Virus record (IMG/VR): IMGVR_UViG_3300018080_000171
Origin: a virus
Length of the DNA stretch: 64,000 nt
Direction: 5' to 3' (one strand)
Below, piece by piece: positions 1-64,000 of this stretch. Both the position numbers and the translations under genes were made by a program. The notes under the pieces were generated by a model. It saw only the letters and a list, made by a program, of their open reading frames with translations. It made no database searches and had not been told where the DNA came from. Numbering within the stretch: position 1 is the stretch's first letter; each line of letters starts with the position of its first letter.

Positions 1-1245
1 ATAAAATATATTTTGAAAATTCTAAGGGTTCTAAAGCAGAAACTAAATATCTAGTCTATTAACCTTTTTTCGCGGAAATGAAAATCCCCCATTATTAAAC
101 CAAAAATAAAGATAAAACTCATTATGGATAATACCAATATAAGAGCCAAAACTCTTGATGGAGATAGAGATAATAACCAAAATGAATAAAGAACAAATAT
201 AAATTATATAACTAATGTCCTAAATCATATAATGATAACTACTGACTAAAAGGAAATAGAAAACAAAAACATTTAATATCTACTATGGAACAAAAACAGA
301 TATAAGCGACAAAATAGATAAAAGACTAACATATTGGTTCAGAAGTAATCCAAATATCGAAGTTGTAAACACAATTATGACAAATATAGAAAATGTTAAA
401 ATTATATATAATATAATATATAAATAGAATAATATCCCCAAATAGCTAATGTCAATATGAGGATAAGAATAACGACTCACCAGAGATGACACAGCTTCCA
501 ACAAAGAGAGTAATCAAAGAAAGAGTAGTAATCAAGCACTGAATAGCGATTTGCTCCAGTTCTAACACCAGAGACTCTCAAAGAGAGAATCTTGTTCAGA
601 GACCTATAACACCTTATAATAAATCACTTCGTTAAGAAGTATATTCGCTTCGTTATCATATATTATAAGCATGGTAATTAAAGTGGATAGTAGTGGAGCA
701 AAGTGGCAGAGAGTGGTGCAGAATGGTAGGAATGCCCTTTTTAACCCAATAAATGAGATGGGGGGCAAAAAAACTATAATTCAATGGTACCCCCTTATAA
801 TTCAAAAATAATAAATATTATATCTATTATTGACCTAATAACTAATATCCTTAGAAAATAGCACCGAATAAGGTATAAGAGATAACACTAAATAGGGAAT
901 TATAACACTGAATAGAAAATTCTCATCGACCCATCTCTCTTTAACGTGTCCACTTTGTCGCCAAAAATTAATAAATATAATATCTATTATATCTCTTATA
1001 TTAAGTACCATCATTGGCGACATTTCACCAGACACTTAAAAAAGTTGTACCACCGAATAAGTAAAAAACGAGAGGTACAGATTTTTAGTTGTCTGGTGGG
1101 TCGATATTTTTGCTTAGTTCACCAGACACTTAAAAATTGGATCTTATATTGTTGTAAGATATCTCTTGCACCGAATATTTAGTTGTCTGGTGAGAACTAA
1201 ATTTCGGTATATCACCAGACAGTGAAAAATAATATAATTATTTAG

Positions 1246-1274
1246 TTGAAAGTGCTTTTATATTATGTTATAAT
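1246..1274 (+). promoter_or_regulatory. sigma70-like promoter (TTGAAA-N17-TATAAT); family member TTGAAAGTGcTTT...TATAAT
   Basis: -35 TTGAAA and -10 TATAAT with about 17-nt spacing. The same TTGAAAGTG core recurs at about 4004, 4148, 9914 and 55050. Confidence 0.5.
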
Positions 1275-1319
1275 CACTTATATCAATAATAACGTTATTT
1301 TATAATGGAGCAATAAGTT

Positions 1320-2009
1320 ATGGCAGAAGTTGTTAAAAATTATTCTGACATTGAATCTGGTGTTGAAAAGTGTTTAGGTGAGCGTGAAGATATCTTTAAT
1401 AGGAGAGGTTTTTTAGTTACTCCCCGCAAATATCACATGACAATAGATCAGATAGATAAGGGTAGAAAACGTTGGTTAGAGTCTATAAAAGACGTTTCTT
1501 CTGATATTAAGTTAAAAAATAGATCATCTCATTTTTTTAATCCTTATCGTCCTAATGGTTGTTATTATGGAGCGGTTCAATCTCTTTATCTACTTGGTGC
1601 TAATGAATGGCACTCTTTTGGTCAGGTAAGGGGTAAGATGCAGGAAGATATGAGTACTCGTAAGAGTTCGACTAATAGGCATAATAGTTGGGAAAAGTTT
1701 GCATATAGGGGTGCCCGAGAGGGTGCTGCCTCTACTAAGGATCTAATGGGTAGAATAGTACAGAACTTCCGAACCCTTCAACGTTTGGGAGGCATAAATC
1801 CTTATGCCTATAAGCTCAAGCAGTTGCTGGCGACGGTCGATATTCGTCGAGAAGCAGATGGCATATGGTATTTCAAGCTCAATACTAGTTGGACTAGCAC
1901 TGAATTGGTTAAACCATTTTATAACGTTTCTGCTTATGGCGTAAAACCGGGACCCAAAGGTAGAAAAGTGGAAGGTAAGGTTATAACTTCTGATGAAGTT
2001 GCGGTATAA
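1320..2009 (+). CDS. hypothetical protein (229 aa)
   Basis: Long ATG ORF with no recognisable motif. Confidence 0.5.
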   Translation: MAEVVKNYSDIESGVEKCLGEREDIFNRRGFLVTPRKYHMTIDQIDKGRKRWLESIKDVSSDIKLKNRSSHFFNPYRPNGCYYGAVQSLYLLGANEWHSFGQVRGKMQEDMSTRKSSTNRHNSWEKFAYRGAREGAASTKDLMGRIVQNFRTLQRLGGINPYAYKLKQLLATVDIRREADGIWYFKLNTSWTSTELVKPFYNVSAYGVKPGPKGRKVEGKVITSDEVAV

Positions 2010-2109
2010 CCCCCTATAGTTTGAGAGGGAGTTCTTACTTTCGTTTTGGTGGGAATTCTCTTTCTTTTATTCTCGCGAAAAATAGTTATGATAGCACTGA
2101 ATAAAGTAA

Positions 2110-2184
2110 ACCACAAGATGTAGAGGGTATGATATTAAACAGAGGGCAATACCCTCTATATATAGTATATGAAAGGAAAGAAGT
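2110..2184 (+). repeat. about 70-bp direct repeat copy 1 (contains inverted repeat AGAGGGTAT/ATACCCTCT and a TATATATAGTATAT box)
   Basis: Near-identical copy at 2406-2480. Both lie immediately upstream of an ATG. Confidence 0.6.
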
Positions 2185-2406
2185 ATGGGTTTTAATAATT
2201 CGGAATTAAGTCAACGTTCTCTTAAGATTATATCATGTATATCTTTATTCTTAATAGGTCTAATCGTTTTACTTATTGGTTTATGGATATGTAAAATTCC
2301 ACTGATTGGTATGGTTTTTGTTGTCTTGGGTGGTGCATCGGTTTTCTTCGGGATAATCCCAATGATAGCTTTTTGGTGTACTTGGCAAGATTTAAGTGAT
2401 AAGTAA
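2185..2406 (+). CDS. small membrane protein (2 predicted TM)
   Basis: Hydrophobic 73-aa ORF flanked by the two direct repeats. Confidence 0.45.
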   Translation: MGFNNSELSQRSLKIISCISLFLIGLIVLLIGLWICKIPLIGMVFVVLGGASVFFGIIPMIAFWCTWQDLSDK

Positions 2407-2480
2407 CCACAAGATGTAGAGGGTATGATATTAAGTTGAGGGTAATACCCTCTATATATAGTATATAAGAAAGAATAACT
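2406..2480 (+). repeat. about 70-bp direct repeat copy 2
   Basis: Sequence match to 2110-2184. Confidence 0.6.
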
Positions 2481-2933
2481 ATGGGTCCACAAAAGGAATT
2501 AATACTAAATGAGGGTGAAGTTGCCTTTTATAATGGCACATTAAGGTATAAGAACCCTTATAGTGATCCTGAATCTATTGAATGGTGGTTTCTTGGTTAC
2601 GATGCAGCTGAAGAGAAGCATAACTTATTTGTTGATAACAAGAGATTGTTACTGGAGAACGAGGAATTATCTAAGAAGAATAAATCTCTTAATTGTCATA
2701 TTGTAGAATTAAGTTCAGAGCAGTCAACTGAGTTAAATGATTTAGAGAAGCAGATTCGGACTCTGACTTCTTCCTTAATTAAAAGCAAAGAGATAGTCGG
2801 TGATCTGGTAGAAGAGATTAATGATAAAAACGAGAGTATCAAAAAATTGATATCTTGGATTGATAGTAAGAAGACTCTTCTTTTTATATCTCGCGAAAAA
2901 TTAATAGCTGATTTAAAAAAAATATTAAAATAG
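2481..2933 (+). CDS. hypothetical coiled-coil protein (150 aa)
   Basis: ATG ORF with a heptad-rich C-terminal half. Confidence 0.5.
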   Translation: MGPQKELILNEGEVAFYNGTLRYKNPYSDPESIEWWFLGYDAAEEKHNLFVDNKRLLLENEELSKKNKSLNCHIVELSSEQSTELNDLEKQIRTLTSSLIKSKEIVGDLVEEINDKNESIKKLISWIDSKKTLLFISREKLIADLKKILK

Positions 2934-2936
2934 TCC

Positions 2937-2965
2937 TTGACAATGGTTGTTCGATGTGATATATT
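2937..2965 (+). promoter_or_regulatory. canonical sigma70 promoter TTGACA-N17-TATATT
   Basis: Exact -35 hexamer, 17-nt spacer and a -10 element, sitting 35 nt upstream of the ATPase gene. Confidence 0.55.
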
Positions 2966-3000
2966 AGTCACAAATGGAATAACTTTAAGAGGCAACAACT

Positions 3001-4002
3001 ATGTTCAAGAGATTAAATGACATTAAATATTCAGAGGCAAAACGCTTTTCTACTGGAATCGCTGACTTAGATTGGATATATAGTGGTAAAGGTAAGAACT
3101 GGGGTCTCCCTGAAGGCAAGATAAGTTTATGGAGTGGTCCCAGTGGTTGTGGTAAAAGTCGGTCTTTAATTACTCTGTCGAAGAGAATGAGTGAGGCTGG
3201 TCATAATGTTATCTATTTTCAGAACGAAGTTAACTTAGGTGATTTTCGTTCATGGGCTGGTAATGAGCCATTATCTCAGAATCTTTATGCCTCTGATTCC
3301 ACATCTCTAAAAAAACAGATTGATGAGATTACGATGAGTAAATCTCGGGTAGCTATTATCGATAGTATTGGTTTGATAGATGAATTTGGTAATGGTCATG
3401 AGAGTAAGGTAAAGGATATTTATTCTCATTATCGTGAATTATGTAAGAAGACAGGTGTCCATGTCATCTTTGTCTGTCAGTTAAACAGTAATTATCAGAT
3501 AAAAGGTTCTACTTCGGTCTTATATTTGGCTGATATCTCAGTTGACTTAGATAGATACGTTGTTGATAATAAGATAATAAAGAACCATTTCCGTATTGGG
3601 ATAAATGGTCGTAATGGTGGGAAACATAGATACGGTCCAATGGGAGATGATATTACTACTCTTTGGAAGTACTCACCTGAAGGTGCTGAGTGTGTCTCTA
3701 CCAATAGGTTGAAGGACAAAGAGTGGTGTAATGGTCATGATTTACAGCTAAATCGTTTTGATAAAAATGGTTATGATAAGAACGGCTATAATAAGCTAGG
3801 TTTTGATAAGGATGGTCATTATAATGAGCAGATACTCCGAGATATTTTAGGAGATGAGCGTGTAGACGCTATCAAGGTTAAAAATGCTAAGGCTAGAGAG
3901 TTAGACGATGGTCGTATATTGTTCGATAAGAATAATCCTGATCGTGGCTATTTTTATCCTTTAGATCCTGTAACATTTAAAGAAATTAAAAAAAATGTTT
4001 GA
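3001..4002 (+). CDS. RecA-superfamily ATPase (RadA/Sak4/DnaB-C-like)
   Basis: Walker A GPSGCGKS and Walker B VAIIDSIG, with Asp/Gly-rich KNGYDKNGY repeats at the C-terminus. Confidence 0.6.
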   Translation: MFKRLNDIKYSEAKRFSTGIADLDWIYSGKGKNWGLPEGKISLWSGPSGCGKSRSLITLSKRMSEAGHNVIYFQNEVNLGDFRSWAGNEPLSQNLYASDSTSLKKQIDEITMSKSRVAIIDSIGLIDEFGNGHESKVKDIYSHYRELCKKTGVHVIFVCQLNSNYQIKGSTSVLYLADISVDLDRYVVDNKIIKNHFRIGINGRNGGKHRYGPMGDDITTLWKYSPEGAECVSTNRLKDKEWCNGHDLQLNRFDKNGYDKNGYNKLGFDKDGHYNEQILRDILGDERVDAIKVKNAKARELDDGRILFDKNNPDRGYFYPLDPVTFKEIKKNV

Positions 4003-4147
4003 AAGTGATTTATTTTATGTTATAGTAGTATTTGTAGTAATCAAGCAGTTGACCTAATGGATAACTTGCACCGGTGTCTGTCCTACCGATAAAGATGACA
4101 GTTCTCTTGATTACTACATTTTTTTTAAAAAAAGTTAATATTTTCCT

Positions 4148-4175
4148 TTGAAAGTGTTTTTATTTATGGTATAAT
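4148..4175 (+). promoter_or_regulatory. sigma70-like promoter TTGAAA-N16-TATAAT heading the tRNA region
   Basis: TTGAAAGTG family member. Confidence 0.5.
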
Positions 4176-4273
4176 GCTTTTTCGAGGCAAGGGCAATGCG
4201 TTGTTGCTGCTTGCAAGTAATGTCTTCTTTGTGTTTTTATTATATGGCATTGCGATTTAGTAATTGGAATTGG

Positions 4274-4330
4274 GGAGACCCTAAAAACTCTAAAAACTAG
4301 GGTTATCCCCTTATTTTAAAAAAAGTATCG
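4274..4330 (+). terminator. long hairpin followed by a T-run (GGGGAGACCCTAA...TAGGGTTATCCCC-TTATTTT)
   Basis: Inverted repeat followed by a T-rich tract. Confidence 0.4.
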
Positions 4331-4376
4331 AATTTAGTAAAGTTTTGCTTGATTATTGACGATATATAAATATAAC

Positions 4377-4458
4377 GACGAAGAAGCAGTTGGGTCTTAT
4401 CTGCTAACATTTGGGAAACTTCTTGTTAGTTTTGGGGCGGTTCGAATCCGTCCTTCGC
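4377..4458 (+). tRNA. tRNA-like gene, atypical (about 9 extra nt in the anticodon arm; 3' CCA encoded)
   Basis: T-arm GGCGG-TTCGAAT-CCGTC, acceptor GACGAAG/CTTCGCC with one A:C, D-arm GCAG/CTGC. Confidence 0.3.
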
Positions 4459-4543
4459 CATTTATAATATTATAAAGTTTCCTATACAAGGAGTATAGGA
4501 GTGAAGGGATTATACACGGTTCTTTCTTTATAATTTTGTGTGA

Positions 4544-4643
4544 TTTAGTAACGGATGGATGAAAACCTAGTTTAGCGACATGGTGAGCGTCTTGATGGTT
4601 TGACCTTTCGCTAGGGTTGTGGTGTCGAATCCACTTAAATCAT
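4544..4643 (+). tRNA. tRNA-like element, about 100 nt (acceptor GATTTAG/TTAAATC; aberrant T-loop)
   Basis: Complementary 7-nt termini flank a GTGG-TGTCGAAT-CCAC arm. The interior does not fold canonically. Confidence 0.25.
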
Positions 4644-4660
4644 TTGTTATTACGAGGCAT

Positions 4661-4739
4661 GAAACATTACTTCGGTAATAGGCAAGCTAACTTGTTTTCG
4701 CGACGTAGTTAGTTGAAGGTTCGACTCCTTCCTTCGTAG
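4661..4739 (+). tRNA. tRNA-like gene (acceptor TACGAGG/CTTCGTA, T-arm GAAGG-TTCGACT-CCTTC); long, interior unresolved
   Basis: Acceptor and T-arm pair well. The anticodon was not determined. Confidence 0.3.
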
Positions 4740-4878
4740 TTAAGTCCGACATACTAAAATATTTTTAAAAAAGATTAAAGTAAAAAAAGGATTATTCCGA
4801 TAGATAAGGAATAAGAGTATAATAGAAAATTAACAGAATCAAGGATTACCCAAAATGACAACTTTTACAAACAATTTA

Positions 4879-4907
4879 TTGACAGAATGGTTATGTTCGA
4901 GTATTAT
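4879..4907 (+). promoter_or_regulatory. sigma70 promoter TTGACA-N17-TATTAT
   Basis: Consensus hexamers. The transcript would cover a short leader or small ORF and then the tRNA block. Confidence 0.45.
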
Positions 4908-5183
4908 ACTCAGACAACAGCCTGTGTATATGCACGTCCCTGCCAATTTTGCGTCAGATAAAGAACGTGATGGGTAGCCGCTTTTGATTTTATATTTCCT
5001 CCCCCCCAAATCAAAGGCGACTATCGAAAGACAGTTGCCTTTTTTAATGGATACTAATAAAATGGAAAACGAGATGACAGAATTTTTAGAACAATTGAAT
5101 AGAGCAAGCGAAATCAGAGAGTTTTATATTCTCGCGAAGGTAAATGGTTTTGTAGAAGGGAATCCCGAAGTAGAGGGATATAA

Positions 5184-5258
5184 GCCCGATTAACTCAGTA
5201 CGGTTAGAGTGCCACTCTTACAAAGTGAAGGTCGTTGGTTCGAATCCAACATTGGGTA
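5184..5258 (+). tRNA. tRNA-Val(TAC)
   Basis: Acceptor GCCCGAT/ATTGGGT (G:U), D-stem ACTC/GAGT, anticodon loop CTTACAA, T-arm GTTGG-TTCGAAT-CCAAC. Confidence 0.5.
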
Positions 5259-5283
5259 TTAAAAAGTAAATAAGTAATAGCAT

Positions 5284-5355
5284 GGCCCGGTCGTCTAATA
5301 GTTAGGATACGACCCTTTCAAGGTTGAGACATGGGAGCGTAACCCATTCGGGCTA
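5284..5355 (+). tRNA. tRNA-Glu(TTC) with a non-canonical T-loop (AGCGTAA)
   Basis: D-arm TCGTCTAATAGTTAGGAT resembles the E. coli tRNA-Glu D-arm. Anticodon stem CGACC/GGTTG with loop CTTTCAA. Confidence 0.5.
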
Positions 5356-5456
5356 TTATAAAAGTAAGCGGGTAGACCCGTAACGTAGAGGTTAAGTTCT
5401 TCCTCGGTAAAAAAAAGAACTAGTTCTTTAAAAAGTAAATAGAGTTATAAAGTATT

Positions 5457-5528
5457 GGAGAAGTAGCTCAGTGGTAGAGCGAGAGGTTGAAGGTCTCTGC
5501 GTGGGTGGTTCGATTCCACTTTTCTCCA
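5457..5528 (+). tRNA. tRNA-Phe(GAA)
   Basis: Acceptor GGAGAAG/TTTCTCC, D-arm GCTC-AGTGGTA-GAGC, loop TTGAAGG, T-arm GGTGG-TTCGATT-CCACT. Confidence 0.7.
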
Positions 5529-5602
5529 TTTTTATTAAAGGATTTTAACTTAAAATATGGAGTTTCTGACAATGCAATAAGGAAATGGTTAAAATAAATT
5601 AT

Positions 5603-5676
5603 TGGGGTGTAGTTCAGTTGGCAAGAATAACGGTTTTTGATGCCGTAGGTCGCTGGTTCGAGTCCAGCCACCCCAG
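5603..5676 (+). tRNA. tRNA-Gln(TTG)
   Basis: Acceptor TGGGGTG/CACCCCA, anticodon stem ACGGT/GCCGT with loop TTTTGAT, T-arm GCTGG-TTCGAGT-CCAGC. Confidence 0.6.
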
Positions 5677-5711
5677 TTATAACGCAATAAGAAAATGGTT
5701 AAAATAAATAT

Positions 5712-5783
5712 AGGCTGTTGGTGAAATTGGTATCATTCTGCTCTCCAAAAGCAAGGTTTAGGGTTCGAGTCCCTAGCAGCCTG
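5712..5783 (+). tRNA. tRNA-Trp(CCA)
   Basis: Anticodon loop CTCCAAA, T-arm TAGGG-TTCGAGT-CCCTA, acceptor AGGCTGT/GCAGCCT. Confidence 0.55.
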
Positions 5784-5788
5784 TTTAA

Positions 5789-5878
5789 GGGGAGGTAGTT
5801 TAATTGGTAAAACATCTGTCCACGTCTGGCCAGACTATTGAAAACAGAAGATTGTACGTTCGAATCGTACCCTCCACG
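5789..5878 (+). tRNA. atypical 90-nt tRNA-like gene with an insertion of roughly 16 nt in the anticodon arm
   Basis: Acceptor GGGGAGG/CCTCCAC, D-arm GTTT/AAAC, T-arm GTACG-TTCGAAT-CGTAC. TCTGT...ACAGA encloses 23 nt that include the palindrome GTCTGGCCAGAC. Confidence 0.35.
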
Positions 5879-5883
5879 TTTAT

Positions 5884-5957
5884 GCGGATGAAGCTTATTT
5901 GGTAAAGCACCTGACTTTTAATCAGGAGTCTTCTCGGTTCAAATCCGAGTATCCGTA
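5884..5957 (+). tRNA. tRNA-Lys(TTT)
   Basis: Anticodon stem CCTGA/TCAGG with loop CTTTTAA, T-arm CTCGG-TTCAAAT-CCGAG, acceptor GCGGATG/TATCCGT. Confidence 0.65.
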
Positions 5958-5963
5958 TTTAAA

Positions 5964-6035
5964 CTCTCTGTAGTATAATGGCAAACATGCATGTTTTGGG
6001 AACATGTGATGCAGGTTCGATTCCTGCCAGGGAAC
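5964..6035 (+). tRNA. tRNA-Pro(TGG), copy 1
   Basis: Anticodon stem CATGT/ACATG with loop TTTGGGA, T-arm GCAGG-TTCGATT-CCTGC. Confidence 0.5.
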
Positions 6036-6056
6036 GAGCAAAAAAGATAGGTATCT

Positions 6057-6147
6057 ACCCAGGTACGCTAATTAGGTAAGCGGAACGGCTGTTAACCGTT
6101 TGTAATCCGTCTTGAACGGTATGGAGGTTCGATTCCTCCCTTGGGTG
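6057..6147 (+). tRNA. class-II (long variable arm) tRNA with anticodon GTT (an Asn anticodon on a Ser/Tyr-type scaffold)
   Basis: Acceptor ACCCAGG/CTTGGGT, 3-bp D-stem CGC/GCG, anticodon stem AACGG/CCGTT with loop CTGTTAA, variable-arm hairpin CCGT-CTTGA-ACGG, T-arm GGAGG-TTCGATT-CCTCC. Confidence 0.4.
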
Positions 6148-6153
6148 TTTGAT

Positions 6154-6224
6154 TGTCCCTTGGTGTAGAGGTAGCATTACGGTTTCTGACACCGTCGGCG
6201 AGAGTTCGAATCTCTTGGGGACTG
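6154..6224 (+). tRNA. tRNA-Gln(CTG)
   Basis: Anticodon stem ACGGT/ACCGT with loop TTCTGAC, T-arm GAGAG-TTCGAAT-CTCTT. Confidence 0.5.
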
Positions 6225-6228
6225 TTTT

Positions 6229-6288
6229 GGGATAGATAACAGTGGGAGCCTGCTGCAGCAGTTACGGGTTCGATTCCCGTCTATTCCA
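6229..6288 (+). tRNA. truncated tRNA-like element (about 60 nt)
   Basis: Acceptor GGGATAG/CTATTCC and a perfect T-arm ACGGG-TTCGATT-CCCGT, but no room for both a D arm and an anticodon arm. Confidence 0.25.
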
Positions 6289-6477
6289 TTTATAACTCTA
6301 ATAAGTTATATCGTAATATGTTGCGACTTATGTCTTAATGACGCGTTTTGTCGCCTTGTATTATGAATTGTTCTTTTAAAAATTAATATGAGTATATCCA
6401 AAAATGTTAAAACCTCACTAGAGGAGACTAACACTGAATAGAGATCCTCTTGAAAGTGTAGTCCCTCTAGTTTTTAC

Positions 6478-6551
6478 AGACCTGAAGCTCAGTCTGGTTG
6501 AGCAATCCGCTGATAACGGATCGGTCGGTGGTTCGAATCCACTCAGGTCTA
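6478..6551 (+). tRNA. tRNA-Ile(GAT)
   Basis: Acceptor AGACCTG/CAGGTCT, D-arm GCTC/GAGC, anticodon stem ATCCG/CGGAT with loop CTGATAA, T-arm GGTGG-TTCGAAT-CCACT. Confidence 0.7.
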
Positions 6552-6557
6552 TTTTAA

Positions 6558-6631
6558 CGCGATATCGTCTAGTTGGTCTAGGACATCACCCTGTCACGGT
6601 GAAGACCGGGGTTCAAATCCCCGTATCGTGA
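6558..6631 (+). tRNA. tRNA-Asp(GTC)
   Basis: Anticodon stem TCACC/GGTGA with loop CTGTCAC, T-arm CGGGG-TTCAAAT-CCCCG, acceptor CGCGATA/TATCGTG. Confidence 0.65.
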
Positions 6632-6649
6632 ATTTTGAATATATATTTG

Positions 6650-6725
6650 TAAGGGTTGCCAGATTGTTGGTTATCGCTATTCGGAAGCAGTAGTGTAGGT
6701 TCGAATCCTACTCTCTCGATTTAGT
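6650..6725 (+). ncRNA. tRNA-like 3' element (T-arm plus 3' acceptor strand TCTCTCG) with the conserved 5' motif GGGTTG..AGATTGTTGGTTATCG; paralogue A
   Basis: Perfect T-arm GTAGG-TTCGAAT-CCTAC, but no upstream partner for the acceptor strand. The 5' part is conserved with the 8136 and 9561 copies. Confidence 0.3.
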
Positions 6726-6743
6726 ATTTTTTCACCGAGAGAT

Positions 6744-6789
6744 AGTGTAATGGCAGCACGCTTAAAAACTTCAACTTTCACCTTTTCAT

Positions 6790-6790
<1 letters not shown>
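6744..6790 (+). ncRNA. tRNA 5'-half-like element (acceptor CGAGAGA, D-arm GTGT-AATGGCA-GCAC, then CTTAAAAAC...)
   Basis: CGAGAGA is the exact complement of the upstream 3' strand TCTCTCG, which gives a permuted 3'-half/5'-half order. It is followed by an intron-like core. Confidence 0.3.
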
Positions 6791-6950
<160 letters not shown>

Positions 6951-6951
6951 A

Positions 6952-7033
6952 GGCAGTATTGAGCAGTTGGTGGCTCGGGTGGCTGTAACCCACTTTCCGT
7001 AAGGACTTATAGGTTCGAATCCTATTACTGTCA
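6952..7033 (+). tRNA. tRNA-Tyr(GTA), class II
   Basis: Acceptor GGCAGTA/TACTGTC, D-arm GAGC/GCTC, anticodon stem GGTGG/CCACT with loop CTGTAAC, variable hairpin TCC-GTAA-GGA, T-arm ATAGG-TTCGAAT-CCTAT. Confidence 0.65.
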
Positions 7034-7066
7034 TTAAAGGTTTTTTCCCGCGGATAAATAATATAT

Positions 7067-7279
7067 ATGTATAATTTATTATTTGGGAGATATATTATGA
7101 TTGAAGTTTTAAAGACATTGGCAACGAAGGTATCAGGTTCAGGTCCTATTGTGACGACAGCTATGATACTTATTTATATGTTAGCTACAGCAGCGACAGT
7201 ATCAAATTTTCTATTAAGTGTTAGTTTGATTACATTTCTTGCTGTATTTTCCATTGTTATTCAATGTTTTAAAGGGTAG
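7067..7279 (+). CDS. small hydrophobic protein (70 aa)
   Basis: ATG ORF lying between tRNAs. TM-like composition. Weak call. Confidence 0.3.
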   Translation: MYNLLFGRYIMIEVLKTLATKVSGSGPIVTTAMILIYMLATAATVSNFLLSVSLITFLAVFSIVIQCFKG

Positions 7280-7358
7280 GCAAGCCAATTGGCGATGGCA
7301 CCTCACTGCTAATGAGACGAGCGTAACTGCCTTGGAGGTTCGATTCCTCTTCTACCCG
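7274..7358 (+). tRNA. tRNA-Ser(GCT), class II
   Basis: Acceptor GGGTAGG/TCTACCC, D-stem GCC/GGC, loop CTGCTAA, long variable arm, T-arm GGAGG-TTCGATT-CCTCT. Confidence 0.55.
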
Positions 7359-7461
7359 TTTCCATATGGATTTCTAAAGCTCTTGTGAAAGCTCTTATGA
7401 GTTAGTACAAAAAATCTAACGCGGAAACGTTAGGTCCTTCTATACAGTTTGGGAAGGAAAT

Positions 7462-7541
7462 TGGATGATAGCGGGGAAGGTCCCCAATGAGCCTTGAAAG
7501 CTCTGCCAGCCGCAAGGTTGATGGTTCGATTCCTTTATCAT
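7462..7541 (+). tRNA. tRNA-Ser(TGA)-like, atypical (8-bp acceptor GGATGATA/TATCATCC, short D-loop, mismatched T-stem)
   Basis: Anticodon stem TGAGC/GCTCT with loop CTTGAAA. Acceptor strands are perfectly complementary. Confidence 0.4.
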
Positions 7542-7544
7542 CCG

Positions 7545-7591
7545 TTTTAAAAGGTGATGGAGGTTCGACTCCCTCTCCTTCCGCTTTTTAA
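7545..7591 (+). ncRNA. tRNA 3'-fragment (T-arm AGGTTCGACTCC plus TCCTTCC G), tRNA-Sec-3'-end-like
   Basis: Resembles the E. coli selC 3' end (AGGTTCGACTCC...TCTTCCG). Its complement GGAAGGA lies at 7454-7460, upstream of the tRNA-Ser-like gene. Confidence 0.3.
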
Positions 7592-7647
7592 TTTTTTGAA
7601 AATAAAGTATTGGAAAGTGAAATATAATCCGATATAATAATGATATT

Positions 7648-7724
7648 GCGGGTGAGTGGCATGGACATATAAACCACGCCAGGCTCATAACCTGGAAATA
7701 GCAGCGTTCGACTCCTGCACCCGC
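7648..7724 (+). tRNA. tRNA-Met/Ile2(CAT) with an enlarged T-loop
   Basis: Anticodon stem CCAGG/CCTGG with loop CTCATAA, acceptor GCGGGTG/CACCCGC, T-arm GCAG-CGTTCGACTC-CTGC. Confidence 0.45.
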
Positions 7725-7726
7725 TA

Positions 7727-8040
7727 TTAAGCCGTAAGGCTAACGAAGACCTGTTTGTTGTACAGGTACATATATAAGGCTTGAGCTGGACGCACCGGCA
7801 GAGAGATAATAGATATGTAAAGTCTACTGAGTGTAAGGGTAAATGCGAATAAGTCCTGGAAAGTAAGTAGATACTGGAATACCAGGTTAAATCCTTCTGG
7901 TAACTGAGTGATCATGTTGTACAACAGGTAAAACCTTTTGAGTGTAGGTATAGGCTAAACACTTATTTAAGTAATCTTGGCATGAATTAACATGTTAGTA
8001 CTGAGCAGAGATGATGAGGCACTGCGAGATTACTTTTTAT
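7727..8040 (+). ncRNA. roughly 310-nt hairpin-rich intergenic region between two CAT tRNAs (candidate structured RNA)
   Basis: Several stable hairpins (AGCC-GTAA-GGCT, CCTGT..ACAGG, CCTGG..CCAGG) and no convincing ORF. Confidence 0.25.
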
Positions 8041-8114
8041 AGCTATATGGTGTAATTGGCAAGCACGTATTTTTCATAAGAATAAAGATTAGGGTTCAAA
8101 TCCCTTTATAGCTA
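8041..8114 (+). tRNA. tRNA(CAT), second copy
   Basis: Acceptor AGCTATA/TATAGCT, D-stem GTGT/GCAC, anticodon stem TATTT/GAATA with loop TTCATAA, T-arm TAGGG-TTCAAAT-CCCTT. Confidence 0.55.
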
Positions 8115-8135
8115 TTTAATTTGTGGGTTGACAGA

Positions 8136-8198
8136 GTGTTGATTATCGTCTATTAAACGAGAGTTGCACGTTCGAATCGTGTCGTTCGCACCGTAAGG
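8136..8198 (+). ncRNA. tRNA-like 3' element, paralogue B (GTGGGTTG..AGAGTGTTGATTATCG... T-arm GCACG-TTCGAAT-CGTGT)
   Basis: Shares the 5' motif with the 6650 and 9561 elements and lacks an acceptor partner. Confidence 0.3.
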
Positions 8199-8199
8199 T

Positions 8200-8250
8200 G
8201 GAGCGTAGCTTAATTGGCAAAGCACTAAAAACTCAATGTTCAACTTTTTA
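8200..8250 (+). ncRNA. tRNA 5'-half-like element (GGAGCGTA-GCTT-AATTGGCA-AAGC-ACTAAAAACTCAA...)
   Basis: Homologous to the 6744-6790 element and has a D-arm-like fold. Confidence 0.3.
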
Positions 8251-8280
8251 TCCACAAATTATTTTATTAACTCTCATTGG

Positions 8281-8355
8281 GGAAGCCTGGTCATCCCGTC
8301 ACTTTTGGAAAGTGAAGAACTCAAGTTCGAATCTTGAATGAGAGAGTTATTTTAA
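8281..8355 (+). tRNA. tRNA-Pro(TGG), copy 2
   Basis: Acceptor CTCTCAT/ATGAGAG, D-stem GGGA/TCCC, anticodon stem TCACT/AGTGA with loop TTTGGAA, T-arm TCAAG-TTCGAAT-CTTGA. Confidence 0.65.
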
Positions 8356-8424
8356 TATTTTTTAAATCCGATTAAAGGGATTTGGACAAAAATCTCCAAT
8401 ACTATAAGTAGGACAAACTTATAT

Positions 8425-8979
8425 TTGAGGTCAGTTATGGATTTAAAGGAAATAGTACAAGAGAGTTATTCTATCGCAGAAGTAGGTAGAAAGCTAGGTT
8501 ATTCTTATTTTAATGGTAAAGTACGCAACGAAATAAAAATAAAAATTGGTGATATCGATTGTAGTCATTTTAAAAAGAATGGCGATTCACAAAAAAAATA
8601 CAAACATATAGAAAAAGATTGTCCTGTTTGTGGGGATAAGTTCACTACACAAGAGGGACATAAAAAAGAGAAGATAACTTGTTCTCATTCTTGTGCAAAT
8701 ACTTTTTTTAGAAGTGGTCCAGACCACGGGAACTGGAATGAAGACGCTTACAGAACAACTTGTTTTCACTATCATTATAAAAAATGTGTTTGTTGTAGCG
8801 AAGAAACTATAGTAGAAGTTCATCATATGGATGGAAATCATCAAAATAATGAACCTTCTAATTTAGTTCCGATGTGCCCAACACATCATCAGTATTGGCA
8901 TAGTAATTACAAATATGTAATTGAGGATTTAGTTATAGAGTACCATGTCAATTGGAAAAGAAGTAATAACGGGCTGTAG
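8425..8979 (+). CDS. HNH endonuclease (184 aa)
   Basis: C-terminal motif VHHMDGNHQNNEPSNLVPMCPTHH plus CxxC...C..C zinc-binding residues. Embedded in the tRNA array. Confidence 0.7.
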   Translation: MRSVMDLKEIVQESYSIAEVGRKLGYSYFNGKVRNEIKIKIGDIDCSHFKKNGDSQKKYKHIEKDCPVCGDKFTTQEGHKKEKITCSHSCANTFFRSGPDHGNWNEDAYRTTCFHYHYKKCVCCSEETIVEVHHMDGNHQNNEPSNLVPMCPTHHQYWHSNYKYVIEDLVIEYHVNWKRSNNGL

Positions 8980-9044
8980 CTCAGTTTGGTCAGAGCGTTC
9001 GGTTTGGGACCGAAAAGTCGGAAGTTCGAATCTTCTCAGCCCGA
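8970..9044 (+). tRNA. tRNA-Pro(TGG), copy 3
   Basis: Acceptor CGGGCTG/CAGCCCG, D-arm GCTC/GAGC, anticodon stem TTCGG/CCGAA with loop TTTGGGA, T-arm GGAAG-TTCGAAT-CTTCT. Confidence 0.65.
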
Positions 9045-9072
9045 TATAGTAGTAATTTTAGGAGATATAGAA

Positions 9073-9285
9073 ATGGCAGAAGTACAAATAGGTGGTTGTA
9101 GTTTAGGAATGGTTTTATTTATAGTCTTTTTAGTACTTAAATTGACTGGAGTTATAGCTTGGTCATGGTGGTGGGTTACTTGTCCTCTTTGGATAGGTCT
9201 TGCACTGTTCTTTGGTATTATAGCACTGGTATTATGTTTTGCTGGTGGACTTGTTGGGCTAGCTGCCTTATTCGGTAAAAAATAA
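9073..9285 (+). CDS. small membrane protein (71 aa)
   Basis: Start MAEVQ follows an AGGAGATA RBS. The longer listed ORF (from 8986) runs through the upstream tRNA. Two TM segments. Confidence 0.4.
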   Translation: MAEVQIGGCSLGMVLFIVFLVLKLTGVIAWSWWWVTCPLWIGLALFFGIIALVLCFAGGLVGLAALFGKK

Positions 9286-9291
9286 TTTACT

Positions 9292-9320
9292 TTGATAAGT
9301 GTTTTGGAAGTTGTTATACT
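9292..9320 (+). promoter_or_regulatory. sigma70 promoter TTGATA-N17-TATACT upstream of csp
   Basis: Consensus-like hexamers 34 nt upstream of the csp ATG. Confidence 0.5.
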
Positions 9321-9353
9321 AAATTTTTATAACACCGAAAAGGGAGTTTCTTT

Positions 9354-9554
9354 ATGAGTGAAGGCACTGTACGTTGGTTCAATTATCAAAAAGGTTATGG
9401 TTTTATTGAGTCAGATGAATTCGAGGGTGATGTTTTTTTACACCACTGTGCGTTCAAAGATCATGAGGACCAGATTCACGAAGGAAGCACTGTTATCTTC
9501 GATACTGAAGGTGGCGAAAAAGGATTAAAAGCAAAAAATGTAACACTGAAATAA
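9354..9554 (+). CDS. csp: cold-shock protein (CspA family)
   Basis: RNP1 KGYGFI and RNP2 VFLHH. TVRWFNYQKGYGFI matches the CSD consensus. 66 aa. Confidence 0.8.
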   Translation: MSEGTVRWFNYQKGYGFIESDEFEGDVFLHHCAFKDHEDQIHEGSTVIFDTEGGEKGLKAKNVTLK

Positions 9555-9560
9555 TATAAT

Positions 9561-9646
9561 GGGTTGTAGAATTGTTGGTTATCGGACTAAAACGATGATG
9601 GTGTAATAGCCTCATTGCCAGTGGGGTTCAAATCCTCACACCCTCG
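9561..9646 (+). ncRNA. tRNA-like element, paralogue C (GGGTTGTAGAATTGTTGGTTATCGG... T-arm TGGGG-TTCAAAT-CCTCA)
   Basis: Third copy of the GGGTTG..TTGTTGGTTATCG motif with a canonical T-arm. It does not fold as a standard tRNA. Confidence 0.3.
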
Positions 9647-9754
9647 AAAGAGGAACTTCCAATATTCCCTTTTTATCCATTATTTTTAACATTAAGCACC
9701 GAGGCGGGCTTTGCGGTCATAGAATAGCTAACTATGGTGTAGGTGCTTATTTTT

Positions 9755-9825
9755 GGGGCCCTGGTCCAATGGGAAGACATCTGGTTTGCAACCAGAAGAT
9801 ACGGGTTCAATTCCCGTGGGCATCC
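9755..9825 (+). tRNA. tRNA-Ala(TGC)
   Basis: Anticodon stem TCTGG/CCAGA with loop TTTGCAA, T-arm ACGGG-TTCAATT-CCCGT, acceptor GGGGCCC/GGGCATC with one mismatch. Confidence 0.5.
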
Positions 9826-9836
9826 ATTTTTATAAC

Positions 9837-9908
9837 ACTCCTGAAGCTTAGTCGGAGAAGCACTGGTCTTGTAAACCAGAGAACACAGTTCGAATCTGTG
9901 CGGGAGTA
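9837..9908 (+). tRNA. tRNA-Thr(TGT)
   Basis: Acceptor ACTCCTG/CGGGAGT, D-arm GCTT/AAGC, anticodon stem CTGGT/ACCAG with loop CTTGTAA, T-arm CACAG-TTCGAAT-CTGTG. Confidence 0.7.
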
Positions 9909-9913
9909 TTTTT

Positions 9914-9941
9914 TTGAAAGTGTTTTAATATATGTTATAAT
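9914..9941 (+). promoter_or_regulatory. sigma70-like promoter TTGAAAGTG-N-TATAAT
   Basis: Same family as the promoters at 1246 and 4148. Confidence 0.45.
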
Positions 9942-9960
9942 ACTTTCATAGCAAACATAT

Positions 9961-10040
9961 TTGATAATTGGTCTTTAAATAGTCTCACGACAGTTTTTAA
10001 CAGGCAACCGCCCCCCTTCGTCTGGGACCAATTATCTTTT
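9961..10040 (+). terminator. rho-independent terminator (11-bp stem GATAATTGGTC/GACCAATTATC followed by T8)
   Basis: Perfect long inverted repeat followed by a TTTTTTTT run. Confidence 0.55.
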
Positions 10041-10095
10041 TTTTCAATTATTTTAAGATTTCTCTTGACTTATCCCCAATATTTTTATATACTAT

Positions 10096-10167
10096 GTCCA
10101 ACGTAGTGTAATGGTAGCACATGAGTTTGTGGAACTTAGAGCGTGGGTTCGAATCCCATCGTTGGTC
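10096..10167 (+). tRNA. tRNA-His(GTG) with G-1
   Basis: Anticodon loop TTGTGGA. An extra 5' G pairs with the C73 discriminator, which is a His hallmark. T-arm GTGGG-TTCGAAT-CCCAT. Confidence 0.65.
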
Positions 10168-10191
10168 CTTTATTTAGGAAATAGAAGTATT

Positions 10192-10617
10192 ATGGAATAT
10201 AAAGATAATGGTAATAGTGATTTAAAGAACGGTTTTATTGCTTTGTGTATCTTTGGGTTAATAGTCTTAGGTATAAATTCTTGTTGTTCTTTAACTAAAA
10301 AGGGAGTAGAGAAAGCAGTTGTTGCGGAAAAAAATCACGAAGAGAAAGTAGCTGAATATAAAAGCTCTCGGGAATATAAGGATAAATTGGCCAGAGAAGA
10401 AAGATATTGGGCTTTATCTGATGAAGAAAGAGAAGCTATGGATGAAGCTGATGGTCTTTGGAAAGAAGGTGATTTCACTTTCGCAAGAGATGGTGAAACA
10501 TCATTTATAGAGTCCTGTTGCTGGGTCATATTCTGGCTCTTCTTTACTTCAGCTGCTTTCGCATTGATGCCAGAACTAGCAATACAAGAGTTGTTTGGTC
10601 ATAAGGATAGAAAATAA
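10192..10617 (+). CDS. membrane-anchored protein (141 aa; N- and C-terminal hydrophobic segments, Glu/Lys-rich middle)
   Basis: Start MEYKD follows a GGAAATAG RBS. The upstream extension of the listed ORF overlaps tRNA-His. Confidence 0.45.
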   Translation: MEYKDNGNSDLKNGFIALCIFGLIVLGINSCCSLTKKGVEKAVVAEKNHEEKVAEYKSSREYKDKLAREERYWALSDEEREAMDEADGLWKEGDFTFARDGETSFIESCCWVIFWLFFTSAAFALMPELAIQELFGHKDRK

Positions 10618-10650
10618 GTAGTAAAGATATACGATGAAAGATGAGAAAAA

Positions 10651-10690
10651 ATGGACCCTTAGTTCAATAGTAGAACGGGGTGCTCAATCT
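10651..10690 (+). ncRNA. tRNA 5'-half-like fragment (GGACCCTTAGTTCAATAGTAGAACGGGG...)
   Basis: Acceptor/D-arm-like sequence with no T-arm. Confidence 0.2.
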
Positions 10691-10705
10691 TTTAAAAATA
10701 AATAT

Positions 10706-10791
10706 TTGGAATAAGGCACTCTTAGCTCAGTCTGGCCTAGAGCGGCAAGCTCATAACTTGCGGGTCGTTGGTTCAAATCCAACAGGGTGCA
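10706..10791 (+). tRNA. tRNA-Met(CAT), third CAT tRNA
   Basis: Acceptor GCACTCT/AGGGTGC, D-arm GCTC/GAGC, anticodon stem GCAAG/CTTGC with loop CTCATAA, T-arm GTTGG-TTCAAAT-CCAAC. Confidence 0.7.
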
Positions 10792-11084
10792 TTATACTTT
10801 TAATGACCATACAGGGATACTTAAAATATCATTATCTAATTCCCAGTGGTGATTACCACATAGCAGAACCAAATTAGAAGGGTCATTTATCTCTTTTATT
10901 TTTGTATTTGGCGAAAAAACTTTAATATCTTTGATATGACAAGTTTCAACGTGTAAAGAATATGTTATTATATACGTAACACTTGTCCACCAGACACTAA
11001 AAAACTGAAACTTATAACACTGTAAATGATAATTTTGCGGGAATAAAAAATGATAACAGAAATTGATGAAATAGAGGATATATA

Positions 11085-11441
11085 ATGTCGCTTAATTCAC
11101 AAACAGTTGTTCTTCCTCGAAGAGAAGAAAATCTTGTCGCTATTGTTAAATTTAATAGTAGAGGTGAAGAAAAAGATGGTATGAAAAATATTGTCCAGGG
11201 AATTACTAATTGGGTAAAACATACTGAAGAAGGTAAAGCCGCTTGGAGATATACAGTTGGCGATCTTAATATAGGAGATTTAGATTCCTATCTGGATCCT
11301 AGACATAATGTATTGTACCAGTATCTTAACAAACAAGGCATTTACAATCTTGATATTCATATCATAGGCACAGGCGATTATGCCAGAGACTATCACTATG
11401 ACACTATATTGGTAGATGAATTACAGTTGGATGAAGAGTAG
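11085..11441 (+). CDS. hypothetical protein (118 aa)
   Basis: ATG ORF preceded by a CACCAGACAC motif (about 10981) and a GAGGATATATA RBS. Confidence 0.5.
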   Translation: MSLNSQTVVLPRREENLVAIVKFNSRGEEKDGMKNIVQGITNWVKHTEEGKAAWRYTVGDLNIGDLDSYLDPRHNVLYQYLNKQGIYNLDIHIIGTGDYARDYHYDTILVDELQLDEE

Positions 11442-11510
11442 TCCACCAGACACTTAAAAATCGAATCTTATAACACCGAATGGTAATTTATTTTATTAAA
11501 GGGTTTAAAA

Positions 11511-11708
11511 ATGAGTAACATGAGATATTGTATGTTTCAGAAAACAGTTGGCGATATGGAAGATTGTATCGAAAGAATCGATGAAAACGATGTAAGCGAC
11601 CTCTCTGATGAAGAGCAGACAGCATATGAAGAGTTCATTGAGCATTGCGTTAATATCGCTATCGATCATGGTCACGTTATTAACAGAGAGTGTGAAGAAG
11701 TAAATTAA
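11511..11708 (+). CDS. small acidic protein (65 aa)
   Basis: ATG ORF downstream of a promoter motif. Confidence 0.45.
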   Translation: MSNMRYCMFQKTVGDMEDCIERIDENDVSDLSDEEQTAYEEFIEHCVNIAIDHGHVINRECEEVN

Positions 11709-11720
11709 AAAGGTTTAAAA

Positions 11721-11927
11721 ATGAAGATTTGGCTAACAATTAAGTTTATTGTAGCATGTATATCAGGTTGTGTTCTAACGAGAGGTTTCCGAGATGTATT
11801 AGGGATGAATCATGCCTTTTTTGGTCTTGTTCATTTCATTCTTAATTGGGCTTGGATAAGTTATTGTTGGAATTTTTATTTTCCGGAAAAAGTTAACACT
11901 GATATCGATTTCAAGGATTTAAAATGA
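11721..11927 (+). CDS. small membrane protein (68 aa)
   Basis: Hydrophobic ORF. Confidence 0.4.
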   Translation: MKIWLTIKFIVACISGCVLTRGFRDVLGMNHAFFGLVHFILNWAWISYCWNFYFPEKVNTDIDFKDLK

Positions 11928-12169
11928 GTAAATCAGAGAACGAAAAAATTGCAGCACTGCTTCGGAAAGATAGTTTAGAAGACTTATGTAGTCTACTTAC
12001 TGACCCTTGCGATGGTTGTGACGTTGACAGTAATAGATGTTCTAGTCCTATCACTTGTGGTTACACCGAACAAGATGGTTTAAGAATTGGTGCTCAGCAC
12101 GCAATGATTGAGTTAAGAAGACGAAAAGAAATTATAGATAGAGCATTACACGCGGGTAAAGATTATTAG
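11924..12169 (+). CDS. hypothetical protein (81 aa); its 3' end overlaps tRNA-Lys
   Basis: ATGA start overlaps the previous stop. Confidence 0.45.
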   Translation: MSKSENEKIAALLRKDSLEDLCSLLTDPCDGCDVDSNRCSSPITCGYTEQDGLRIGAQHAMIELRRRKEIIDRALHAGKDY

Positions 12170-12226
12170 GTAAATCACCTGCCTCTTAAGCAGGAGTCTT
12201 CTCGGTTCAAATCCGAGTACCCGCAA
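12152..12226 (+). tRNA. tRNA-Lys(CTT)
   Basis: Acceptor GCGGGTA/TACCCGC, anticodon stem CCTGC/GCAGG with loop CTCTTAA, T-arm CTCGG-TTCAAAT-CCGAG. Paralogue of tRNA-Lys(TTT). Confidence 0.65.
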
Positions 12227-12294
12227 TTAAAATAGAAAAGTGGTGAATCTTTGATGATACCAACCTAGGTAAGGGTATATAAAGGGATAATCTT

Positions 12295-12366
12295 GGCATA
12301 TAGTGTAAAAAGGCCGCACGCTGACGTTAAAGTCGGTAGTGAAGTTCGAATCTTCTATGTCCTCTA
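12295..12366 (+). tRNA. degenerate tRNA-like gene (anticodon-arm candidate CTGAC-GTTAAAG-GTCGG, giving TAA; acceptor does not pair)
   Basis: T-arm GAAG-TTCGAAT-CTTC is present. The acceptor strands are not complementary. Confidence 0.25.
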
Positions 12367-12376
12367 TTTTTATTAT

Positions 12377-12460
12377 GTTCGTGTGTCCGAATGGCTAAGG
12401 AGGCGGTCTGCAAAGCCGTTAACCCCGAAAGGGATGTGGGTTCGAATCCCACCACGAACT
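12377..12460 (+). tRNA. class-II tRNA with anticodon GCA (a Cys anticodon on a long-variable-arm scaffold)
   Basis: Perfect acceptor GTTCGTG/CACGAAC, D-stem TCC/GGA, anticodon stem GCGGT/GCCGT with loop CTGCAAA, variable hairpin CCCC-GAAA-GGG, T-arm GTGGG-TTCGAAT-CCCAC. Confidence 0.45.
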
Positions 12461-12467
12461 TTTATGG

Positions 12468-12625
12468 AAAACGAAGAAGAAAAAACTGAAGAAATTTGTA
12501 AATGGTGTCATTATGGTAAATATGACCCTTATGAAGATACAATAACCTGTATAATGACAGGTGATATTGTTGAAGAAGATGAGTTTTGTGGTGATTGGGA
12601 AGATTGGGAAGATTATACTTTATAA
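12468..12625 (+). CDS. small Cys-rich acidic protein (52 aa)
   Basis: Starts MENEEEK. The longer listed ORF from 12293 runs through two tRNAs. Confidence 0.3.
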
Positions 12626-13147
12626 AACGTTATGTTAACAGACGAAGATAAAAAAGAATACGAACTCGCATTAAGACAGGGTAAAAAGAGATTTGGCTCT
12701 CTTTGTTTTCATGCAAAAGTTCAAAATGGTAAGTGCTTGCACTGCTTTAGAAAAGTAATAAAGGATAAAAAATGAATAATTGGACAAAATATATCATATC
12801 TCAGACTGTATTATGTATTGTATATGGTGGAGTAGTAGCACTAATAGGTCTATCTCCATTAGCCGGTTTTGCCGGTGGTATAATTTTTGGAGCTATCAGC
12901 ATGGCTTCTCTTATGGCATATTTTGATTTACCTTAAAATAGGAACTCAATTTCATGAGGCAACACAATGGCACAAGATTTTTATGGTAAAACAATTAGAA
13001 CCGGCGATACTGTTCGTAAAGTTGGCAGTTCAAACGATTACACTGTAATTAAGATTGCATCAAGTTCAGGTAGCGAATTACTTGATATCGATGGAACTTG
13101 GACTGAATACGGGGTTCAGCCCGAAAATGTAATAATACAATAGATAA

Positions 13148-13232
13148 GCTCAAGTGGCGAAATTGGCAGACGCGGCAGACTAAGAATCTGTTTCCCATTA
13201 AGGGAGTGGAGGTTCAAATCCTCTCTTGAGTA
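13148..13232 (+). tRNA. class-II tRNA-Leu-like (anticodon loop CTAAGAA, read as AAG)
   Basis: Acceptor GCTCAAG/CTTGAGT, D-arm GCG-AAATTGGCAGA-CGC, anticodon stem GCAGA/TCTGT, variable hairpin CCC-ATTA-AGGG, T-arm GGAGG-TTCAAAT-CCTCT. Confidence 0.4.
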
Positions 13233-13240
13233 TTTTTAAC

Positions 13241-13324
13241 GCTCTCTTGGCGAAATTGGCAGACGCATATGGTTTAAGCCCGTATATCCGTAAGGATGTC
13301 CCGGTTCGACTCCGGGAGGGAGTA
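13241..13324 (+). tRNA. tRNA-Leu(TAA), class II
   Basis: Acceptor GCTCTCT/AGGGAGT, the same D-arm as the previous tRNA, 6-bp anticodon stem ATATGG/CCGTAT with loop TTTAAGC, variable hairpin ATCC-GTAA-GGAT, T-arm CCCGG-TTCGACT-CCGGG. Confidence 0.55.
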
Positions 13325-13354
13325 TTAAGAATGGTAGGCTTTCTAAATAATTAA

Positions 13355-13837
13355 AGGAAGCCTACCTTTTATGTAGATTGGTCAGAATATTCCATTATAT
13401 CCTCTCTTAAGCCTCACCTTATTGCCAAGCGTGGTCACAAATGTGAGAAATGCGGTTTAGAGAAATGGTTAGAAAGCCCTATTCCTCTTGAGGTAGATCA
13501 TATATCAGGCGATAGGACAGACAACCAAGAGAGCAATTTAACGCTCTTATGCTGCAACTGTCACGCTCTGACACCGACTTGGAGAGGAAGAAAAAATAAG
13601 AAAGAGCCAATAAAATACCATTGTAGTAAATGCGAAAAAGAGATAACAAGTACTTCTAAAAGTGGATTATGTGTTAAATGTGTAAAAACAACTATTTCGG
13701 CTGATATGCATTATAGGAAAGTGAAGAATAGACCTTCTGTAGAGCAACTGAAGAAAGAAATAAAAGAAACAAGTTACGCAGCTTGTGGTAGAAAATATGG
13801 AGTTTCCGATAACTCTATTCGAAAATGGATAAAATAA
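13355..13837 (+). CDS. HNH homing endonuclease with no canonical start codon in frame (possible pseudogene or non-ATG start)
   Basis: Frame encodes ...KCEKCGLEKWLESPIPLEVDHISGDRTDNQESNLTLLCCNCHALT... plus a second CxxC pair. There is no ATG, GTG or TTG between the upstream stop (13352-54) and the motif. It ends 1 nt before a tRNA. Confidence 0.4.
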   Translation, partial: RKPTFYVDWSEYSIISSLKPHLIAKRGHKCEKCGLEKWLESPIPLEVDHISGDRTDNQESNLTLLCCNCHALTPTWRGRKNKKEPIKYHCSKCEKEITSTSKSGLCVKCVKTTISADMHYRKVKNRPSVEQLKKEIKETSYAACGRKYGVSDNSIRKWIK

Positions 13838-13912
13838 GCCGGGGTAGCCCAACTGGCAAGAGGCGTTAGTTTTAGAAACTAAAGGTTGGGGGTTCAACTC
13901 CCCCTCCCGGTA
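13838..13912 (+). tRNA. type-I tRNA with anticodon TAG (a Leu CUA-reading anticodon on a short-variable-loop scaffold)
   Basis: Acceptor GCCGGGG/TCCCGGT, anticodon stem TTAGT/ACTAA with loop TTTAGAA, 5-nt variable loop, T-arm GGGGG-TTCAACT-CCCCC. Confidence 0.45.
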
Positions 13913-13978
13913 TTTAACTATTCACCAGACACTTAAAAATCGAATTTTATAGGAGTGTTAATAATAATTTGTTCAAGG

Positions 13979-14566
13979 ATGGTTATGGATTTGTTTGTAA
14001 AAAATTTAGAAGAGATAAGACAGATAGCAACTAAGTTGCATTTTATACATGGTAAACGCTATGAGGTTAATGAGCTGATCAATGCATCTTATATTTTATT
14101 CAAAAGAGCTATTACTAATAATCCTACATTGTTAGAAAAACAGTTCTCTAAACTAACTACTCTCCTTTTCAGGGTTAAATCTGATATGAAATGTTACATT
14201 AGAGATGAGACTAATTTTCGGATACAAGAAAGATTGGTAGCAAAAGGTATAGAAGTACCTATGTTTCAGAATGCTTCTTTCCAAAAAGAATACGAAGAAG
14301 ATACTATTCCTTTTGAACCTTCTAACACTGAATCTGGTTTTGAGGAATTTGAAGTAAGTGATTTTCTAGATAAACTTTTTATGGAAGTTCATTTAGAAAA
14401 TGATGAGTGGGATATAATTCAAGGTTATTTCTATGATGAAAAGGAATTAAAACAAATCGGTCAAGAGATAGGCAAGGCTGAATGTACTATTTCTACTAAA
14501 AAGAAAAAGATGTTAACAAAGATGAGGCCAACTGCACTTAAGTTAAGAGAATCTATTTTAAAATAA
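13979..14566 (+). CDS. sigma-factor-like protein (region-4-like HTH at the C-terminus)
   Basis: The C-terminal ELKQIGQEIGKAECTISTKKKKMLTKMR resembles a sigma70 region 4.2 HTH. It is preceded by a CACCAGACAC motif (about 13922). The listed ORF starts at a GTG at 13955. Confidence 0.4.
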   Translation: MVMDLFVKNLEEIRQIATKLHFIHGKRYEVNELINASYILFKRAITNNPTLLEKQFSKLTTLLFRVKSDMKCYIRDETNFRIQERLVAKGIEVPMFQNASFQKEYEEDTIPFEPSNTESGFEEFEVSDFLDKLFMEVHLENDEWDIIQGYFYDEKELKQIGQEIGKAECTISTKKKKMLTKMRPTALKLRESILK

Positions 14567-14580
14567 TGTTAAAAAAGTTG

Positions 14581-14608
14581 TTGACTTATTCTGAAAAGAT
14601 GATATAAT
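14581..14608 (+). promoter_or_regulatory. sigma70 promoter TTGACT-N16-TATAAT
   Basis: Consensus hexamers upstream of the tRNA-Glu(CTC) cluster. Confidence 0.5.
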
Positions 14609-14685
14609 AGAAAACAGATTAGAGGGTAGACCCTTTATGAGTGGTTTGGTTCAGCCTTCCACGGTAAAAAAATGGCTGAGCTGAA

Positions 14686-14758
14686 GCTCTCGTCTTCTAG
14701 TCGGGTAGGATGCGACCCTCTCAAGGTTGCGACATGGGTTCAAATCCCATCGAGAGTA
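14686..14758 (+). tRNA. tRNA-Glu(CTC)
   Basis: Homologous to the 5284 copy. Anticodon stem CGACC/GGTTG with loop CTCTCAA, canonical T-arm ATGGG-TTCAAAT-CCCAT, acceptor GCTCTCG/CGAGAGT. Confidence 0.55.
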
Positions 14759-14764
14759 TTATAA

Positions 14765-14897
14765 GTATTGAGATAGTGCTTTTTGTTCTATTGCACCGTA
14801 TCCTTCGCAGAGGCTACGAGAATAAAAGGGGAAGTAGAGTCTTGAATGCAACAAGGCGAGGGTCACAGAATACTCCGTATCTTGATACTTATTTTAT
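14765..14897 (+). ncRNA. roughly 130-nt structured spacer between tRNAs (candidate small RNA)
   Basis: GC-richer than its flanks, with multiple short hairpins. There is no ORF; the listed 65-aa ORF overlaps the tRNAs. Confidence 0.2.
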
Positions 14898-14981
14898 GCA
14901 CGCATAGTCTAATTGGATAAGGCACTGGTCTTCTAAACCAGCGGGAGTAATCCTTTCCAGGTTCGAGTCCTGGTGCGTGTG
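14898..14981 (+). tRNA. class-II tRNA with anticodon TCT (an Arg anticodon on a long-variable-arm scaffold)
   Basis: Acceptor GCACGCA/TGCGTGT, perfect anticodon stem CTGGT/ACCAG with loop CTTCTAA, variable arm about 17 nt, T-arm CCAGG-TTCGAGT-CCTGG. Confidence 0.4.
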
Positions 14982-15240
14982 TTATGAATAATTATAGAGG
15001 CATAACATATTTTAAATTTCTAGACAACCGTTTTTTTCATTGGCTGTTTAAGAAATATTTCTGTAAAAAGAATATTCACCTATTCGATGAGTGCGAATCT
15101 ATTGAATGGCACTTTTTGTCTTGCGACGCTTGTGGCTTAGAGGTTCATATCAAAAAAATAATTGAAGAGAAGGATTCCGACATAGAAGATATGGAAATAA
15201 GGAATGATATAAAAGCTCCTGAAGCTTAAATGGATGAAGC

Positions 15241-15314
15241 ACCCTTATAGTATAACAGGATAGAACAATTGCCTCCTAAGCTTTATGTCCTGGTTCGAGT
15301 CCAGGTAAGGGTAA
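15241..15314 (+). tRNA. tRNA, anticodon unresolved (candidate loop CTCCTAA, read as CCT)
   Basis: Perfect acceptor ACCCTTA/TAAGGGT and T-arm CCTGG-TTCGAGT-CCAGG. The interior stems are mismatched. Confidence 0.4.
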
Positions 15315-15436
15315 TAAAAAATATTGGATAAAAAAGAAGTGATAGTAGCTTATGTCTGTAAAAGAAGTTTCGAATCGTTATTTTTTACACCAGATGAAAG
15401 AAAAAACTATAATATTATTGTTAAGAAAGTAAAAAA

Positions 15437-15646
15437 ATGAAACACGAAATCGAAGAAGCAACAAGAGCAATCTTAAGACAATCAATCACGGCTGCTCGAA
15501 GTAAATTTAACTTAAATCGCAAAGATGCTGAAAGTTATGTTCGCAGAAATCTTGGCACTTGCGATGTCCACGATGCTTTGATGGAAGCTATTGCGGATGA
15601 CATTGCCGAACAAAAAGAGTATGAAAAAGGCATGAAAGATATATAA
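15437..15646 (+). CDS. small hypothetical protein (69 aa)
   Basis: ATG ORF lying between tRNAs. Confidence 0.4.
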   Translation: MKHEIEEATRAILRQSITAARSKFNLNRKDAESYVRRNLGTCDVHDALMEAIADDIAEQKEYEKGMKDI

Positions 15647-15729
15647 GCCCGCGTAGCTCAGTCCGGATTAGAGCAGTACGCTACGAACGTAAAGGTCAGG
15701 AGTTCAAATCTCTTCGCGGGTATTTATTG
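15647..15729 (+). tRNA. tRNA-Arg(ACG)
   Basis: Acceptor GCCCGCG/CGCGGGT, D-arm GCTC-AGTCCGGATTA-GAGC, anticodon loop CTACGAA, T-arm AGGAG-TTCAAAT-CTCTT. Confidence 0.65.
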
Positions 15730-15737
15730 CCCGAGTA

Positions 15738-15813
15738 ACGCAAATTGGCATCGCTCTGATACTCAAAGCATCAGGTTTGTGAGTTCGACTCTCACCTCGG
15801 GTACTTATTTTAA
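15738..15813 (+). tRNA. type-I tRNA with candidate anticodon CAA (a Leu UUG-reading anticodon; loop CTCAAAG)
   Basis: Acceptor GCCCGAG/CTCGGGT, T-arm GTGAG-TTCGACT-CTCAC. The anticodon stem has an A:C closing pair. Confidence 0.4.
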
Positions 15814-16146
15814 ATTAGAAATTATGATTTTTACGTCATTAAAAGCTTCTTTTAGTATCTTATCAGTTGATACTAAATCAGGGATTACTATAAGATTGAT
15901 GTCTTTGTTAGATGCTATCTTAAGTTTTTCGGTATCTCTAGTTTGAATATTATCTAATTTGGTTTGACCATAGATAGGTTTAAAGTGAACAATGCCATTC
16001 CATTCAATAGCAAGTTGAAGTTCTGGAATAGCGATATCAACTTCATAACCATCTAACATAGTTTTATCATTAGATAAAATATCAAGTTGAGGAAACTCTT
16101 TAACTATTAGGTCATAGAACTTAGCTTCTATTTTAGAATACCTCAA
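15805..16146 (-). CDS. DUF559/Vsr-like (PD-(D/E)xK) endonuclease-domain protein; the only minus-strand gene
   Basis: GYEVDIAIPELQLAIEWNGIVHF matches the DUF559 core (D...(E/K)xAIE.DG..H). 113 aa. Confidence 0.5.
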   Translation of the reverse strand: MRYSKIEAKFYDLIVKEFPQLDILSNDKTMLDGYEVDIAIPELQLAIEWNGIVHFKPIYGQTKLDNIQTRDTEKLKIASNKDINLIVIPDLVSTDKILKEAFNDVKIIISNLK

Positions 16147-16322
16147 ATCCTTTTTATTTTTTTGTAAAAACTTTTTGAGGGACTCCGAGTCGGGGTATTA
16201 GGATATGCTCATTTTAAATTAGAGAGATACTGGCGTTTTTAAGTCTCTCTTTTTTTTTCGCGGAAAAATAAACTCACCAGACACTAAAAAATCCAATCTT
16301 ATAGGAGTAGAAAGGTAAGATT

Positions 16323-16700
16323 ATGAGAATAGGTATAGATTTAGACAATACGATTACAGCAACTTCTAAGAGTAAGAAATTCTTTTCGATGTTAAGTAGT
16401 TTTTTCTCGAAATGTGGAACTATTTATATTATAACACATAGAAGTAATGATAAACAGTCAATTCTAGAGACTAAAAAGGAATTAGAAGAGTTAGATATAA
16501 CTTATGATCATCTTATTATTACGGGAGAAAAAGATAAATTTATTGTAAATGAAGGGATAGAAGTTTATTTTGATGATACAGATGAATACTTTTTAGACTT
16601 ACCTCCAGAAGTATTAGTTTTTAAGATTAGAGAAGAGGGGAACTTTGATTTCTTTGAAAGAAAATGGGTATATGGAGATGAAACAGGTTTAAAAATTTAA
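16323..16700 (+). CDS. HAD-superfamily hydrolase-like protein
   Basis: N-terminal GIDLDNT matches HAD motif I (DxDxT). 125 aa. Confidence 0.45.
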   Translation: MRIGIDLDNTITATSKSKKFFSMLSSFFSKCGTIYIITHRSNDKQSILETKKELEELDITYDHLIITGEKDKFIVNEGIEVYFDDTDEYFLDLPPEVLVFKIREEGNFDFFERKWVYGDETGLKI

Positions 16701-16734
16701 AGGTTTTTATTCTTTTTTATCAAATGTATTATTT

Positions 16735-17319
16735 ATGAACTGGTACAAAAAATCCCAATTACAAGAGACTTTGCCATATTTTAAGGAATTCGAAGAATAT
16801 GGAGATTATGTCCCTGAAGAAGAATCTTTAAACGAACGTTTAATGGACACCTATGGCGTCTCAATCATTAATGATATTGGACAAGGAGACTCAGGAATTG
16901 CTTATCTTTTATCTGATGGTAATGTTCTAAAGATTACTACGAATTCTCAAGAAGGACAGGTTGCAGATTATATAAAAAATAATCCTAATCCCCATATCAT
17001 TGGATATAAAGATGTATGGAAGGAAAAAGATTTATACTATATCATCATGGAAAAAATAGACGAAATGGTATCAGATAATGTCGAACTAACATCTTTTTTT
17101 GAACACTTAAATGATTTAATGGATAGATATAAGTGTTATAATCCTCAATGTGCATATAATCTCATAGCCAAAGAAACTTCTATTCCAGAAGATAAAAAAA
17201 ATGTTCTTTTAGAATATCTGATGTATTTGTCGAGTGTCCCTTTAAAGATTTTTGATTTTCTTAATCCTAATAACATCGGGATTAAAAATGGTCGATTGAT
17301 ATTCTTCGATATTACTTAA
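16735..17319 (+). CDS. protein-kinase-like protein
   Basis: Gly-rich loop IGQGDSGIAY, Lys in VLKIT, and a catalytic-loop-like FDFLNPNNIG. The N-terminus MNWYKK is shared with the ORF at 60936. Confidence 0.4.
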   Translation: MNWYKKSQLQETLPYFKEFEEYGDYVPEEESLNERLMDTYGVSIINDIGQGDSGIAYLLSDGNVLKITTNSQEGQVADYIKNNPNPHIIGYKDVWKEKDLYYIIMEKIDEMVSDNVELTSFFEHLNDLMDRYKCYNPQCAYNLIAKETSIPEDKKNVLLEYLMYLSSVPLKIFDFLNPNNIGIKNGRLIFFDIT

Positions 17320-17560
17320 AAAACGAGAGAGATAAAATTTTAGTTCTCTCTTTTTTTTCGCGAAAAATTAAACTCACCAGACACTAAAAAATCGTATCTT
17401 ATAGAAATAGAAAGCTAAGATTATGCCATTGAAAAATAAAAGAACTATTATAAAACAATTTTTAGGAAGTTTTACGAATGGGTAGGAAAGTAGAAGTAAG
17501 GGATAATAAAGGTAATATCATTTTCGTTTACTATATCGTTCCTGGAAAGAAGAATACAGA

Positions 17561-17848
17561 ATGAAACTATACATAAGTAGAGACGAAGACAGTGATGACA
17601 TTTGGCTATGGCTCCAACCCAGGAAGGGTAACTGGAAACCAGAAAATGTCTGCGGAAAAGAATGCGTTAATTTTCAACGTCAATCGATGGACGAAATAGA
17701 TAGATATTGTTGCTATGATAAGACCGACTTCAAAAACAAGTTCGGACAACTTATCAATAAAAAGACCTGTAAGTGCGTCCACCTGCCTAATGAACTAGTT
17801 ATGGATAACGTAGACGCTAAGTATGGTTTGTATATCCACAAAAAATAG
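17561..17848 (+). CDS. Cys-rich small protein (95 aa)
   Basis: Multiple CxxC-like pairs. Confidence 0.4.
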   Translation: MKLYISRDEDSDDIWLWLQPRKGNWKPENVCGKECVNFQRQSMDEIDRYCCYDKTDFKNKFGQLINKKTCKCVHLPNELVMDNVDAKYGLYIHKK

Positions 17849-17920
17849 TCACCAGACACTAGAAAATCTAATATTATAGAAGCAACGAAACAAAACTTTT
17901 ATTTTTTTAGGAATTGTAAA

Positions 17921-19657
17921 ATGAATGATGCACCAACAAAAACGAGACGGCAGTTAAAAATGCATCCTAATCTTCTATTGGATGTAATTGGTAGGCAAGC
18001 AGGCACCTTCGATAAAGCATGTTTAGAGGGTGGCATGAATGGTATTGAGGCTATTAACGCCTTAATAGAAGATGGTGGCAACTGTAAGGATAATGCTATT
18101 CGCTTTACCTATTCTATAGTAGATGGCAAAGGTATTTGCTGTATCTCGGATATGGGTAAAGGTATTACCACCAAAGAAGAAATCGAAAACTTCTTTGAAA
18201 CCTTTGGTACTCCACATGACGAAAGCGAGCATAAAATCTACGCTCAATTCAGAATGGGTAGAGGTCAAATGTTTAACTTCGGTAAAAACGTATGGAGAAC
18301 AGGCACTTTCGAGTTGACAGTCGATGTCCTTAAGAATGGTCTTGAATGGGAATTAAAAGAGAATCTTCCATTCGTAGAAGGCTGTCATATTACCATTGAA
18401 CTATATGACAAATATCTTAATCTCTATCCTACTAGGACGGTAGAGAGTTTGAAAGATGCTGTTAAGCAACAGATGGAATATGTAAGTACTCCAGTTTTCT
18501 TCAATAATGAACAAATCAGTTTTCCTCCAGAATCTCTTAAATGGGATTTTGAAGATGAATTCGGTTATTATATGTTTAATAATGGCGATGATTTAAAGAT
18601 TTACAATCTTGGCGTATATGTCAAGGAAAAATGGAATACGCAAGGCATCGTTGTTAGTAAGAGACAGATGAAGGTAAATTTTGCCCGGAATGATGTAATG
18701 TCGGATTGTCCAGTATGGTTTCATATGGACGAAGTTATTCGTAAAAACGTTGTTAAAAAATCCACAAAGAAGTATGTCAAACAGTCTGCTAATGAGAGAC
18801 GTTCAATGCTTAAGGATTTACGCAATGGCGTAACACTGTATAAAGATATTAAAGGGTCTAGAATCCTTCAAACGGCTCAAGACAAGTATATTACTTTTGG
18901 GATGTTCTTCAAGAGTGACCAACCTTGGACGTTTGCCGATATTGGCAGTCGTAGGGCTGATAGGCTTATCGAGAGCGAGACGCATATTGTATTCGCAAAG
19001 TCGATGCTTTATGCCTTGAACTATAATGGCGATGAGAAAATGTTCTTTAATTGGTTATTAAAGACAGTTATAGACAACAACTCTTATGGCGGTTCTAAAT
19101 GGCAAGTTAAGGATTACCATATAAACGATGTCGTAAAATCTCTTGAAAAGAAGATAAACTTTTATGAGAATTTTGAGTCTATATCGGTTCAAACTAATAA
19201 CCGATATTCTACTCTTGCCCATAATAAATTGACAAAAGTAGAGAAACGTATTCTTGATGTTATGGGCACTTGCGATTGTTGGGATGGCAGAACGATAAGA
19301 ATTGGAATATCTGATAATGCATCGGCTTGGACGGATGGTAGTTCTTACATAAATATCGACAGAGGATATTTGAAGGGTCTTAGATTTAATCGGGATTCAG
19401 ACATTACAAATCTTTTCGCTCTTTTGACTCATGAATTGGCTCATACTAATTCAACAGTAGATACCGATATTCATGGGGAAGATTTCTATGAATCCTTCCA
19501 TGAATTATGTATGTCTCGTTATAATAGTCCTATGCAACATGTTTTGTCTTTTCAGGCTAAAATGTATTCTGCAATGAGGACAGAGCAAAGAGAGAAAGAG
19601 AAAGCGAGAAAAGCAAAAGAAATGAAAGAGTTGGCTGAAAAGATGGGTAAACAATAG
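17921..19657 (+). CDS. GHKL-type ATPase domain fused to an HExxH metallopeptidase-like C-terminal domain
   Basis: N-box-like DNAIRF, G1 VDGKGICCISDMGKG and G2 GRGQMFNFGK motifs. C-terminal HELAHT...E motif. 578 aa. Confidence 0.5.
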   Translation: MNDAPTKTRRQLKMHPNLLLDVIGRQAGTFDKACLEGGMNGIEAINALIEDGGNCKDNAIRFTYSIVDGKGICCISDMGKGITTKEEIENFFETFGTPHDESEHKIYAQFRMGRGQMFNFGKNVWRTGTFELTVDVLKNGLEWELKENLPFVEGCHITIELYDKYLNLYPTRTVESLKDAVKQQMEYVSTPVFFNNEQISFPPESLKWDFEDEFGYYMFNNGDDLKIYNLGVYVKEKWNTQGIVVSKRQMKVNFARNDVMSDCPVWFHMDEVIRKNVVKKSTKKYVKQSANERRSMLKDLRNGVTLYKDIKGSRILQTAQDKYITFGMFFKSDQPWTFADIGSRRADRLIESETHIVFAKSMLYALNYNGDEKMFFNWLLKTVIDNNSYGGSKWQVKDYHINDVVKSLEKKINFYENFESISVQTNNRYSTLAHNKLTKVEKRILDVMGTCDCWDGRTIRIGISDNASAWTDGSSYINIDRGYLKGLRFNRDSDITNLFALLTHELAHTNSTVDTDIHGEDFYESFHELCMSRYNSPMQHVLSFQAKMYSAMRTEQREKEKARKAKEMKELAEKMGKQ

Positions 19658-19811
19658 ACAATTCCTTGGGGGGTAGTAGGTATTGCGTAGATATTTGCTA
19701 TCCCCCTATTTTTCTCTTGTAAGTGATTTTTATTTATGTATAATTTTTAGAGTTCACCAGACACTTAAAAATTGAATCTTATAATAATGTTAGTAATGAA
19801 GGAAATAAAAA

Positions 19812-20093
19812 ATGTATATGTTAGCGATGATACCACCACCAGTTATTGTTTTACTATTGATTGGCATAATCTTATTTTTGATGTGGCTTGTACCTTGGCT
19901 TAAGAATAGTCGAGGGGTTGACAAGCTTGCTGATAACCTGTTTAATCCTCCTGTATCTCATACAGTTGACGAAGCGATAGACAGTATTAAAAACAGTAAG
20001 GATGCTTTAGTTCAAGTAACTAAGGATAATGCTAAGAAGGCAAAAGACCTTGCTAAAGAATCTGCTGAGGCATTAAAAGGTTTGAAGAAGTAA
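19812..20093 (+). CDS. membrane protein with a coiled-coil tail (93 aa)
   Basis: N-terminal TM segment and a Lys/Ala-rich C-terminus. Confidence 0.4.
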   Translation: MYMLAMIPPPVIVLLLIGIILFLMWLVPWLKNSRGVDKLADNLFNPPVSHTVDEAIDSIKNSKDALVQVTKDNAKKAKDLAKESAEALKGLKK

Positions 20094-20273
20094 GAGTTCA
20101 CCAGACACTAAAAAATTGAATCTTATAGTAATGTAAGTTAGTTCTATAAAAAGTTAATAATAATTATCTTTAAGGGAGATATTGCTATGAAGTAAAAGTG
20201 GATGTAGTAAACACGTAGTAAATGTAGTAGAAGTATTAAACTAAAATGTATTTAAATGTAAGGAGTTCCGTTT

Positions 20274-21575
20274 ATGGGACCTAAAAGTATCACAGTAATA
20301 GTATTGGTCGTAATTGCTCTTGGAGCAGTTGTAGCAGGAATGAATGGTTATTTTGGTCAGAATGACGACCAGGACTGGCAAGTCCTCCAGAGTCCGTTCG
20401 GCACGATGTCGGTCCGAACCGATTCAGGTATTTATCAGAAGCAGTTTGCGAACGCTTGGACTTATCCGAAAGTTCAGCGAGTATACTTCTCTTCTGATGT
20501 TAGAGAAGGTTCTTCTCTTGATGAATCTTGTAAAGTAGTTTTCAGCGATAAGGGTACGGCATCTTTCTCGACTATGGTATTGTATCGTTCTCCTTATATG
20601 TTGAGCGGTTTAGCTATTCCTGATATTAATGACGAAGGGGATCAGCCTAAAGGTTTGAAAGAAGGAGCGGTAGCAAACTTCCATCGTCTTTGTAAGGGCG
20701 ATATTAAGATTGCCGATGCGACAGTTTTAGCAAGACTTAAAGAGTATGCACGTATTGTCGCTTCGGATTACAATGCTTCGCAGTCAGTTGATAGTCAGGA
20801 CGCTTTTATCGCTTCAATTCGTAAGTCTTTGAAAGAAGACAAGACTCTCGTATCTTATGGTATTGATGTTGAAGAAGTAACTCTCAGCGATATTTCCTTT
20901 GACGCTAAGACGATTGCTCAGTTTGAGAAACAGCAAGAAGCTATTTTGGCATCGAAAGAGGCTGAAGCTAGAAAAATTCAGTACGATATGCAGAAGCTTG
21001 AGACTGATGCCCAGTATGCTCAGAAGATTGCCGAGCAAAAGGGTATTGCCGAGATGGAAAAGATGAAACAAACCACGGATGCTGCAAGAGACGCAGAACT
21101 CGCGACTATCGAAGCTCAGAAGAATGTTGACGTTGCTACTCTAGCTAAGGTTCAAGCCGAGACAGAAGCGGCTATGAAAGAGTCAGTAGCTAAGATTGAA
21201 AAAGAAGCCGCTCTTATCGTTGCTAGTAAGTCTTTTGAAGTTGCTCAGATTGCGGCTAACGAAGCTGAAGAAGAGAAAAAAGCAATGATTTCTCTTGCTG
21301 AAGGTAAACAGAAGTCTATTGAGCTTTCAGGAGCTATTACCGAGCAAGAAGAAGTTTTGGCTAAGATTGCTGCTCAGAGAGACGTAAGTATCTCAGCAAA
21401 CTATGCTAAGATTGCTGTTCCTAGTACTATCTTTATGGGCGGCGGTAGTTCTGACGGTAAGGGTTCGGCTGATTACTTCGGTAATCTTATGAGTTATGCA
21501 CTTGCTCAGAACACTGGACTTCTTCCTAAAGAAAGTCCTAAGTTTGTACCTATCAAAGTATTACCTAGTAAGTAG
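20274..21575 (+). CDS. SPFH/band-7 (flotillin/prohibitin-like) membrane protein
   Basis: N-terminal TM segment followed by a beta-rich region, then a long Ala/Glu/Lys/Gln-rich coiled coil typical of SPFH proteins. Confidence 0.45.
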   Translation: MGPKSITVIVLVVIALGAVVAGMNGYFGQNDDQDWQVLQSPFGTMSVRTDSGIYQKQFANAWTYPKVQRVYFSSDVREGSSLDESCKVVFSDKGTASFSTMVLYRSPYMLSGLAIPDINDEGDQPKGLKEGAVANFHRLCKGDIKIADATVLARLKEYARIVASDYNASQSVDSQDAFIASIRKSLKEDKTLVSYGIDVEEVTLSDISFDAKTIAQFEKQQEAILASKEAEARKIQYDMQKLETDAQYAQKIAEQKGIAEMEKMKQTTDAARDAELATIEAQKNVDVATLAKVQAETEAAMKESVAKIEKEAALIVASKSFEVAQIAANEAEEEKKAMISLAEGKQKSIELSGAITEQEEVLAKIAAQRDVSISANYAKIAVPSTIFMGGGSSDGKGSADYFGNLMSYALAQNTGLLPKESPKFVPIKVLPSK

Positions 21576-21740
21576 TATCCCCCTTTTATATAGCTTAACA
21601 GCACAAACCCCTATCAGTTAATCCACTTTCTGATAGGGTTTTTTTCGCGAAAAGATATAGACTATGTCTTGTTACCAGACACCAAAAAATCCAATATTAT
21701 AGTAGTAACGAAAACAAAATACTTTTTAAGGAATTGTAGA

Positions 21741-22607
21741 ATGAAAAAACCATTAGGACTAATACTGTATAAGGGACCTTCTAATATTGATGGTAGGATG
21801 ATAGTAGTTATTGCTACCTTTAAATCGTCTAACGATAAGACTGGTAAGATGGTTCAAACTTGGATAATGTGTGCCGATGTTGACCCTATTCTAGCTATTA
21901 AAGAAGGTAGGGATTATTCTGTATGCGGCAATTGTAAACACAAACATATTGGGTCTTGTTATGTCAATATAGCATTCGGTCCTGATAATGCTTTTAAAGC
22001 CTATATTAAAGACAAATATACTCATTATAACAGTAGTCATGATTCTATGTTTAAAGGTCGAGAATTAAGATTAGGGGCTTATGGTGACCCAGCGGCAGTA
22101 CCTATCGAAGTGTGGGATAAGTTTACTGCTCTTTCCGATGGTCATACAGGATATACTCACCAGTGGAACACTCGCAAGGTACACCCACGGCTTAAAGATT
22201 ATTGTATGGCAAGTTGCGATAATGAAGCTGAATACCAAAAAGCTAAAAAGTTGGGTTGGAGGTCTTTTAGGATTAGATTAAATAAAGACCAGCCATTACT
22301 TGAAAATGAGTTTGTCTGCCCTGCTAGTAATGAAGCTGGCAGAAAAACAAGTTGTAATAAATGTAGGGCTTGTATGGGGCTTGAAGCAAAAACCCAAAAA
22401 GACCCTTGTATTATTATTCATGGTCTCCCGCATAAGCTTGAAAAGTTTAAATGGGGTATGGAGCGTATCGCATGGAAAGAAGCCTATCGTAAGGTATTTA
22501 ATTATCCACCACCAAAAAAGAAAAAAAATCGGAGGAAAAAGGTGGTATCAAAAGTAAAAAGGAAAGTATCACCAGACACCAAAAAATCGGAACTTATAGT
22601 AGTATGA
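21741..22607 (+). CDS. hypothetical Cys-rich protein with a Lys-rich C-terminus (288 aa)
   Basis: Start MKKPLG follows an AAGGAATTG RBS. The listed 21669 start lies inside the promoter motif. The C-terminus is encoded by the next motif copy. Confidence 0.5.
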   Translation: MKKPLGLILYKGPSNIDGRMIVVIATFKSSNDKTGKMVQTWIMCADVDPILAIKEGRDYSVCGNCKHKHIGSCYVNIAFGPDNAFKAYIKDKYTHYNSSHDSMFKGRELRLGAYGDPAAVPIEVWDKFTALSDGHTGYTHQWNTRKVHPRLKDYCMASCDNEAEYQKAKKLGWRSFRIRLNKDQPLLENEFVCPASNEAGRKTSCNKCRACMGLEAKTQKDPCIIIHGLPHKLEKFKWGMERIAWKEAYRKVFNYPPPKKKKNRRKKVVSKVKRKVSPDTKKSELIVV

Positions 22608-22828
22608 AAAAGAAAACAAGTATAATACTAAAAGACGAATTTGATAATCCTAATATATGGAAGCATATAGCCATATCATTAGGATAATCACCAGACACTT
22701 AAAAATCTAAGTTTATAGAGTTGAAGGGTAAACTTGTCACTTACCGCAAAATTAGAATAAGGTGGACAATCAAAAAAACAAACCTCTAACTATAGACTTA
22801 GGTTTTTAATTTAAAAGGGAATTTAATC

Positions 22829-24136
22829 ATGTCAGAAATAGTAGAACACAAAAAATTCATATGCGTAAACTTTAAAGCGTCAAACAATAATAAGGTTTGG
22901 CAATATACTATATATAAAGATGGTTCGGCTTTAACCGAGTGGGGTAGAGTAGGTCAAAACCTACAAAGCAAAATGACCACTGAATCAGCTGCGTTATCTA
23001 AAATGCGTAAAAAGACTAATCCGAATAATGCTTCTGATAAACTCTATACAGAAGTTAAAGTGGCAGAAGGTACAGAAGGCTCATCGAGTTCTGGCAGAGT
23101 AGTTAATTCTTCAAGTTTGAAGTCTATTGCTCAAAAGCAAATTGATATTAAAGACCCAACATTAAAAGAATTAGTTGACTTTCTCGTTAAAGAAAATGTC
23201 CACGATATTGTACAAGCTTCGTCAGGTTCTATTCAATATGACACTTCATCGGCTCAATTCAAGACTCCACTAGGGGTTATACTGCCCGAAATGGTATCTG
23301 ATGCTAGAGATTTACTAGATGATATGGCTGATTATGTAGTCAACCAAAAATTTGATAGTGTCGTATTGGCAAGGAAATTAAACGAATACTTACGGTTAAT
23401 ACCTCACGCGGTGGGAATGAAAAAGATTACACCAGAACTTATCTTACCGAATGCCACAGCATTACAGACAGAGAATAACTTGTTAGATGGCTTAACAGCT
23501 TCTTTCAATAATATACATTCGGGGGCTATCGCTAAATCGTGTAAAAAAGATATAGTACAACCTAGACTATTCGATGTTACGCTTGATGTGGTAAGAGATA
23601 GGGCTTTAATTAAAAGAATCGAATCTTATTACGAGAGTACTAAAAAAACGATGCACCAAAGTTTTCGTTATAAGTTGCATAAAGTATATGAGATAGAGAT
23701 AGGTTCCGTTAAGAAGAATTTTGCTAATATCGGCAAAAGTGTGGGAAATATACAGGAGTTATTTCACGGAACTAAATGCTCTAATCTTCTTGCTATTCTT
23801 AAAAAAGGGCTTATAATTCCTCCATCACGATCAGGACATGTTACTGGTCGTTTATATGGCGATGGGGTTTATGCGTCAGATATTAGTTCAAAAGCGTTAA
23901 ATTATGCGACTAATTTTTGGGGTTCGGGTGGTTCTACAAGTAGGATTTTTATGCTTTTATGTGATTTTGCTATGGGGAATATTTATTATCCTGATGGCAA
24001 ATATGGAGTTAGATATCCTGTTAAGGGTTATGACTCTACTTTTGCAAAGGCTGGACGTGGAGGAGTGTACAATAACGAAATGATAGTATACAAAACTGGA
24101 CAAGTTAATTTGAAATATTTATTAGAGTTTAAATAA
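22829..24136 (+). CDS. poly(ADP-ribose) polymerase-like ADP-ribosyltransferase (WGR domain plus PARP catalytic domain)
   Basis: WGR signature WQYTIYKDGSALTEWGRVGQ. Catalytic H-Y-E triad in ELFHGTK, GDGVYASD and YNNEMIVY. Confidence 0.75.
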   Translation: MSEIVEHKKFICVNFKASNNNKVWQYTIYKDGSALTEWGRVGQNLQSKMTTESAALSKMRKKTNPNNASDKLYTEVKVAEGTEGSSSSGRVVNSSSLKSIAQKQIDIKDPTLKELVDFLVKENVHDIVQASSGSIQYDTSSAQFKTPLGVILPEMVSDARDLLDDMADYVVNQKFDSVVLARKLNEYLRLIPHAVGMKKITPELILPNATALQTENNLLDGLTASFNNIHSGAIAKSCKKDIVQPRLFDVTLDVVRDRALIKRIESYYESTKKTMHQSFRYKLHKVYEIEIGSVKKNFANIGKSVGNIQELFHGTKCSNLLAILKKGLIIPPSRSGHVTGRLYGDGVYASDISSKALNYATNFWGSGGSTSRIFMLLCDFAMGNIYYPDGKYGVRYPVKGYDSTFAKAGRGGVYNNEMIVYKTGQVNLKYLLEFK

Positions 24137-24201
24137 AGGATATTTTATGAGTTTTCTATAAAGTATATACCATAACCTATTTTTAGATATGGAGTGTACT
24201 T

Positions 24202-25017
24202 ATGAATAATAAATCTTACAAATATCCTTTATTGAATGATAAAGAATGGCTTTTTAAAAAATACATAGAAGATGAATTAAGCACTGTTGAAATGTGCAAA
24301 ATGGCAGGTGCCAAAACTGCTAACTCTGTTAGGCAAGCTCTAATAAGACATTCTATACCAGTTAGGACTATTGGCGATGGGTTACGAGTTAATAAAGAAG
24401 ATGGCTTTATCGCCGACAAAGAAGTTATTGACGGTTGTCTATTAGGGGATGGATTTCTTTGTAAGTGGAACAAAGAGAGTGAAAAATCGTTTCCTTATTT
24501 CGCGAAAAGAAATAAATATTATGACCATATAAAATATGTTGCTGAAATACTTTTTAAGGATAAATGGCAAGAAAGAGTCAAAGAGAACAATGAAAAGTTT
24601 TTAGATAAAAAATGTGTAGTATTTTCTCTAAGAAGTTTATCTAATAAGTCTTTAAAAACATTTTACGAGAGATGGTATCCTGAATGGAATAACTATAAAA
24701 AAATTATCCCTCAAGATATAGAGATAACTCCTAATCTGCTTTTACATTGGTTTCTAGATGATGGTAGTTCTTATCTAAGAAAACGAAATAGCAAAACTAA
24801 ACAGGTGGTTATCACTTTTTGTAGCGAATGTTTCTCGAAAGATGACCAAGAAATGATTATGGATAAAGTTAATAGCCAATTCGATTTGTCTATGAGGCTG
24901 AATAAAACTAATTCTGGGGTAGGGTATAGAATAGTAGTCCCACAATCGAAAGCTGATAATTTCTATAATATAGTTGGAGATTGTCCAGTCCCCTCTATGG
25001 AGTATAAATGGAAATAG
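24202..25017 (+). CDS. LAGLIDADG-family homing endonuclease (two motifs)
   Basis: Motif 1 IDGCLLGDGFL and motif 2 LLHWFLDDGSSYL. Free-standing, directly downstream of the PARP gene. Confidence 0.5.
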   Translation: MNNKSYKYPLLNDKEWLFKKYIEDELSTVEMCKMAGAKTANSVRQALIRHSIPVRTIGDGLRVNKEDGFIADKEVIDGCLLGDGFLCKWNKESEKSFPYFAKRNKYYDHIKYVAEILFKDKWQERVKENNEKFLDKKCVVFSLRSLSNKSLKTFYERWYPEWNNYKKIIPQDIEITPNLLLHWFLDDGSSYLRKRNSKTKQVVITFCSECFSKDDQEMIMDKVNSQFDLSMRLNKTNSGVGYRIVVPQSKADNFYNIVGDCPVPSMEYKWK

Positions 25018-25085
25018 GTTCACCAGACACTAAAAAATCTAATCTTATAGTAATGTTAAGAGTTAGTAATTAAAGGAAAATAAAA

Positions 25086-25622
25086 ATGGGACAGTATTAT
25101 AAAACAATAAATATAGACAATATGGAATGGCTGAATGCTCATGCTTATGATAACGGAGTCAAGCTAACAGAACATTCTTGGGTAGGAAATAACTTTGTAG
25201 GGGCTGTTATGGCTCTGCTACAGCCCGGTATGCCTTGGCATAAATCTCGTATTGTATGGGCTGGAGACTATTACGATGAAGTCGATTGTGGAGAAATCCC
25301 ATATTATGATATGGTACAAAAACAAGACGAACAAAAAAACGTACTTCCAATTACTAAAGATATGCAGAAGTTGGCTATCTTAGTAAACCATACTAGGAAA
25401 GAGTACGTTGATTATCGGAAATTGACTGGTAAAGATGGTTGGATAGTGAATCCTCTTGGTATCTTGACTGCTCTTGGTAATGACCGAGGGGGTGGGGATT
25501 ACAGAAGCGATCAACCAGATTTTGAAAAGGTCGGGATATGGGCTGGAGATAGTCTATCTGTTGAGACCGAAATCCCTTATGGTTTTTGGGAATTGAAAGT
25601 TAATTTTCAAGAGAATTGGTAA
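25086..25622 (+). CDS. hypothetical protein (178 aa)
   Basis: ATG ORF with an upstream promoter motif. Confidence 0.5.
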   Translation: MGQYYKTINIDNMEWLNAHAYDNGVKLTEHSWVGNNFVGAVMALLQPGMPWHKSRIVWAGDYYDEVDCGEIPYYDMVQKQDEQKNVLPITKDMQKLAILVNHTRKEYVDYRKLTGKDGWIVNPLGILTALGNDRGGGDYRSDQPDFEKVGIWAGDSLSVETEIPYGFWELKVNFQENW

Positions 25623-25692
25623 ATCACCAGACACTCAAAAATTGTAACTTATAGTAATGTAAGAAGTACTAAACTAAAACAAATTTTATTTC

Positions 25693-26364
25693 ATGGAGAT
25701 TCCTAAAATGGATTCTAACGATCAAAACACAAAAGTTTCACCAGTAGTAGTCGTAACTGACTGCCTAAATGATAAGGTTATCGACATTATCGCAAAAATG
25801 ACTGGTCGAGATTCAGTCTTTACATCTTTTGATGTTACAAAACTGATTCGTATTGAGAACCCGACAATGAACGTACCTCACAATGATGTCCGAGATATGG
25901 TTTTTGAAGCGTATCAGAATACCTTCTGCGACGATTATGAGAGAACCTTGACAGAATTGTCGGTTGGGTATTCATATGTCTATCACCCTGATACCGTCTC
26001 AGCTTCTACCCACCCGTTGGCAGTACAGCCAGTTGCTGACGATACTAACACCGACCCGGCTGTTATCAATGATACCGACCTGACGACTGAAAAGCGTCTT
26101 AATATTTCCAAGACTCATTTGGATGCTATGGGTCTGAAATCTGGAGATATGGTTAGACTTGACACCGAGAATGGTGTATTATCTATCACCGCCTGCACCA
26201 GTTCTCCATACGAGACGTTGTTTGTCAATTCCGATGGTCGGCTTCGTTTGAATGCTCGAACGCTCACAAGGGCATTCTCGAAGCTTCACGATAAGTTCGA
26301 GATTCTACTGTCTTCTGATAAGACTGCTATTACTGTCCGTCCTATCGAAGTAATAGCAGATTAA
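25693..26364 (+). CDS. hypothetical protein (223 aa)
   Basis: ATG ORF. A GC-rich hairpin follows at 26380-26430. Confidence 0.5.
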   Translation: MEIPKMDSNDQNTKVSPVVVVTDCLNDKVIDIIAKMTGRDSVFTSFDVTKLIRIENPTMNVPHNDVRDMVFEAYQNTFCDDYERTLTELSVGYSYVYHPDTVSASTHPLAVQPVADDTNTDPAVINDTDLTTEKRLNISKTHLDAMGLKSGDMVRLDTENGVLSITACTSSPYETLFVNSDGRLRLNARTLTRAFSKLHDKFEILLSSDKTAITVRPIEVIAD

Positions 26365-26436
26365 TTTTGTCTTCTGTTCGCTACTACCTGCGAACCTCCA
26401 TAAAGGAAGGGTTCTCCTACGCCCTTCCTTTTTTTT

Positions 26437-27009
26437 ATGAATAGAAAGTATTTTATAATGAAGAACATGAAACTACAAATATATCAATATATATTTGATT
26501 TAAAGATTAACAATGAAAACAAAGTTATTTCCTCCGCTTTTACTGTCGAAGGTAAACGTTCTGCTTCTATGGATGACACCGAGTTTAGGCAAGGGGAAAC
26601 ATATCAGCAAGAAATTTTTAGGGGAAAATGGGATTGGTTAATAGATAAAGAAACAGATATTATTTTACCTATACATGATATAGTGGTTTCTGTTGTAGAT
26701 CCTAAATATTATGGGGCTTATCGCTTTGGAGGAGGTTCTATAGGTAGTTCTATGAAGATAGTCTGCGAGCATTGTGGAAGTTCTGATTGCGATTTTGATT
26801 GTATAGATGCTCTTAAATGGGTAGATATTTGTGATGTGATGGATCGTGAAGAGAAAAAAGATGAGTTAAATGGTAATAGAGAGTTTAATAAACAATGTGA
26901 CGCTCTTGAGGCTATGATATTGGGTCACGCTGTAGCTGGTCTTCATGTCGATGAAGAAATGTATATAGAAGGCATTGTATCTGCATTAGATGCAATGGGT
27001 AATCAGTAA
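26437..27009 (+). CDS. hypothetical protein (190 aa)
   Basis: ATG ORF. Confidence 0.45.
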   Translation: MNRKYFIMKNMKLQIYQYIFDLKINNENKVISSAFTVEGKRSASMDDTEFRQGETYQQEIFRGKWDWLIDKETDIILPIHDIVVSVVDPKYYGAYRFGGGSIGSSMKIVCEHCGSSDCDFDCIDALKWVDICDVMDREEKKDELNGNREFNKQCDALEAMILGHAVAGLHVDEEMYIEGIVSALDAMGNQ

Positions 27010-27077
27010 CTCACCAGACACTTAAAAATCCTACTTTATAGAAGTGTTAATTATAACACTGTTTAGGGAATTGTATT

Positions 27078-27410
27078 ATGAAATTTATTGTAACTGGTAT
27101 TGCCAATATCGAGATAACTGCTGAAATAGAAGCAGATAGTAAAGAAGAAGCAAAGAGTGAATTTGATTCGGCTGATTTCTGTCCTGAATCGACTGCTGAT
27201 ATAACCATAACATCCGCTAATCAATGTGGCTCAGATGTTGAAGATGTAGTATGGCTTGCTGCTGATAAATGGGAGGAGTTATCTCCATTAGAGAGAGCCA
27301 TTATCCTCAAAGAGAACGGCGTTTCGGACGAAAATGCTTTGAATATTTGCCAAAGAGACTATCTAATTGAAATAGATGAAGAATGGTGGGAATACTTTGA
27401 CGGAGACTAA
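27078..27410 (+). CDS. small acidic protein (110 aa)
   Basis: Promoter motif plus an RBS. Asp/Glu-rich. Confidence 0.45.
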   Translation: MKFIVTGIANIEITAEIEADSKEEAKSEFDSADFCPESTADITITSANQCGSDVEDVVWLAADKWEELSPLERAIILKENGVSDENALNICQRDYLIEIDEEWWEYFDGD

Positions 27411-27477
27411 TCACCAGACACTTAAAAATCTAATTTTATAGAAGTGTAAATTATAACACTAAATAAAGGAAAAAACG

Positions 27478-27660
27478 ATGCCTAAAAAAGAATATAGAAA
27501 ATGCGAGAATCATTGTCCTAAATGTAACAGCGAGAATATATCTAGTATTGGTACGTGTTTCGCTGATGTCGTTTATCAAAAACTTGTTTGTAAAGATTGC
27601 GGTTGTGGGTTTAAAGAGTATTATAAATATTCAGATACAGAAATAGATGGAGAGGAATAA
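27478..27660 (+). CDS. zinc-ribbon protein (60 aa)
   Basis: CPKC...CKDC pairs. Confidence 0.45.
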   Translation: MPKKEYRKCENHCPKCNSENISSIGTCFADVVYQKLVCKDCGCGFKEYYKYSDTEIDGEE

Positions 27661-28126
27661 AATGGGAAATAGAATGTATGTAGATACGTTTCAGAGAATA
27701 AATACTCGTACAAATATTAGTGATTATATGATTGAAATCGCTGACGATCACGACTATACAACTCTTATTTTCGCGGGAGATAAATCTCTTAGCAGTAATA
27801 AAAACGAGATATTACCTGGCGATAATATGGAGCTATTAAGGCTCCTTATTAAAGAGAAGCATAATGAAGAACACGGCTCAAGTTGCGAAGCATTGGAGAA
27901 TATCCTCGAAAGAGCAAGAGCCAATTTCCGAGGCGTTTGGATAGGAGGTTATAACTTTGATGGGCAGTTCCTCAAAAAAGTCCTCGACCATGATATTAGA
28001 GAGGTTTATTTCTGTCCCGATTGCGGTTGGGAAAGTTTCTCTGATGTAGATTATGAAGCTGATTGTGGCAATCCTCAATGTGATGGGGAAATGTCTGAAG
28101 TAAGAGAAGAATGGTATGAAGTTTAA
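27647..28126 (+). CDS. hypothetical protein with a C-terminal zinc ribbon (159 aa)
   Basis: CPDC...C..C. Overlaps the previous stop. Confidence 0.45.
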   Translation: MERNKMGNRMYVDTFQRINTRTNISDYMIEIADDHDYTTLIFAGDKSLSSNKNEILPGDNMELLRLLIKEKHNEEHGSSCEALENILERARANFRGVWIGGYNFDGQFLKKVLDHDIREVYFCPDCGWESFSDVDYEADCGNPQCDGEMSEVREEWYEV

Positions 28127-28137
28127 AGGGAGCGATA

Positions 28138-28356
28138 ATGTTTTATTTTATTGAACAGACAATCAGAGAAGGCGATAGAGAATATACTACTAGGTGGACA
28201 GAAGAAGCCAATTCGGTGGAAGACCTTGAAGAAACCTACAATGTCGAGCATGACGAGTTCGGTGCCAATGTAGATGATTTTGAGATATGCACTGAAGATA
28301 TTAGTGTCCGGAAAATGACACAACATGAATTTGATGTCGTAAGTCGTTTTCTGTAA
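28138..28356 (+). CDS. small acidic protein (72 aa)
   Basis: ATG ORF. Confidence 0.4.
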   Translation: MFYFIEQTIREGDREYTTRWTEEANSVEDLEETYNVEHDEFGANVDDFEICTEDISVRKMTQHEFDVVSRFL

Positions 28357-28419
28357 TCACCAGACACTAAAAAATCTAATCTTATAGAAGTGTTAATAAT
28401 AATTTATTGGAGTAATGAT

Positions 28420-29064
28420 ATGAGCGTTTCAATAGGCAAAAACATGGATACAGGTATAGTTTCTCTCCGTTTTGACAGTACTGGTAGAGCGGTCGAATTG
28501 ATGCCAGAAGAAGGTATCAATCTCGATAATAAAATGCGTATGGTAAGAGCCGAGGGTAGATTGATTAAAGACCATATCGGTAAAGAAGCTCTTGTGTTCT
28601 TACAAGAACTTGGTAAAGCCATCTGCGATGGAGACCCGAATACTATTGCGGACATGTGGGTCGGTAATGGCAGTAAGATTGTCGAGAAAGCGATCAAAGA
28701 AGGGATGCTATATCAAGAATGTATCCCTAATCCGTTTAAACTCTACTACCTTGGTACACAGCCTTGTAGCGATAATTATAATGAGAAAATGGTGCAAAAG
28801 GCTATTGATTGTACTACAGAGATAAGAGCTATTCTTAATACTCTATTCCAGAGAATCATTCATGCCGAAGATATGTTCACAATAGACAAGGAAATCGAAG
28901 GTTATGGCAAACTGATTTGTGCTTATAAGGGGGGAGGGCTTGGCGTTGGAGACACGGCAACCGATGAAGCTATTCAGCAATATCTCATTGATAAGTTAGA
29001 AACTATTTTCGATGAAGAAGATGTTGAAATAATTGGCAATTGTTTTTATGATTCGATCCACTGA
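28420..29064 (+). CDS. hypothetical protein (214 aa)
   Basis: A GGAG RBS precedes the 28420 ATG. The listed 28390 start is unlikely. Confidence 0.45.
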   Translation: MSVSIGKNMDTGIVSLRFDSTGRAVELMPEEGINLDNKMRMVRAEGRLIKDHIGKEALVFLQELGKAICDGDPNTIADMWVGNGSKIVEKAIKEGMLYQECIPNPFKLYYLGTQPCSDNYNEKMVQKAIDCTTEIRAILNTLFQRIIHAEDMFTIDKEIEGYGKLICAYKGGGLGVGDTATDEAIQQYLIDKLETIFDEEDVEIIGNCFYDSIH

Positions 29065-29367
29065 TAACTAGACAACTAAAAATTAAGGCTTATAATATTA
29101 TGCTAGTAGCAAAGTTAATCACATTTAGTATTACGACTAGGGTTCTAGTTGACGGAAACAGTACCGAAGAAGAGCAATTTGACGAAGCTGTTAAACTTGC
29201 TAGACCTAAAATAGTGGACAATGCAAAGGATATTCTTTAAGGTGATAATGTCGTAGGATTTGATGACGATGAAGAGTGTCCGTATGATCCAGAAATTGAT
29301 TAACCACCAGACACTTAAAAATCTAAAATTATAGGGGTGTTAATAATAACACCGAGTAGGAGTTTTA

Positions 29368-29562
29368 ATGTATATATTAAAATTTCATAAATCAGATAAA
29401 GTCGAAGATATGAAAATCGGCACAAAAGAAGCACTAGCAGATTGGGTTATGTTGAACACCGATGGGCTTATTCACACTAAAGAAGTCGATGGTAAAGTTT
29501 ATGTTAAACGGTATAGTAAAGAAATAGCTATTATATCAGAAATAGAGGTTATAAATGATTAA
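29368..29562 (+). CDS. small protein (64 aa)
   Basis: ATG ORF with an AGGAG RBS. Confidence 0.4.
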   Translation: MYILKFHKSDKVEDMKIGTKEALADWVMLNTDGLIHTKEVDGKVYVKRYSKEIAIISEIEVIND

Positions 29563-30145
29563 GGGTACACTAATAGAAGTTATTGGCGATGTTACTGATC
29601 CTCAAGTATCAAGCGAAAACGAAGTGGCTATAATTCCTCACTGCTGTAATAACCTAAAAGGTTGGGGGGCAGGTTTTGTGTTAGCTCTTAACAAAAAAGA
29701 TAGAAACCCAATGGATTGTTATCGAAAGATGTTTGAAAAATACACTATACCAAAAGATAAAAAAGATATGTTAGGGTTAGTATCTTATGCCTCTTTTTGC
29801 TCTGCTGTCGGTTTTCAAGAGTTCGATGGTTCCAGATTATATGAGAGCAAAGATGCTATTTTTCCATCAACAATGATAGTTGCTAATATGATAGCACAAG
29901 ATGGAGTTAGAGGTAATTCGGATTTTGATACACCTTTAAGATATGTCTCCCTAATTAAATGTATGCTTAGGGTTGCTTTGTGGATAAAGGTAGAACAATC
30001 TAAATATCCAAACAAATTATTTACTATCCACGCTCCTAAATTTGGAAGCGAACTCGCTGGAGGTAATTTCGATTTCATTCTTGAGCTAATCAGAGAGATT
30101 TGGTTAGAAAACGGTATTAACGTTGTCGTCTATGAGTTCGGTTAA
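29555..30145 (+). CDS. macrodomain-like protein (ADP-ribose binding/hydrolase candidate)
   Basis: VIGDVTD...VAIIPHCCNN...GWGAGFVLAL parallels the macrodomain motifs GDIT...AIVNAAN...GGGGV..AI. Later FTIHAPKFGSELAGGNF resembles the macrodomain FP.ISTGVYG segment. Confidence 0.45.
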   Translation: MIKGTLIEVIGDVTDPQVSSENEVAIIPHCCNNLKGWGAGFVLALNKKDRNPMDCYRKMFEKYTIPKDKKDMLGLVSYASFCSAVGFQEFDGSRLYESKDAIFPSTMIVANMIAQDGVRGNSDFDTPLRYVSLIKCMLRVALWIKVEQSKYPNKLFTIHAPKFGSELAGGNFDFILELIREIWLENGINVVVYEFG

Positions 30146-30206
30146 TCACCAGACACTTAAAAATCTAGTATTATAGAAGTGTTAATAATATTTGATGGAG
30201 TTGCTA

Positions 30207-30971
30207 ATGAAAGACGAAGACGACATTTACATTGAGGAAAAAGCAAAGCAAGTAGCAGAATTGCTAAAAGATGCTGAAGGTAAATCTCATATACATACAG
30301 GTCAAATATTAGTGAAAGCTCTTGCCTCTATTAAAGAGGGGGATGGCATGGTAAACTATCATTTGGAGGATATGGACAGACATGCCAGAAACGTAGCCTT
30401 CGAGTCAAGAATGCACTTCTTTGATAAATTATGGAATTTTCTGCATGAAAACGGACATAACAGAGACAATCCAAATATATCAGAGCACGATTCCGCTTGG
30501 TGTCATTCTTTTTATAAGGGGGCTAAAAAAACATATAGCGATGATGACGGAAAAAGAAAAGTTATTGTTATAAGCAATATGATGGGTGGTGCTTCTCACT
30601 TCTTCGTTAAAAATGAACATATCATAGGAGATGAAGATTGGTCAATTTATTATATCGTAAGGATATGGGATGACCCTGAACGATTCTTTAGAGAAGACAG
30701 CCAAAGAAAATCTTTAAAAACTCTTGTAAAGAATGGTAAACTAACACTCTTTAACGACAATTATGCCGATGGAAACCGTAAAAAGTCTTGGCAAGACTAC
30801 GAAGAAGAGGGTTATTCACCTAGAATGTATGAGCATGATTATGAAAGATGTATTTTGAAGTATGATTGCCATCGTCCCGATTCTGTATTACGGAATTACT
30901 TCACACTTGGCAGGCATTGCGAAAATGCTTTAATGCAATTGGAGTCAGCATTTTGGATGAGAACTAAATAA
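30207..30971 (+). CDS. hypothetical His-rich protein (254 aa)
   Basis: A GGAG RBS precedes the 30207 ATG. Confidence 0.45.
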   Translation: MKDEDDIYIEEKAKQVAELLKDAEGKSHIHTGQILVKALASIKEGDGMVNYHLEDMDRHARNVAFESRMHFFDKLWNFLHENGHNRDNPNISEHDSAWCHSFYKGAKKTYSDDDGKRKVIVISNMMGGASHFFVKNEHIIGDEDWSIYYIVRIWDDPERFFREDSQRKSLKTLVKNGKLTLFNDNYADGNRKKSWQDYEEEGYSPRMYEHDYERCILKYDCHRPDSVLRNYFTLGRHCENALMQLESAFWMRTK

Positions 30972-31042
30972 TCACCAGACACCTAAAAATCCAAACTTAT
31001 AGCAATGTAAGGAAATAATAACACTGTTTAAGGAATTGTTAG

Positions 31043-31282
31043 ATGCTAAAATTTATTTGCCCAGTATGTCAAGATTGCGGTTTACAGTTAAGGCGAAAAG
31101 AAGAGAATGTAACTCGTCTGTATGCCGATAGAGACGATGACTTCGATTATGGTAAAGAAGAGGTTGTTGATTGCGATATGTCTGTAGTTGAATGTAGTAA
31201 CGGTCATGTTCTGATGCTTAAAGATGAGACAGAAGTTCAAGACTATGCAGATTATCTTAAATGGTTAAAAGAGAATAAATAA
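31043..31282 (+). CDS. zinc-ribbon protein (79 aa)
   Basis: CPVCQDC...C pairs. Confidence 0.4.
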   Translation: MLKFICPVCQDCGLQLRRKEENVTRLYADRDDDFDYGKEEVVDCDMSVVECSNGHVLMLKDETEVQDYADYLKWLKENK

Positions 31283-31297
31283 TTTTGGAGTGAAATT

Positions 31298-31789
31298 ATG
31301 GCAAAGAAAACGTTTGACAAAATAACAGTAGGCTTTGTTATCCAAGAGTACCAAACAGAAAAAGATGGTTCTCATACACCTATAAGACAAGAGTTTATAG
31401 CTTGCGATCAAGTTGACTATGAGGACACCAACGGTGAGCCAATAGAAGTTGACACCTTAAAAGAGACTTATTGTCCTTTTGAGATGGTACAGCCGACACA
31501 CCGACCATTTCCACCGAGTAGAGAGGGCTTAAAGTTTATTTGCCCCGACTGCAAGGGTACAGAACTCGAATGTGTTATGGAAGGTGGTTATAGTTCTATA
31601 GTCACTGTTATTTCAGAAGACGGTGAATTTGAATTCGACAATTCCTTTGTTGAAAGCGATTTATCTCATTATCAATGCAACTGTTGCGGTAAAAGGTTAA
31701 TGTATCCGGACGACTGTGATGCTGAATATGAGATACAAGATGATGAAAAGATTGTCGAGTGGATAAAACTTAATTGCCCTCAAGACTAA
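31298..31789 (+). CDS. double zinc-ribbon protein (163 aa)
   Basis: CPDCKG...CNCCGK. Confidence 0.45.
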   Translation: MAKKTFDKITVGFVIQEYQTEKDGSHTPIRQEFIACDQVDYEDTNGEPIEVDTLKETYCPFEMVQPTHRPFPPSREGLKFICPDCKGTELECVMEGGYSSIVTVISEDGEFEFDNSFVESDLSHYQCNCCGKRLMYPDDCDAEYEIQDDEKIVEWIKLNCPQD

Positions 31790-31851
31790 TCACCAGACAC
31801 CTAAAAATTTAATTTTATAGGAGTGTTAATAATATTACTATAGGAGTCTTT

Positions 31852-32454
31852 ATGAATGAAGCTATTGAAACAATCGAACACGTTGGTCAAACTATCGAAA
31901 TCTTTCAAGATGGAGATAACTGTTCCCCTAGAGAAAATGATAATATGTGTATTTTTCATGTAGCTCATCGGCGATATTCTTTTGGCGATAAAAACTATTC
32001 TTCTCTTGCAGATATAACATCGGCAGAAAGAAAAGCAGTTGCTAAAGGTGATATAGTTTTACCACTGTATATGTACGACCATTCCGGCATTACAATTGCC
32101 CTTACACCGTTTCCTTGCCCTTGGGATTCTGGACAGGTAGGTTTTGTTCAAGTCAAAAAGTCTGAGATTATCGCAAATTGGGGTAAAAAAAATTGGACAA
32201 AGAGTCTTCAAGAAAAAGCACACGAAGTTGCGGGAATGGAAGTAAAAGAGATGGATTCTTATCTTCGCGGCGAAGTATATCTTTATAGTATCAATAACTA
32301 TGAAGAAAGTTGTGGAGGATATATCGGAGATATTACGTATTGTATCGAAGAAGCAAAATCTGCAGCTGAGTACTTAAAAACCTACAAAGAAGAACAAGCA
32401 AGAATAGAGGCACCACTGCCATTGTTTCCTAAAGATACAAAGATACTTTCTTAA
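31852..32454 (+). CDS. hypothetical protein (200 aa)
   Basis: ATG ORF. Confidence 0.45.
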   Translation: MNEAIETIEHVGQTIEIFQDGDNCSPRENDNMCIFHVAHRRYSFGDKNYSSLADITSAERKAVAKGDIVLPLYMYDHSGITIALTPFPCPWDSGQVGFVQVKKSEIIANWGKKNWTKSLQEKAHEVAGMEVKEMDSYLRGEVYLYSINNYEESCGGYIGDITYCIEEAKSAAEYLKTYKEEQARIEAPLPLFPKDTKILS

Positions 32455-32517
32455 TCACCAGACACTTAAAAATTCACTCTTATAGTAGTGTTAATAACAT
32501 TACTATAGGAGTTTTTT

Positions 32518-33177
32518 ATGGAAACAATAAAAATAGAAATCTACTGTAAAAAATGCCAGAGAACATCTGAAGCAGATTACGAAGTAGCTACAGGCTATAT
32601 GTCTAAAACAAGATGGATGTGTGATTGTGGGGAAATGTATCATATCAGCGACTATGTAAATGGACCAACTTATGCTTCGCATATGTCTAAAGAAGAAGAT
32701 GATAAATATACTAAATATATGAGAGAACATACAAGAAAAGATAGAGCAATGGATAAAGAAAAAGGTAGAGAAATGTATCAGAGAGTAGAAAAGTGGCTAA
32801 ATGCTTTATCGGTACAGGCAATAGCTAAGATTGAAGCTCAACGAACTTTTCATCAAGCGATAGATAGAGACTATACCATCGAAACAATTCTTGAACATTG
32901 TAAGTACGAAGATGACTTACTGGAGAAGTTATATAAAGAATCTTTGGTGTCTACGATTGCCTTCAATGCCGACAATAATAGTCCTCAATGCTTTACCGAT
33001 AAAAAGGATTGGTATATCCTCGAAATGGTAGGTTGCGTTGACCCTTCTTTAAGTAGGTCTTATAACACCGAACTAGAGGTACAAACTGTTATTGAAGTTA
33101 TGAGAGACATGCCGGAAAATAGCCAGAATTCTTATACTTATTTGTCGGTTACTAAGGGAGCGGATATAAACATTTAA
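32518..33177 (+). CDS. hypothetical protein with an N-terminal zinc ribbon (219 aa)
   Basis: CKKC...CDCG. Confidence 0.45.
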   Translation: METIKIEIYCKKCQRTSEADYEVATGYMSKTRWMCDCGEMYHISDYVNGPTYASHMSKEEDDKYTKYMREHTRKDRAMDKEKGREMYQRVEKWLNALSVQAIAKIEAQRTFHQAIDRDYTIETILEHCKYEDDLLEKLYKESLVSTIAFNADNNSPQCFTDKKDWYILEMVGCVDPSLSRSYNTELEVQTVIEVMRDMPENSQNSYTYLSVTKGADINI

Positions 33178-33426
33178 TCACCAGACACTTAAAAATTAAA
33201 TCTTATAGTAATATAACAAGGAAAGATGATGATTAGGCAAAGGCATATATAAGAGCCGAAAGTTATGAATAGTAACCCTCAAGCCTTTAATGGCGGTTGG
33301 GTTAGCCTTAGATCACGGGTTTGTCCTTGTAGACTATCGAGACCGGAAAATTGGTAGTTGAAAAGCCCGTACTGTAAAGAAGGCATCTATTCCCTTGTTT
33401 TATTAAATTTTAATTTAGGAGATATT

Positions 33427-33804
33427 ATGGACAACAAGTATAGAGATGAAAAACTAAATGAGCATATGTTTAGAGTTGAAGCATTGCTAACAGCTATATC
33501 AGGTAAAGAAACTAAACATCTCAATGTTCAGGATATTCTTAAAACAGATACTTTAATGTCTTTTGATAAGGCTGTACAACTCGGTATGATGGAAACGGCT
33601 AATGAGGCTATTGTAGAGGTAAAAGCTCTTGCTGTTAGTCTCGATAGGCTTATCGCTATGACTAAAGAGATAATAGGGGTTATGGACACCTGCGGCTTAA
33701 CTCAATCTAGTTTATATAGAAGAAGACTTAAGGTATTGACTAATCTTTCTCGTATTACCGATGAGTTTAAACCAAAATCAAATCATCAGTTTTCTCAGAT
33801 TTAG
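33427..33804 (+). CDS. hypothetical protein (125 aa)
   Basis: Start MDNKYR follows an AGGAGATATT RBS. The listed 33358 start lacks an RBS. Confidence 0.4.
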   Translation: MDNKYRDEKLNEHMFRVEALLTAISGKETKHLNVQDILKTDTLMSFDKAVQLGMMETANEAIVEVKALAVSLDRLIAMTKEIIGVMDTCGLTQSSLYRRRLKVLTNLSRITDEFKPKSNHQFSQI

Positions 33805-33880
33805 TTCACCAGACACCTAAAAATTCAATCTTATAGAAATGTAAGGTTAATAATAATAGTTTTTTTGAAAGGGTTTACAA

Positions 33881-34684
33881 ATGGAAGGTTTACTTTTAGA
33901 CACACCTGGTAGCGGCATAGTAACAATGGAACAAGCTTTTAGCATTCCTACCCCAGAAGCGACTAATACTTATAGTCCAGTTGGGAATAAAGACCTTTGG
34001 GATATGCTCTCTCGTATCGCCGATGAGCGAGGTCTTGAACTAGGGACACCCCATATTGGCTTAGCTAATAAGGGACAAAGAATGTTCGGTTCAGTCGAAA
34101 TCGTTAATCAGAACCAGCTCGATGACGAAGTTAGAATGATGCTCGGTTTTCGTAACAGTCTCGACAAAACTATGTCGATCGGTATCTGTTTCGGGAGTAA
34201 GGTTTTTGTTTGCTCGAATATGTGTTTTTCGGGCTATGCTTCAGACGGTAATGATGCAACTGGTATCGTTCACCAGCGTCACCAGTCTGACGTTTTCGGA
34301 AACCTCGAAATGGGTTTGAATGAGTCAATGGATAAGTTTGAGGTTTTCAAGAACTATCAAGAGAAGCTCTACAATCGCTTGAAAGAAATCAGTCTTTCAG
34401 ACGAACAGGCTTACCACTTGATTATTCAAGCGGCAAGAGCCGAGGCAATCAATAATACTGATTGTATGACAATCGCTAATGAATGGGATTTTCAGGTTAC
34501 CGGTCCGACCAATGAGGCTGAAGAAGAGCGTTGGCATCCAGAATTCACTCCAAGAACTGCATGGAGTCTGTTCAATGCCTTTACAGAGCAAGCTAAGACT
34601 TACCAGCAGAAAAACCCCCTTAAGGCTAACTTAAGATCGATAAAAATGAATTCGTTGTTCCACCAGCAGTATATGACGAATTAA
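33881..34684 (+). CDS. DUF932-like phage/plasmid protein candidate
   Basis: Central SIGICFGSKVFVCSNMCF resembles the conserved DUF932/TIGR03299 block. 267 aa. Confidence 0.35.
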   Translation: MEGLLLDTPGSGIVTMEQAFSIPTPEATNTYSPVGNKDLWDMLSRIADERGLELGTPHIGLANKGQRMFGSVEIVNQNQLDDEVRMMLGFRNSLDKTMSIGICFGSKVFVCSNMCFSGYASDGNDATGIVHQRHQSDVFGNLEMGLNESMDKFEVFKNYQEKLYNRLKEISLSDEQAYHLIIQAARAEAINNTDCMTIANEWDFQVTGPTNEAEEERWHPEFTPRTAWSLFNAFTEQAKTYQQKNPLKANLRSIKMNSLFHQQYMTN

Positions 34685-34795
34685 GGGAAATACTTAGAGA
34701 GGGAGAGAGAAATCTCTCCCTTTTTTATCTTATTACCAGACAGTGAAAAATCGTATCTTATAGTATTGTAAGATATAAATTATAGGAATGTAAAA

Positions 34796-35038
34796 ATGAA
34801 TAACGCAGTTAAAAAAGTAGAAATTCTTAATCTCTTAGATAGAGAAGATGTTACTGAACAGATAACTGGCAAGAGTTTAGACGTTACTTTATCTGATGGG
34901 AGTAGAATAACAATTGAGTTGTTTGAACGAGAAGGTGACGCGGCTATCGAAATCAGGGCTGGACTTGATAGGCTTGTGATTATGCCCGTAGCGTCAAATG
35001 TTATAAAAGTTAAGACAGATAGGAAACAACAATTTTAG
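34796..35038 (+). CDS. small protein (80 aa)
   Basis: ATG ORF. Confidence 0.4.
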   Translation: MNNAVKKVEILNLLDREDVTEQITGKSLDVTLSDGSRITIELFEREGDAAIEIRAGLDRLVIMPVASNVIKVKTDRKQQF

Positions 35039-35266
35039 TAGGTAATTTTTATCTTATTACCAGACACTTAAAAATCGTATCTTATAGTAATGTAAGGAAA
35101 GACAAGTTAATAATTTTTTTAAGTTAATTTAGGATATATAGTTCAGATTATCTATATTACCTGAAATATTTAGTCTACTAAGTTTGACTAATTTAACAGT
35201 ATCGTTTTTTAGCGTTACAACTGCAATGAGTAGTTGGCGTTTATGATGTTCCATTTACGGAGCTTT

Positions 35267-35506
35267 AAAATGAAGAATGTAATTATGATTTTGGTAGTAT
35301 TGGTTGTAGTATCTGTTAGCGGTTGTCAGACAAGCAAAGGGCTTTTTGAAGACCTCGCAGGAGGTTCAGCATGGGTAGCTGAAAAACTCGAAAAGCCAGC
35401 AGCCGAGGCAGCAGAGCGTGACGCTGATAGAGCCGCGAAAAAGCTCGAAAAACGTCAAGCTATTTTGGCTGCTCGCGTTCGTTTGGCTAAAAATGAGGTG
35501 CAGTAA
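35267..35506 (+). CDS. lipoprotein (lipobox VSGC), possible spanin component
   Basis: Signal peptide plus SGC lipobox, and an Ala/Glu/Lys-rich helical body. Confidence 0.45.
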   Translation, partial: KMKNVIMILVVLVVVSVSGCQTSKGLFEDLAGGSAWVAEKLEKPAAEAAERDADRAAKKLEKRQAILAARVRLAKNEVQ

Positions 35507-35507
35507 A

Positions 35508-35798
35508 ATGAATAGGATAGCCATTATATCTATTTTGTTTGGTTGTATAACTCTCACCAGCGGGTGTATCGAAGTTTCTTATAAAACTGAAGCTAGATTA
35601 ACTTTTGGCGGGAAAAAAGAACCGACAGCTAGACCTAGAATAGTTGATGATGGCTATCCTAAAACATTGCCAGCAGTATTTGCTAGTAATGAGAATGTTT
35701 ACGATAACCATAGTTCTTATAAAAGTAGACCTACAATATCGGCAATTAATTCTAAACGTAAACGAGGCTTTACAGCTTTTAAGAGACGGGAGAAATAA
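35508..35798 (+). CDS. lipoprotein (lipobox LTSGC), possible outer-membrane spanin
   Basis: Signal peptide plus lipobox and a Pro-containing body. Its ATG overlaps the upstream stop (TAAAATG). Confidence 0.45.
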   Translation: MNRIAIISILFGCITLTSGCIEVSYKTEARLTFGGKKEPTARPRIVDDGYPKTLPAVFASNENVYDNHSSYKSRPTISAINSKRKRGFTAFKRREK

Positions 35799-35799
35799 A

Positions 35800-36003
35800 A
35801 TGTTTGAAATGATAGAAGGCGGTTTTAATCTTTATATAAACGAAATCATAGATATAGATATTTCATGGTTCGCGAGTACCATTGCTTTAATTATTATGAA
35901 TGCACTGTTATCGGTTCGTAGATTTGGCGTATGGTGCAAACAGATGCAAAAGGCGGCAGATTATAAATCAGCGGAAAAGAAACTGGCGAAAGCGAATAAA
36001 TAA
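35800..36003 (+). CDS. small membrane protein, holin-like (68 aa)
   Basis: One TM segment and a basic C-terminus, positioned just upstream of the endolysin. Confidence 0.35.
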   Translation: MFEMIEGGFNLYINEIIDIDISWFASTIALIIMNALLSVRRFGVWCKQMQKAADYKSAEKKLAKANK

Positions 36004-36142
36004 TGAATGTAGACCTAATTTTTCCTTTAACTGTAGTCTTCTTCATGTGGTTTGTCCGTAAAATAGATAAGTCACCAGACACCTAAAAATTTAGTCTTAT
36101 AGTAATGTAAGTTAATAATAACTAATTGAAAAGGGTAGTAAA

Positions 36143-36742
36143 ATGAAATCAAATTTAAAATTATGGCAAGTTCTAATTATATCATTGCTTGCTTGCGGTC
36201 TATTGTATTGGTTCTTCGGTCCTCATCAGTTTAACAAGACAGATAACATCTTAAATGAAGCGTCAACAATGATAGAGCGGCATGAGGGAAAAAGTCATAA
36301 CGTCTATGACGATTCAAGGTCTATACCGACTATTGGTATCGGCTTTAACCTAAACAGCCCATATGCGAAAAGTAGGCTAAAGTTAATAGGGGTAGACTAT
36401 GACAAAATTATCGCTGGAAAGTCTTCTTTAACTAAAGAGCAGATGTATCATCTTTTTTATCAAGATGTTCAGACAGCAGTTGATGATGCTCGAAAGTTCT
36501 TACCTGGTTTTGATAAACAGCCTAAAGAGATACAAATTGCCTTAATTGATATGTCGTTTAATCTTGGGTATAATAGACTGATGCAGTTTGTAAAGTTCAG
36601 ACAAGCTTTAATGGATAGAGATTATCTTGAAGCGTCAAAAGAAATGATAGACTCAAGATGGTATCGTCAAGTCGGTAATCGGTCGAAAGAATTAGTTAGG
36701 ATAGTAGCCGCTCACCAGACACCTAAAAATCTAATCTTATAG
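36143..36742 (+). CDS. SAR-type endolysin, GH24 (T4-lysozyme-like)
   Basis: N-terminal signal-anchor region, then ERHEGKSHNVYDDSRSIPTIGIGFN matching the GH24 catalytic E-D-T region. Confidence 0.7.
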   Translation: MKSNLKLWQVLIISLLACGLLYWFFGPHQFNKTDNILNEASTMIERHEGKSHNVYDDSRSIPTIGIGFNLNSPYAKSRLKLIGVDYDKIIAGKSSLTKEQMYHLFYQDVQTAVDDARKFLPGFDKQPKEIQIALIDMSFNLGYNRLMQFVKFRQALMDRDYLEASKEMIDSRWYRQVGNRSKELVRIVAAHQTPKNLIL

Positions 36743-36782
36743 TAATGTAAGGTAATAATAACATTATTTTAGGAGCAAGAAA

Positions 36783-37214
36783 ATGTTTGGACAAGGTATA
36801 ATAGGAAGTAGTAAAGACGTTCCTCAATGGATACTTGACTTAGTTGAAGAGGTTGAGGGTTGGGAAGGGTTCTGTACAGATGGTATCTACTTTAAGGAGT
36901 CAAAATCAGATTATAGGGGAGCTTGCTATAATGTTGGCGGCAGATATATAGATTTGTATTTCGGTCGCGAAAAAACAGTTGAAAGAATTTGGATAGTATT
37001 GCATGAATTGGCTCATGCTTGTCAACATCTTGAAGCTCCAGAGACAATAACAAAGAAAAAGCCTGGGCGTAGAAATAGAGTTGTGCATAATCCAGCATTC
37101 TTTAAAATCGCTGCTCGATTCTTTTTAAAGTATGGTGGACAAGAGGTATTAGAGTTCGCTGCCAACAACGAATATAAACGAGGTCGTAAATATATGGTAT
37201 CACCAGACAATTAA
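36783..37214 (+). CDS. small HExxH metallopeptidase-like protein (143 aa)
   Basis: VLHELAHACQHLE motif. Confidence 0.4.
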   Translation: MFGQGIIGSSKDVPQWILDLVEEVEGWEGFCTDGIYFKESKSDYRGACYNVGGRYIDLYFGREKTVERIWIVLHELAHACQHLEAPETITKKKPGRRNRVVHNPAFFKIAARFFLKYGGQEVLEFAANNEYKRGRKYMVSPDN

Positions 37215-37234
37215 AAATCGAGGTTTATAGTATC

Positions 37235-37588
37235 ATGTTTAGAATAAAGAAATTTGAAATAATAGTAACAGTAATTATAGTTGGCACAATTATGCTATGC
37301 GTATACTGTTCTATACAAAAGGAGAAAAAGATGGCAGACAATATCTACATGAGAGTCAATCACATGTATACGCAAGATGGTGAACATTATGACAAGCATA
37401 TTCCTGTAGCTAATGCAGAAGAAGCCGTTATTGTTATCAATAGAGAAGCGGATAAACAAGTAAATGATATATCAGTTGGTTGGAACGCCTTTAGTTTTGA
37501 GGTTTGGGATGTAGATTCTCAAGAATGGGAATACTATTACGACGAAGAAGGTCGGGATATTGAAGAAATCATGTTAGAGACTGACTAA
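37235..37588 (+). CDS. membrane-anchored small protein (117 aa)
   Basis: N-terminal TM segment. Confidence 0.4.
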   Translation: MFRIKKFEIIVTVIIVGTIMLCVYCSIQKEKKMADNIYMRVNHMYTQDGEHYDKHIPVANAEEAVIVINREADKQVNDISVGWNAFSFEVWDVDSQEWEYYYDEEGRDIEEIMLETD

Positions 37589-37651
37589 TCACCAGACACC
37601 TAAAAATCTAATTTTATAGTAGTGTAATGATATTTGTTAAGAGGTGATAAA

Positions 37652-38314
37652 ATGGAAAATGAGAATAACTACTTTCAAACGATTAAGCCACCAGTAAAAG
37701 GTGGGGTAACTATTCGAAATAAAAAAGGTTTCTCGGGACTATACAGTGAGTATAAGAGCGAACCCACAAAACTAGGTCTAGAACTCTGGCTTATATTACA
37801 AGAGAACTGGAAAAGTTTAGGTCGGTTAGCTGGTCAAATGCTGCAGTATGGATATTGGGAAGATTACTTAAACGATGGAATATGTCTTTATTGTGGAAAG
37901 CACGATGTTGGACACTGTAATAGTGCTTCTGGCGATCTTGTGGTTAAGATGAGAGAGGGAGAGATAGCACCTGACCCATTAGCCCTAAAACACACTCATG
38001 TCCCTTCTACCCCTATGGTGTCGTCTGAGAATGAGGAACAAGATGGGTTACATCTACAATGGATATATGTAATTGACCCAGAAAATTCTACGCTGGAAGT
38101 TTTGAAGTCGGTCCGTAAAAGAGGAACATGTATTTCAATGATAAGAAATAGAAAATATCGACAAGAGTCATACCAGTATTTCCCTGTCGGTATATTCTCT
38201 TTACATGATAATATGCCTGATTGGGACGAAGTAGAGCAAAGAGGTCTTGATTTCGCTAAGTTCTATCATGAGAAGTATCAGGCTCACCAGACACTCAAAA
38301 ATTTAATCTTATAG
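37652..38314 (+). CDS. hypothetical protein (220 aa)
   Basis: A GAGGTGATAA RBS precedes the ATG. Confidence 0.45.
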   Translation: MENENNYFQTIKPPVKGGVTIRNKKGFSGLYSEYKSEPTKLGLELWLILQENWKSLGRLAGQMLQYGYWEDYLNDGICLYCGKHDVGHCNSASGDLVVKMREGEIAPDPLALKHTHVPSTPMVSSENEEQDGLHLQWIYVIDPENSTLEVLKSVRKRGTCISMIRNRKYRQESYQYFPVGIFSLHDNMPDWDEVEQRGLDFAKFYHEKYQAHQTLKNLIL

Positions 38315-38348
38315 TATTGTAAGGAAACAATATTCTAGGAGTAATAAA

Positions 38349-38693
38349 ATGGGAACTTATGTTAAAGTAACGATAGAACAATTTGACGAACTACTGAAAG
38401 CTTCTAAAGGCTGGAAAAAAGATATTTGCGGAAAAGAATTTGTCTATAATTATGAGATGACGCGGTTTCCTAATATTATAATCAAGGTTCTTACAAGCAT
38501 TAAAACAGAAAGTAATGCAGTAAGAGGAAAAGGGCAAGACGCAATAAGGGTTTTTGTTGTCCGTAAAGTAACTAAGGGCTTTGTAGGTTATGCCAAACAG
38601 GTCAGAGTCAATAGGACGATGAACTGGAGAGATAATGTCAAGAAAGCATTTATGAAACAAAGGTCTGGTATTTTAGCAAGGGAATTAAAATGA
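38349..38693 (+). CDS. basic small protein (114 aa)
   Basis: ATG ORF. Confidence 0.4.
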   Translation: MGTYVKVTIEQFDELLKASKGWKKDICGKEFVYNYEMTRFPNIIIKVLTSIKTESNAVRGKGQDAIRVFVVRKVTKGFVGYAKQVRVNRTMNWRDNVKKAFMKQRSGILARELK

Positions 38694-38765
38694 AAAATAT
38701 TATGTCAGCAATTATTATATCCTTTGGGGTATTGGAGTTTGTTTATCTTCTATTACGAGAGAATA

Positions 38766-38981
38766 ATGAAAAAGAAAACAGTATGGCAAATAGGTCGTAA
38801 ATCTCAAGTATTGGTGGAGAGACTATCCAAGAAAAAAGTTTATGAAAACTTTGGAGACAAAGAACAGCGTAAACTTGATACATTTATTGGAGATTTCTAC
38901 TCTTATACTCCAGAAGAACGTAAGTATATATCTCGGATAACTAATTCTTTTAGAGAATGGTGTAGGAGTTATACTGGCTAA
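38766..38981 (+). CDS. small basic protein (71 aa)
   Basis: Internal start MKKKT. The listed start is at 38724. Confidence 0.3.
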   Translation: MKKKTVWQIGRKSQVLVERLSKKKVYENFGDKEQRKLDTFIGDFYSYTPEERKYISRITNSFREWCRSYTG

Positions 38982-39053
38982 TCACCAGACACTTAAAAAT
39001 TGAGGTTTATAGTAATATAAGAAAATAATAATATTTTAGTAAAGGGTAGAACA

Positions 39054-39260
39054 ATGTATAATTTTCAAGTAGTAGTCGGAAACATAGGGACAGTTTATGA
39101 CGGAGATGATGCTGGCGAAGCGACTGAGACATATGAAGAATATGCTAAACAGTCTAGAAAAGGATATGGCAGAGCTGCAGATGAAGAAGTATCTTTGTTC
39201 ATAGGCGGCGAATGGGCTCGTCATAATCATTCTGAAGAAGCGGATATTATAGTAATATGA
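39054..39260 (+). CDS. small acidic protein (68 aa)
   Basis: ATG ORF. Confidence 0.35.
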   Translation: MYNFQVVVGNIGTVYDGDDAGEATETYEEYAKQSRKGYGRAADEEVSLFIGGEWARHNHSEEADIIVI

Positions 39261-39423
39261 AAGTTAATAGAGCAGATATAATCGAATATTTAGCAGACGA
39301 TGGATGTTGGGAAACAGCTATCTGTACTGAGACTGGGACTGAATCTTTTGGTTTCCTATGTTTGGATGGTCAAATGAGGATTCTTTTTTATGACGATAAG
39401 GATATTAAATGGAGACTTCCAGA

Positions 39424-39882
39424 ATGAAAAAACATTTTTATATACTTCGCGGCTTGCCGGGCAGTGGAAAATCAACAAAAGCTAAAAACTTAGCCGGAGA
39501 ATTAGGTCAAGTCTTTTCAGCAGATGACTATTTCTGTATAAATGAAGAGGGAGAATATAGGTTTGATGGTGACCAGCTCGGGCTAGCTCATCAATGGAAT
39601 CAAAGACGATCGCTCGAAGCTATAAAAGCGAATATCCCTATCGTTGTTATCGACAATACAAATACAACTCTTCGAGAGATAAAATCATATATCCCACATA
39701 TTAAACTCGCTCAAAAGATGGGATACGAGGTTAGTATCCAAGAGCCAGATACAGAGTGGGCTATGGATGTTGAAGAGCTGTTCAAAAGAGGTACCCACAA
39801 TGTGCCCGAAGAACATTTAAAAAAGATGTTAAATAGATACGTTAAGGGCGTTACGGTAGAAGACATACTTGTTTCTAAATAA
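39424..39882 (+). CDS. P-loop kinase (polynucleotide-kinase/AAA_33-like)
   Basis: Walker A GLPGSGKST, then D..F and VVIDNTN blocks typical of PNK-like kinases. Confidence 0.55.
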   Translation: MKKHFYILRGLPGSGKSTKAKNLAGELGQVFSADDYFCINEEGEYRFDGDQLGLAHQWNQRRSLEAIKANIPIVVIDNTNTTLREIKSYIPHIKLAQKMGYEVSIQEPDTEWAMDVEELFKRGTHNVPEEHLKKMLNRYVKGVTVEDILVSK

Positions 39883-40008
39883 AGTTATTGTTTTCGTTAA
39901 AGTTTTAAGCCCTCAGAAATGGGGGTTTTTTTCGTGTATCACCAGACACCTAAAAATTCAATCTTATAGAAGTGTTAATAATACTAACTTTTTTGGGAGC
40001 AAAAAAAA

Positions 40009-40296
40009 ATGGCAGACGAAAGAATCACAAAGTTGGATGCGGCAAACATGGTATCTGATTATAATGAGGGTACCATCTTTACAGTAACTTTTGTAAAGAG
40101 AGGTGACGGCTCGTTACGAGAGATGAATTGTCGCAAAGGCGTTAAAAAGCATATTAAGGATGGGATATTAAAGTTTGACCCTAAAAAGAAAAACCTTGTA
40201 TCTGTTTTCGATATGCAGAAAAAAGAGTATCGTATGATTTCCCTTGAGAATATTACAAAGGTCGTAATGAAGGGTAAAACCTATATTGTAGAGTAA
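40009..40296 (+). CDS. hypothetical protein (95 aa)
   Basis: ATG ORF followed by a terminator hairpin. Confidence 0.4.
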   Translation: MADERITKLDAANMVSDYNEGTIFTVTFVKRGDGSLREMNCRKGVKKHIKDGILKFDPKKKNLVSVFDMQKKEYRMISLENITKVVMKGKTYIVE

Positions 40297-40402
40297 TTGT
40301 CTTGAAGCCCCTTAATTGGGGGCTTTTTTATCTTATCACCAGACACTTAAAAATTCAATCTTATAGTATTGTAAGATATAACACTGAATAGGGAGTATTA
40401 AA

Positions 40403-40759
40403 ATGCTTAAGATGAGCGATATAGTATTATTGAATGTTACGGTTGCAGCTGAAATGTCATCAGCAAAACCCAATGATAAGACAATGAAGAACTATTTGCA
40501 ACAATGTATTCATATATCCAGACAAGTATTAAAGGGCGAAATAGATTTAGAATTTTTTGAAAAATTCTTTACTACTCGTTTCCCTAATGAACAGATTGAC
40601 CAACGATATTGTGAAGAATGGTTAAATAACTTTTCTAAAGGTCAAGAATGGCAGTTTGGTGATTATCAAACAAGATATGTATTGCAACAGATAGCCCCTG
40701 ATATATACCCAACTGATAAAGACGCTTATTTTTTGAGAGAAGTGAAAGGTTCAAAGTGA
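40403..40759 (+). CDS. hypothetical protein (118 aa)
   Basis: ATG ORF. Confidence 0.4.
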   Translation: MLKMSDIVLLNVTVAAEMSSAKPNDKTMKNYLQQCIHISRQVLKGEIDLEFFEKFFTTRFPNEQIDQRYCEEWLNNFSKGQEWQFGDYQTRYVLQQIAPDIYPTDKDAYFLREVKGSK

Positions 40760-40947
40760 TGAAAAGGCTAGATGATAAAAAAGAGTCCTTGCCTCAACAA
40801 TCAACTCCAGCAGTACAGCAAGTTGAGGTAAGGAGGGTGAACAGAATAAGGTTCAATACGTATTTTGCTGACTTTGGTGAAAGAAGGCAAAGAAAAGTTG
40901 GAATTATATTCAATGTAAGGTCTTGATTACCGAATAGGAGTAATGGT

Positions 40948-41280
40948 ATGTTTTTTAATATTACAAAATCTTTACATAAACAACAATGTAAGCCCGTATT
41001 CCATGACCGTTGTAATCACGTGCAAGGTTCTTATGTAGGTTCTATCACCGATTTAGAGGGTAAGTGGTATGATATTTATGTTTATAAATCTACTCTAAAT
41101 AAGAATAGTCAAGATGTCTGTATTAGATATGGAGAAGAGGATTATGAGTATATCTCTCCTGGCAGCCTCTTGAATGTCCTCAAATGTAGCGGAGAAATAT
41201 ACGAACTTGCTACTTACGTCATATTGAAGCATGGAACTATTGAGTTTATCCGAGACCCGAACGAGAAAGTAGATTGGTAA
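40948..41280 (+). CDS. hypothetical protein (110 aa)
   Basis: ATG ORF. Confidence 0.4.
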   Translation: MFFNITKSLHKQQCKPVFHDRCNHVQGSYVGSITDLEGKWYDIYVYKSTLNKNSQDVCIRYGEEDYEYISPGSLLNVLKCSGEIYELATYVILKHGTIEFIRDPNEKVDW

Positions 41281-41351
41281 TCACCAGACACCTAAAAATC
41301 CGGTCTTATAGTAATGTAAGGTAATGACACTTTAATTTTGGGAGTTGAAAA

Positions 41352-41636
41352 ATGCTAGATATACAGTTCTTATCAGATGATATATTAGAGGTAAAAGAAA
41401 CCACATTTACCTTCTTAGAAACAAAAGTCAGATATTTTTACTATGATGTCGTTAATTGGATAAAATACAATTACAGACCTGTAAGCACTCCAATGACAGT
41501 TGAGTTGATTAAAAGCAATCCTACACCTGATAAAAAATACCACGACGAATGCAATATGAGCGAAAGTGATATACAATGGTGTAAGACATACTATATCCCT
41601 AAAGCTAAATCACCAGACAAGGAGGTAGATGTATAA
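41352..41636 (+). CDS. hypothetical protein (94 aa)
   Basis: ATG ORF. Confidence 0.4.
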   Translation: MLDIQFLSDDILEVKETTFTFLETKVRYFYYDVVNWIKYNYRPVSTPMTVELIKSNPTPDKKYHDECNMSESDIQWCKTYYIPKAKSPDKEVDV

Positions 41637-41876
41637 TGGGTAAATATTATCTTGAAGATGGTGACGAAGTAACAGCAGACTTTGCAGAGGTAGAATATGT
41701 TAAATCTACTGGTGTTATGAGGTTCATGGGTTGGGGAGAATGTAACTATTTTTTTGCGGGGAAAAAGGTTAAATACGATAAAAAAGATAGAGCGTATATA
41801 GAATTAGAATAATCACCAGACACCTAAAAATCTAATCTTATAGTATTGTAAGATATAACACCTAATAGGATATATC

Positions 41877-42071
41877 ATGGCTAAGAAAAAGATAAAAAGA
41901 CGAAGAGTATCTACAGGTAGAAAAGGTATGGCATTACGCAATATGCCAATTATTATTAAAGATGGAATAACTCTTGAACCAATAATTAGGATGAATGTCG
42001 GACAAATGAGTGACGAATATATAAAAGATATTCACGATGATTTTTTAAGAATGGAGACAATAAATGTCTGA
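41877..42071 (+). CDS. small basic protein (64 aa)
   Basis: ATG ORF. Confidence 0.35.
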   Translation: MAKKKIKRRRVSTGRKGMALRNMPIIIKDGITLEPIIRMNVGQMSDEYIKDIHDDFLRMETINV

Positions 42072-42466
42072 AAGAATAACTACACCAGAAGAAGTAGCAA
42101 AAGAGATGATGGAAAACTATCAAGAATTTGCTATTGAAAAAATATGTTATTTTTTAAACGATAATCCAGAGATTTTTAAGTCTTGGACTGATTGGCTAAA
42201 TAAAGAAGGAGAGTTTTCAGATTAGTGATAAAGACAAAGTAATGGAGATTATCGAGAAACAACAAAGTATCCGAATTGGTGACCTAGAGTATAAATCAGG
42301 TATCTTTATTGTAGACCTTTTTAATCTCATCGAGGAGTTGATAGAAGAAGGCAAGATAGAGTGTAAACGTAATGGGATATTTAAGTACTATTCTATCACC
42401 TAATCACCAGACACCTAAAAATCTAATCTTATAGTATTGTAAACTATAACTTATTCGGAGTCGATT

Positions 42467-43006
42467 ATGAAACCTATACTATTCAACAAATATAAAATCA
42501 ACGGAAGACAAATTGCTGAAGCTATGTGGGGAACTGGAGGAACTCACGCGGTAAAGACTAACAGAAAAGGAGCCTATTATTATTCATGTTCGGCAAACGG
42601 GGGGTATGTAGTTAGTTTGAATGCGTTAACAGAAGAGGAAAAATCTCTACTTAATCAATACACCGAAACAATGAAAATACAAGCATTGGTGCAAAACAGA
42701 ACTGATGGTGACTATATTATAGCAGTATCTTTATCTGGAATACAGAGATATGTCGGCAAAAATAGACGATACAGATATACTCCACACCTCGGACAAGTCA
42801 AGTGGGTCGATATCGAATTTTATGCTTTTGAAGAAGATTGTGACTGGGCGATTCTTGAGAAGTTAACGGATGTAAAAACTCTTGATAGAGAGTCAACTTG
42901 CACTCCAGAAAAACGTCAAGAGATTGTCGATAATACGTTTGAAAGATGGGCGACACCGAAACGTAAATCACCAGACACTCAAAAATCTAATCTTATAGCA
43001 TTGTAA
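42467..43006 (+). CDS. hypothetical protein (179 aa); C-terminus encoded by the promoter motif
   Basis: Ends ...SPDTQKSNLIAL inside a motif copy. Confidence 0.45.
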   Translation: MKPILFNKYKINGRQIAEAMWGTGGTHAVKTNRKGAYYYSCSANGGYVVSLNALTEEEKSLLNQYTETMKIQALVQNRTDGDYIIAVSLSGIQRYVGKNRRYRYTPHLGQVKWVDIEFYAFEEDCDWAILEKLTDVKTLDRESTCTPEKRQEIVDNTFERWATPKRKSPDTQKSNLIAL

Positions 43007-43038
43007 AGAAAATGACATTTTTTTAAATAAAGATAATT

Positions 43039-43434
43039 ATGCGAAATCGAAAAAAACACGTAATATTACCGATACAGATACCTCAGGATATTCTTGATAT
43101 ACTCATTGCCTATCGAGAATGGCGTAAAGACCAGTATGCTTATCCATCAGGTCATAAAGATGTCATGCTTAAACAGATGACAGATGCCTGTAGAAAATGG
43201 CATTTATGGAGTTATTGGGAAAATTGTGCAGGCTCTTTCTTTATTCACTTGAATAATGGACTCGTAATATATACCCATATTAATGAGGATGAACCTCTTG
43301 TTATCCGGACTTGTGTTAATGGCGACCAGTTCAATCCTTGGGATGGTTCTTATCCTCGTAAAGAAGAGGGAGAATATAGAGAACAGTCGTTTGTTTATGA
43401 TTGGAGTAAATACGAGGATATAACTATAAAATAG
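43039..43434 (+). CDS. hypothetical protein (131 aa)
   Basis: ATG ORF followed by a hairpin terminator. Confidence 0.4.
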   Translation: MRNRKKHVILPIQIPQDILDILIAYREWRKDQYAYPSGHKDVMLKQMTDACRKWHLWSYWENCAGSFFIHLNNGLVIYTHINEDEPLVIRTCVNGDQFNPWDGSYPRKEEGEYREQSFVYDWSKYEDITIK

Positions 43435-43574
43435 AATCTTTCTTTTGTTGCTTTTTTACATATAAGGGTAGTCTTAATTGGCTACCCTTTTTATCGTGTT
43501 ACCAGACACCTAAAAATTTAATCTTATAGTATTGTAAAGGAATGATAATTATATTTTATTTTAGGAATTGTAAA

Positions 43575-44615
43575 ATGGTAACGAAGAATTGGGAAAGACC
43601 TGAAAAAGGTAAAGCAAGACGGTTTATGATGGCAAGCGAGGGAGCGTCTCATCATAAGAAAACAGCGAAGTTTTTTATGCCAGCAAAAAAATGTTACGAC
43701 ATTAAAGAGGGTTTAAAGAATAAAACTCTCAAGAGGCAAGACTATATCGTCGCGGTCGATAATAACCCAAAAGTATGTAAGAGTATTGATATATTCCTGT
43801 CCAAGAATTTCGACAATTATCAAGTAATTTGTAGCAATGTTCAAGAAGTCAATCTTATAGAAGTCTTAGAAGGTAAGAAGATAGATTTTATCTTTTTAGA
43901 CTTATGCGGCAGACTTAAAGCCGATCTTTGCAATTGGTTATATCAGTATAGGAATTGTTTTACCGATACTTGCCAGTTTGGTTTAACAGTTATTGCTTTT
44001 AATAGAGCTTCAAAATTTGAGCCTATTATTCATGATGAGATAAAAGGTACTGAATATCTCGAACAGCTTGAGTCTCTTTTGGAAGATTCAAGGAACAATT
44101 TAACTAGAAGTATTGTAGGTAAAAAGATAAAGATTGGCGACAAAAGGCAAGAAGTCAAAAAAGCCCAAGCTGTTATGGCGGTTAATGTAATAAAAAGCAT
44201 TAAAGCTAGTTGTTATTCTTTCCTTATCACAATGAATAATAAGGATATATCTATAAATAGACTATACAGATATAAAGACAAAAAACATTCAGAAATGGTT
44301 TTTATAGATTTTCGTTTTAATGGTAAAAAGACCGGAGATAACTTTATAACTAAACTTATCAAGAAGTATGACGATAATGTCAACCCTGTAAGTCAAGTTT
44401 TCAAATCTGTTAAGGTAAAGAAAGCTAAAAAAGGCATTACCCCAGTTATCGACAATGTATATACTATTATGGCAAAGCTACGAGAGAAAGCGGAGATTGA
44501 ATTACCTTTAACAGCGGGCAAAAAAGCGGCAATATCTAGATGGGCTAAAAAAGCTGGTAAAGACCCAATGAGAATGCAAAGAAAAATTGTAAATATACTT
44601 TCTAAATCAGTTTAG
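43575..44615 (+). CDS. hypothetical protein (346 aa)
   Basis: RBS AGGAATTG before MVTKNW. The listed 43542 start lies in the promoter motif. Confidence 0.45.
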   Translation: MVTKNWERPEKGKARRFMMASEGASHHKKTAKFFMPAKKCYDIKEGLKNKTLKRQDYIVAVDNNPKVCKSIDIFLSKNFDNYQVICSNVQEVNLIEVLEGKKIDFIFLDLCGRLKADLCNWLYQYRNCFTDTCQFGLTVIAFNRASKFEPIIHDEIKGTEYLEQLESLLEDSRNNLTRSIVGKKIKIGDKRQEVKKAQAVMAVNVIKSIKASCYSFLITMNNKDISINRLYRYKDKKHSEMVFIDFRFNGKKTGDNFITKLIKKYDDNVNPVSQVFKSVKVKKAKKGITPVIDNVYTIMAKLREKAEIELPLTAGKKAAISRWAKKAGKDPMRMQRKIVNILSKSV

Positions 44616-44732
44616 TCTTTAATCCCCCTTGAAATATAGGGGGCTTTTTTATCTTGTTACCAGACAACCAAAAATCGTATCTTATATGTATGTAAGGAAA
44701 TGTTAATATTACTTTTTTAGAAGGGGATACTT

Positions 44733-44927
44733 ATGAGTATCGCAACACGTCTTGGGATTATGGAAGCATACGAGTCGTATGACGCAATCCCACCAGCTAA
44801 AAGGGCTTGGATTACGATCAAAGCCAAGAAAGCTGGACTGAATCCGAATATGGTACATGCTGGCATTAAGGCAGCTTTCACCAAAAGAGCAAACCGCAAA
44901 AGTCGGTGCCATGCTTGCGGAAAGTAA
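44733..44927 (+). CDS. small basic protein (64 aa)
   Basis: ATG ORF with a GGGGAT RBS. Confidence 0.35.
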   Translation: MSIATRLGIMEAYESYDAIPPAKRAWITIKAKKAGLNPNMVHAGIKAAFTKRANRKSRCHACGK

Positions 44928-45276
44928 GAAATTAGCCCCCTGAAACACGGGGGCTTTTCTTTTCTCACCAGACACCTAAAAATTTAGTCTTATAGAAGTG
45001 TTAATAATAACACTGAATAGGGAGTAATAAGATGAAGATGGAAGAAATAAACATAAACGTACTGATGCCTGGCGATACGATATTCCACGATAACAAAGAA
45101 ATGACGGTTTGCAAGAAAGATCTAAAACGAGGCTTTTGTGGGATAACCGTTTTCGGAGACAGCTACAGAATGGGAACGATACCCGTTTTGCGAGTATTGG
45201 AATAGATACTTAATCACCAGACACTTAAAAATTTAGTCTTATAGTAATGTAAGATAAAACTTTTTTGGAGCAAAAA

Positions 45277-45540
45277 ATGTACGACGTAATAGAAAAAAAC
45301 TTATCAGAAGAATTTTCAACGGCTGCAAGAGCAGACCAAAAGGGTGTAAATATCCTTATTCTAAGGAATATCAATCCTATTAAGCGTTTAGACGGGGAAA
45401 TGGCTGATTATTCTCTTGAACACCAGTGGTTAAGAGATATGAGAGATATAACGTCTGTATTAGGTAGCGAGTATAGCTATTGGCAGAAAAAAGAGATTAA
45501 TTGGAAAGAATGTTTGTTCGACCAAGTAAATCTATTTTAA
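45277..45540 (+). CDS. small protein (87 aa)
   Basis: GGAGCAAAAAATG start. Confidence 0.4.
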   Translation: MYDVIEKNLSEEFSTAARADQKGVNILILRNINPIKRLDGEMADYSLEHQWLRDMRDITSVLGSEYSYWQKKEINWKECLFDQVNLF

Positions 45541-45828
45541 CCACCAGACACTCAAAAATCTAATCTTATAGTAATGTAAGGAAACGAAACTGAGGGCGTA
45601 TAACGCAGTCCTTATAACCAAAATGAGGCGTTATTGATACGAGATAGATATTATCTAAAAATTGCCCTATTCGATTCTCGTTAAAGAATAGGGCATACGT
45701 TATTAAAGGCGGGCAGAAATGCCACCCTAAATATAATATTGTTAATACTAGATAGGTATTGTATTTAAATACGCCCTATTCTATTCTAGTTAAAGAAGAC
45801 CGGGCATGGGTTTTTGAGGAAAAATACT

Positions 45829-46038
45829 ATGGAACAAAATATTAAAACTCTATTAGAATTACTAGCAGATAAACTAAGTATGGAGTATAAGGCTGTTAAG
45901 AAATGGTACAAGACTAACAAATACGACCAACAACAACTAGAAGTTATAAATAGACAAGTAGCGAATAATGAAATAGTTCTACATACTCTTGTTGGAGCAA
46001 TTGTAAATAATTCTGGATATAGAATATCCATTTATTAA
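45829..46038 (+). CDS. small protein (69 aa)
   Basis: GAGGAAAAATACTATG start. Confidence 0.35.
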   Translation: MEQNIKTLLELLADKLSMEYKAVKKWYKTNKYDQQQLEVINRQVANNEIVLHTLVGAIVNNSGYRISIY

Positions 46039-46105
46039 CTCACCAGACACTCAAAAATCGTATCTTATAGTATTGTAAACAATAACACTGAATAGGGATA
46101 ATGAT

Positions 46106-46309
46106 ATGAGAAGACTAAATAAAAAACAAATCAATTTCATCAAGACATGGTTTAAAAAGATGTGGACTGAAGTAGGCTCTGTTTGCACAATCGATCAGAT
46201 GAGCCAACCCGAACAAAATCAGTTGCAAGCCATGAATGACTACGAAACTCTATGGCAAAATGCCGATAGACTGATAAATGACTTGGCTCTTGAAGAAATG
46301 TATAAATAG
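46106..46309 (+). CDS. small protein (67 aa)
   Basis: ATG ORF. Confidence 0.35.
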   Translation: MRRLNKKQINFIKTWFKKMWTEVGSVCTIDQMSQPEQNQLQAMNDYETLWQNADRLINDLALEEMYK

Positions 46310-46542
46310 ATATTCTTTTCTTGCTTGAATGGATAACGCCTAATTGTGTTGTAGGTATCTTTCTGCCTTTTTTCCAGTATCGGACCATAATCACGAGCAA
46401 TTAGGAACAACGTTACTATTCATAACGTTTTTTTTCTTCATAATAGGAGTGGCGACATTATGTGTCGTCACTTACTTTTATCACCAGACACCTAAATATC
46501 TAATCTTATAGTATTGTAAGATAAAACTTTTTGGGAGAAAAA

Positions 46543-47025
46543 ATGAAACTAAGAATAAAATATCAAGACGAGATGTATGATGTCGAGGTTCTGGGCGATT
46601 ATAGAGTAGTAATCAAAGACTACAATACAAGCTTTTACCAGCAAGAGGGAGACGCAAAAATAAACCTAACACTCGACCAATGCAGACATTGTGGAGAATG
46701 GAAGTCGGAAGATGAAGAACTGTATGGAGAGGGATTTTGTTCTAAATGTTCGGCAATGTGTTTTGAATGTGAGGGATATTTCAACTATGTGGATATGATA
46801 CCTCCAGATATAGAAGCAGGACAAGAAGAGCCTGTATGTAAAGAATGTAATCTAAAGATGGCTAAAAAATTGTGGGCTGAATTTGGAGACGTTCCTATAG
46901 ATGAAAACGAGGATATAGATACAGATTGGAGAGAATTCCTGAAAGGAACTAACAAGTTTACTATTTGGCATTGGTTTGAAAGAGAATACAATGTTTCAAT
47001 AGCTAAAGACCTACAATGTACTTAA
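46543..47025 (+). CDS. Cys-rich zinc-ribbon protein (160 aa)
   Basis: CRHCGEW..CSKC..CFECEG..CKEC. Confidence 0.45.
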   Translation: MKLRIKYQDEMYDVEVLGDYRVVIKDYNTSFYQQEGDAKINLTLDQCRHCGEWKSEDEELYGEGFCSKCSAMCFECEGYFNYVDMIPPDIEAGQEEPVCKECNLKMAKKLWAEFGDVPIDENEDIDTDWREFLKGTNKFTIWHWFEREYNVSIAKDLQCT

Positions 47026-47091
47026 TCACCAGACACCTGAAAATACAGTCTTATAGAAGTGTTAATAATAACACTGAATAGGAGATTAACA

Positions 47092-47373
47092 ATGGAAGAT
47101 GATATAAATATAGTAGAGGTCAACACCGAATTAAAGGTCTTGTTTCAATTGAAAATCAATTGGGGACTAGTACATATCTACCCAAAATGTTCTAAAGCAG
47201 AAGCCTTTGCTAACTTGGTCAATAAGAAAACCCTATCACCGAATGATTTGAAACAGATTGCTTACTTGGGATTTAGGATAGACTTTATCGGTATTCCAAC
47301 GTCTGATTATGAAGAGTATAACAATAACGGTTTTGTCGGCTTTCAAAAGTTTTTAGATAATTGGAGCAATTAA
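47092..47373 (+). CDS. small protein (93 aa)
   Basis: AGGAGATTAACAATG start. Confidence 0.4.
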   Translation: MEDDINIVEVNTELKVLFQLKINWGLVHIYPKCSKAEAFANLVNKKTLSPNDLKQIAYLGFRIDFIGIPTSDYEEYNNNGFVGFQKFLDNWSN

Positions 47374-47619
47374 CCACCAGACACTAAAAAATTGAATCTT
47401 ATAGAAGTAATGAGAAAAACCGAAATATCGAAACCTTAAATACTAGCGAAAGAGACGGTGCTTTATGGGCTAAAGTAAGATGGAGATCAGACTCAATAAA
47501 AATAATACGTTTGGCAGTATCGTATAACTGCCCCCCTTTTTTATCTTGTTACCAGACAACCAAAAATCCAATCTTATAGTATTGTAAGGTAATGATAATA
47601 CTATTTTAAGGAGTTGAAA

Positions 47620-47952
47620 ATGGCTAAACGAATAAAAGCACCTCTATCTCTTTTTAACGTCGATACGGCTCAAAAACTTGTAGACCGTCTAAGGTCAGAA
47701 CTCGATTTTTATTCATTCGTATCGGCTCGGATAAGTACGCTGGGCGGCAATGATAACGTTGCGATAATGCTGGCGGTATCGACAGAGACTAAGGGAAATT
47801 GGCAAAATGGAATATTCGAGAACTCGAATTACAGGCGTTTCTCTATCTTTAATGATGGAACAGTTGAGAATTTCACGACTTCTGGACTTAATAAAGTCAG
47901 AAAGTTTACAGCAAAATCAGTAGACGACTTAATAACTCGGTTAAATAAGTAA
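47620..47952 (+). CDS. small protein (110 aa)
   Basis: AAGGAGTTGAAAATG start. Confidence 0.4.
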   Translation: MAKRIKAPLSLFNVDTAQKLVDRLRSELDFYSFVSARISTLGGNDNVAIMLAVSTETKGNWQNGIFENSNYRRFSIFNDGTVENFTTSGLNKVRKFTAKSVDDLITRLNK

Positions 47953-47960
47953 TATCCATA

Positions 47961-47990
47961 GCCCTCTCGGATAAAACCGAGGGGGTTTCT
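47961..47990 (+). terminator. terminator hairpin family CCCTCTCGGATAAAACCGAGGGGG followed by a T-run (copy 1 of at least 7)
   Basis: 9-bp GC-rich stem, a loop, then TTTCTCTT, immediately followed by the promoter motif. Copies near 48911, 49578, 50083, 50365, 50913 and 53172. Confidence 0.6.
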
Positions 47991-48280
47991 CTTATTACCA
48001 GACACCTAAAAATTTAGTCTTATAGTATTGTAAGGAAAACAAAAACTTTATTATAAGGAGCGAAAAATGAGATTGCTAATTGAAAATGAAAAGAATAAAG
48101 AGTTTTATATCAAGATATTCAAGACTTACACTGACGCAAGGCATTGGATAATTAACCACCTCGATTTGTCTTTAAAATGGAGCTGCACCGACATTGGAAC
48201 AATTGACCACCAGACACCTAAAAATCCAGTCTTATAGTATTGTAAGGAAACGATAATATTACTTTTTTGGGAGCAAGAAA

Positions 48281-48502
48281 ATGACTATGAACGGAACTGA
48301 AGTATCAACAAAAATATTCGACAATGCAACTCGTAAAGCAAATGTCGAAAAAACGAATGTAATTATCTTTAAATCAGAAATCGTTATGGGGCGAGGGAAA
48401 ACGGTATCCTACGCAACTGAAAAGCAATTTAACGAAAGCCCTATCCGTCACGAACTCGAACGTATTCAGATGATAACCCCAGAGGGTAGTTTCGTTCATT
48501 AA
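48281..48502 (+). CDS. small protein (73 aa)
   Basis: GGGAGCAAGAAAATG start. Confidence 0.35.
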   Translation: MTMNGTEVSTKIFDNATRKANVEKTNVIIFKSEIVMGRGKTVSYATEKQFNESPIRHELERIQMITPEGSFVH

Positions 48503-48675
48503 ACCGAAAAGAACAAACTTTGGATTAAGGGGCAGAAATGTCCCTTATTCCTTTTTCTCGGAAAACCCACAAAAAAGATCGATTAAATGCTCTTCAAGAT
48601 TAACCACCAGACACTCAAAAATCCAATCTTATAGTAATGTAAGGAAATGATAACTTTATTATAAGGAGTAATGAC

Positions 48676-48903
48676 ATGTTTAATTTTGATGATGATAACA
48701 TATTTCCAGCCGATGCCGACATAGAACAGCGTCAACTAGAACAAGCTGGAAATAGTATTGCAGCGTTGAGGAAACAAGGGATATGCCTTCATGGACATTT
48801 ACAGACTAGAGAGTTCAAATGTCTTGAATGCGGAAAAACATGGGACAATGAAGATGAGATGTATACCGAAATAACTGATCTCCATATTGAATATGGAATA
48901 TAA
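48676..48903 (+). CDS. small acidic zinc-ribbon protein (75 aa)
   Basis: CLHGH..CLECGK. Confidence 0.35.
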   Translation: MFNFDDDNIFPADADIEQRQLEQAGNSIAALRKQGICLHGHLQTREFKCLECGKTWDNEDEMYTEITDLHIEYGI

Positions 48904-48989
48904 CCACAATAGCCTCTCGGATAAAACCGAGGGGCTATATCTCGTTACTAGACAATTAAAAATCTAATCTTATAGTCAGGAGCCCACAA

Positions 48990-49343
48990 ATGCTATCATA
49001 TGTAAACAAAAAGGGTAAGATTATACCTATAACTGTAAAACGTCACGCTTATGCTCAATTTTTTGAAAGATACAAATTAGTTCTACCTAAAAAAGACCTA
49101 CAAAATGCACAAGTCCCAGCCGAGTTCGAAAGACTCTTTTCTATATCCAAAAAGGTGATAAACCTAAACAGAAAAGAGAAAACTAGACTTAAAAGATATG
49201 GAGACGATACAATGTTCTTTCGTACCAATTTCTTTACCTTTGTTGTCCAGAATAGATGCGTTGTAACTGTAGAGATAAGTAATCAGGATAAACGGTATCT
49301 GAATAAGAGACATCACCAGACACCTAAAAATCCAGTCTTATAG
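48990..49343 (+). CDS. small basic protein (117 aa)
   Basis: C-terminus ...HHQTPKNPVL is encoded by the motif. Confidence 0.4.
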   Translation: MLSYVNKKGKIIPITVKRHAYAQFFERYKLVLPKKDLQNAQVPAEFERLFSISKKVINLNRKEKTRLKRYGDDTMFFRTNFFTFVVQNRCVVTVEISNQDKRYLNKRHHQTPKNPVL

Positions 49344-49386
49344 TATTGTAAGGAAATGATAATTTTAATTTAAAAGGAGTAAAAAA

Positions 49387-49569
49387 ATGGCAATGGCAAT
49401 GGCAAAATTCATCAGAGAAAACAGAGATGAAATCACGGCAAGAATCATCAAGCTACATCCAGACCTTGAAAGTCTCAAATCTATAAATGATGAAGAACGG
49501 CGAGTAATGATTATTAACGAGCCAGAACTGACAGAATGGGCAAGAGCAAATGGAGTTGTAATCTCCTAA
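49387..49569 (+). CDS. small protein (60 aa)
   Basis: ATG ORF. Confidence 0.35.
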   Translation: MAMAMAKFIRENRDEITARIIKLHPDLESLKSINDEERRVMIINEPELTEWARANGVVIS

Positions 49570-49680
49570 ATTAACTAGCCTCTCGGATAAAACCGAGGGG
49601 CTATAACCATTTACCAGACACCTAAAAATCCAATCTTATAGTATTGTAAGGTAATGATAACTTTAATTTGGGAGCAAAAA

Positions 49681-50070
49681 ATGAAAACATTAAAAGACAT
49701 TAAATACAGTAGAGATACTAAAGAGATTGCTGAAGTCCTCGCGGCTACGACCATTTTTGATAAGATGGAATTTTCAAACATAACTAAGGAAGCGGTAAAA
49801 GAAAAGCTACATTATCTTGAAACCGTCCAAGTACCAAACCGAGATGTTTTACTTGAAATGGATGATGAAACTCTTGTTTTCTGTTGGCTCAAAAATTGGA
49901 TTCATCCCAAACTTAAACATGCAGCACCAGCCGCACCAGCAGACAAACGAGGTTGCACCCGTAGGGTTTTGGCTATTGATGCTAAAATGGATTCATTACG
50001 CTTTATGGAAAATGGACAACATAACTACAGTTATACGCTCGAAGATGTTAGAAATTGGGTCAATTCATAA
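49681..50070 (+). CDS. small protein (129 aa)
   Basis: GGGAGCAAAAAATG start. Confidence 0.4.
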   Translation: MKTLKDIKYSRDTKEIAEVLAATTIFDKMEFSNITKEAVKEKLHYLETVQVPNRDVLLEMDDETLVFCWLKNWIHPKLKHAAPAAPADKRGCTRRVLAIDAKMDSLRFMENGQHNYSYTLEDVRNWVNS

Positions 50071-50508
50071 CCACAATAACCCTCTCGGATAAAACCGAGG
50101 GGGTTTCTCTTTTTACCAGACACCTAAAAATCTAATCTTATAGTATTGTAAGGTAATGATAATACTATTTTAAAAGGAGCAAAAAAATGACTGATTTAAA
50201 AGAAGCGTTGATAAATGGACAAGATATGTCGCCAGCCGAAGCAGATGAAGTTATTGAGGAGATGAAAGATCGACTTTACGAGGGAGAAGACCCAGAAGAG
50301 TTACTGTATGAACAAGGTCTTGAACCTGATTATATTTTCGACCTTCTCGATTGATAACTAAGCCCTTCGGATAAAACCGAGGGGCTTTCTCTTTTTACCA
50401 GACACCTAAAAATCCAGTCTTATAGTATTGTAAGGAAATAATAACTTTAATTTTGGGAGCAAAAAAATAGAAAAGACAAAAAACACAATCAGTTGGAACC
50501 TCAAACCA

Positions 50509-50904
50509 TTGAATAAAAAAGCCGAAGCAATCTTTAAAAAGATTATCGACGGAGTAACTCCTGATAAGGAAAAATATATCGGTGAAAAAGGTAAGGCAGT
50601 AATGCAAGTTATTGCAGAGCAAATATATCATGAAAACGACTACGGCAAAGTCTATGCAGTAGGTCACTACTTCATACAAAATGGAGATAGAATGTCCGAC
50701 CCCGAAATGACTTTCCTTGTAAACGATTCAGATGGTAAAGTTTATCCACTTTCTTTTGAGATGCACGGAGTTTTGGCGATATATCAAGAATCAGCAATAT
50801 TTACAGATGGTAAGCTATCAAGCAAAATCCCAAAATGGAATAATGAACATAAGAATTTTGCTAATGGTTGGATGGAAAACATAAACAATCAGCAAAGTCT
50901 TTAA
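50509..50904 (+). CDS. small protein (131 aa) with a TTG start; the expected ATG position carries ATA
   Basis: The paralogous RBS context GGGAGCAAAAAA is followed by ATAG rather than ATGN. ATA at 50467 is in frame with the TTG start at 50509. Confidence 0.35.
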   Translation: MNKKAEAIFKKIIDGVTPDKEKYIGEKGKAVMQVIAEQIYHENDYGKVYAVGHYFIQNGDRMSDPEMTFLVNDSDGKVYPLSFEMHGVLAIYQESAIFTDGKLSSKIPKWNNEHKNFANGWMENINNQQSL

Positions 50905-51018
50905 TATTCACAACCCTCTCGGATAAAACCGAGGGGGTTTCTCTTTTTACCAGACAACCAAAAATCCAGTCTTATAGTATTGTAAGGAAAACAAAAACTT
51001 TATTATAAGGAGTAAAAA

Positions 51019-51402
51019 ATGGCAATGAAGACAAAAATACTCTCTTTCGTACCCGAAAGTTTTATGTTTGTTGGGGCAGATCACGACAATGAAGGTAAGT
51101 TGGGTCTTGTAACTTTTATGGAATATTCTGAAATGGATAAAGTAGCTCAACAATCAACAGAAGAAGCGTTGAAAGACGACAAAGGCTATCAAGTTTTAAA
51201 AGATATGGTAGAACGGAAAGTCTATCAAACACCCGACATTCAAGATAAACAAGCTCGGAAAGCATTAAGCGATATTTGGAGTATTTTATACCATAAGTTT
51301 CTTATTGACGAATTAAGACAAAATGGATGGACTATCCTACAATGTAGGTCTGAAGACTTTGAAGGTCTTGATTTAACAAAATATCCCCTACATATTGGAT
51401 AA
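51019..51402 (+). CDS. small protein (127 aa)
   Basis: AAGGAGTAAAAAATG start. Confidence 0.4.
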   Translation: MAMKTKILSFVPESFMFVGADHDNEGKLGLVTFMEYSEMDKVAQQSTEEALKDDKGYQVLKDMVERKVYQTPDIQDKQARKALSDIWSILYHKFLIDELRQNGWTILQCRSEDFEGLDLTKYPLHIG

Positions 51403-51491
51403 GAGGGTAAGATATATCTTGTTACCAGACAACCAAAAATCTAATCTTATAGTATTGTAAGGTAATGATAACTTTAATTTGGGAGCAAAAA

Positions 51492-52394
51492 ATGTCAAGA
51501 AAAAATACAAAATTCGCAAAGCCACTAATGCTAATAGATATATTCGGAACCCCCGATGATGTATTAAATTATGCGGAATTTTACAGAGGAAGATTAGAAC
51601 AAGCCAAAAAAGACCTAAAATCTTTTCCTCCTGAGGAAAGAGAAAACATATTAAAATCTCAATGGCTCGGAACCGATGCCGAGAAAGAGTGGTTCGATGT
51701 CCACAATCCCTGTTATAAAGTCACAAGTTCTGTAATTTCAAAGATAAAAGATATTGAATTGCCTGAACTACTAGATACGATGTTAATGCCATTTAATAGC
51801 TTTCTTATCGTTTTACCAAAAGACGAACATTCGCTGATTGTTGCAGATAAAGGTAGACATTATATTGATGGAGTAATGGTTAGCCTACAAGAAGATAATG
51901 ATAAAACATATATCTGTTTTATCTTTTATATGAGATGGGCAAAAGGCTCGTATATAACTAGCGATGTTTTCAATATGGAACATCCTTTATCTCAACAAGT
52001 CCAAACGAAAATGGGAAATGAGGACTTTAAAGAGGAAAATACTATCTTTATGGAACTGATAAAAACAGCTTTAAAAATATCTTTTATAGCTTCAAATGAG
52101 ATACTTATCGAAAAAGAGAACAAAATACTTGTTTCTAAAAAGAGAAACACAAAAGAAAATGTAAAAGTTATAACAGACTTTATTTGTTCTGATTATAGGC
52201 GATTCCTTTTACCTAATTGGCAAGATATACAATCAGTTTTGTCGGGAATAGGTCATGAACTACATTACCAATTCACAAGAAAAGGACATTGGAGACATTT
52301 TAGAGATAGTTTGGGAAACGTAGTTAATAGGGTTTGGGTACGACAATCTCTTATACGCCCTGACTTGCCAAGGAAAGCCGAGCTTATGAGATAA
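51492..52394 (+). CDS. hypothetical protein (300 aa)
   Basis: GGGAGCAAAAAATG start. The listed 51465 start is inside the motif. Confidence 0.45.
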   Translation: MSRKNTKFAKPLMLIDIFGTPDDVLNYAEFYRGRLEQAKKDLKSFPPEERENILKSQWLGTDAEKEWFDVHNPCYKVTSSVISKIKDIELPELLDTMLMPFNSFLIVLPKDEHSLIVADKGRHYIDGVMVSLQEDNDKTYICFIFYMRWAKGSYITSDVFNMEHPLSQQVQTKMGNEDFKEENTIFMELIKTALKISFIASNEILIEKENKILVSKKRNTKENVKVITDFICSDYRRFLLPNWQDIQSVLSGIGHELHYQFTRKGHWRHFRDSLGNVVNRVWVRQSLIRPDLPRKAELMR

Positions 52395-52483
52395 CATACC
52401 CCTTTCATCTTGTTACCAGACACCTGAAAATCTAATCTTATAGTATTGTAAGGTAATGATAACTTTTTAAAAGGAGCAAAAAA

Positions 52484-52786
52484 ATGAGTTTAGGCGATAA
52501 TACAAAATGCAATTTATCAGCAGGACTTGCAGAAATTGACCTTGCAATACTGACTAAACAGATGGAAATTCACTTCTATGGTCTAATGGATAAGATGAGA
52601 AAAAAGGTAACAGATGTCCAGTATGGCAATATGGCTATCGAGAATAGAAGAGAAGCCTTAGCCTCAATGTCCTCAACTGGCTCAAAAGATATATTGAATA
52701 TGGCTCGAAATATCGCCGAGGTTACGGAGCTTTTACATACTCTTTATGAAACATTCGACAGGGAAATAGAGATTATAAGAGAGTAA
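52484..52786 (+). CDS. small protein (100 aa)
   Basis: ATG ORF. Confidence 0.4.
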   Translation: MSLGDNTKCNLSAGLAEIDLAILTKQMEIHFYGLMDKMRKKVTDVQYGNMAIENRREALASMSSTGSKDILNMARNIAEVTELLHTLYETFDREIEIIRE

Positions 52787-52904
52787 TATCCGTAATAGCC
52801 CCTTGTCAATTAAAGGCGAGGGGCTTTATCTTTTTACCAGACAACCAAAAATTTAGTCTTATAGTATTGTAAGGTAATGATAATACTATTTTAAGGAGTT
52901 GAAA

Positions 52905-53162
52905 ATGACTGCAACCGAAATTATCGCAAAAGCAAACGAATCCGAAGAATGTTGTTTCTCTGATTGTCTCGCTATCGAACTAAAGGGTAAAAAAGACCCA
53001 GCAAAGCTAGTATTCGGAATCTATCAATCTGCGGCGGGACATTATATAGGTCGATATTGTCCAGAATGCGGACCGTTCGACAGACAGAGCGGTTACTTCG
53101 AAACAAGAGAAAAGGCTGAAGAATATCTTGAACAGATGGCTGAATGTTTTGTCGAGATTTAA
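52905..53162 (+). CDS. small Cys-containing protein (85 aa)
   Basis: AAGGAGTTGAAAATG start. The listed ORF begins at a TTG two codons upstream. Confidence 0.4.
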   Translation: MTATEIIAKANESEECCFSDCLAIELKGKKDPAKLVFGIYQSAAGHYIGRYCPECGPFDRQSGYFETREKAEEYLEQMAECFVEI

Positions 53163-53276
53163 TATCAACAACCCTCTCGGATAAAACCGAGGGGGTTTCT
53201 CTTGTTACCAGACAACCAAAAATTTAGTCTTATAGTATTGTAAGGCAATGATAACTTTAATTTGGGAGTCAAAAAA

Positions 53277-53684
53277 ATGTCAACAAAATCAAAAATCAAT
53301 AACGGTACGATAACGCTAATCAATAACGACAAAGGAACTCATTTAACCCTAACTGTCAAAACCGTCAAAAGAGGTCAACTTAAAGGCAAAAGGATTATTG
53401 CTAAGCTAGTCGGTCGAGATAATACAAGAGATTATGAGGGTTTTGGGTTTGTAAATAATGACGATACGATTAGTCTTTGGACCAGGCATCGGAACGCTAA
53501 AAACGCCCAGATTGCTCTTATCGTCCGATCGTTGTTTATCCAAGGAAACGCCAGCCCGTTCGCAAAATGCGTCTCTATGGAAGTCTCAAAGCGTTGTATA
53601 AGATGCAACCGCAAACTAACAACCCCCCAAAGCCTAGCCGATGGAATCGGTCCAGAATGTATTAAAAAAGGCATGGCATTTTAA
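53277..53684 (+). CDS. small basic protein (135 aa)
   Basis: GGGAGTCAAAAAAATG start. Confidence 0.4.
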   Translation: MSTKSKINNGTITLINNDKGTHLTLTVKTVKRGQLKGKRIIAKLVGRDNTRDYEGFGFVNNDDTISLWTRHRNAKNAQIALIVRSLFIQGNASPFAKCVSMEVSKRCIRCNRKLTTPQSLADGIGPECIKKGMAF

Positions 53685-53721
53685 CCCAAACGGGGGGGCA
53701 AAAAACCCCCCAACTTTTTAC

Positions 53722-53750
53722 TTGACAAGCCTATAAAAATATGATATAAT
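53722..53750 (+). promoter_or_regulatory. sigma70 promoter TTGACA-N17-TATAAT
   Basis: Perfect hexamers upstream of two motif copies and gene 53938. Confidence 0.5.
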
Positions 53751-53937
53751 AAAGGTTGAGTAAAAAGATACGAAGGGTCTTATTACCAGACAACTAAAAA
53801 TTTAATCTTATAGTAGTAGTAGGGAGGGAATGATGGACACTAAGAAGACAAGATAGGTCTTGTTACCAGACACTAAAAAATGCAATCTTATAGTATTGTA
53901 AAGAAATAATAATTTTAACTTTTTTGGGAGCAAAAAA

Positions 53938-54705
53938 ATGAATGAAACAAAAGAAAAAATCGCAATCGTACCGATGACAAATATCAATGCTGATAACCTT
54001 GTCGAAATGCTGTTAAATCGCCGCGGAGCAACTTTTGTACGTCTTGACTCCAGAACTACGCCAGATATGGTCAAAACCAATAATCCTTATTGGGATAAAG
54101 CGACAAAGACGATGAGTATTGTCAAGGATTCGTCAACAAACGCTATGATTGGCGTAAACTACAAAAATCTTGTCAATAATGCCCGTAACCGCGAAGCCCT
54201 TAACGAAGTAAAAGAGGCTTTAATGTCGGCTTTAGGATTGTCTGCCAAAGACGCTAAAGCGTACCTCGATTCTCTTCTTTCTGACGCTGGCGAAATGGTC
54301 AATACTAATCCAACTATTTTCGAGCCGAAAGAACGTAAATGGGGCGTTCATATGACCGACAAAGAAGGTCGATTATCTCATACAATGGTCGAGCATACAA
54401 ACAAGCAAGGCGTTTACAATCATTATATACAGATAATGATTATAAACTCAACAACTCCAGTTTATCGCTATGCTGATAGCCTTGATGAAGTATCGGAACA
54501 AGACCTTGAAACGATTAAATCTTTGCTGTCCAAAAAGTCAAGCAATGCCGACCACCAAGGTCTTAAAAAGGAAATCCTAATAAGGGATTACAAGGTACAG
54601 AATGTTAGAACTCTCCGTCTAAATAAGACCGAGTATGTCCTAAGAGACGATGCCGAGGTTGTAGAGTTAACCGATACCAAGACTCCCAAAACTGCTAATG
54701 TCTAG
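53938..54705 (+). CDS. hypothetical protein (255 aa)
   Basis: ATG ORF followed by the hairpin CCGACTGAGAATGTCGG. Confidence 0.45.
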   Translation: MNETKEKIAIVPMTNINADNLVEMLLNRRGATFVRLDSRTTPDMVKTNNPYWDKATKTMSIVKDSSTNAMIGVNYKNLVNNARNREALNEVKEALMSALGLSAKDAKAYLDSLLSDAGEMVNTNPTIFEPKERKWGVHMTDKEGRLSHTMVEHTNKQGVYNHYIQIMIINSTTPVYRYADSLDEVSEQDLETIKSLLSKKSSNADHQGLKKEILIRDYKVQNVRTLRLNKTEYVLRDDAEVVELTDTKTPKTANV

Positions 54706-55050
54706 CAGATAAGTTATGAGAGATAGCCGACTGAGAATGTCGGTTATTCTCTTGCCCTTATTGTAGAGGTTTGGGATAGACTATATAGAAGACCTTTAAT
54801 GTCTCGCCCAGAGACGGTACCAGAAAAGGATATAGGGGGTATGGTATATAGAAGACATAGATAGTAGGTTAAGGGGTAGGGTATCGGATATACTAGGTCT
54901 TTAATGTTTATTTGCGTCACCCCCACCCATACCCTATAGCTATTTTAGTAAGGTATCCCCGTGGTATAGGTGCTAAATCGACATTTTCCACACAGAAAAT
55001 TTTAGGCTCAAAATTAATAGATCTTAAATCTATTCCCCTAATTTGGATTT
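54706..55050 (+). ncRNA. roughly 350-nt non-coding, repeat-rich and structured boundary region
   Basis: Direct repeats TATATAGAAGAC(C/A)T..., GGTCTTTAATGTNT twice, and inverted GGGTAGGGTAT/ATACCCTATagc. No ORF; ends at a TTGAAAGTG promoter. Confidence 0.25.
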
Positions 55051-55091
55051 TGTTCTTGAAAGTGCTTTTAAGTTATGGTAAGATATTCCAC

Positions 55092-55379
55092 ATGAATGAA
55101 CTAGAACTATTTAGAACGAGATGGAATAGATGGCTTGGGCAGAAGTGTCGCAAAGATAAACCCTATTGGACAACTCTCCTTAATACTAATTGGAGAGGTT
55201 GGGCAACGAAAGTATTACTTAAAAATGACATAAATACTTCTAATCTGGTTGCTGCTTGTTTAGATAAAAGAGAGAATGTTAAAAAATATTTCGCGATAGC
55301 GATACAATATGCTGATATGAAAGACCTTTACGCATTAGATAGTTTATATTGTCAAGATAAGATAATTAAGATAAGATAA
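55092..55379 (+). CDS. hypothetical protein (95 aa)
   Basis: Start MNELELF lies downstream of the promoter at about 55050. The listed longer ORF spans the non-coding repeats. Confidence 0.35.
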   Translation: MNELELFRTRWNRWLGQKCRKDKPYWTTLLNTNWRGWATKVLLKNDINTSNLVAACLDKRENVKKYFAIAIQYADMKDLYALDSLYCQDKIIKIR

Positions 55380-55394
55380 TTAAGGAACATAGTT

Positions 55395-55865
55395 ATGCCA
55401 TGTAGAGACGAAAGAAGCATTTATGATAATAACGGCAATCTTCGAGAAATCACGGAATTACAATCTAGACTCGATGAAGTCACTCAAAATCTTTGTTATC
55501 TTTGTGGGAAGGCAGAAACGACTGCCTTACATATCTTAAAAGGCAACAACAGATTGGCTGACTGGTGGAAAGAGCATAAAGCATCTGATACCAAAAGAGT
55601 TACAGAGGCTATGAAAACATTTATAGAAGAAATTTTCGCTGGCGATGTATGTCTAAATGCTAACGTCATAGCTGAGCAATTTATTGCTGACGCTGAGGCT
55701 GTCCACCCTGTTAGTGATTTTCATAAGAAATGGTTTCATAGGCTTGCTAGTCAAGAAGTAAACTCTTTTCTAAAAAGAGAGAGCGAAAACGAGCTAGCTA
55801 AAATTGATATTAAAAATAAATTATCTCCTAAAGAGATAGAATATATTAGAAAGTATGGGATATAA
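55395..55865 (+). CDS. hypothetical protein (156 aa)
   Basis: ATG ORF with an AAGGAACATAG RBS. Confidence 0.45.
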   Translation: MPCRDERSIYDNNGNLREITELQSRLDEVTQNLCYLCGKAETTALHILKGNNRLADWWKEHKASDTKRVTEAMKTFIEEIFAGDVCLNANVIAEQFIADAEAVHPVSDFHKKWFHRLASQEVNSFLKRESENELAKIDIKNKLSPKEIEYIRKYGI

Positions 55866-55868
55866 ATT

Positions 55869-56291
55869 ATGAAAGAGATATTATGTAAATTGGGTCTTCA
55901 CAGACCGTTATTTGGTCATAAGTCCAATTTTACTGATTGTGTATCTGGTAAGATGGTATACAATACTGAATGTAAATGTGGTATTCTGTGGCTAACTGAC
56001 AGTCGTAACAGTTGGTTAGGTAGTAAAATGAAGAGACCATTTCAAAAGTCTCTAACTTTATCTGATTTGAAGCCAGGCGAGAAAGGCATAATTACAGCCA
56101 TTACTTGCAAAGGTGATTTAGCGAAACGTTTAGCAGAGTTGGGTCTCAATAAAGGTGAAGAAGTTGAGTTCGAGCGAATTGCTCCTCTTAACGATCCGAT
56201 AGATATCAAAGTAAGAGGGTATCATGTCTCTGTAGGTAGAAAAGTAGGCAAAACAATTTTAATAAAAAGGGCATGGGAAGATGGGTTATAG
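55869..56291 (+). CDS. hypothetical protein (140 aa)
   Basis: Tightly packed operon-style ORF. Confidence 0.45.
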   Translation: MKEILCKLGLHRPLFGHKSNFTDCVSGKMVYNTECKCGILWLTDSRNSWLGSKMKRPFQKSLTLSDLKPGEKGIITAITCKGDLAKRLAELGLNKGEEVEFERIAPLNDPIDIKVRGYHVSVGRKVGKTILIKRAWEDGL

Positions 56292-56748
56292 AAATTACAT
56301 ATCTATGATAAAGAAAGAAGATTTTGTTGAAGGACAGGATTGGTGGGAATATAAAGATGAAATTGTAGAATTACATGAGTTGGGCAAATACATTGATTCT
56401 GAGATTAGAGACGGTTTGATCGTAGAAAGCGAAAAATTTGCGGAAGATGGAGAATTTGATATCATAAATATTGAGTCTATTCCTCATATTGTCTCTTGTT
56501 ATGCTAAGTCATTTAAGAAGTTCCTTGAGTCATTAAAAGAAGGTACAAATCGAATATATACTTCTGAGTCTTATATTGAAGAGCAGATAAGAAGATGGAC
56601 CGATGCTGATAGTTTAATATATAATATTAAAAAAGATCAAGATAAGTTGGTCAGTAGTTGGGAATATCAATATGAAATTTTCGACTTGATACGTATCTAT
56701 AAGACGTTTGATGTTGAGAATTGTCATTTATTATGGTTAGGACATTAA
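56281..56748 (+). CDS. hypothetical acidic protein (155 aa)
   Basis: Overlaps the previous stop. Confidence 0.45.
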   Translation: MGYRNYISMIKKEDFVEGQDWWEYKDEIVELHELGKYIDSEIRDGLIVESEKFAEDGEFDIINIESIPHIVSCYAKSFKKFLESLKEGTNRIYTSESYIEEQIRRWTDADSLIYNIKKDQDKLVSSWEYQYEIFDLIRIYKTFDVENCHLLWLGH

Positions 56749-56916
56749 GATGGACAAAGAAAAATTAAAAGAGATAGAGAAGCGAGTCGTTCTCGCAGTC
56801 TCTCTCTTATTGGGAATAATAGGTGGCATCCTGCTTATATGGAAAGTCTCATTTTGGGCTTGCTTAGGTGTCTTTTTTATAATATGGGGGGATAACATTT
56901 CTAAGAGGTATTTTAA

Positions 56917-57252
56917 ATGATAATAATAGAATATAGTCCAGAAGGTCAAGCAATTGCCGACCACCAAGCAGAAGAATTTGTAAGGGGTTTAGTAACAAAT
57001 ATGATTGAAACGAAGTCGCTTATTGATGCTGAACTTTCTGACAGTGAAGCTGAGGTAAATCTTGAGACTTCTGTAAGTACTGAAAACGTAATTTTTGCGG
57101 CGAGAGTGTTAAAAAAGGAGACTGGCGTTGATATTCAGTTCAAGTTCAAAGGTGAGATTTTAGTTCCAGATAAAGATGGTAGACTAGCAGAATGCCCTGA
57201 TGGTTTTAACGACCATTTTGATCATTGGTTAATAAGACTTTTAGACCATTAA
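56917..57252 (+). CDS. hypothetical protein (111 aa)
   Basis: ATG ORF. Confidence 0.4.
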   Translation: MIIIEYSPEGQAIADHQAEEFVRGLVTNMIETKSLIDAELSDSEAEVNLETSVSTENVIFAARVLKKETGVDIQFKFKGEILVPDKDGRLAECPDGFNDHFDHWLIRLLDH

Positions 57253-57281
57253 GATAATAAAACTTTTTAAAAGGAAAAATT

Positions 57282-57692
57282 ATGAGTGAAGAATCGAACA
57301 TGGATTTGAAAACGTGGAAATGTGACGCATGTGCAGAATCAGAATGTGGTTACGGTTTGCCATGCACTTTGACTAGTGCGTTACTTCCTGAAATAGGTGT
57401 TTGCCCTGTATCAGGCGACGAGTGTGAGTGGACAGAAGTTGAATCCAACCATACTGAAAAGGAGCTTTTGGAGGAATCATACAGAAAAGGTTACTGTGAT
57501 GGGTCAGACGACAATCACAAATCATACGAAGAACATATTAGAAAGCCATTAGAAAAAAAAGTAAAAGAACTTTCGGAAGTGTTAAGGGAATATAAAAAGT
57601 TGGTCCAGGAACTATTGTTGCAGTATATGTCAGACACTGATATAAACGAGTTGTATTTACAGGCATGTAATAAAGCTAAAGAGAAGAAATAG
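57282..57692 (+). CDS. Cys-rich protein (136 aa)
   Basis: ATG ORF with an AAGGAAAAATT RBS. Confidence 0.4.
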   Translation: MSEESNMDLKTWKCDACAESECGYGLPCTLTSALLPEIGVCPVSGDECEWTEVESNHTEKELLEESYRKGYCDGSDDNHKSYEEHIRKPLEKKVKELSEVLREYKKLVQELLLQYMSDTDINELYLQACNKAKEKK

Positions 57693-57777
57693 ACCACTAC
57701 CAACCGTAGCCAAGCTACTTACGATAATTTAAACCAAATAATAAAAGTTATAAACAATACATATTAGAGGTGAAGAG

Positions 57778-58071
57778 ATGTCAGAGATTACATCAGAAGG
57801 ATTAGACGAACTTAATAAGATGGCAGACGAACAGTATGCTTTAGAAAGGCTTATTGATTATATCAAGAACCCTGAATATACGGTTATGTGGAAAAATGGC
57901 AAAGGTCATTATCTTTTGGGCGACACTGTTAGATATCATGATGACGAATTAAAAGTAGATGTTAAAGGCATTATTGGGGTCGCTGATGCTTATATTGATT
58001 TATATAATGTAAATATGGAAGATATTAAGATTTTTAAAGAAATAATAGATAGACATATTCATAAACAATAA
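57778..58071 (+). CDS. hypothetical protein (97 aa)
   Basis: GAGGTGAAGAGATG start. Confidence 0.4.
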   Translation: MSEITSEGLDELNKMADEQYALERLIDYIKNPEYTVMWKNGKGHYLLGDTVRYHDDELKVDVKGIIGVADAYIDLYNVNMEDIKIFKEIIDRHIHKQ

Positions 58072-58093
58072 TACTTAGATAGGAAGGTTAGAA

Positions 58094-58327
58094 ATGGAAC
58101 AAGTAAAAGAGACGCTGGAACGCTATGTGAACGATAGATGCCCTACTGGGGGGTTTCTACACGCTGTACTGTCAAATGACCTCACAGAGGCTTGTGCGAG
58201 GGCTGACATGCGTAATCAGAGGCAGTTGCCTGAGATAGTAACATATATCTACAACAATATACCAAGTATTAGTTGGGGTTCTCCTGAAAAGGTAGAAAAA
58301 TGGCTAAATAGAACAGAGCAACTATAA
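58094..58327 (+). CDS. hypothetical protein (77 aa)
   Basis: ATG ORF. Confidence 0.4.
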   Translation: MEQVKETLERYVNDRCPTGGFLHAVLSNDLTEACARADMRNQRQLPEIVTYIYNNIPSISWGSPEKVEKWLNRTEQL

Positions 58328-58353
58328 GTCAAAAAGATAAAGGAAAACTAATA

Positions 58354-58884
58354 ATGAAAAAATTATTAATTGTTATTTTAATATGTGTATTTTCTCAAAT
58401 ATGCTTTAGTAAAGACTACTGCCAAATTTGGGTTAAAACGGAACCTTCTTTTGGGGGCAATGTAACCCCTTCGGTAGGTGTTCATGATGCAGAATTGGGG
58501 CAATGGTTACGTCTACAAGCGACTCCTAAGTCAGGGTTTAAATTTTCTCATTGGCTTGGTTCCGTTCAATCCTCAGAATCTAAAAATACATCAATTTTTA
58601 TGGATGGAACAAAAATAGTTTACGCAATATTCGAAAGAACTGACTATTCATCAACTGTCGGAGGAAGCGGAGGTATTCCTCCAGTCATAACTATTGATAA
58701 GATATATCATTATTATGACCCTGTTATGTTTAGGCACTACCATTATCTTCGGCATAAACAAGAAGCTCGACCTACCCCTGTTCCAGAGCCGATAACAATG
58801 GCTTTCCTTGGAATCGGAGGTCTATTAATAATAACAAATAGAGGAAAAACAAAAGATGTTCAAATTTTTTTCAAAAATAAATGA
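58354..58884 (+). CDS. secreted protein with a PEP-CTERM-like C-terminal sorting signal
   Basis: N-terminal signal peptide. C-terminus PVPEPITMAFLGIGGLLIITNRGKTK is a PEP motif, then a TM segment, then a basic tail. Confidence 0.4.
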   Translation: MKKLLIVILICVFSQICFSKDYCQIWVKTEPSFGGNVTPSVGVHDAELGQWLRLQATPKSGFKFSHWLGSVQSSESKNTSIFMDGTKIVYAIFERTDYSSTVGGSGGIPPVITIDKIYHYYDPVMFRHYHYLRHKQEARPTPVPEPITMAFLGIGGLLIITNRGKTKDVQIFFKNK

Positions 58885-59110
58885 CAGAATAAATAAATTT
58901 TTTGAGGAACGAGAGAAAAAGAAGGCTATTTGCTCCGAGTGTCATTTTTGTAAATTGGAGTTAGAGGGTAGCTTTTGCCTTCATCCTAGTAGGGTAGAGG
59001 TCAATAAAGACTATGTTACTGGAAGAATGACGAAAAGTTATGATTATTGTTCTTTTCATAATGGTTATGGTAAATGCAGTAAATTTAAACAGAAAAAAGA
59101 AAACAAATGA
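58856..59110 (+). CDS. zinc-ribbon protein (84 aa)
   Basis: CSECHFC...C..C pairs. Overlaps its neighbours. Confidence 0.35.
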   Translation: MFKFFSKINDRINKFFEEREKKKAICSECHFCKLELEGSFCLHPSRVEVNKDYVTGRMTKSYDYCSFHNGYGKCSKFKQKKENK

Positions 59111-59970
59111 TGAAGAGAAAAATAATGAGTAAAGATATAGATAGACCCTTTGAGGATAAAATTTGGATAGAAGCAAAAAAAATTGCGGAAAGATATAACA
59201 TTCGTATAAAGGGTAACTCCTCTTTAGGTTATGTAGCTAACTCAATTGAGATGCCTACAGTATGGGCTGATGGCTTAACTCCTAATACTTGTTTGAAAGC
59301 TTCGATAGAAGCACACACGGTCGCTGTAGCGACTATTTTGGAGTTAGGGGATGAACTCCCCATACCTATGAAGGATCGTCCCTTAGAGGAAGAAGAAGTA
59401 CAAATTATCCCTAGTTTTCTTAACGATGTACTGCCTCCTGTAAGGGATGAAGACGTACCTCCCATGCCTAAATGCAAGCCTCCTAAAGAGGAGGACAGGT
59501 GGTGCTCTAATTGTATTTATGTCTTTGAAGCTGATGGATGGTCTGGGCTATCTTGTAATCATCATGCTAGAACTGGTTGTACTGGGCATTACCAAGCTTG
59601 TGATTTTTATGAGTATAATGATGATATAAAAATAGAAAACGTTGATCAAATTATAGATAAACTTACTAATGATGGAGACTACAGAAATGGAGATTTCGAC
59701 AGATCCTTTGTTTGTAAAGAGGATGATGACTTAGGTTTTTATCAGCAAGCTTGTGCATTCTTGTTGGAAGGGACTGCAATAGATGGAGGCAAAGAGATTC
59801 AGACAAGATTAACTGCTAACGCTGAAGACTTCGATAGTATCATTGTGGATATATTGAAAAAATTAGCAACGATTCAAACGTGTGAAAAAGGACATCAGTT
59901 CGTTGCGAATTCGCATGAATATGTTTGCCCTTGGTGTGTTATAGAAAAAACTAGAAATAAATTAAGCTAA
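59107..59970 (+). CDS. Cys-rich hypothetical protein (287 aa)
   Basis: ATGATGA overlap with the previous stop. Confidence 0.45.
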   Translation: MMKRKIMSKDIDRPFEDKIWIEAKKIAERYNIRIKGNSSLGYVANSIEMPTVWADGLTPNTCLKASIEAHTVAVATILELGDELPIPMKDRPLEEEEVQIIPSFLNDVLPPVRDEDVPPMPKCKPPKEEDRWCSNCIYVFEADGWSGLSCNHHARTGCTGHYQACDFYEYNDDIKIENVDQIIDKLTNDGDYRNGDFDRSFVCKEDDDLGFYQQACAFLLEGTAIDGGKEIQTRLTANAEDFDSIIVDILKKLATIQTCEKGHQFVANSHEYVCPWCVIEKTRNKLS

Positions 59971-59981
59971 GGAATAGTAAA

Positions 59982-60371
59982 ATGACGCAGAACAAACTTG
60001 ACCCTAATTCAATGGAATATATAGATATGAATTCAAAAAACATCAAGGACGATAAGCCTAAGAACTATGAAGATGATGGACTATTATATAAAGTCATCAA
60101 AACTGAAACTTGCGAAAAGACTCATAGAAAAAAAATTAATAAGATTAAACTAGACCCTTCTATTCAAATAGAGAATATAAGAACTTTGTATAACGTAGAA
60201 GATGGTAAAATAATATGGAACAGTATTATATTATATAGAGAGAAAGATATAGAGATTATTAATGAGGATGCTATGACTTGTGATGGTTGTCAAGAATTGA
60301 CGATGCGAGAAGATTTAACGATGTATATGGCTACTCAATTGTCTTATTGTAAAAAATGTATAGGAATGTAA
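59982..60371 (+). CDS. hypothetical protein (129 aa)
   Basis: ATG ORF. Confidence 0.4.
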   Translation: MTQNKLDPNSMEYIDMNSKNIKDDKPKNYEDDGLLYKVIKTETCEKTHRKKINKIKLDPSIQIENIRTLYNVEDGKIIWNSIILYREKDIEIINEDAMTCDGCQELTMREDLTMYMATQLSYCKKCIGM

Positions 60372-60553
60372 TGTTAATAAACTTTTTAAAAAATTTGATA
60401 TTTGGTGGATGCTACCATGAGTGGGGTCAGTGGAAAGACTGTCCAGTAAAGATGTATAATGAATGGGGAGATTATATGTATACTGAAAATGGACAACGTA
60501 GATATTGCAATAAGTGTGGTAAGAAAAAAGTTAAAAGTTAAAAGGAATATAAT

Positions 60554-60796
60554 ATGGGTAATATAGCAGATTTATATAGAGCGTTAGTAAAGAGAGAATC
60601 AATTTCAGTTGGAGATATTTTTATCTTCACTGCGGGAAGAGACGAGAAAGACCCTTTTAAAGGAAAATCGTTTGAAGTCAAGGTATTAGACATAAAAGAT
60701 GGTTATGTCCAATACAAAAACCCTGACTTTTCTTTTTGCTCTGCTGAAAGTAGCAGTATCTTTATGTTTAGGTCGATGTACAAAAGGAAGAAATAA
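60554..60796 (+). CDS. hypothetical protein (80 aa)
   Basis: ATG ORF. Confidence 0.35.
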   Translation: MGNIADLYRALVKRESISVGDIFIFTAGRDEKDPFKGKSFEVKVLDIKDGYVQYKNPDFSFCSAESSSIFMFRSMYKRKK

Positions 60797-60935
60797 TTTC
60801 ATTTTTATAGAGGAAAGTGATTTATTTTATGGGCGAAAAAATGGAATCAATTTATTCTTAGTAAAAGTAAAGGAATTGTTATTTTATTGTTGAATACTTA
60901 ATTATCTTAACTTAATTTAAACTAAGGATATATGT

Positions 60936-61706
60936 ATGAATTGGTACAAACAAGCAGACTTTATGGGTAGAGACCCCTACAGCGTTGATTTTGCATATGA
61001 GGAATCTAAAGCAAATAAAATGGAAACAGATTCTCTATTGGGGGCATTGAGCGATGCTATTGAAGCTTCTCAAACTAGTATCAATCAAGGCAAATATACA
61101 GACCAAGCATCTGTATACAGAAAAGAGCTATTAAGTAGAGGCATGAGTATTCCTGAGCAGGATGCCGCTATAAACAAGATTCCAAGTTTTCATTTCAATC
61201 CTGAAGAGACCAAACCAGCTAAAGATCCTAAACAGAAAAGAGAAACTGTTGAGAACCATAACCCTAAGGATCATACATTTAATTACTATCCTAAATTTCA
61301 ATTAGATCCTGGCATGACAACTGCAAAGGTTCTAAGGACTTCCAAACGCAAAAAGTTAGCACAGGATTTCAATCTTAATAACGTTGATTCAGAAGAAGAT
61401 TTTATCTCTAAACAAAATGAAGCTTTATCGAGTCAAATCAATTCATTTATCTATGACCTATATACTCAGAATCCTTCATTAGATTTAGATCAATTATTCA
61501 ATGAGACATTAGATCAATTCCTTGATGAAGAAGACTTTGTCAATGCTCCTGAATATGCCGAAAGAGTTCAGAAATTGATTAAGTTGGAGATTGCTGGTCA
61601 AGAGAAAGCAAGACGAGATTCTGAAGACGCAGATGCTCAATCAGCTTATGAAGCAGAGATGGGTAGAGATACTTATCTGAATCATAGAGATGGATATCAA
61701 GTATAA
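60936..61706 (+). CDS. hypothetical protein (256 aa) sharing the N-terminal MNWYK with the kinase-like protein
   Basis: Starts MNWYKQ, as 16735 starts MNWYKK. The C-terminus is acidic. Confidence 0.45.
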   Translation: MNWYKQADFMGRDPYSVDFAYEESKANKMETDSLLGALSDAIEASQTSINQGKYTDQASVYRKELLSRGMSIPEQDAAINKIPSFHFNPEETKPAKDPKQKRETVENHNPKDHTFNYYPKFQLDPGMTTAKVLRTSKRKKLAQDFNLNNVDSEEDFISKQNEALSSQINSFIYDLYTQNPSLDLDQLFNETLDQFLDEEDFVNAPEYAERVQKLIKLEIAGQEKARRDSEDADAQSAYEAEMGRDTYLNHRDGYQV

Positions 61707-61894
61707 TATATTGGGTAATTTATTGCCCCTGCCACCACCCCCCGCAACTCTCTCCTATTGAGGAAAGAGGGAAGACTGGAACCCGAAAGGAACCAGTCTT
61801 TTTTTTATGTCCTCCGCAAAAAAAAGTAGGATTTGGTATTTTTTTATCGAAATATATTTATTGACTATTCTCCTATTATCAAGGATACATGTAA

Positions 61895-63900
61895 TGAATA
61901 TAAAGAAATTTCTTAAAAAAATAGCTCAGATGGCAGACTTTCAGTCTCCAAATGAGACTATTATCGAAGAACCCGTTGCTCGTCCAGGGGCGGCACAATA
62001 TGGTGTGGTCGAACCCGGAGTAGTTGAGACTGGTCCATTATCTCCAATTCAAGAATCTCCTTCGATAATACAGACGGATGTTGCAGAGTGGCGTCCTAGT
62101 AGAGGGCGTAATAAGGGTCAGACATATTACTATCTTCAATTGACTAACGTTCCCGAAGGCGAGATTGGTAAATTTTTGTTATCTTTAGGTTATAAATTTA
62201 ATGCTAAGTTCGGTAGTTGGTCGAAGCAGGTTAAAGCAGATAATGTTTTGTCGATATCCGGCGAGTTAGATAGTCTGGAACAAAAATTTCGCGTGGCCGT
62301 CGGCAGGGAGGGAGTCGGCAAATTACAAGACATTTTCGGGTTTACCGGAGAGACTACAACCGACTTAGGGTCAGCAGAGGTATCCGATGATATTAAAAAA
62401 ATCAAGTTCGTAGAAGAAGACAAACAACAAGAGTTAGCAAAAGAACTAGTTAAAAACAAATTAGAAGAAATGGCAAATAACCTAACTAGCGACGAGACGA
62501 AAGCGTTCATGGAGCAATATCTAGCAGTTGCCAAGGCTACCGAAGGAAAAGTTCATCCATATAGTTTTCTGAATACGATGTTGGTTTCTTGGCAAAATTA
62601 TGATTTAGATGAGAACGGTAAAGCCATTAGTCGTTCTGGCTTTATTGCTCCAGCAAGTTTATGGAAAAAAGAATTTGGTAGAGAATTGAAACCTGAAGCT
62701 CAGGGAATGGAAATTTTTGTTCCAAAAGGTGGACAAAGAGAAATGAAGAGTGCGGGAATGGCAAGTATTTTAAAAGTTCTTGGACAATATTCCGCAATGA
62801 ATCAAGGTCGAACTGATTTGACTGGAGATGAGGGTATTCGTAAATTCTTTGGATTTTTAAAAAGTCTAGTTACAAAGAAACAAATGTATCAAAGCAATTA
62901 TAGTTATATTAGCTCTTTAGTTAATAAAAATAGGGACCAATTTAAAACTGTCAAAGATATTCAAGATTATTTAGGGGGGAAATTAAATAAAAAGCAAACT
63001 GATAAATACTATACTAATACAACTTTTTTGATTAAACCTGTAATTTACGACTTAGACCAAACCACTGTCATCCCCGGTCAAGAGCATTTAGACCCTAAAC
63101 CAAAGATGGACGCAGTCCGAAGTATGTGGTTAGGTATGCGAAACGAACCAGACAAATTGATTGACACTTTATATGATGCTCTCGCAAATGCTGCTATTAA
63201 CGGCAATCTAATGGGTGGCAAAAAGATTGACATCAATGTACAAGATACTGGTTCCGCCGGAGGTTATTCTTCAGGAGGAAACATTGCTATTGACCAAGGT
63301 TCATTAGGCGAGCGTAGATTCAGGTCATTAGTTCACGAAGCTGCTCATGAGTTGTTGCATTGGGGTACAGATAGACCTGAACATTCAAAAGCCGACAAAG
63401 AAATCGATGCTGACGCAACAGCTTATATTGTATTAAATCATTATGGAGTTGGAACAGGAGCAGAATCATTAAATTATATTTCTATGATAACCAAAGACAA
63501 ATCTATTGTTATGAAAAGACTTGAACCAATTCTTTATGCCTCTAATGCTATAATTGCTGCTATTGAGAAACAAAAAGGCGATGAATACGACGCTGCTAAT
63601 TCTAAACAAGCTAAAACTAACTGGTATCATAAATTTAAAATAGCTCATTATTCGGAACCCGAACAAAAGGGGGAAGGTACAGGAGGCCGCGGTACCAATC
63701 AATTTGGGGATAGACGACTAGGTGATTGGGAAGAAGAACATAGAGAACAAGTTAAAATAATGTCAGCTCTTATTGGTCGTCAAGACTGGGATGGAGTTGA
63801 AACTTACAGACGAAAATTAATGGATTTTTATGTCCCTCCGAAAAATAAATCTATTGTTGATGGTATCCTTTCATCTGCGATGCGAGGTCAAAAATTTTAA
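61895..63900 (+). CDS. large protein with an HExxH metallopeptidase-like motif (about 668 aa)
   Basis: LVHEAAHELLHWG motif near the C-terminus. Start MNIKK chosen. The listed start at 61807 would add a hydrophobic N-terminal extension. Confidence 0.45.
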
Positions 63901-64000
63901 AGGATAATTTTCCCTATTTCGGAATATATAGATATAGGATATGATAAAATTTAAAAGAGATAAACTCTATATTTATATAGTTTTTTATCTAACACTTTCA

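Follow-up and report, generated by a model that had tools for sequence, protein, structure and literature searches.

The closest known analogues of the element described here are the T4-type PeSL cassettes and the MotA-box middle promoters. We analysed a window of 64,000 nucleotides of viral DNA, a fragment of a very large uncultured phage. The repeated element that we found there stands at the start of most of its small genes and is most likely a known arrangement, a repeated phage promoter that needs a phage-made factor, in a new, dense form.

A 41-base motif repeated ahead of genes

We found 63 copies of the motif, all on the + strand and co-oriented with genes, between ~10,987 and 53,903, where ~0.7 were expected by chance. 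The original prediction of a pervasive motif with at least 60 copies was correct. The full motif is T(C/T)ACCAGACAC-yw-AAAAAT-N5-CTTATAG-tAnTGTaA, 41 bases, numbered here so that position 0 is the first C of CCAGACA. A gap-free alignment of the 63 copies showed unbroken conservation from -3 to +37. Positions -1, 0, 5 and 22-26 (TTATA) were the same in 63/63 copies, and C0 and C1 were invariant. The copies are as follows.

10987..11027, +, TATAAC variant of the motif, 5' of ORF 11085
11443..11483, +, CTTATAACACCGAAT variant of the motif, 5' of ORF 11511
13922..13962, +, motif copy immediately 5' of the sigma-like gene
16274..16314, +, motif copy with a short leader (position-46 ATG), preceded by a terminator
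17374..17414, +, motif copy, terminator upstream
17849..17889, +, motif copy
19754..19794, +, motif copy
20098..20138, +, motif copy, long leader
21672..21712, +, motif copy
22569..22609, +, motif copy; upstream ORF ends within it (+36); position-32 ATG opens a 27-codon ORF
22688..22728, +, motif copy, 5' of a PARP-like gene
25020..25060, +, motif copy
25624..25664, +, motif copy
27011..27051, +, motif copy
27411..27451, +, motif copy
28357..28397, +, motif copy
29065..29105, +, degenerate motif copy (AACTAGACAA, TATAAT); position-32 ATG opens a 46-codon ORF
29304..29344, +, motif copy
30146..30186, +, motif copy
30972..31012, +, motif copy
31790..31830, +, motif copy
32455..32495, +, motif copy
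33178..33218, +, motif copy, long leader
33806..33846, +, motif copy
34733..34773, +, motif copy (TACC), preceded by terminator 34696-34725
35057..35097, +, motif copy, long leader
36072..36112, +, motif copy
36712..36752, +, motif copy; its TAG is the stop of ORF 36143-36742
37200..37240, +, motif copy; upstream ORF ends at +12; position-32 ATG opens a 117-codon ORF
37589..37629, +, motif copy
38284..38324, +, motif copy; its TAG is the stop of the upstream ORF
38982..39022, +, motif copy
39939..39979, +, motif copy, terminator 39907-39928 upstream
40336..40376, +, motif copy, hairpin and T-tract upstream
41281..41321, +, motif copy
41813..41853, +, motif copy
42404..42444, +, motif copy
42968..43008, +, motif copy; ORF 42467-43006 ends within it (...SPDTQKSNLIAL)
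43499..43539, +, motif copy (TACC), hairpin upstream
44657..44697, +, motif copy (TACC, AACC variant), preceded by terminator 44625-44643
44965..45005, +, motif copy, terminator 44934-44955 upstream
45214..45254, +, motif copy
45541..45581, +, motif copy, long leader
46040..46080, +, motif copy
46481..46521, +, motif copy, hairpin 46447-46473 upstream
47026..47066, +, motif copy
47374..47414, +, motif copy
47549..47589, +, motif copy (TACC, AACC), terminator 47513-47532 upstream
47995..48035, +, motif copy (TACC), preceded by terminator 47960-47987
48207..48247, +, motif copy; its TAG is the stop of the upstream ORF
48604..48644, +, motif copy
48945..48985, +, degenerate motif copy (TACTAGACAA); SD AGGAG at 30-34, ATG at position 42
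49313..49353, +, motif copy; its TAG is the stop of ORF 48990-49343
49611..49651, +, motif copy (TACC), preceded by a hairpin
50113..50153, +, motif copy (TACC), preceded by terminator 50078-50105
50395..50435, +, motif copy (TACC), preceded by terminator 50360-50387
50947..50987, +, motif copy (TACC, AACC), terminator 50912-50939 upstream
51422..51462, +, motif copy (TACC, AACC)
52413..52453, +, motif copy (TACC)
52834..52874, +, motif copy (TACC, AACC), terminator 52797-52825 upstream
53205..53245, +, motif copy (TACC, AACC), terminator 53170-53197 upstream
53783..53823, +, motif copy, first of a tandem pair behind canonical promoter 53722-53750
53863..53903, +, final motif copy, 5' of gene block 53938-63900, which is tightly packed

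The two halves of the motif behave differently. The upstream half, CCAGACAYYWAAAAAT with up to 2 mismatches, had 68 matches in the whole window (0.66 expected; shuffles never gave more than 3). The downstream half, TCTTATAGTAWTGTAAGG with up to 3 mismatches, had 39 matches (0.22 expected), all of them 20 nt past an upstream half. At that threshold no solitary downstream half was found in the window, whereas the upstream half does occur alone. The remaining 5 of the 68 upstream matches lie at ~1,026-1,230 and alternate in orientation (+,-,+,-,+). Of the outlying copies predicted, those at ~11-14 kb are full copies and those at 1.0-1.2 kb are upstream halves, one with a degenerate downstream half.

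The two sequence classes that had been proposed are real, but we found no support for the idea that they are temporal classes. They look like local copy families tied to the upstream terminator. T versus C at position -2 tracks a GC hairpin and T-tract directly upstream (11/18 T copies vs 4/44 C copies), and the 7 copies with the ACAACC variant are all at 44.6-53.8 kb, most with near-identical leaders. The CTTATAACACCGAAT variant of copy 11443..11483 is also present in L006, L009, L007 and a megaphage (see below). The copy at 13922..13962 is identical to that in L006 over 56/56 nt, though the proteins are only 51% identical.

The motif is placed between genes. None of the 63 copies is inside an ORF. 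A stop codon lies 3-7 nt ahead of CCAGACA in 24 copies (exactly TAA-TCA-CCAGACA in 17 of these), a hairpin and T-tract precede 15 copies, and the distance from motif to SD and ATG is usually 58-73 nt. Between 16 and 54 kb, 50 of the 71 called genes have a copy whose first base lies at most 110 nt 5' of the start codon, and a few more have one at 150-250 nt; a motif before nearly every gene was an overstatement. Upstream ORFs had also been thought to run into the motif often, but this holds for only 8 of 63: the TAG of TATAG ends five of them (...HQTPKNLIL), and the others stop at +36 (two) and +12 (one). In these few cases the motif encodes C-termini and stop codons as a side effect of tight packing.

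Conservation in a megaphage

A search for homologues of the sigma-like protein led to a 460,978-bp IMG/VR contig, a megaphage of ~461 kb, part of which is syntenic with the window. Its form of the motif, TTGCCAGAGTG-nn-A5 or T5-N5-yTTATAG, is present in at least 60 copies: there are 64 matches on the + strand, 60 without the array copies, within ~340-426 kb as far as sampled. CCAGA, TTA(T) at 22-25 and T31-purine32 are invariant across both phages. The A5 tract is replaced by a T-rich tract in ~14/60 megaphage copies, which suggests that the tract is read as shape and not as bases.

Gene content turns over while the motif stays. The window and the megaphage have in common 14 of 27 genes in 16-34 kb and 4 of 44 in 34-54 kb, one of them out of order. 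No paralogy was found among the cassette ORFs. These results support the proposal that each gene is an autonomous cassette, an arrangement favouring gene shuffling.

The motif as a probable promoter

The motif had been proposed to be promoter-like, and its position, orientation, geometry and comparative conservation fit this. Based on these properties we infer that it is very probably a promoter cassette. The sigma70-family layout suggested for it is right in being promoter-like, but the exact register is doubtful: T is at the final base of the TATAGT hexamer in only 42/63 window copies and 29/60 megaphage copies, and T31-purine32 is invariant. The A-rich spacer can be a T-tract in the megaphage. 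The invariant bases differ from those required by the housekeeping sigma.

Canonical promoters are present separately. Matches to TTGACA-16/18-TATAAT at 11/12 or better occur at 10 sites on the + strand (1.6 expected in the window), 6 with a TG extension, and at none on the - strand of the window. Eight of the 10 are intergenic and outside motif copies. These near-perfect promoters (n=8, TTGACA-17-TGnTATAAT type) form a class distinct from the motif.

1246..1274, +, canonical promoter TTGAAA-17-TGnTATAAT of gene 1320-2009; arrangement kept in the megaphage and L047-L049
2937..2965, +, canonical promoter (TTGACA-17-TATATT with TG)
4148..4175, +, canonical promoter, 5' of tRNA region
4879..4907, +, canonical promoter, 5' of tRNA array
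9914..9941, +, canonical promoter
14581..14608, +, canonical promoter directly 3' of the sigma gene, also kept in L006 and L035
15384..15413, +, canonical promoter
53722..53750, +, TTGACA-17-TGnTATAAT, a perfect 12/12 canonical promoter with two motif copies in tandem behind it

A factor-dependent promoter is favoured because of the placement of the motif, the separate canonical promoters, the synteny with the megaphage and the half-site arrays in huge phages (below). It is likely that the promoter needs a phage-encoded factor.

An ATG placed precisely at position 32 begins an ORF of 42-228 codons in 14 copies (12 megaphage, 2 window). Together with the invariance of T31-purine32, this points to a transcription start ~4 nt past the TATAGT hexamer. 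Against the promoter reading, an SD-like AGG is present within the spacer of some copies, or an SD occupies positions 30-34; the genes concerned would have to be expressed from read-through transcripts or by leaderless translation.

Candidate readers of the motif

Two proteins are candidates for reading the CCAGA box. The features involved are the following.

1026..1043, +, lone upstream half-site (CACCAGACACTTAAAAAA), array member 1
1081..1098, -, lone upstream half-site, inverted, array member 2
1120..1159, +, array member 3, with degenerate downstream half (TCTTATATTGTTGTAAGA)
1175..1192, -, lone upstream half-site, inverted, array member 4
1213..1230, +, lone upstream half-site, array member 5, 16 nt 5' of the -35 of promoter 1246-1274
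1320..2009, +, conserved 229-aa protein, candidate box-binding factor, modelled as winged-helix-like
13985..14566, +, candidate specificity factor, a sigma-70-family protein of 193 aa with domains 2 and 4

The megaphage, too, has the alternating half-site array with a canonical promoter and a homologue of gene 1320-2009 behind it. Three further huge phages, of 548, 351 and 298 kb, carry homologues of the 1320-2009 product with 34-37% identity. In these, inverted TTCCAGACA sites flank the TTGACA-17-TATGAT promoter of the homologous gene, and TTCCAGACAA-N4-TTTT boxes lie upstream of genes with canonical or extended -10 elements. In five huge phages, inverted upstream halves surround the canonical promoter of a 1320-2009-type gene. 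This makes the product of the gene, which looks winged-helix-like in the model, a second candidate reader of the box. Its comparative support is better than that of the sigma-like protein. That it reads the CCAGA box is possible, a little short of an even chance.

The sigma-like protein, which had been singled out as a candidate regulator, is a genuine sigma-70-family protein and stays a candidate; it may read the CCAGA box via its region 4. Its gene is directly behind a motif copy in 4 of 6 lineages with flanking sequence. In a fifth, the sigma ATG is inside a copy and in the sixth a copy precedes a small ORF just upstream. The CCAGA(C/G)-N17-TATAG spacing is strictly kept, which would follow if a single sigma read both halves.

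It is also possible that the half-site array is an origin with iterons and not an operator, because gene 1320-2009 has as its neighbours a gene for a DnaB-like ATPase and a stretch of AT-rich non-coding DNA.

A proposed factor-dependent promoter cassette

Our best explanation, tentative when taken as a whole, is a factor-dependent promoter cassette with the two halves read as follows. The motif would be the core of a cassette ordered as the prior gene's stop codon or a GC hairpin and T-tract terminator, the bipartite promoter, a conserved leader, and SD and ATG. The enzyme would be the host multisubunit RNA polymerase, with the motif not acting as a housekeeping promoter. The upstream half, T-N-N-CCAGA-S-N-N and an A5 or T5 tract, may be a protein recognition box at ~-35 to -17. 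Its likeliest reader would be the 1320-2009 product (predicted target CACCAGACAC-N3-AAAAAT), with its recognition helix contacting CCAGA and a wing entering the minor groove, narrow at the A/T tract. This protein may also control its own canonical promoter via the inverted half-site array. The downstream half, CTTATAG, would be a non-canonical -10-like element read by the phage sigma-like protein or by host sigma A, and the invariant purine, 5 nt past TATAG, would be the first transcribed base.

Such cassettes would stand ahead of most genes in a variable early or middle region of the very large phage. Because 40-110 nt of identical regulatory sequence flank unrelated ORFs, the motif copies may double as recombination points, turning over ORFans.

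The motif is a non-random repeat with two conserved halves

The motif is a genuine and strongly non-random regulatory repeat. Its upstream half, which contains the CCAGACA box and an A/T tract (CCAGACAYYWAAAAAT, up to two mismatches), has 68 matches in the window, compared to 0.66 expected. On the plus strand, 63 of them fall between 10,990 and 53,866, and the remaining five, at 1,028-1,230, alternate in orientation (the half-site array). The downstream half, which contains CTTATAG (TCTTATAGTAWTGTAAGG, up to three mismatches), has 39 matches compared to 0.22 expected, always 20 nt 3' of an upstream half. The original prediction was of one pervasive motif, and all 63 copies indeed aligned without gaps, giving the consensus aT(c/t)ACCAGACAC(t/c)wAAAAATc.AaTCTTATAGtA.TGTaAgg. 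In our numbering, the first C of CCAGACA is position 0. A-1, C0, C5, and T22 through A26 do not vary among the 63 copies. C1 is found in 61/63, G27 in 58/63, and T31 in 59/63 copies. All 63 have a purine at position 32. Two parts of the window are free of copies: 1.3-10.9 kb and the tightly packed gene block beyond 53.9 kb.

We found no helix with consistent pairing in the motif or its leaders, and mutual information between alignment columns mirrors the sub-families of copies only. A palindrome, AGTGTTA-ATAA-TAACACT, is present in one leader class and has one compensatory variant (29307); it is not general. In a search of Rfam, tRNAs alone were above threshold.

Copies are part of compact intergenic units

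All copies are co-directional with the genes, and for 50 of the 71 called genes between 16 and 54 kb, a copy is located no more than 110 nt upstream. The Shine-Dalgarno sequence (SD) and ATG are mostly 31-46 nt 3' of the G of TATAG, and leaders are conserved within sub-families as far as the SD, down to GGGAGCAAAAAATG. The suggestion that the motif is a promoter-like element is supported by its orientation, its position before the SD and ATG, and its comparative conservation.

At the upstream end, the preceding stop codon ends 3-7 nt 5' of CCAGACA in 24 copies, and in 17 of these 24 the junction is exactly TAA-TCA-CCAGACA. Many upstream ORFs had been thought to read into the motif. We found that this is so for only 8 of the 63 copies, with the stop at the TAG of TATAG in five (proteins ending in HQTPKNLIL), at +36 in two, and at +12 in one. 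Protein C-termini within the motif result from tight packing and are not a tag. Most of the remaining copies are separated from the preceding ORF by a gap of 20-70 nt, which usually carries a GC-rich hairpin and a T-rich tail leading into the motif (for example, AACCCTCTCGGATAAAACCGAGGGGGTTTCTCTTTT-TACCAGACA). A GC hairpin ends 14 nt or less upstream of 15 of the 63 copies. Sequence classes of the motif had been proposed as temporal classes, for which we found no support. The base at position -2 tracks the upstream hairpin, which is present in 11 of 18 copies with T compared to 4 of 44 copies with C.

Five copies are followed by leaders of 150-250 nt without a convincing ORF (45582-45828, 35098-35269, 33219-33426, 20139-20273, and 50436-50601). 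These five have no match in Rfam, and could be small RNAs or encode very small proteins. In ~14 copies, of the TAATGTAAGG variant, positions 30-35 spell ATG-TAA, a start followed by a stop (for example, 36742-36747, 41311-41316, and 48634-48639). This is probably incidental.

Relatives carry lineage-specific versions of the motif

A profile of the sigma-like protein encoded at 13985-14566 found a 38% identical homologue on a 460,978-bp IMG/VR contig (IMGVR_UViG_3300037247_001786), here called the megaphage. Twenty-six genes of the window match this contig in the same order, at 368.5-424 kb. Based on these collinear matches, the window is a piece of a relative of a megaphage. All long ORFs of the window are on the plus strand. 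Its 32 tRNA genes (5184-15804) cover nearly all amino acids and are interspersed with small ORFs and three copies of the motif. The 461-kb megaphage (29 tRNAs in contig L036) and three other huge phages share this array in the same order.

The megaphage has 64 plus strand matches to TTGCCAGAGTG within the 65.8 kb examined (60 without the copies in its half-site array). All matches to the motif pattern found on this contig are at 333-426 kb of the 461 kb. The consensus of the megaphage copies is TTGCCAGAGTG-nn-AAAAA-N5-yTTATAG-.atTgTaa. CCAGA, T22-T23-A24, and T31-purine32 are kept in both phages. The contigs of other sigma homologues bear their own versions of the motif. In contig L006, the promoter and leader are identical at 56/56 nt, whereas the flanking proteins are 51% identical. 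Contigs L007 and L035 have CACCAGAGTGAAAAAAAC...TTA(A/C)AAGG, and L003 and L034 have TTCCAGAG...TATAG. The CCAGA(C/G)-N17-TATAG spacing is constant in every lineage, and CCAGA (0-4) and TTATA (22-26) keep a fixed distance in the megaphage as well as in 63/63 window copies. In ~14 of 60 megaphage copies, a T-rich tract takes the place of A5. This interchangeability indicates that the A/T tract is read as a shape and not as a -10 element. We rejected AAAAAT as the true -10 for this reason and because T15 is a C in L007 and L035.

Searches of other collections found little. GenBank had no near-identical phage for 10-30 kb of the window, and the regions tested had no nucleotide or protein similarity to GenBank phages. 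Searches by tblastn with the sigma-like protein and with a 697-aa protein gave nothing useful, and a 288-aa protein is a widely scattered accessory gene that is taxonomically uninformative. An exact-pattern scan with the window motif gave 0 matches in IMG/VR and single chance matches only in the metagenome collection, and a scan with TTCCAGACAANNNNTTTT gave mostly single chance matches among the matches listed. The window sequence itself recurs in several metagenome assemblies; every other assembly found is 99.9-100% identical.

The motif is distinct from the canonical promoters of the same genome

We found that the window also contains canonical promoters. The pattern TTGACA-16/18-TATAAT, at a match of at least 11/12, has 10 sites on the plus strand and 0 on the minus strand (1.6 expected per strand), and six canonical-type sites have a TG extension. 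Eight sites are intergenic and outside copies of the motif.

Intergenic canonical promoters outside motif copies, each with a match of at least 11/12
1246, plus strand, canonical promoter ahead of gene 1320-2009
2937, plus strand, canonical promoter ahead of gene 3001-4002
4148, plus strand, canonical promoter
4879, plus strand, canonical promoter
9914, plus strand, canonical promoter
14581, plus strand, canonical promoter just after the sigma gene, conserved in two relatives
15384, plus strand, canonical promoter
53722, plus strand, canonical promoter with a perfect 12/12 match

This set indicates that the host-type promoter is canonical, and the motif departs from it at exactly the positions that a housekeeping sigma factor reads. 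Aligned to TTGACA, the best registers of the motif are CAGACA (4/6) or TCACCA/TTACCA (3-4/6), and C0 and C1 are non-consensus. TATAGN, with an A at hexamer position 2, sits 16-17 nt from the upstream element. The stretch at 53.7-53.9 kb has one canonical promoter and two copies of the motif in tandem ahead of a 10-kb gene block, the arrangement expected of two differently regulated classes. The motif is best read as a second promoter class besides the canonical host-type promoter.

Transcription may initiate at position 32

In 12 megaphage copies and 2 window copies (14 in total), position 32 is the A of an ATG that begins an ORF of 42-228 codons. Together with the conservation of T31 and purine 32, this suggests that transcription initiates at position 32 and that one sub-class of transcripts is leaderless. 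If +1 is position 32, then the box would be at -35 to -25, the A/T tract at -22 to -17, and CTTATAG at -11 to -5, and hexamer position 2 would be C or T. An alternative register would place TATAGT at -12 to -7 and the start near position 35. Such a start would remove those ATG start codons and the SD of copy 48948. The exact sigma-70 register of the original prediction did not hold up well: the TATAGN hexamer ends in T in just 42/63 window copies (67%) and 29/60 megaphage copies (48%), and T31-purine32 and the ATGs point to position 32.

A half-site array precedes the gene for a candidate box-binding protein

The five upstream halves of the array alternate in orientation at 1,026-1,230 and are followed by a canonical promoter (1246-1274) and then by gene 1320-2009. 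The same array, built from the megaphage's version of the box, is found in that phage ahead of a 66% identical homologue. We found 77 homologues of this gene. Its product has no Pfam or PHROG match, and the fold matches of its structure model are generic winged-helix domains.

Three further huge phages from IMG/VR (548, 351, and 298 kb) have homologues of the 1320-2009 product, with 34-37% identity. In all three, inverted TTCCAGACA sites flank the canonical -35/-10 promoter of the homologue (TTGACA-17-TATGAT in contig L047). In addition, TTCCAGACAA-N4-TTTT boxes precede downstream genes, with canonical or TG-extended -10 elements 17-25 nt later, and tRNA arrays follow. The CCAGA core is constant across proteins that are only 34% identical, inverted sites are found at the gene's own promoter, and an A/T tract adjoins the core. 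Based on these results, the predicted winged-helix-like protein fits the role of an autoregulator that would bind the box. Alternatively, the array could be an origin with its initiator, as a gene for a DnaB-like ATPase is found at 3001.

That gene (3001-4002) encodes a DnaB/KaiC-like P-loop ATPase that is 78% identical to the one in the megaphage. It is two genes past 1320-2009, has the canonical promoter at 2937, and may mark a replication module. On the 5' side of the array, positions 1-1000 of the window (~1 kb) are non-coding and AT-rich and contain several families of repeats, including AAAAATAATAAATATTATATCTATTAT at 804 and 964 and promoter-leader pieces such as ATAACACTGAATAG at 870-930. 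The counterpart in the megaphage (367.9-368.25 kb) is likewise non-coding. This could be an origin or control region. A second short motif, (TAG)CACCGAAT(A)A, is found at 859-872, 1048-1061, and 1160-1170, recurring between the inverted half-sites, inside copy 11443-11483 just 3' of the -10-like element of one promoter sub-class, and in five copies in L048, one of the three distant huge phages. In the first array unit of the megaphage (368258-368300, contigs L046/L037), an inverted TACCAGACAA, which is the box version of the window phage, is beside the megaphage's own GCCAGAGTG.

The sigma-like gene is associated with the motif

The proposed sigma-like ORF was confirmed: 13985-14566 encodes a real sigma-70-family protein. 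It matches Pfam Sigma70_r4 at 27.8 bits (cutoff 24.1), and a profile of its family matches FliA/sigma-28 in the PDB at 2e-5, with a weak alignment in region 2. Its structure model has two helical domains and a disordered linker, and the top 50 Foldseek matches are all sigma factors. Homologues are rare, with 8 found among 5.8 billion proteins plus one in an IMG/VR relative, and the box is more widespread. A scan of genome contigs for relatives of this sigma found none.

A copy of the motif is upstream of the sigma gene in the window, in four contigs of relatives (L006, L009, L007, and L035), and in the megaphage, and it overlaps the start codon in L034. The sigma gene is behind a copy of the motif in almost every lineage; the two co-occur in seven lineages. 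This placement is consistent with an autoregulated sigma acting on the motif and also with a regulon member that switches on a later class. One putative association may matter: CTTATAG is found in lineages with the sigma, and in the distant phages, from which no sigma homologue was retrieved, the box is paired with a canonical -10. Co-variation between the predicted recognition helix and box positions 5-7 looked promising in five lineages and was contradicted by L035.

Cassettes are conserved while the genes between them turn over

The near-identical stretch of terminator, promoter, and leader next to unrelated ORFs can reach ~110 nt. When 114 ORFs were compared all-against-all by BLASTP, one weak pair was found; the cassette ORFs are not paralogues, and we rejected gene duplication as the source of the repeats. 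The window and the megaphage have 14 of 27 genes in common in 16-34 kb compared to 4 of 44 in 34-54 kb (one of these four out of order), in a comparison where the megaphage sequence has two small gaps and tblastn is insensitive to short ORFs. The density of copies is similar in the two phages. Autonomous cassettes had been proposed to favor gene shuffling, and the lack of paralogy, the low gene sharing in 34-54 kb, and the maintained density all support this.

Several genes of the window are of separate interest. The ORF at 22829-24136 encodes a 435-aa protein with PARP catalytic, PARP regulatory, and weak WGR matches, 66% identical to its megaphage counterpart. An ADP-ribosyltransferase in an early region recalls Alt and Mod of T4, which modify RNA polymerase. 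Right after it is a free-standing LAGLIDADG homing-endonuclease gene (24202-25017) without its own copy of the motif. It is probably a recent insertion, as the syntenic region of the megaphage lacks a counterpart. Accessory ORFs that are unusual for a phage include FeoA (55869-56291), Flg_new_2 (InlB B-repeat-like) with a weak PEP-CTERM match (58354-58884), and a cold-shock domain (9354-9554).

Comparison with known systems

In how it appears to work, the motif is like the PeSL/PmSL elements (promoter-early and promoter-middle stem-loops) of T4-type phages and like MotA-box and phage-sigma promoters. By its sequence, it is a member of none of these groups.

Middle promoters of T4 combine a MotA box with a sigma-70 -10 element, through sigma appropriation. 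As in these and in PhoB/OmpR-type promoters, the box here replaces the -35 element (at about -30) at a fixed distance from a -10-like element, and it is found beside a canonical -10 in the three distant huge phages (L047-L049). As with MotA, the candidate binder would be a small phage protein with a canonical early promoter, and the box is clade-wide whereas the -10 part varies. In contrast, the 1320-2009 product has no Pfam match to MotA domains, and the box is unrelated to the TGCTT contained in the MotA box. To our knowledge, an inverted array of boxes at the factor's own gene is not a feature of T4.

Integrons have an integrase and promoterless cassettes, each with an imperfect palindromic attC at its 3' end. 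Here, in contrast, each cassette has its own promoter-like element, and the hairpins consist of a plain GC stem and a T tail. We found no integrase among the scanned or precomputed annotations of the window.

Two phage sigma factors have known promoters: gp47 of phage 7-11 (GTAAtg-16-aCTA) and gp36 of phiEco32 (tAATGTAtA), with 6-8 promoters that precede middle or late operons (PMC8948821). As here, a divergent sigma-70-family protein goes with a conserved phage-specific consensus alongside host-type promoters. The window differs in having 63 copies before single small genes and a second candidate factor, and the link between sigma and promoter is putative.

In a PeSL, a stem-loop terminator is followed by a promoter, an SD, and a start codon. 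Such units lie between small ORFans in hyperplastic regions, with half or degraded copies and turnover of ORFs (Arbiol et al. 2010, PMC2839356; Comeau et al. 2014, PMC4122927). The units in the window are similarly composite, with the SD and start codon at the 3' end, lie between small ORFans, and include half or degraded copies, and 34-54 kb is a hyperplastic region in which ORFans turn over between relatives. However, PeSL promoters are sigma-70-like (TTGACA/TTTACW-N17-TATAAT-like), compared to CCAGAC-N17-TATAG here, where canonical promoters are separate. A hairpin is found in only ~1/4 of copies and a stop codon adjoins 24. Conservation is longer (41 nt and the leader) and copies are denser (63 in 43 kb). 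In addition, the phages that carry PeSLs are T4-like myoviruses, and the window phage is not T4-like by any protein tested. Among closely related genomes, a pair of PeSLs can bound an indel or an excised mini-circle; for the window phage, the other assemblies found are 99.9-100% identical, and the next relative is too distant for such a comparison.

Which factor reads the motif?

The motif is best read as a factor-dependent promoter cassette of a megaphage clade, for which we infer both the identity of the box-reading protein and the start site. A bolder reading, rather improbable as a whole, is as follows. A clade of ~300-550 kb phages may run a large regulon through one box (the CCAGA core and A/T tract), read by an undescribed autoregulated protein family with a winged-helix-like model (1320-2009). 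One sub-lineage may have added an orphan sigma that re-specifies the -10 to CTTATAG. Recombination between the identical 40-110 nt cassettes would continually exchange the ORFans of a 40-90 kb hyperplastic region, and some mRNAs would be leaderless, starting at the ATG at position 32.

It is conceivable, but doubtful, that the phage sigma (13985-14566) with host core polymerase reads both halves, region 4 on CCAGAC and region 2 on TTATAG, making the copies middle promoters with positive autoregulation. The Sigma70_r4 match above threshold, the FliA match, the Foldseek matches, the copies at sigma genes across lineages, and the constant CCAGA(C/G)-N17-TATAG spacing would all fit, and the bipartite promoter of gp47 is a precedent (PMC8948821). 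However, lone upstream halves in inverted arrays around a canonical promoter, found in five phages, are unexpected for region 4 in a holoenzyme. Close relatives differ in the predicted recognition helix but all keep CCAGA, and co-variation with the box fails in L035. Furthermore, three distant huge phages pair the same box with a canonical or extended -10, and the sigma family is very small compared to the distribution of the box.

We think it unlikely that the copies are strong early promoters for unmodified host sigma A (CAGACA-16-TATAGT), like the T4-type PeSL early promoters or the SPO1 host-takeover promoters, with gene conversion and a recent spread accounting for the extra conservation. 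With a 16-nt spacer, the consensus agrees with TTGACA/TATAAT at 9/12 positions. The SPO1 early region has small genes with strong SDs. Likewise, the copies here precede small ORFans whose SDs are strong, as in the early regions of T4 (PMC4122927). Positions -3 to 2 in the megaphage are TTGCCA, but this is 20 nt from TATAGT. The same genome has separate, near-perfect canonical TG-extended promoters, and conserved non-consensus bases (C0 and C1) with a variable last hexamer base are the opposite of what selection by sigma A would give. The 56/56 identity of promoter and leader, compared to 51% for the proteins, also argues for selection on positions that sigma A does not read.

It is quite improbable that the motif is not primarily a promoter and serves in recombination or cassette capture, in RNA processing, or as a DNA-binding site for replication or packaging, with genes expressed by long read-through. 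Several copies contain an SD or start codon, which would need transcripts from upstream, the repeats bound variable ORFs, and the half-site array is in AT-rich non-coding DNA beside a helicase-like gene. However, the copies are strictly co-directional with genes, at a fixed distance from the SD and ATG, and many are right behind terminator hairpins, where downstream genes would otherwise go untranscribed. Neither the scanned ORFs nor those with precomputed Pfam families include a recombinase, and no covarying RNA helix was found.

Least probable of all is a promoter for a phage RNA polymerase (single-subunit T7-like or jumbo-phage multisubunit) encoded beyond the window and starting at the G of TATAG: CTTATAG does resemble -5 to +1 of T7/SP6-type promoters and most of this huge genome is outside the window, but the element is bipartite, ~40 nt long, and has an interchangeable A or T tract, compared to the contiguous ~20-23 nt of T7-like promoters, which end at the +1 G, the box is beside canonical bacterial -35/-10 elements in relatives, and no polymerase gene was found among the window ORFs scanned (Pfam or PHROGs) or the precomputed Pfam families, which cover most of the window.

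Implications for huge phages

We know of almost no described transcription program for huge phages known from metagenomes alone. The motif gives a sequence-defined and testable candidate regulon of ~60 promoters per genome, with two candidate specificity factors and a predicted start site and operator array. If confirmed, it would mark the temporal class of ~60 dark-matter genes per phage and would provide a compact, orthogonal pair of promoter and factor. It would also extend the idea drawn from PeSLs, that regulatory cassettes drive the shuffling of ORFans, from T4-like phages to an unrelated clade of megaphages.

Follow-up and report, generated by a model that had tools for sequence, protein, structure and literature searches.

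We analyzed a 64,000-nt stretch of DNA from a large uncultured phage (IMG/VR record IMGVR_UViG_3300018080_000171; hereafter, the window) around the CDS at 17921..19657 (+), which encodes a protein of 578 amino acids comprising an Hsp90-like GHKL ATPase, a middle domain, a zincin domain and a charged C-terminal helix. An initial annotation had described this ORF as an ATPase fused to a metallopeptidase-like C-terminus; the ORF list bore out its coordinates exactly, and family models and fold matches upheld the two-part architecture. A phage-specific promoter-like motif, CAGACACTAGAAAATCTAATATTATAG, was read at 17853..17879 (+), 42 nt 5' of the ATG, and a ribosome-binding site, AGGA, at 17909..17912 (+), 8 nt 5' of the ATG. 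The promoter-like motif matched 67 times with at most one mismatch within the window, compared with 3.06 matches expected; 66 of the 67 lay on the + strand, and copies stood 5' of almost all ORFs between 11 and 54 kb. The gene at 17921 is thereby one of a block of about 60 genes that all carry this motif, which was not found in relatives (36 loci searched). An intrinsic-terminator-like hairpin with a T-run (19668..19716, +; 17-bp stem and 5-nt loop), located 11 nt past the stop codon, was the sole terminator-like site detected from 16000 to 24500. With these two signals, the gene has a promoter/terminator cassette to itself.

The N-terminal GHKL (Bergerat) ATPase domain covers residues 1-200 (17921..18520, +), including an Hsp90-like N-terminal strand and helix. 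Conservation was counted across 257 homologs with identity down to 30%. Two of the three Bergerat boxes originally proposed, G1 (within SDMGKG) and G2 (GRGQMFNFGK), proved invariant, whereas the third, DNAIRF (residues 57-62), is not conserved and is preceded by an 11-residue clade-specific insertion. The N-box is instead LEGGMNGIEA, whose core E36-G-G-M-N40-G-I-E43-A44 (18026..18052, +) contains the putative catalytic base and Mg ligand. E36, N40 and A44 were each retained in 257/257 homologs and matched by hhalign to E34/N38/A42 in the LRELISNASDA segment of HtpG, while residue 43 is E or D across the family in the homolog alignment. The G1 box, D77-M-G79-K-G81 (18149..18163, +), carries the putative adenine-binding Asp (D77) and matches the DNGVG motif of HtpG; D77, G79 and G81 are likewise present in all 257 homologs. 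The G2 box at the end of the ATP lid, F110-R-M-G113-R-G115-Q116-M-F-N-F-G121 (18248..18283, +), was delimited by homolog conservation, with G113, R114 and Q116 found in 257/257 and R111, G115 and G121 in 256/257.

The query alone gave only a sub-threshold Pfam match (HATPase_c_3, E = 0.1), but 31 of 32 aligned homologs matched the same model (best E = 3e-10) and 19 of 32 matched HATPase_c. With the N-box, G1, G2 and family-model recognition all present, and a HATPase_c-like fold, whose absence would have refuted the initial annotation, found in the AlphaFold and Foldseek analyses, the N-terminal domain is a member of the Bergerat/GHKL ATPase superfamily, as the initial annotation had proposed. 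It is also of the Hsp90 type, the N-terminal strand segment included. A family profile searched against the PDB recovered TRAP1 (E = 0.002), with an alignment spanning the Hsp90-specific N-terminal segment and the segment at the end of the domain, and when the family was compared with E. coli HtpG by hhalign, query residues 9-165 fell on HtpG 4-196 (E = 2.6e-5, probability 75%).

The middle domain (residues 201-426; 18521..19198, +) appears to have an Hsp90 middle-domain-like alpha/beta fold according to Foldseek, which aligned N+M fragments of TRAP1 over 450-480 columns with E-values from 7e-13 (best, 5hph_A) to ~6e-11. Within this domain, the conserved loop G242-IVVSKRQMKV-N253-FA-R256-ND (18644..18694, +) is a candidate equivalent of the catalytic-Arg loop of Hsp90 (HtpG GLIDSSDLPLNVSRE); R256 was found in 257/257 homologs, and N253 and G242 in 256/257. 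In about two-thirds of the members, the best local Smith-Waterman alignment fell on the HtpG Arg-loop segment with z of only 0-4 each, a consistent but individually non-significant placement that suggests the equivalence at the level of a motif. An HMM of the 257 members scored HtpG at 10 bits, ranking it second among ~2,000 shuffled HtpG decoys, one of which scored higher. Because this score is marginal, we do not claim sequence-level homology for the middle domain; neither the plain HMM nor pairwise alignments against HtpG detected significant sequence similarity to Hsp90 beyond the N-terminal domain.

For the protein as a whole, the full-length AlphaFold model had a mean pLDDT of 84 and a pTM of 0.52. 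The best 50 PDB matches by Foldseek all belonged to the Hsp90 family (TRAP1, Hsp82, HtpG and GRP94; E 4e-13 to 7e-11), aligning over 450-710 columns across the N-terminal and middle domains, and the top viral match in BFVD was Catovirus Hsp83, a giant-virus Hsp90. Hsp90 proteins thus head the fold matches in both databases. They share with the phage protein the GHKL N-terminal domain with its strand, helix and three boxes, the closing segment of that domain (G-x-x-I-x-L...P-[IV]-x-[FL]-N-G), a collinear N-M-C order overall and, it appears, an alpha/beta middle domain in which the Arg of an N-x-[AS]-R loop never varies. However, identity is only 9-13%, the phage protein lacks the charged linker and a MEEVD-type tail, a Cys at position 155 replaces the Thr of the Hsp90 'GT', and the G2 box (FRMGRGQ) is more MutL-like. 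The protein is Hsp90-like and, falling far short of the cut-off of the curated HtpG model (below), is not an Hsp90 ortholog.

The same fold ranking bears on the MORC/paraMORC framing of the initial annotation, in which a conflict-type GHKL protein would carry a peptidase in place of the nuclease effector and act within an SPFH/kinase/PARP effector cluster. MORC, paraMORC and MutL do belong to the same superfamily, the top Pfam model (HATPase_c_3) also covers MORC, the FRxGRG of the G2 box resembles the MutL motif GFRGEAL, and weak N-box-level matches to MzaB and the BbrUII restriction enzyme were obtained. However, the MzaB and BbrUII matches span only ~45 residues of a generic ATP-binding motif, sequence matches to MORC, paraMORC and MutL are confined to the N-box/G1 level (~45-60 residues), and none of these proteins is among the top 50 fold matches, which are Hsp90 only. 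In addition, an S5-fold transducer was not identified, no conserved nuclease partner was found in the neighborhood of related loci, and no PADLOC defence-system model matched the protein, its neighbors or two homologs. Every gene in the proposed cluster also appears as a separate transcription unit, and the neighboring genes are dispensable. We therefore set the framing aside as highly improbable.

The C-terminal part contains a minimal zincin domain (residues 427-536; 19199..19528, +) composed of a helix, three strands, the HExxH helix and a further helix. The HELAH motif, initially noted about 400 residues after the boxes, was located at residues 504-508, ~390 past the G2 box, at the end of helix 492-507 (DSSP on the AlphaFold model). 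Based on homolog conservation and motif alignment, the putative zinc site is H504-E505-L-A-H508-x9-H518-G-E-D-F522 (19430..19486, +), with H504 conserved in 257/257 homologs, E505 in 253/257, H508 and H518 in 256/257 each, and F522 in 250/257. The third zinc ligand had been sought in a downstream Glu; the conserved ligand is H518, in H-G-x-x-F. From residue frequencies, we estimated that an isolated HExxH arises by chance in roughly 2% of proteins this long, but 253 of the 257 homologs (30-100% identity) retain HExxH-x(6-14)-H, which excludes a chance occurrence.

This site lines up with HEMIH...HGPEF of Spartan and HELAH...H..F of proabylysin. The succession of a helix, a three-strand sheet, the HExxH helix and the next helix is shared with SprT-like/WLM zincins (Spartan, Wss1) and with other minimal zincins and minigluzincins, among which proabylysin, selecase, Acel_2062 and the M48 proteins HtpX and BepA were compared. 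Pfam gave sub-threshold matches to SprT-like (PF10263) in 3 of 32 members (best E 0.0036) and WLM (PF08325) in 7 of 32 (best E 0.0033), with no score above the gathering threshold of either model among these 32. Taken together, residues 427-536 form a minimal zincin fold of the SprT/WLM type with an intact HExxH and a putative zinc site, as the metallopeptidase-like assignment had anticipated. Several features nevertheless separate the domain from its known counterparts: the third ligand lies 10 residues past the second His, compared with 5 in Wss1 and 14 in Spartan; the Zn-binding subdomain, the SHP, PIP and UBZ motifs and ubiquitin-like modules are missing; and the phage zincin is fused to a GHKL ATPase, whereas those already known stand alone or are brought in by p97/Cdc48.

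The zincin is followed by a long K/E-rich helix (residues 537-575) and a short tail (together 19529..19654, +; DSSP on the AlphaFold model). In many homologs the tail reads KLG[IV], and the phage protein under study has KMGKQ; G576 reaches at least 90% conservation in the 32-sequence alignment A1 and is present in 129/257 of the larger set, where the remainder are mostly gaps. We infer a dimerisation role for the helix.

The protein might alternatively be an Hsp90-type phage chaperone without proteolysis, in which the C-terminal domain is the equivalent of the dimerisation domain and the His/Glu cluster binds a structural metal or a client. It would fold or stabilise phage proteins, such as the large proteins that huge phages use in their virions or in replication. 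Alignments to full-length Hsp90s that cover 650-700 columns (Foldseek) are in line with this idea, and large phages are known to encode chaperones (PMC12619734). However, the general-base E505 is kept in 253/257 homologs along with all three His, and this is the pattern that a catalytic site would show, a purely structural one having no need of the Glu. Homologs likewise keep the SprT-like HGxEF and an AWTDG strand motif upstream, HtpG has no HExxH where the phage C-terminal domain has an intact HExxH...H, and the curated HtpG model (NCBIfam PRK05218) was not passed, the best score being 13.6 bits, from one member, against a cut-off of 371. A chaperone of this kind consequently seems unlikely.

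To place the gene in its genomic setting, we compared it with related loci. In the window and in loci L001 and L009, the gene is directly followed by an ORF for a small transmembrane protein and by an SPFH gene. SPFH also lies 3' of the homolog in L007, L008 and L026, which brings the total to 6 of 10 distinct loci. A PARP gene with a WGR domain occurs within 8 kb in 8 of the 10 mid-distance loci. The region is collinear throughout these relatives, and both SPFH and PARP are absent beside relatives below 35% identity. An NAD-dependent DNA ligase is encoded 1.5-4 kb downstream in four distant loci, and an ATP-dependent-ligase-like gene lies near the homolog in L027. We rejected a dedicated operon with the SPFH, PARP and 'kinase-like' genes, since each gene has its own promoter-like motif, a terminator is present, neighbors are lost gene by gene and the region is collinear in general; the adjacency of SPFH and PARP is general genome collinearity and not an operon. 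The effector cluster of the initial annotation is accordingly not supported as a functional unit.

Another possibility is a protease whose substrates are bound to DNA. DNA would activate the zincin, as it does SprT, Spartan and Wss1, while the GHKL module would clamp DNA in an ATP-dependent manner, for which MutL, MORC and type II topoisomerase B subunits offer precedents. The enzyme would clear phage DNA of proteins attached to it covalently or tightly, examples being nucleoid proteins of the host, topoisomerases or nucleases that have become trapped, and proteins that are ADP-ribosylated or trapped by PARP. The basic middle domain (pI 9.1) and tail (pI 9.9) fit this reading, as do the WGR-PARP and ligase neighbors. 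On the other hand, the overall pI of the protein, 7.2, is close to neutral, no recognizable DNA-binding domain was found by Pfam in the query and 32 homologs, and the N+M fold is nearest to the Hsp90 chaperone, with DNA-clamping GHKLs absent from the top 50 PDB matches. The proximity of PARP and ligase genes reflects general collinearity and is missing in other relatives, and cultured PARP-encoding phages lack the ATPase-zincin gene. We consider this role rather unlikely, while giving it some weight.

The SPFH neighbor suggests a further comparison, with rIIA. rIIA, a GHKL protein of phages whose C-terminal domain varies, acts against abortive-infection or exclusion systems. By a loose analogy with FtsH and HflK/C, the protein under study might be an rIIA-like membrane-associated protector, perhaps acting with the adjoining small transmembrane protein and SPFH. 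rIIA is among the best viral fold matches (Foldseek E = 7e-9, 748 columns), and T4 rIIA and jumbo-phage rIIA-like proteins resemble the phage protein in overall fold and in joining a GHKL ATPase to a large C-terminal part that is not a nuclease; like rIIA, the phage gene is surrounded by small genes of unassigned function. Jumbo-phage rIIA orthologs also combine a GHKL domain with a variable C-terminus (PMC7824862). As a sequence homolog, however, T4 rIIA was rejected, with an hhalign probability of 0.2% against the family, leaving similarity at the fold level. T4 rIIA has no HExxH and is not among the family-HMM matches listed (down to ~0.6 bits), no rIIA PHROG was matched, and an rIIB-like partner was not identified for the phage protein. 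Moreover, 4 of 10 mid-distance loci and every distant locus lack SPFH, and no obvious transmembrane helix was seen (DSSP on the model). FtsH, whose SPFH partners are HflK/C, is comparable only as a functional analogy: its single chain likewise contains both an ATPase and an HExxH zincin, and SPFH adjoins the ATPase-zincin gene in the six loci above. It differs in that the phage ATPase is of the GHKL (Bergerat) fold rather than a P-loop AAA+ ring, the zincin is of the minimal SprT/WLM type and not M41, transmembrane segments are lacking, and the SPFH neighbor is dispensable. A protector of this type is, in our view, very unlikely.

Weighing these readings, we tentatively favor an ATP-gated, dimeric Hsp90-type clamp-protease acting on host or phage proteins as the most likely function. 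We infer ATP hydrolysis, dimerisation, peptidase activity, the coupling of the two activities and the substrate. Counting against this reading, the query passes no Pfam threshold, similarity to Hsp90 in sequence is significant only over the N-terminal domain, and the full model has a pTM of only 0.52. The protein would be a two-enzyme chain, in which an Hsp90-type GHKL ATPase (the N-terminal domain and the Arg-loop middle domain) precedes a SprT/WLM-like zincin and a charged helix, with the zincin and long helix occupying the place of the Hsp90 C-terminal dimerisation domain. Expressed from its own phage-specific promoter, it would form a dimer joined at the C-terminal end, whose N-terminal domains would shut into a clamp on ATP binding, as in Hsp90. 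This conformational cycle may trap a protein substrate in the clamp and present it to, or gate, the two zincin sites at the base, and the resulting activity would be ATP-regulated proteolysis. The targets during infection would most likely be particular host proteins, and possibly phage proteins.

To our knowledge, the well-studied ATP-dependent proteases (FtsH, Lon, ClpXP, HslUV and the proteasome) all use AAA+ motors. A GHKL/Hsp90-type ATPase and a metallopeptidase in one chain, if confirmed, would represent a mechanistically different coupling of ATP to proteolysis. A literature search for the architecture found no published description of a GHKL/Hsp90-like ATPase-zincin fusion. With no description found and a large, unstudied family behind it, the fusion may represent a novel type of ATP-controlled protease. 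The family is likely part of the infection programme of huge phages, and it provides a testable handle on the repurposing of Hsp90-like clamps and on the origin of the Hsp90 C-terminal domain.

Finally, we examined how the family is distributed. At least 487 full-length homologs were identified, and the family comprises at least 1,577 clusters at 50% identity, nearly all on metagenomic huge-phage contigs. The two-part architecture is constant across 1,577 of these clusters and in one bacterial homolog, and both active sites are virtually invariant across the 257 homologs. No PHROG was matched by the query or by 32 members, and NCBIfam returned only generic ~50-residue matches to the ATP-binding motif. 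The fusion is therefore as unusual as the initial annotation had suggested, lying outside curated families, PHROGs and PADLOC models. Megablast of the 17-21 kb region against deposited phages gave no match, nor did a 697-aa ORF elsewhere in the window (61807-63900) have a match among them. Annotation pipelines leave the family 'hypothetical' because PHROGs, PADLOC, NCBIfam and deposited phage genomes do not contain it; its members come almost entirely from uncultured huge phages, and cultured phages lack it. In cellular genomes, only 7 MAG loci were found, in mobile-element-like contexts that offer no functional clue. Among deposited phages, tblastn with the protein matched only two records, both from a single Acinetobacter 'phage' assembly (25.6% identity); the contig carrying this match looks bacterial.

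The open reading frame at 17921-19657 (+), which the initial annotation had read as a GHKL ATPase fused to an HExxH metallopeptidase, was recovered at exactly these coordinates and encodes 578 aa, with an AGGA ribosome-binding site 8 nt ahead of its ATG. We aligned the protein with 31 homologs of 41-71% identity (alignment A1) and assessed conservation across a larger set of 257 near-full-length homologs (30-100% identity, median 40% to the query). In Pfam, the query alone matched just HATPase_c_3, at E = 0.1. When the homologs were scanned one by one, 31 of 32 matched HATPase_c_3 (best E = 3e-10) and 19 of 32 matched HATPase_c, bearing out the proposed ATPase domain; WLM (7/32) and SprT-like (3/32) were matched at E about 0.003. 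Two of the three Bergerat boxes first proposed hold in both alignments, namely G1 (D77-x-G79-x-G81, within SDMGKG) and G2 (G113-R-G115-Q...G121, within GRGQMFNFGK). The third, DNAIRF (residues 57-62), is not conserved and follows an 11-residue insertion unique to the sub-clade of this protein; the true N-box is L-E36-G-G-M-N40-G-I-E43-A44. HELAH stands at residues 504-508, as first proposed, and the downstream zinc ligand, previously taken to be a glutamate, is replaced by a conserved candidate, H518, inside H-G-x-x-F. Given the Pfam matches of the homologs and the conserved boxes, the GHKL plus HExxH architecture is real and far beyond chance, with its details corrected.

Both putative active sites are strongly conserved. 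E36, N40, D77, G79, G81, G113, R114, Q116, R256 and H504 were each retained in 257/257 homologs, N253, G115, G121, H508 and H518 each in 256/257, and E505 in 253/257. Judged from these sequences, neither end is likely to be a pseudo-enzyme. The retained HExxH glutamate favors a catalytic over a merely structural role for the metal site, and this conserved catalytic residue also speaks against a protein that acts only as a chaperone and binds the metal for structure, a reading we regard as unlikely.

The AlphaFold model built from A1 (mean pLDDT 84) was compared with the PDB using Foldseek, and the best 50 matches were solely Hsp90-family chaperones (E 4e-13 to 7e-11), comprising TRAP1, Hsc82/Hsp82, HtpG, GRP94 and human HSP90. 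This supported the predicted HATPase_c-like fold. The alignments spanned 450-480 columns for fragments of the N-terminal ATPase and middle domains (N+M) and 640-710 for full-length chains. MutL, GyrB, MORC and histidine kinases were all absent from these 50 matches, and PADLOC gave no match, so that the earlier MORC/paraMORC framing is not supported; a MORC-type conflict ATPase is poorly supported and highly improbable. At the sequence level, the family profile matched the TRAP1 N-terminal domain at E = 0.002, with MutL and PMS2 behind (E = 0.3-0.9). The TRAP1 match takes in the N-terminal segment before the N-box and also a second segment, where the family 'veGCkItIeLY...vefvevPvlfNGeqin' aligns with TRAP1 'rtGTKIIIHLK...SNFVSFPLYLNGRRMN'. 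With hhalign, query residues 9-165 aligned to residues 4-196 of E. coli HtpG (E = 2.6e-5, probability 75%), placing E36, N40 and A44 on HtpG E34, N38 and A42, and D77-x-G-x-G on DNGVG.

The loop G-L-I-D-S-S-D-L-P-L-N-V-S-R-E of HtpG carries the Hsp90 catalytic arginine. It is resembled by an invariant middle-domain segment of the family, G242-[IV]-V-V-S-K-x-Q-L-K-V-N253-F-A-R256-N-D, and the best local alignment falls on this HtpG segment in about two-thirds of members, individually at insignificant z values of 0-4. The plain family HMM scored only 10 bits against HtpG, second among about 2,000 shuffled HtpG decoys. Given these z values and this score, we describe the modelled N+M module as Hsp90-like by fold, with a candidate Arg loop. 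The protein is not an Hsp90 ortholog, because it fell far below the cut-off of the curated NCBIfam HtpG model. Among the viral structures of BFVD, no true family member was found; the best were Catovirus Hsp83 (E = 2.6e-10), an rIIA (7e-9) and a phage topoisomerase II (8e-8), all at 9-13% identity. An rIIA-like membrane protector is poorly supported and, in our estimate, improbable.

The C-terminal part (residues 427-550) was excised, realigned (alignment A2) and modelled on its own, giving a pLDDT of 95.3 and a pTM of 0.89. The modelled topology consists of a helix, three strands, a long helix with HExxH at its end, the H518 loop and further helices. In the comparison list for this domain, the values were 6.3 for the Acel_2062 mini-zincin, 6.2 for selecase, 6.2 and 6.1 for two Wss1 entries, 6.0 for BepA, 5.9 for HtpX, 5.5 for projannalysin, 5.4 for proabylysin, 5.3 for an M48 peptidase, 4.4 for ArdC and 4.3 for Spartan. 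Against PDB sequences, the A2 profile matched proabylysin at E = 0.0033 and, at E = 0.17, the SprT domain of Spartan, aligning the family HELAH with proabylysin HELAH and Spartan HEMIH, and H518-G-x-E-F with Spartan H-G-P-E-F. In the model, a long K/E-rich helix (residues 537-575) follows the zincin domain. Beyond it, many homologs end in a short conserved K-L-G-[IV] tail (corresponding to 19640-19654 in the window). Its glycine, G576, is kept in 90% or more of the A1 sequences and present in 129/257 of the larger set, the remainder being mostly gaps. By analogy with the MEEVD docking tail of Hsp90, this tail might be a docking motif.

We tentatively favor, at somewhat less than even confidence, an ATP-regulated clamp protease used during infection. 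The protein would form a dimer tethered at its C-terminal end, and ATP binding would close the Hsp90-like N-terminal domains. The closed clamp could then hold a protein substrate and present it to, or gate, two zincin sites at its base, and the phage would deploy the protein against selected proteins of its host or of its own. The folds, the motifs, their conservation and the separate transcription unit are shown by the analysis, and from them ATP hydrolysis, dimerization, proteolysis, the coupling of the two activities and the substrate are inferred.

The gene had been placed in a possible effector cluster at 16-24 kb. Downstream lie a 93-aa ORF (19812-20093) with an N-terminal hydrophobic segment, read from sequence as a single transmembrane helix, an SPFH protein (20274-21575), a Cys-rich phrog_2554 protein of unknown function (21669-22607; PHROG E = 1.4e-71), whose true start probably lies downstream of the listed TTG, and a PARP with WGR, regulatory and catalytic domains (22829-24136; Pfam E = 2.8e-25), followed immediately by a LAGLIDADG homing endonuclease (24202-25017). 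Across ten distinct loci with 40-60% protein identity, homologs of phrog_2554, PARP and SPFH were found in nine, eight and six, respectively; the phrog_2554 protein is thus the most persistent neighbor, usually just upstream of PARP. Many more window genes are collinear in these loci (25086, 25693, 26437, 29555, 31298 and 33881). Relatives below 35% identity had none of these neighbors, and the GHKL-zincin gene is missing from cultured phages that encode a PARP, XacN1 and Xoo-sp13 among them. The cluster is therefore lineage synteny and not a dedicated module. PARP homologs of 31-36% identity occur in jumbo phages XacN1 and Xoo-sp13, Stenotrophomonas phages CM1 and RAS14, and the 137-147 kb Klebsiella phages KP13-16, FBKp34 and 05F01.

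Four distant huge-phage relatives (26-28% identity) encode an NAD-dependent DNA ligase (LigA + BRCT) 1.5-4 kb downstream (L013 7379-9457; L018 10016-12748; L019 9542-11743; L020 11293-13521). The repeated nearness to NAD-using enzymes acting at DNA ends is a weak hint. The main alternative, a protease that, like SprT, Spartan or Wss1, acts on proteins bound to DNA, could draw on the PARP and ligase neighbors, the SprT-like zinc signature and the basic middle domain (pI 9.1) and tail (pI 9.9). However, the fold is of the Hsp90 type rather than the DNA-clamp type and no DNA-binding domain was found in the protein; we consider this alternative rather doubtful and retain the clamp protease as the preferred reading.

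Directly upstream of the gene lies a 95-aa Cys-rich ORF (17561-17848) without a Pfam or PHROG match. Its homologs (42-62% identity) also lie upstream of the GHKL-zincin gene; they adjoin it at loci L008 and L009, whereas 1.4-1.6 kb separates the two genes in L001/L002 and L027. The ORF at 16735-17319, initially called kinase-like, had no Pfam, PHROG or PADLOC match; inspection by eye suggests a G-loop-like IGQGDSG, and an FFDI close to its end.

The window, with a GC content of about 35%, comes from a large phage, and its sizeable ORFs all lie on a single strand. An array of 32 tRNA genes (5184-15804, all +) is interspersed with small ORFs; it has three copies of tRNA-Pro(TGG), and in two further tRNAs, which ARAGORN assigned to Val(CAC) and Asn(GTT), the variable region is long. 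A 27-nt promoter-like motif, CAGACAC-N2-AAAAAT-N6-TTATAG, occurs in 67 copies (at most one mismatch) versus 3.06 expected, and precedes nearly every ORF at 11-54 kb (+; 10991-53893, about 43 kb). It was not found in any of 36 related or other loci, and probably serves as promoter for a single temporal class of genes in the source phage. One copy (17853-17879, +) lies 42 nt upstream of the GHKL-zincin ATG, and others at 19758-19784, 20102-20128, 21676-21702 and 22573-22599 (+). The sole terminator-like hairpin at 16-24.5 kb sits 11 nt past the GHKL-zincin stop codon. With its own promoter-like motif and terminator, the gene is therefore a separate transcription unit inside a large block of genes sharing the motif, whose timing we would guess to be early or middle.

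A word-indexed search returned at least 487 homologs, nearly all of 545-610 aa, and an exhaustive profile search gave 1,577 clusters at 50% identity at E <= 1e-3, including 1,115 at E <= 1e-30. The IMG/VR contigs with a member measured 20-479 kb (10/16 above 150 kb, several 297-479 kb), and other members came from metagenomic contigs 93-255 kb long. Cellular genomes (185,579 species) yielded just 7 loci, all in MAGs and in settings resembling mobile elements. Uncultured huge phages thus account for almost the whole family. None of the PHROG, PADLOC and NCBIfam libraries has a family covering the protein, and no description of a GHKL/Hsp90-like plus zincin architecture was found in the literature searched; a jumbo-phage survey described SprT-like peptidases only as stand-alone proteins, plus GHKL-containing rIIA (PMC7824862). 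Both domains come from known superfamilies; their fusion makes up a large and strictly conserved family absent from every library queried and any paper found. A demonstration of ATP-coupled proteolysis, or of homology linking the zincin domain to the C-terminal domain of Hsp90, would greatly raise its significance.

Among deposited phage genomes, the family was found only in one Acinetobacter assembly (CAKLQF020000023.1, 7042-10112), titled 'Acinetobacter phage MD-2021a', on a contig that looks bacterial, with TetR regulators and the like. This 704-aa homolog retains the GHKL boxes and HEYAH...GHNFEFY, is encoded immediately after, and on the same strand as, a gene for an M48 (BepA/YfgC-like) peptidase, and also matches, at E = 1.5e-5, the NCBIfam model of the sacsin ATP-binding domain.

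Follow-up and report, generated by a model that had tools for sequence, protein, structure and literature searches.

Only two bacterial PARPs have been shown to be active in vitro (PMC8120803). HaPARP of Herpetosiphon aurantiacus and CdPARP of Clostridioides difficile CD160 auto-PARylate in a DNA-dependent manner (PMC5966428, PMC8120803), and both are reversed by the PARGs of their own organisms (PMC8120803). The PARP and macrodomain families are both already known in phages, and phage PARPs have been annotated and surveyed (PMC4245714, PMC7824862, PMC9503650). In the literature we found no phage PARP that had been studied biochemically.

On the hydrolase side, SCO6735 strips thymidine-linked ADP-ribose from DNA and also removes protein-linked ADP-ribose (PMC9411070). 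AdfM (PhiKZ gp104) is an orphan DarG2-like phage macrodomain that clears DarT2 ADP-ribose from DNA (PMC13309987). DarT-DarG and other ART-macrodomain toxin-antitoxin pairs resemble the locus studied here in that a transferase and a macrodomain hydrolase lie in one genome region. In our locus, however, the two genes are non-adjacent and are predicted not to share a transcript, a PARP stands in the place of a DarT, and the pairing is not conserved across families.

The window analysed here is a stretch of 64,000 nucleotides from IMG/VR record IMGVR_UViG_3300018080_000171, and is part of the genome of an uncultured large or jumbo phage. Its genes lie on one strand throughout, with 32 tRNA genes, and the contigs carrying its relatives are 298–548 kb long. 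No match at the DNA level was found among the deposited phages. A PWM scan of the whole window located 64 copies of a 44-nt motif on the + strand and 0 on the − strand, and this motif is probably a promoter.

The PARP gene (22829..24136, + strand) follows two copies of the motif (22565..22727, +) with CAGACA hexamers at 22573 and 22692 and PWM scores of 45.5 and 36.8. Its product of 435 aa is a compact PARP1-3-type enzyme, made of a WGR domain (about aa 1–80), a helical regulatory domain (about aa 110–225) and an ART domain (about aa 250–435). In Pfam, the PARP catalytic domain (PF00644) matches with E=2.8e-25 and PARP_reg (PF02877) with 28.6 bits at aa 111–223, the cut-off being 26.8. Its PDB sequence matches include PARP1, PARP2 and PARP4. 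The PARP1 catalytic domain is matched with E=1.7e-23, the alignment to the PARP1 catalytic fragment beginning at aa 119, and PARP2 is aligned from WGR to catalytic domain over aa 19–360 with E=6e-14.

An earlier note, made from the letters alone, had read this gene as a PARP with WGR and catalytic domains, and had proposed Pfam searches and structure prediction as checks. This gene and the endonuclease and macrodomain genes below were found exactly at 22829–24136, 24202–25017 and 29555–30145, all on the + strand, and the motifs that the note quoted are all present. Pfam bore out the PARP catalytic domain but not the other two families, as WGR scored below the threshold (18 vs 22 bits) and Macro (PF01661) had no match on the macrodomain ORF. 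The N-terminal region as a single sequence had no match in the PDB, but the family profile of the N-terminal 82 aa, run against the whole PDB, matched nothing but the PARP3 and PARP2 WGR domains (3.9e-4 and 8e-3), and 12 of the listed homologues have a WGR match (PF05406). The AF2 model, in which the helices of the regulatory domain are visible, can be aligned along its whole length with the PARP1 WGR-HD-ART chains 4dqy_C and 4opx_C and with PARP2 (Foldseek E ~1e-24), so the note's reading of the gene stands.

The quoted motifs are TEWGRVGQ at aa 36–43, HGT at 313–315, GVYAS at 346–350 and NEMIVY at 416–421. The catalytic residues H313, Y348 and E417 align with H862, Y896 and E988 of PARP1 and are invariant in 22 homologues. 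K355 and Y359 are present as well, the Lys and Tyr at the PARP1 K903 and Y907 positions are kept, and the NAD+-binding residues are intact. The H-Y-E triad does not by itself tell poly- from mono-transferases, as PARP3 and PARP4 have it and are mono-transferases. From its sequence, the phage PARP may thus make polymer or mono-ADP-ribose, since H-Y-E fits either.

HaPARP, CdPARP and human PARP2 and PARP3 share with the window PARP the WGR-helical-ART order, about equal size (47–52 kDa), the H-Y-E triad and the Lys/Tyr at the K903/Y907 positions. The window PARP differs from them in its compact WGR domain of about 80 aa, which falls below the Pfam threshold, in being phage-encoded and in its conserved neighbour, p223. 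It also differs from HaPARP and CdPARP in having no PARG nearby. PARG was sought by its GGG-X6-8-QEE signature or its catalytic domain; the signature occurs neither in the window, translated in six frames, nor in any of the PARP and macrodomain loci, and Pfam gave no PARG match on any scanned ORF.

PARPs had been called rare in phages, and this holds for the deposited phage genomes, with PARP in 21 of 50,697 records, but not for the metagenomes, with 632 homologues. The annotated phage PARPs compared here are those of Xanthomonas XacN1 and Xoo-sp13, Klebsiella FBKp34, KP13-16 and 05F01, Stenotrophomonas RAS14 and CM1, and Cellulophaga phi4:1 and phi17:2. They are full-length homologues of the window PARP with 31–36% identity, but they branch elsewhere in the PARP tree and have no p223.

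Downstream of the PARP gene lies a free-standing LAGLIDADG homing endonuclease of 271 aa with an N-terminal HTH-like region (24202..25017, +; phrog_11023). Pfam LAGLIDADG_2 (PF03161) matches it over its full length (1–168 of 168, E=1.3e-20), and its LAGLIDADG motifs are LLGDGF and FLDDGS. The cassette has a shared leader that begins immediately after the PARP stop codon, and occupies the same site in the window and in the relatives L005 and L045, but is absent from L003, L004 and L006. In L005 and L045 the endonuclease is more conserved than the neighbouring genes. It is a mobile cassette inserted just 3′ of the PARP stop codon, as the earlier note had supposed when it placed a homing endonuclease directly after the PARP gene and took the locus to be mobile; the mobility is borne out for the endonuclease. 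As the PWM scan assigned it no separate promoter motif, it is probably co-transcribed with the PARP gene.

The next gene, p178 (25086..25622, +), has a promoter-like motif of its own at 25024, and its function is not assigned, phrog_3156 being its only match. Among the relatives only L004 has a homologue. p178 is a lineage-specific gene between PARP and the usual neighbour of PARP.

That neighbour is p223 (25708..26364, +), of 218 aa from the ATG at 25708, the longest ORF starting at 25693. It is predicted to begin with a winged helix and to end with an MraZ-like double AbrB/SpoVT domain, the two being joined by a disordered linker. Immediately 3′ of it, a terminator scan found a hairpin with an 11-bp stem and then a T run (26402..26431, +), probably an intrinsic terminator. 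The earlier note overlooked p223, the gene truly co-conserved with PARP.

In the neighbourhood comparison, p223 is the top neighbour cluster and the commonest neighbour of PARP. It adjoins PARP in 21 of the 39 phage loci and 10 of the 23 bacterial loci, often across an intergenic gap of 0–60 nt, and is missing next to the other 18 phage and 13 bacterial PARPs. For the bacterial PARPs it is the sole conserved neighbour. In a neighbour-joining tree, the PARPs that have p223 group into a single clade, and the pair is also found in the 595-kb phage LR756511. We found no description of the PARP-p223 pairing in the literature, and it is the unreported lead at this locus.

The macrodomain protein of 196 aa (29555..30145, +; phrog_335) is assigned by sequence to the ALC1/TARG1 class and its Bt_1257/SCO6735 subtype, and its identification as a macrodomain by the earlier note is sound. 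As a single sequence it matches Bt_1257 (4.6e-19) and SCO6735 (2.3e-13) in the PDB. The family profile matches them over the full length (1.6e-39 and 6e-34), then the ALC1 macrodomain (2.4e-12) and, marginally, TARG1 (E=0.009). Its motifs are GDVT at aa 11–14, CCNN..GWGAGF at 30–41 and PKFGSELAGG at 161–170. Its start codon is overlapped by 8 nt by a small ORF from the ORF list, p64 (29368..29562, +), which is not conserved in the relatives and has a tblastn match in the same phage only. The p64-macrodomain gene pair is preceded by its own copy of the promoter-like motif (29300..29343, +; PWM score of 36.1 at 29308).

Q115 is invariant in the family alignment of 26 homologues and aligns with Q105 of chain 5e3b, that is SCO6735 Gln85 after a 20-residue tag. 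Gln85 is needed for the SCO6735 activity (PMC9411070). The protein shares with SCO6735 and Bt_1257 the full-length profile match, this Gln and the long loop after it. It differs in being phage-encoded and in an insertion of about 40 aa at aa 63–105, specific to its closest relatives, and its mildly acidic pI of 5.8 and acidic post-Gln loop are set against the basic SCO6735 (pI 9.5). A TARG1-type hydrolase with the Lys84/Asp125 dyad was rejected, as Gln occupies the Lys position and PKFGSELAGG the position of the TARG1 Asp loop.

It resembles AdfM in being a phage macrodomain that stands alone, without an adjoining transferase, and both belong to the broad ALC1/DarG/TARG1 class (PMC13309987). 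In this comparison by class and key residue, AdfM keeps the DarG-type catalytic Lys (K78), whereas the window protein has Gln there as SCO6735 does. By analogy with what SCO6735 (PMC9411070) and AdfM (PMC13309987) do, it may remove DarT2-made ADP-ribose from DNA thymidine.

The best explanation overall, for which we rate the chances as about even, is that a DNA-sensing PARP acts with p223, and that the macrodomain protein is a general hydrolase rather than a dedicated operon partner. By analogy with the three-domain PARP2/3, HaPARP and CdPARP, the phage PARP would be held off by its helical domain, and the binding of its WGR domain to DNA breaks or ends in the course of infection would switch it on. 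Once active, the PARP would draw on host NAD+ and ADP-ribosylate both itself and proteins associated with DNA, and p223 would be its partner, regulating or targeting it or serving as its substrate. In this phage, the endonuclease cassette and a further ORF would have come between the two ancestrally adjacent genes. Most likely, the macrodomain protein would be a general and active mono-ADP-ribosyl hydrolase such as many large phages carry alone. Its main task would probably be the removal of hostile ADP-ribose such as DarT-type marks on phage DNA, and it could also clear protein-proximal ADP-ribose left by PARP.

The earlier note had instead proposed a candidate writer/eraser pair. In its dedicated form, PARP would mark host or phage targets and the macrodomain would reverse exactly those marks or recycle the auto-modified PARP. 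We consider such a dedicated pair rather doubtful. The two genes stay in synteny across the window clade (L003–L006 and L045) while PARP diverges to 40–72% identity, proximity being retained down to the 40% of L045, but many unrelated neighbouring genes are syntenic there too. Within the window the gap is 5.4 kb, instead of the six that had been given, and holds ten ORFs, several promoter-like sites and the strong terminator-like hairpin at 26402. An operonic ART-hydrolase pair of the DarTG kind was rejected on this gap, the intervening ORFs, the hairpin, the separate promoter-like motifs and the low co-occurrence.

Counting a macrodomain within 10 kb of PARP as proximity, 7 of the 37 phage PARP loci have one, namely one jumbo-phage clade and two separate cases, and 30 do not. 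Conversely, 76 of the 80 phage loci with a window-type macrodomain lack PARP within 10 kb and four have it, and none of the 23 bacterial PARP loci has such a macrodomain. Proximity nevertheless recurs in about four separate lineages, namely the window clade, L028, where PARP, a p223-like gene, two small ORFs and the macrodomain gene lie inside 3.4 kb, L035, and the Klebsiella FBKp34/KP13-16/05F01 group. Since the rough chance expectation is about 0.4–1.2 lineages, some functional link is plausible. In the Klebsiella group, however, the macrodomain is common to hundreds of PARP-less relatives. Across the phage records, 1325 have the related FBKp34-type macrodomain and 21 have a PARP.

The chemistry also permits a pair, as SCO6735-type enzymes and TARG1 remove the Glu-linked ADP-ribose that PARPs make (PMC9411070). 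The match lists of the two proteins have contigs in common, and the macrodomain protein is the only candidate eraser because no PARG signature was found nearby. Against this, 56% of jumbo phages have a macrodomain anyway (PMC9503650), so that chance would be expected to bring it and PARP together in a genome. Its characterised relatives SCO6735 and AdfM strip DarT-type ADP-ribose from DNA, which makes an independent counter-defence role no less likely than a pair. On balance, the writer/eraser reading of the note is supported only in part.

Less probable still is that PARP and p223 form a toxin/antitoxin-like or abortive-infection-type module, in which a DNA-end-sensing PARP would burn NAD+ or poison targets and p223 would restrain or regulate it, for host shut-off or the exclusion of rival phages. 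The two-gene cassette has variable flanks and occurs in unrelated phages as well as on bacterial chromosomes, domains of the AbrB/MazE type are a common mark of antitoxins, and JGI names one p223 homologue MazE antitoxin. The charges would suit it too, since in this phage PARP is basic and p223 acidic, but the charge of p223 is not conserved across its family. The pI of 4.8 of p223 is unusual for a protein that binds DNA and counts against the main explanation. Moreover, PADLOC matches neither protein, and an SRAP DNA-damage gene comes after the pair in one bacterium, pointing to repair rather than conflict.

That the PARP would modify DNA itself, ADP-ribosylating terminal phosphates at breaks or genome ends as PARP2/3 do so as to mark or protect phage DNA or block host DNA, with the macrodomain reversing it, is highly unlikely. 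For it speak the WGR-HD-ART architecture shared with PARP2/3, the DNA-binding-type folds of the conserved partner p223 and the work of ALC1-class macrodomains on DNA-linked ADP-ribose (PMC9411070, PMC8385414). This is an argument by analogy, however; the sequence fits DNA and protein acceptors alike, and the tested bacterial three-domain PARPs auto-modify protein (PMC5966428).

More broadly, we tentatively suggest that PARP and p223 may be a self-contained and horizontally mobile two-gene system, common to bacteria (Armatimonadota, Blastocatellia and others) and uncultured large phages and distinct from the known PARP-PARG arrangement. In it, p223 would be dedicated to a DNA-sensing PARP, as its regulator, antitoxin or targeting factor, and the ALC1-class macrodomain would be an optional eraser recruited in some phage lineages.

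As one further example of PARP plus macrodomain, the locus adds little. It shows that their proximity is recurrent but not obligatory, and cautions that the co-occurrence of a transferase and a hydrolase in a jumbo phage is not always a pair. In phages and bacteria alike, one large clade of PARPs is accompanied by a specific DNA-binding-type partner gene, and this provides a testable handle on PARP regulation outside eukaryotes.

The three ORFs named in the earlier note are real and lie on the plus strand, namely the PARP (22829-24136, 435 aa), the homing endonuclease (24202-25017, 271 aa) and the macrodomain protein (29555-30145, 196 aa), and their translations contain the quoted motifs. In the PARP, Pfam finds the catalytic domain (E=2.8e-25) and the regulatory domain (28.6 bits, over the cut-off). 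Among PDB sequences it matches catalytic fragments of PARP1 best (E=1.7e-23, the alignment starting at aa 119), and the PARP2 alignment covers aa 19-360, from the WGR into the catalytic domain. The phage H313, Y348 and E417 align with PARP1 H862, Y896 and E988, and K355 and Y359 with K903 and Y907. All five residues are invariant across 22 homologues of 50-72% identity.

The WGR domain was examined separately because its Pfam call is marginal, slightly under the cut-off (18 versus 22 bits). As a single sequence, the N-terminal 110 aa had no WGR match in the PDB. The family profile of the first 82 residues, searched against the whole PDB, matched WGR domains only (PARP3 2eoc, 3.9e-4; PARP2, 8e-3). 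The AlphaFold2 model (pLDDT 71) aligns over ~495 columns with the DNA-bound PARP1 WGR-HD-ART chains 4dqy_C and 4opx_C, and also with PARP2. These domain and model matches give it the architecture of PARP2/3 and of the bacterial enzymes HaPARP and CdPARP.

Of the Pfam assignments suggested in the earlier note, then, the PARP catalytic domain is recovered, the WGR stays below the cut-off and the Macro model has no match in ORF 29555-30145. With that model silent, the macrodomain identity rests on PDB sequence matches, which bear it out. The single sequence matches Bt_1257 (4.6e-19) and SCO6735 (2.3e-13), and the ALC1/CHD1L macrodomain more weakly. A profile of 26 homologues matches the same three over its full length at 1.6e-39, 6e-34 and 2.4e-12, respectively, and TARG1 marginally.

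Q115 is invariant in the macrodomain family within the motif ANMI(A/G)QDG and aligns with SCO6735 Gln85, whose mutation inactivates that enzyme (PMC9411070). The Lys/Asp dyad of TARG1 is missing from the phage protein and from SCO6735 too (PMC9411070). SCO6735 removes protein-linked ADP-ribose and also the thymidine-linked ADP-ribose made by DarT on DNA (PMC9411070). The phage protein differs in being mildly acidic rather than basic, and carries a ~40 aa extra segment (aa 63-105) common only to its closest relatives.

PARPs of the same architecture have been annotated in other phages, FBKp34 and XacN1 among them, and surveys discuss them (PMC4245714, PMC7824862, PMC9503650). Macrodomains too are common in phages, with one subgroup already characterised, so the finding of a PARP and a macrodomain belongs to known kinds. 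The unreported element is the module of the PARP with p223, the product of ORF 25693/25708-26364. Our incomplete literature search found no description of this pairing, which is absence of evidence only.

We sampled 36 IMG/VR PARP loci plus one NCBI contig and clustered all neighbours within 10 kb, so the counts cover ±10 kb around each PARP gene. The macrodomain family lies within 10 kb of the PARP in 7 of the 37 loci. Five of these form one syntenic clade (the window and L003-L006), in which many unrelated neighbours are likewise conserved, and the others are L028 and L035. In L028, a contig from an unrelated phage, 3.4 kb of one strand (10001-13427) compactly holds the PARP, a p223-like gene whose C-terminus differs, two small ORFs and a macrodomain gene of divergent sequence. 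In the Klebsiella phages FBKp34, KP13-16 and 05F01, a related macrodomain gene lies 2.4-5 kb upstream of the PARP.

The earlier note read the two genes as a candidate writer/eraser pair; a dedicated pair of this kind is a rival reading, and the proximity recurs in about four lineages. By a rough estimate, inferred rather than computed, ~0.4-1.2 of some 12-15 independent lineages would by chance have a macrodomain gene within 10 kb of the PARP, so the proximity is probably not pure coincidence. Macrodomains are frequent in themselves, a published survey giving them a share of 56% among jumbo phages and 40% among medium-sized phages (PMC9503650). Against the pair, 30 of the 37 PARP loci lack the partner within 10 kb, as do 76 of the best 80 IMG/VR macrodomain loci, the remaining 4 all being from the clade of the window. 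Among deposited phage records, the FBKp34-type macrodomain is found in 1325 and PARP in 21, and the macrodomain neighbour is missing from all 23 bacterial PARP loci. Clearly, the two genes are separable.

The largest neighbour cluster is p223 and not the macrodomain, with members in 16/37 loci by BLAST clustering and 21/39 by iterated HMM. The p223 gene usually starts 0-60 nt past the PARP stop codon; in the window, the endonuclease cassette and p178 (phrog_3156, 25086-25622) have come to lie between the two. Its homologues also lie 3′ of the PARP in 10 of the 23 bacterial loci, from Armatimonadota, Blastocatellia, Omnitrophota and others, and are the only conserved neighbour there, although ORF calling is crude in the high-GC ones. 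These chromosomal and MAG pairs (L124, L127, L130, L132, L133, L137-L140 and L145) sit in flanks that are otherwise unrelated. The L138 pair, on a 5.7-Mb Blastocatellia contig, has a gene for an SRAP (SOS-response-associated peptidase) behind it, at 11845-12522.

That these bacterial neighbours are homologous to p223 is confirmed by hhalign with probabilities of 97.7% and 95.2%. In a simple neighbour-joining distance tree, the p223-linked PARPs form one clade of mixed phages and bacteria, and the XacN1-like, T4-like and FBKp34-like PARPs, which have no p223, fall outside it. Compared by hhalign, the genes 3′ of the PARP in XacN1, L035 and L030 gave no sign of kinship with p223. Searches found no p223 in XacN1, FBKp34, RAS14, 05F01 and LR756500, nor in cultured phages by tblastn. 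At 184625-186856, the 595-kb uncultured phage LR756511.1 has a PARP catalytic-domain match together with a weak p223-like match, which lies ~1.6 kb further downstream and in the same orientation.

Among 1.84 billion representatives, a profile search picked up 1130 p223 relatives, nearly all of 190-250 aa; a related-locus search with the close p223 alignment returned one, already known, contig. A p223 profile had no significant match among PDB sequences. In the window phage, p223 is strongly acidic (pI 4.8, net -12) and the PARP basic (pI 9.3, net +15). A DNA mimic or inhibitor is possible but a weak idea, because acidity is inconsistent across the family (17/31 neighbours, 73% of 139 representatives). 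The linkage could also be read as a toxin/antitoxin-like or abortive-infection-type module; PADLOC gave no match for the PARP, p223, the macrodomain protein, p178 or the upstream ORF.

A promoter-like motif of 44 nt, T.ACCAGACAC..AAAAAT..A.TCTTATAGTA.TGTAAG, occurs 64 times on the plus strand of the window and never on the minus strand. The copies span 1123-53867 (e.g. 20102, 22573, 25024, 25628, 29308 and 30150), are densest at 32459-53867 and precede nearly every gene (~60). They lie upstream of the PARP (two copies), p178, p223 and the pair of the macrodomain gene with p64, a small ORF (29368-29562) overlapping its start codon; none was found upstream of the endonuclease. L003 and L006 carry related but different versions. 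Since the same motif fronts ~60 genes, it says nothing specific about the PARP and the macrodomain, and the shared promoter class was rejected as evidence of their co-regulation. A strong terminator-like hairpin lies 3′ of p223, and the two genes are predicted not to share one transcript.

The endonuclease matches LAGLIDADG_2 end to end in Pfam. In L005/L042 and L045, its homologues occupy the same place directly 3′ of the PARP gene and are more conserved than the neighbours (68% and 50% identity versus 52% and 40% for the PARP), and L003, L004 and L006 have none. A leader, AAAGGAT[AT]TTT..., is common to all three cassettes and begins right after the PARP stop codon (window 24137-24201; L005 ~11333-11397; L045 ~6627-6700). 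The endonuclease is thus shown to be mobile by its presence and absence among relatives and the shared leader. The pattern is the expected look of a free-standing homing endonuclease and suggests that its putative homing target is the PARP gene's conserved 3′ end.

The window is AT-rich (GC ~35%) with positive GC skew throughout and nearly all ORFs on the plus strand. At the DNA level, no deposited phage was matched by 22000-31000 in a megablast search, and L001 is another assembly of the same phage. Relatives reside on IMG/VR contigs of 298-548 kb, which places the source among uncultured large or jumbo phages. The 32 tRNA genes, for most amino acids, form an array at 5184-15804 that embeds an HNH endonuclease ORF (8425-8979) and a sigma-70 region-4 ORF (13955-14566); two of the tRNA calls exceed the usual length (Val-cac, 90 nt, 5789-5878; Asn, 93 nt, 6056-6148).

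Upstream of the PARP are an SPFH/Band-7-like protein whose long tail is coiled-coil-like (20274-21575) and a Cys-rich protein (phrog_2554, 21741-22607, 288 aa counted from the ATG after the promoter-like motif), their synteny kept in the close clade L003-L007. Most window ORFs are unknown, and the few other recognisable genes encode DUF932 (33881-34684), phage lysozyme (36143-36742), AAA_33 kinase-like (39409-39882) and FeoA-domain (55869-56291) proteins. Pfam found no other NAD+/ADP-ribose gene (Nudix, NadV, ARH, sirtuin) in ~50 window ORFs, and no PARG signature appears in the window or any locus examined.

The domain identities, conserved catalytic residues, endonuclease mobility and co-occurrence patterns are established, and the reading we tentatively favour is of a PARP working with p223. 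By analogy with PARP2/3, HaPARP and CdPARP, the phage PARP would be autoinhibited and activated by DNA breaks. HaPARP and CdPARP display DNA-dependent auto-PARylation in vitro (PMC5966428, PMC8120803). That the phage PARP ADP-ribosylates DNA ends is a rival, less likely reading. The macrodomain protein would be an active mono-ADP-ribosyl hydrolase with a main role independent of the PARP, and may also trim PARP products. Its best precedents are SCO6735 and AdfM, a phage anti-DarT2 macrodomain (PMC13309987). Once active, the PARP would consume host NAD+ and modify itself and DNA-associated proteins, with p223 as its putative co-worker, be it regulator, targeting factor or substrate.
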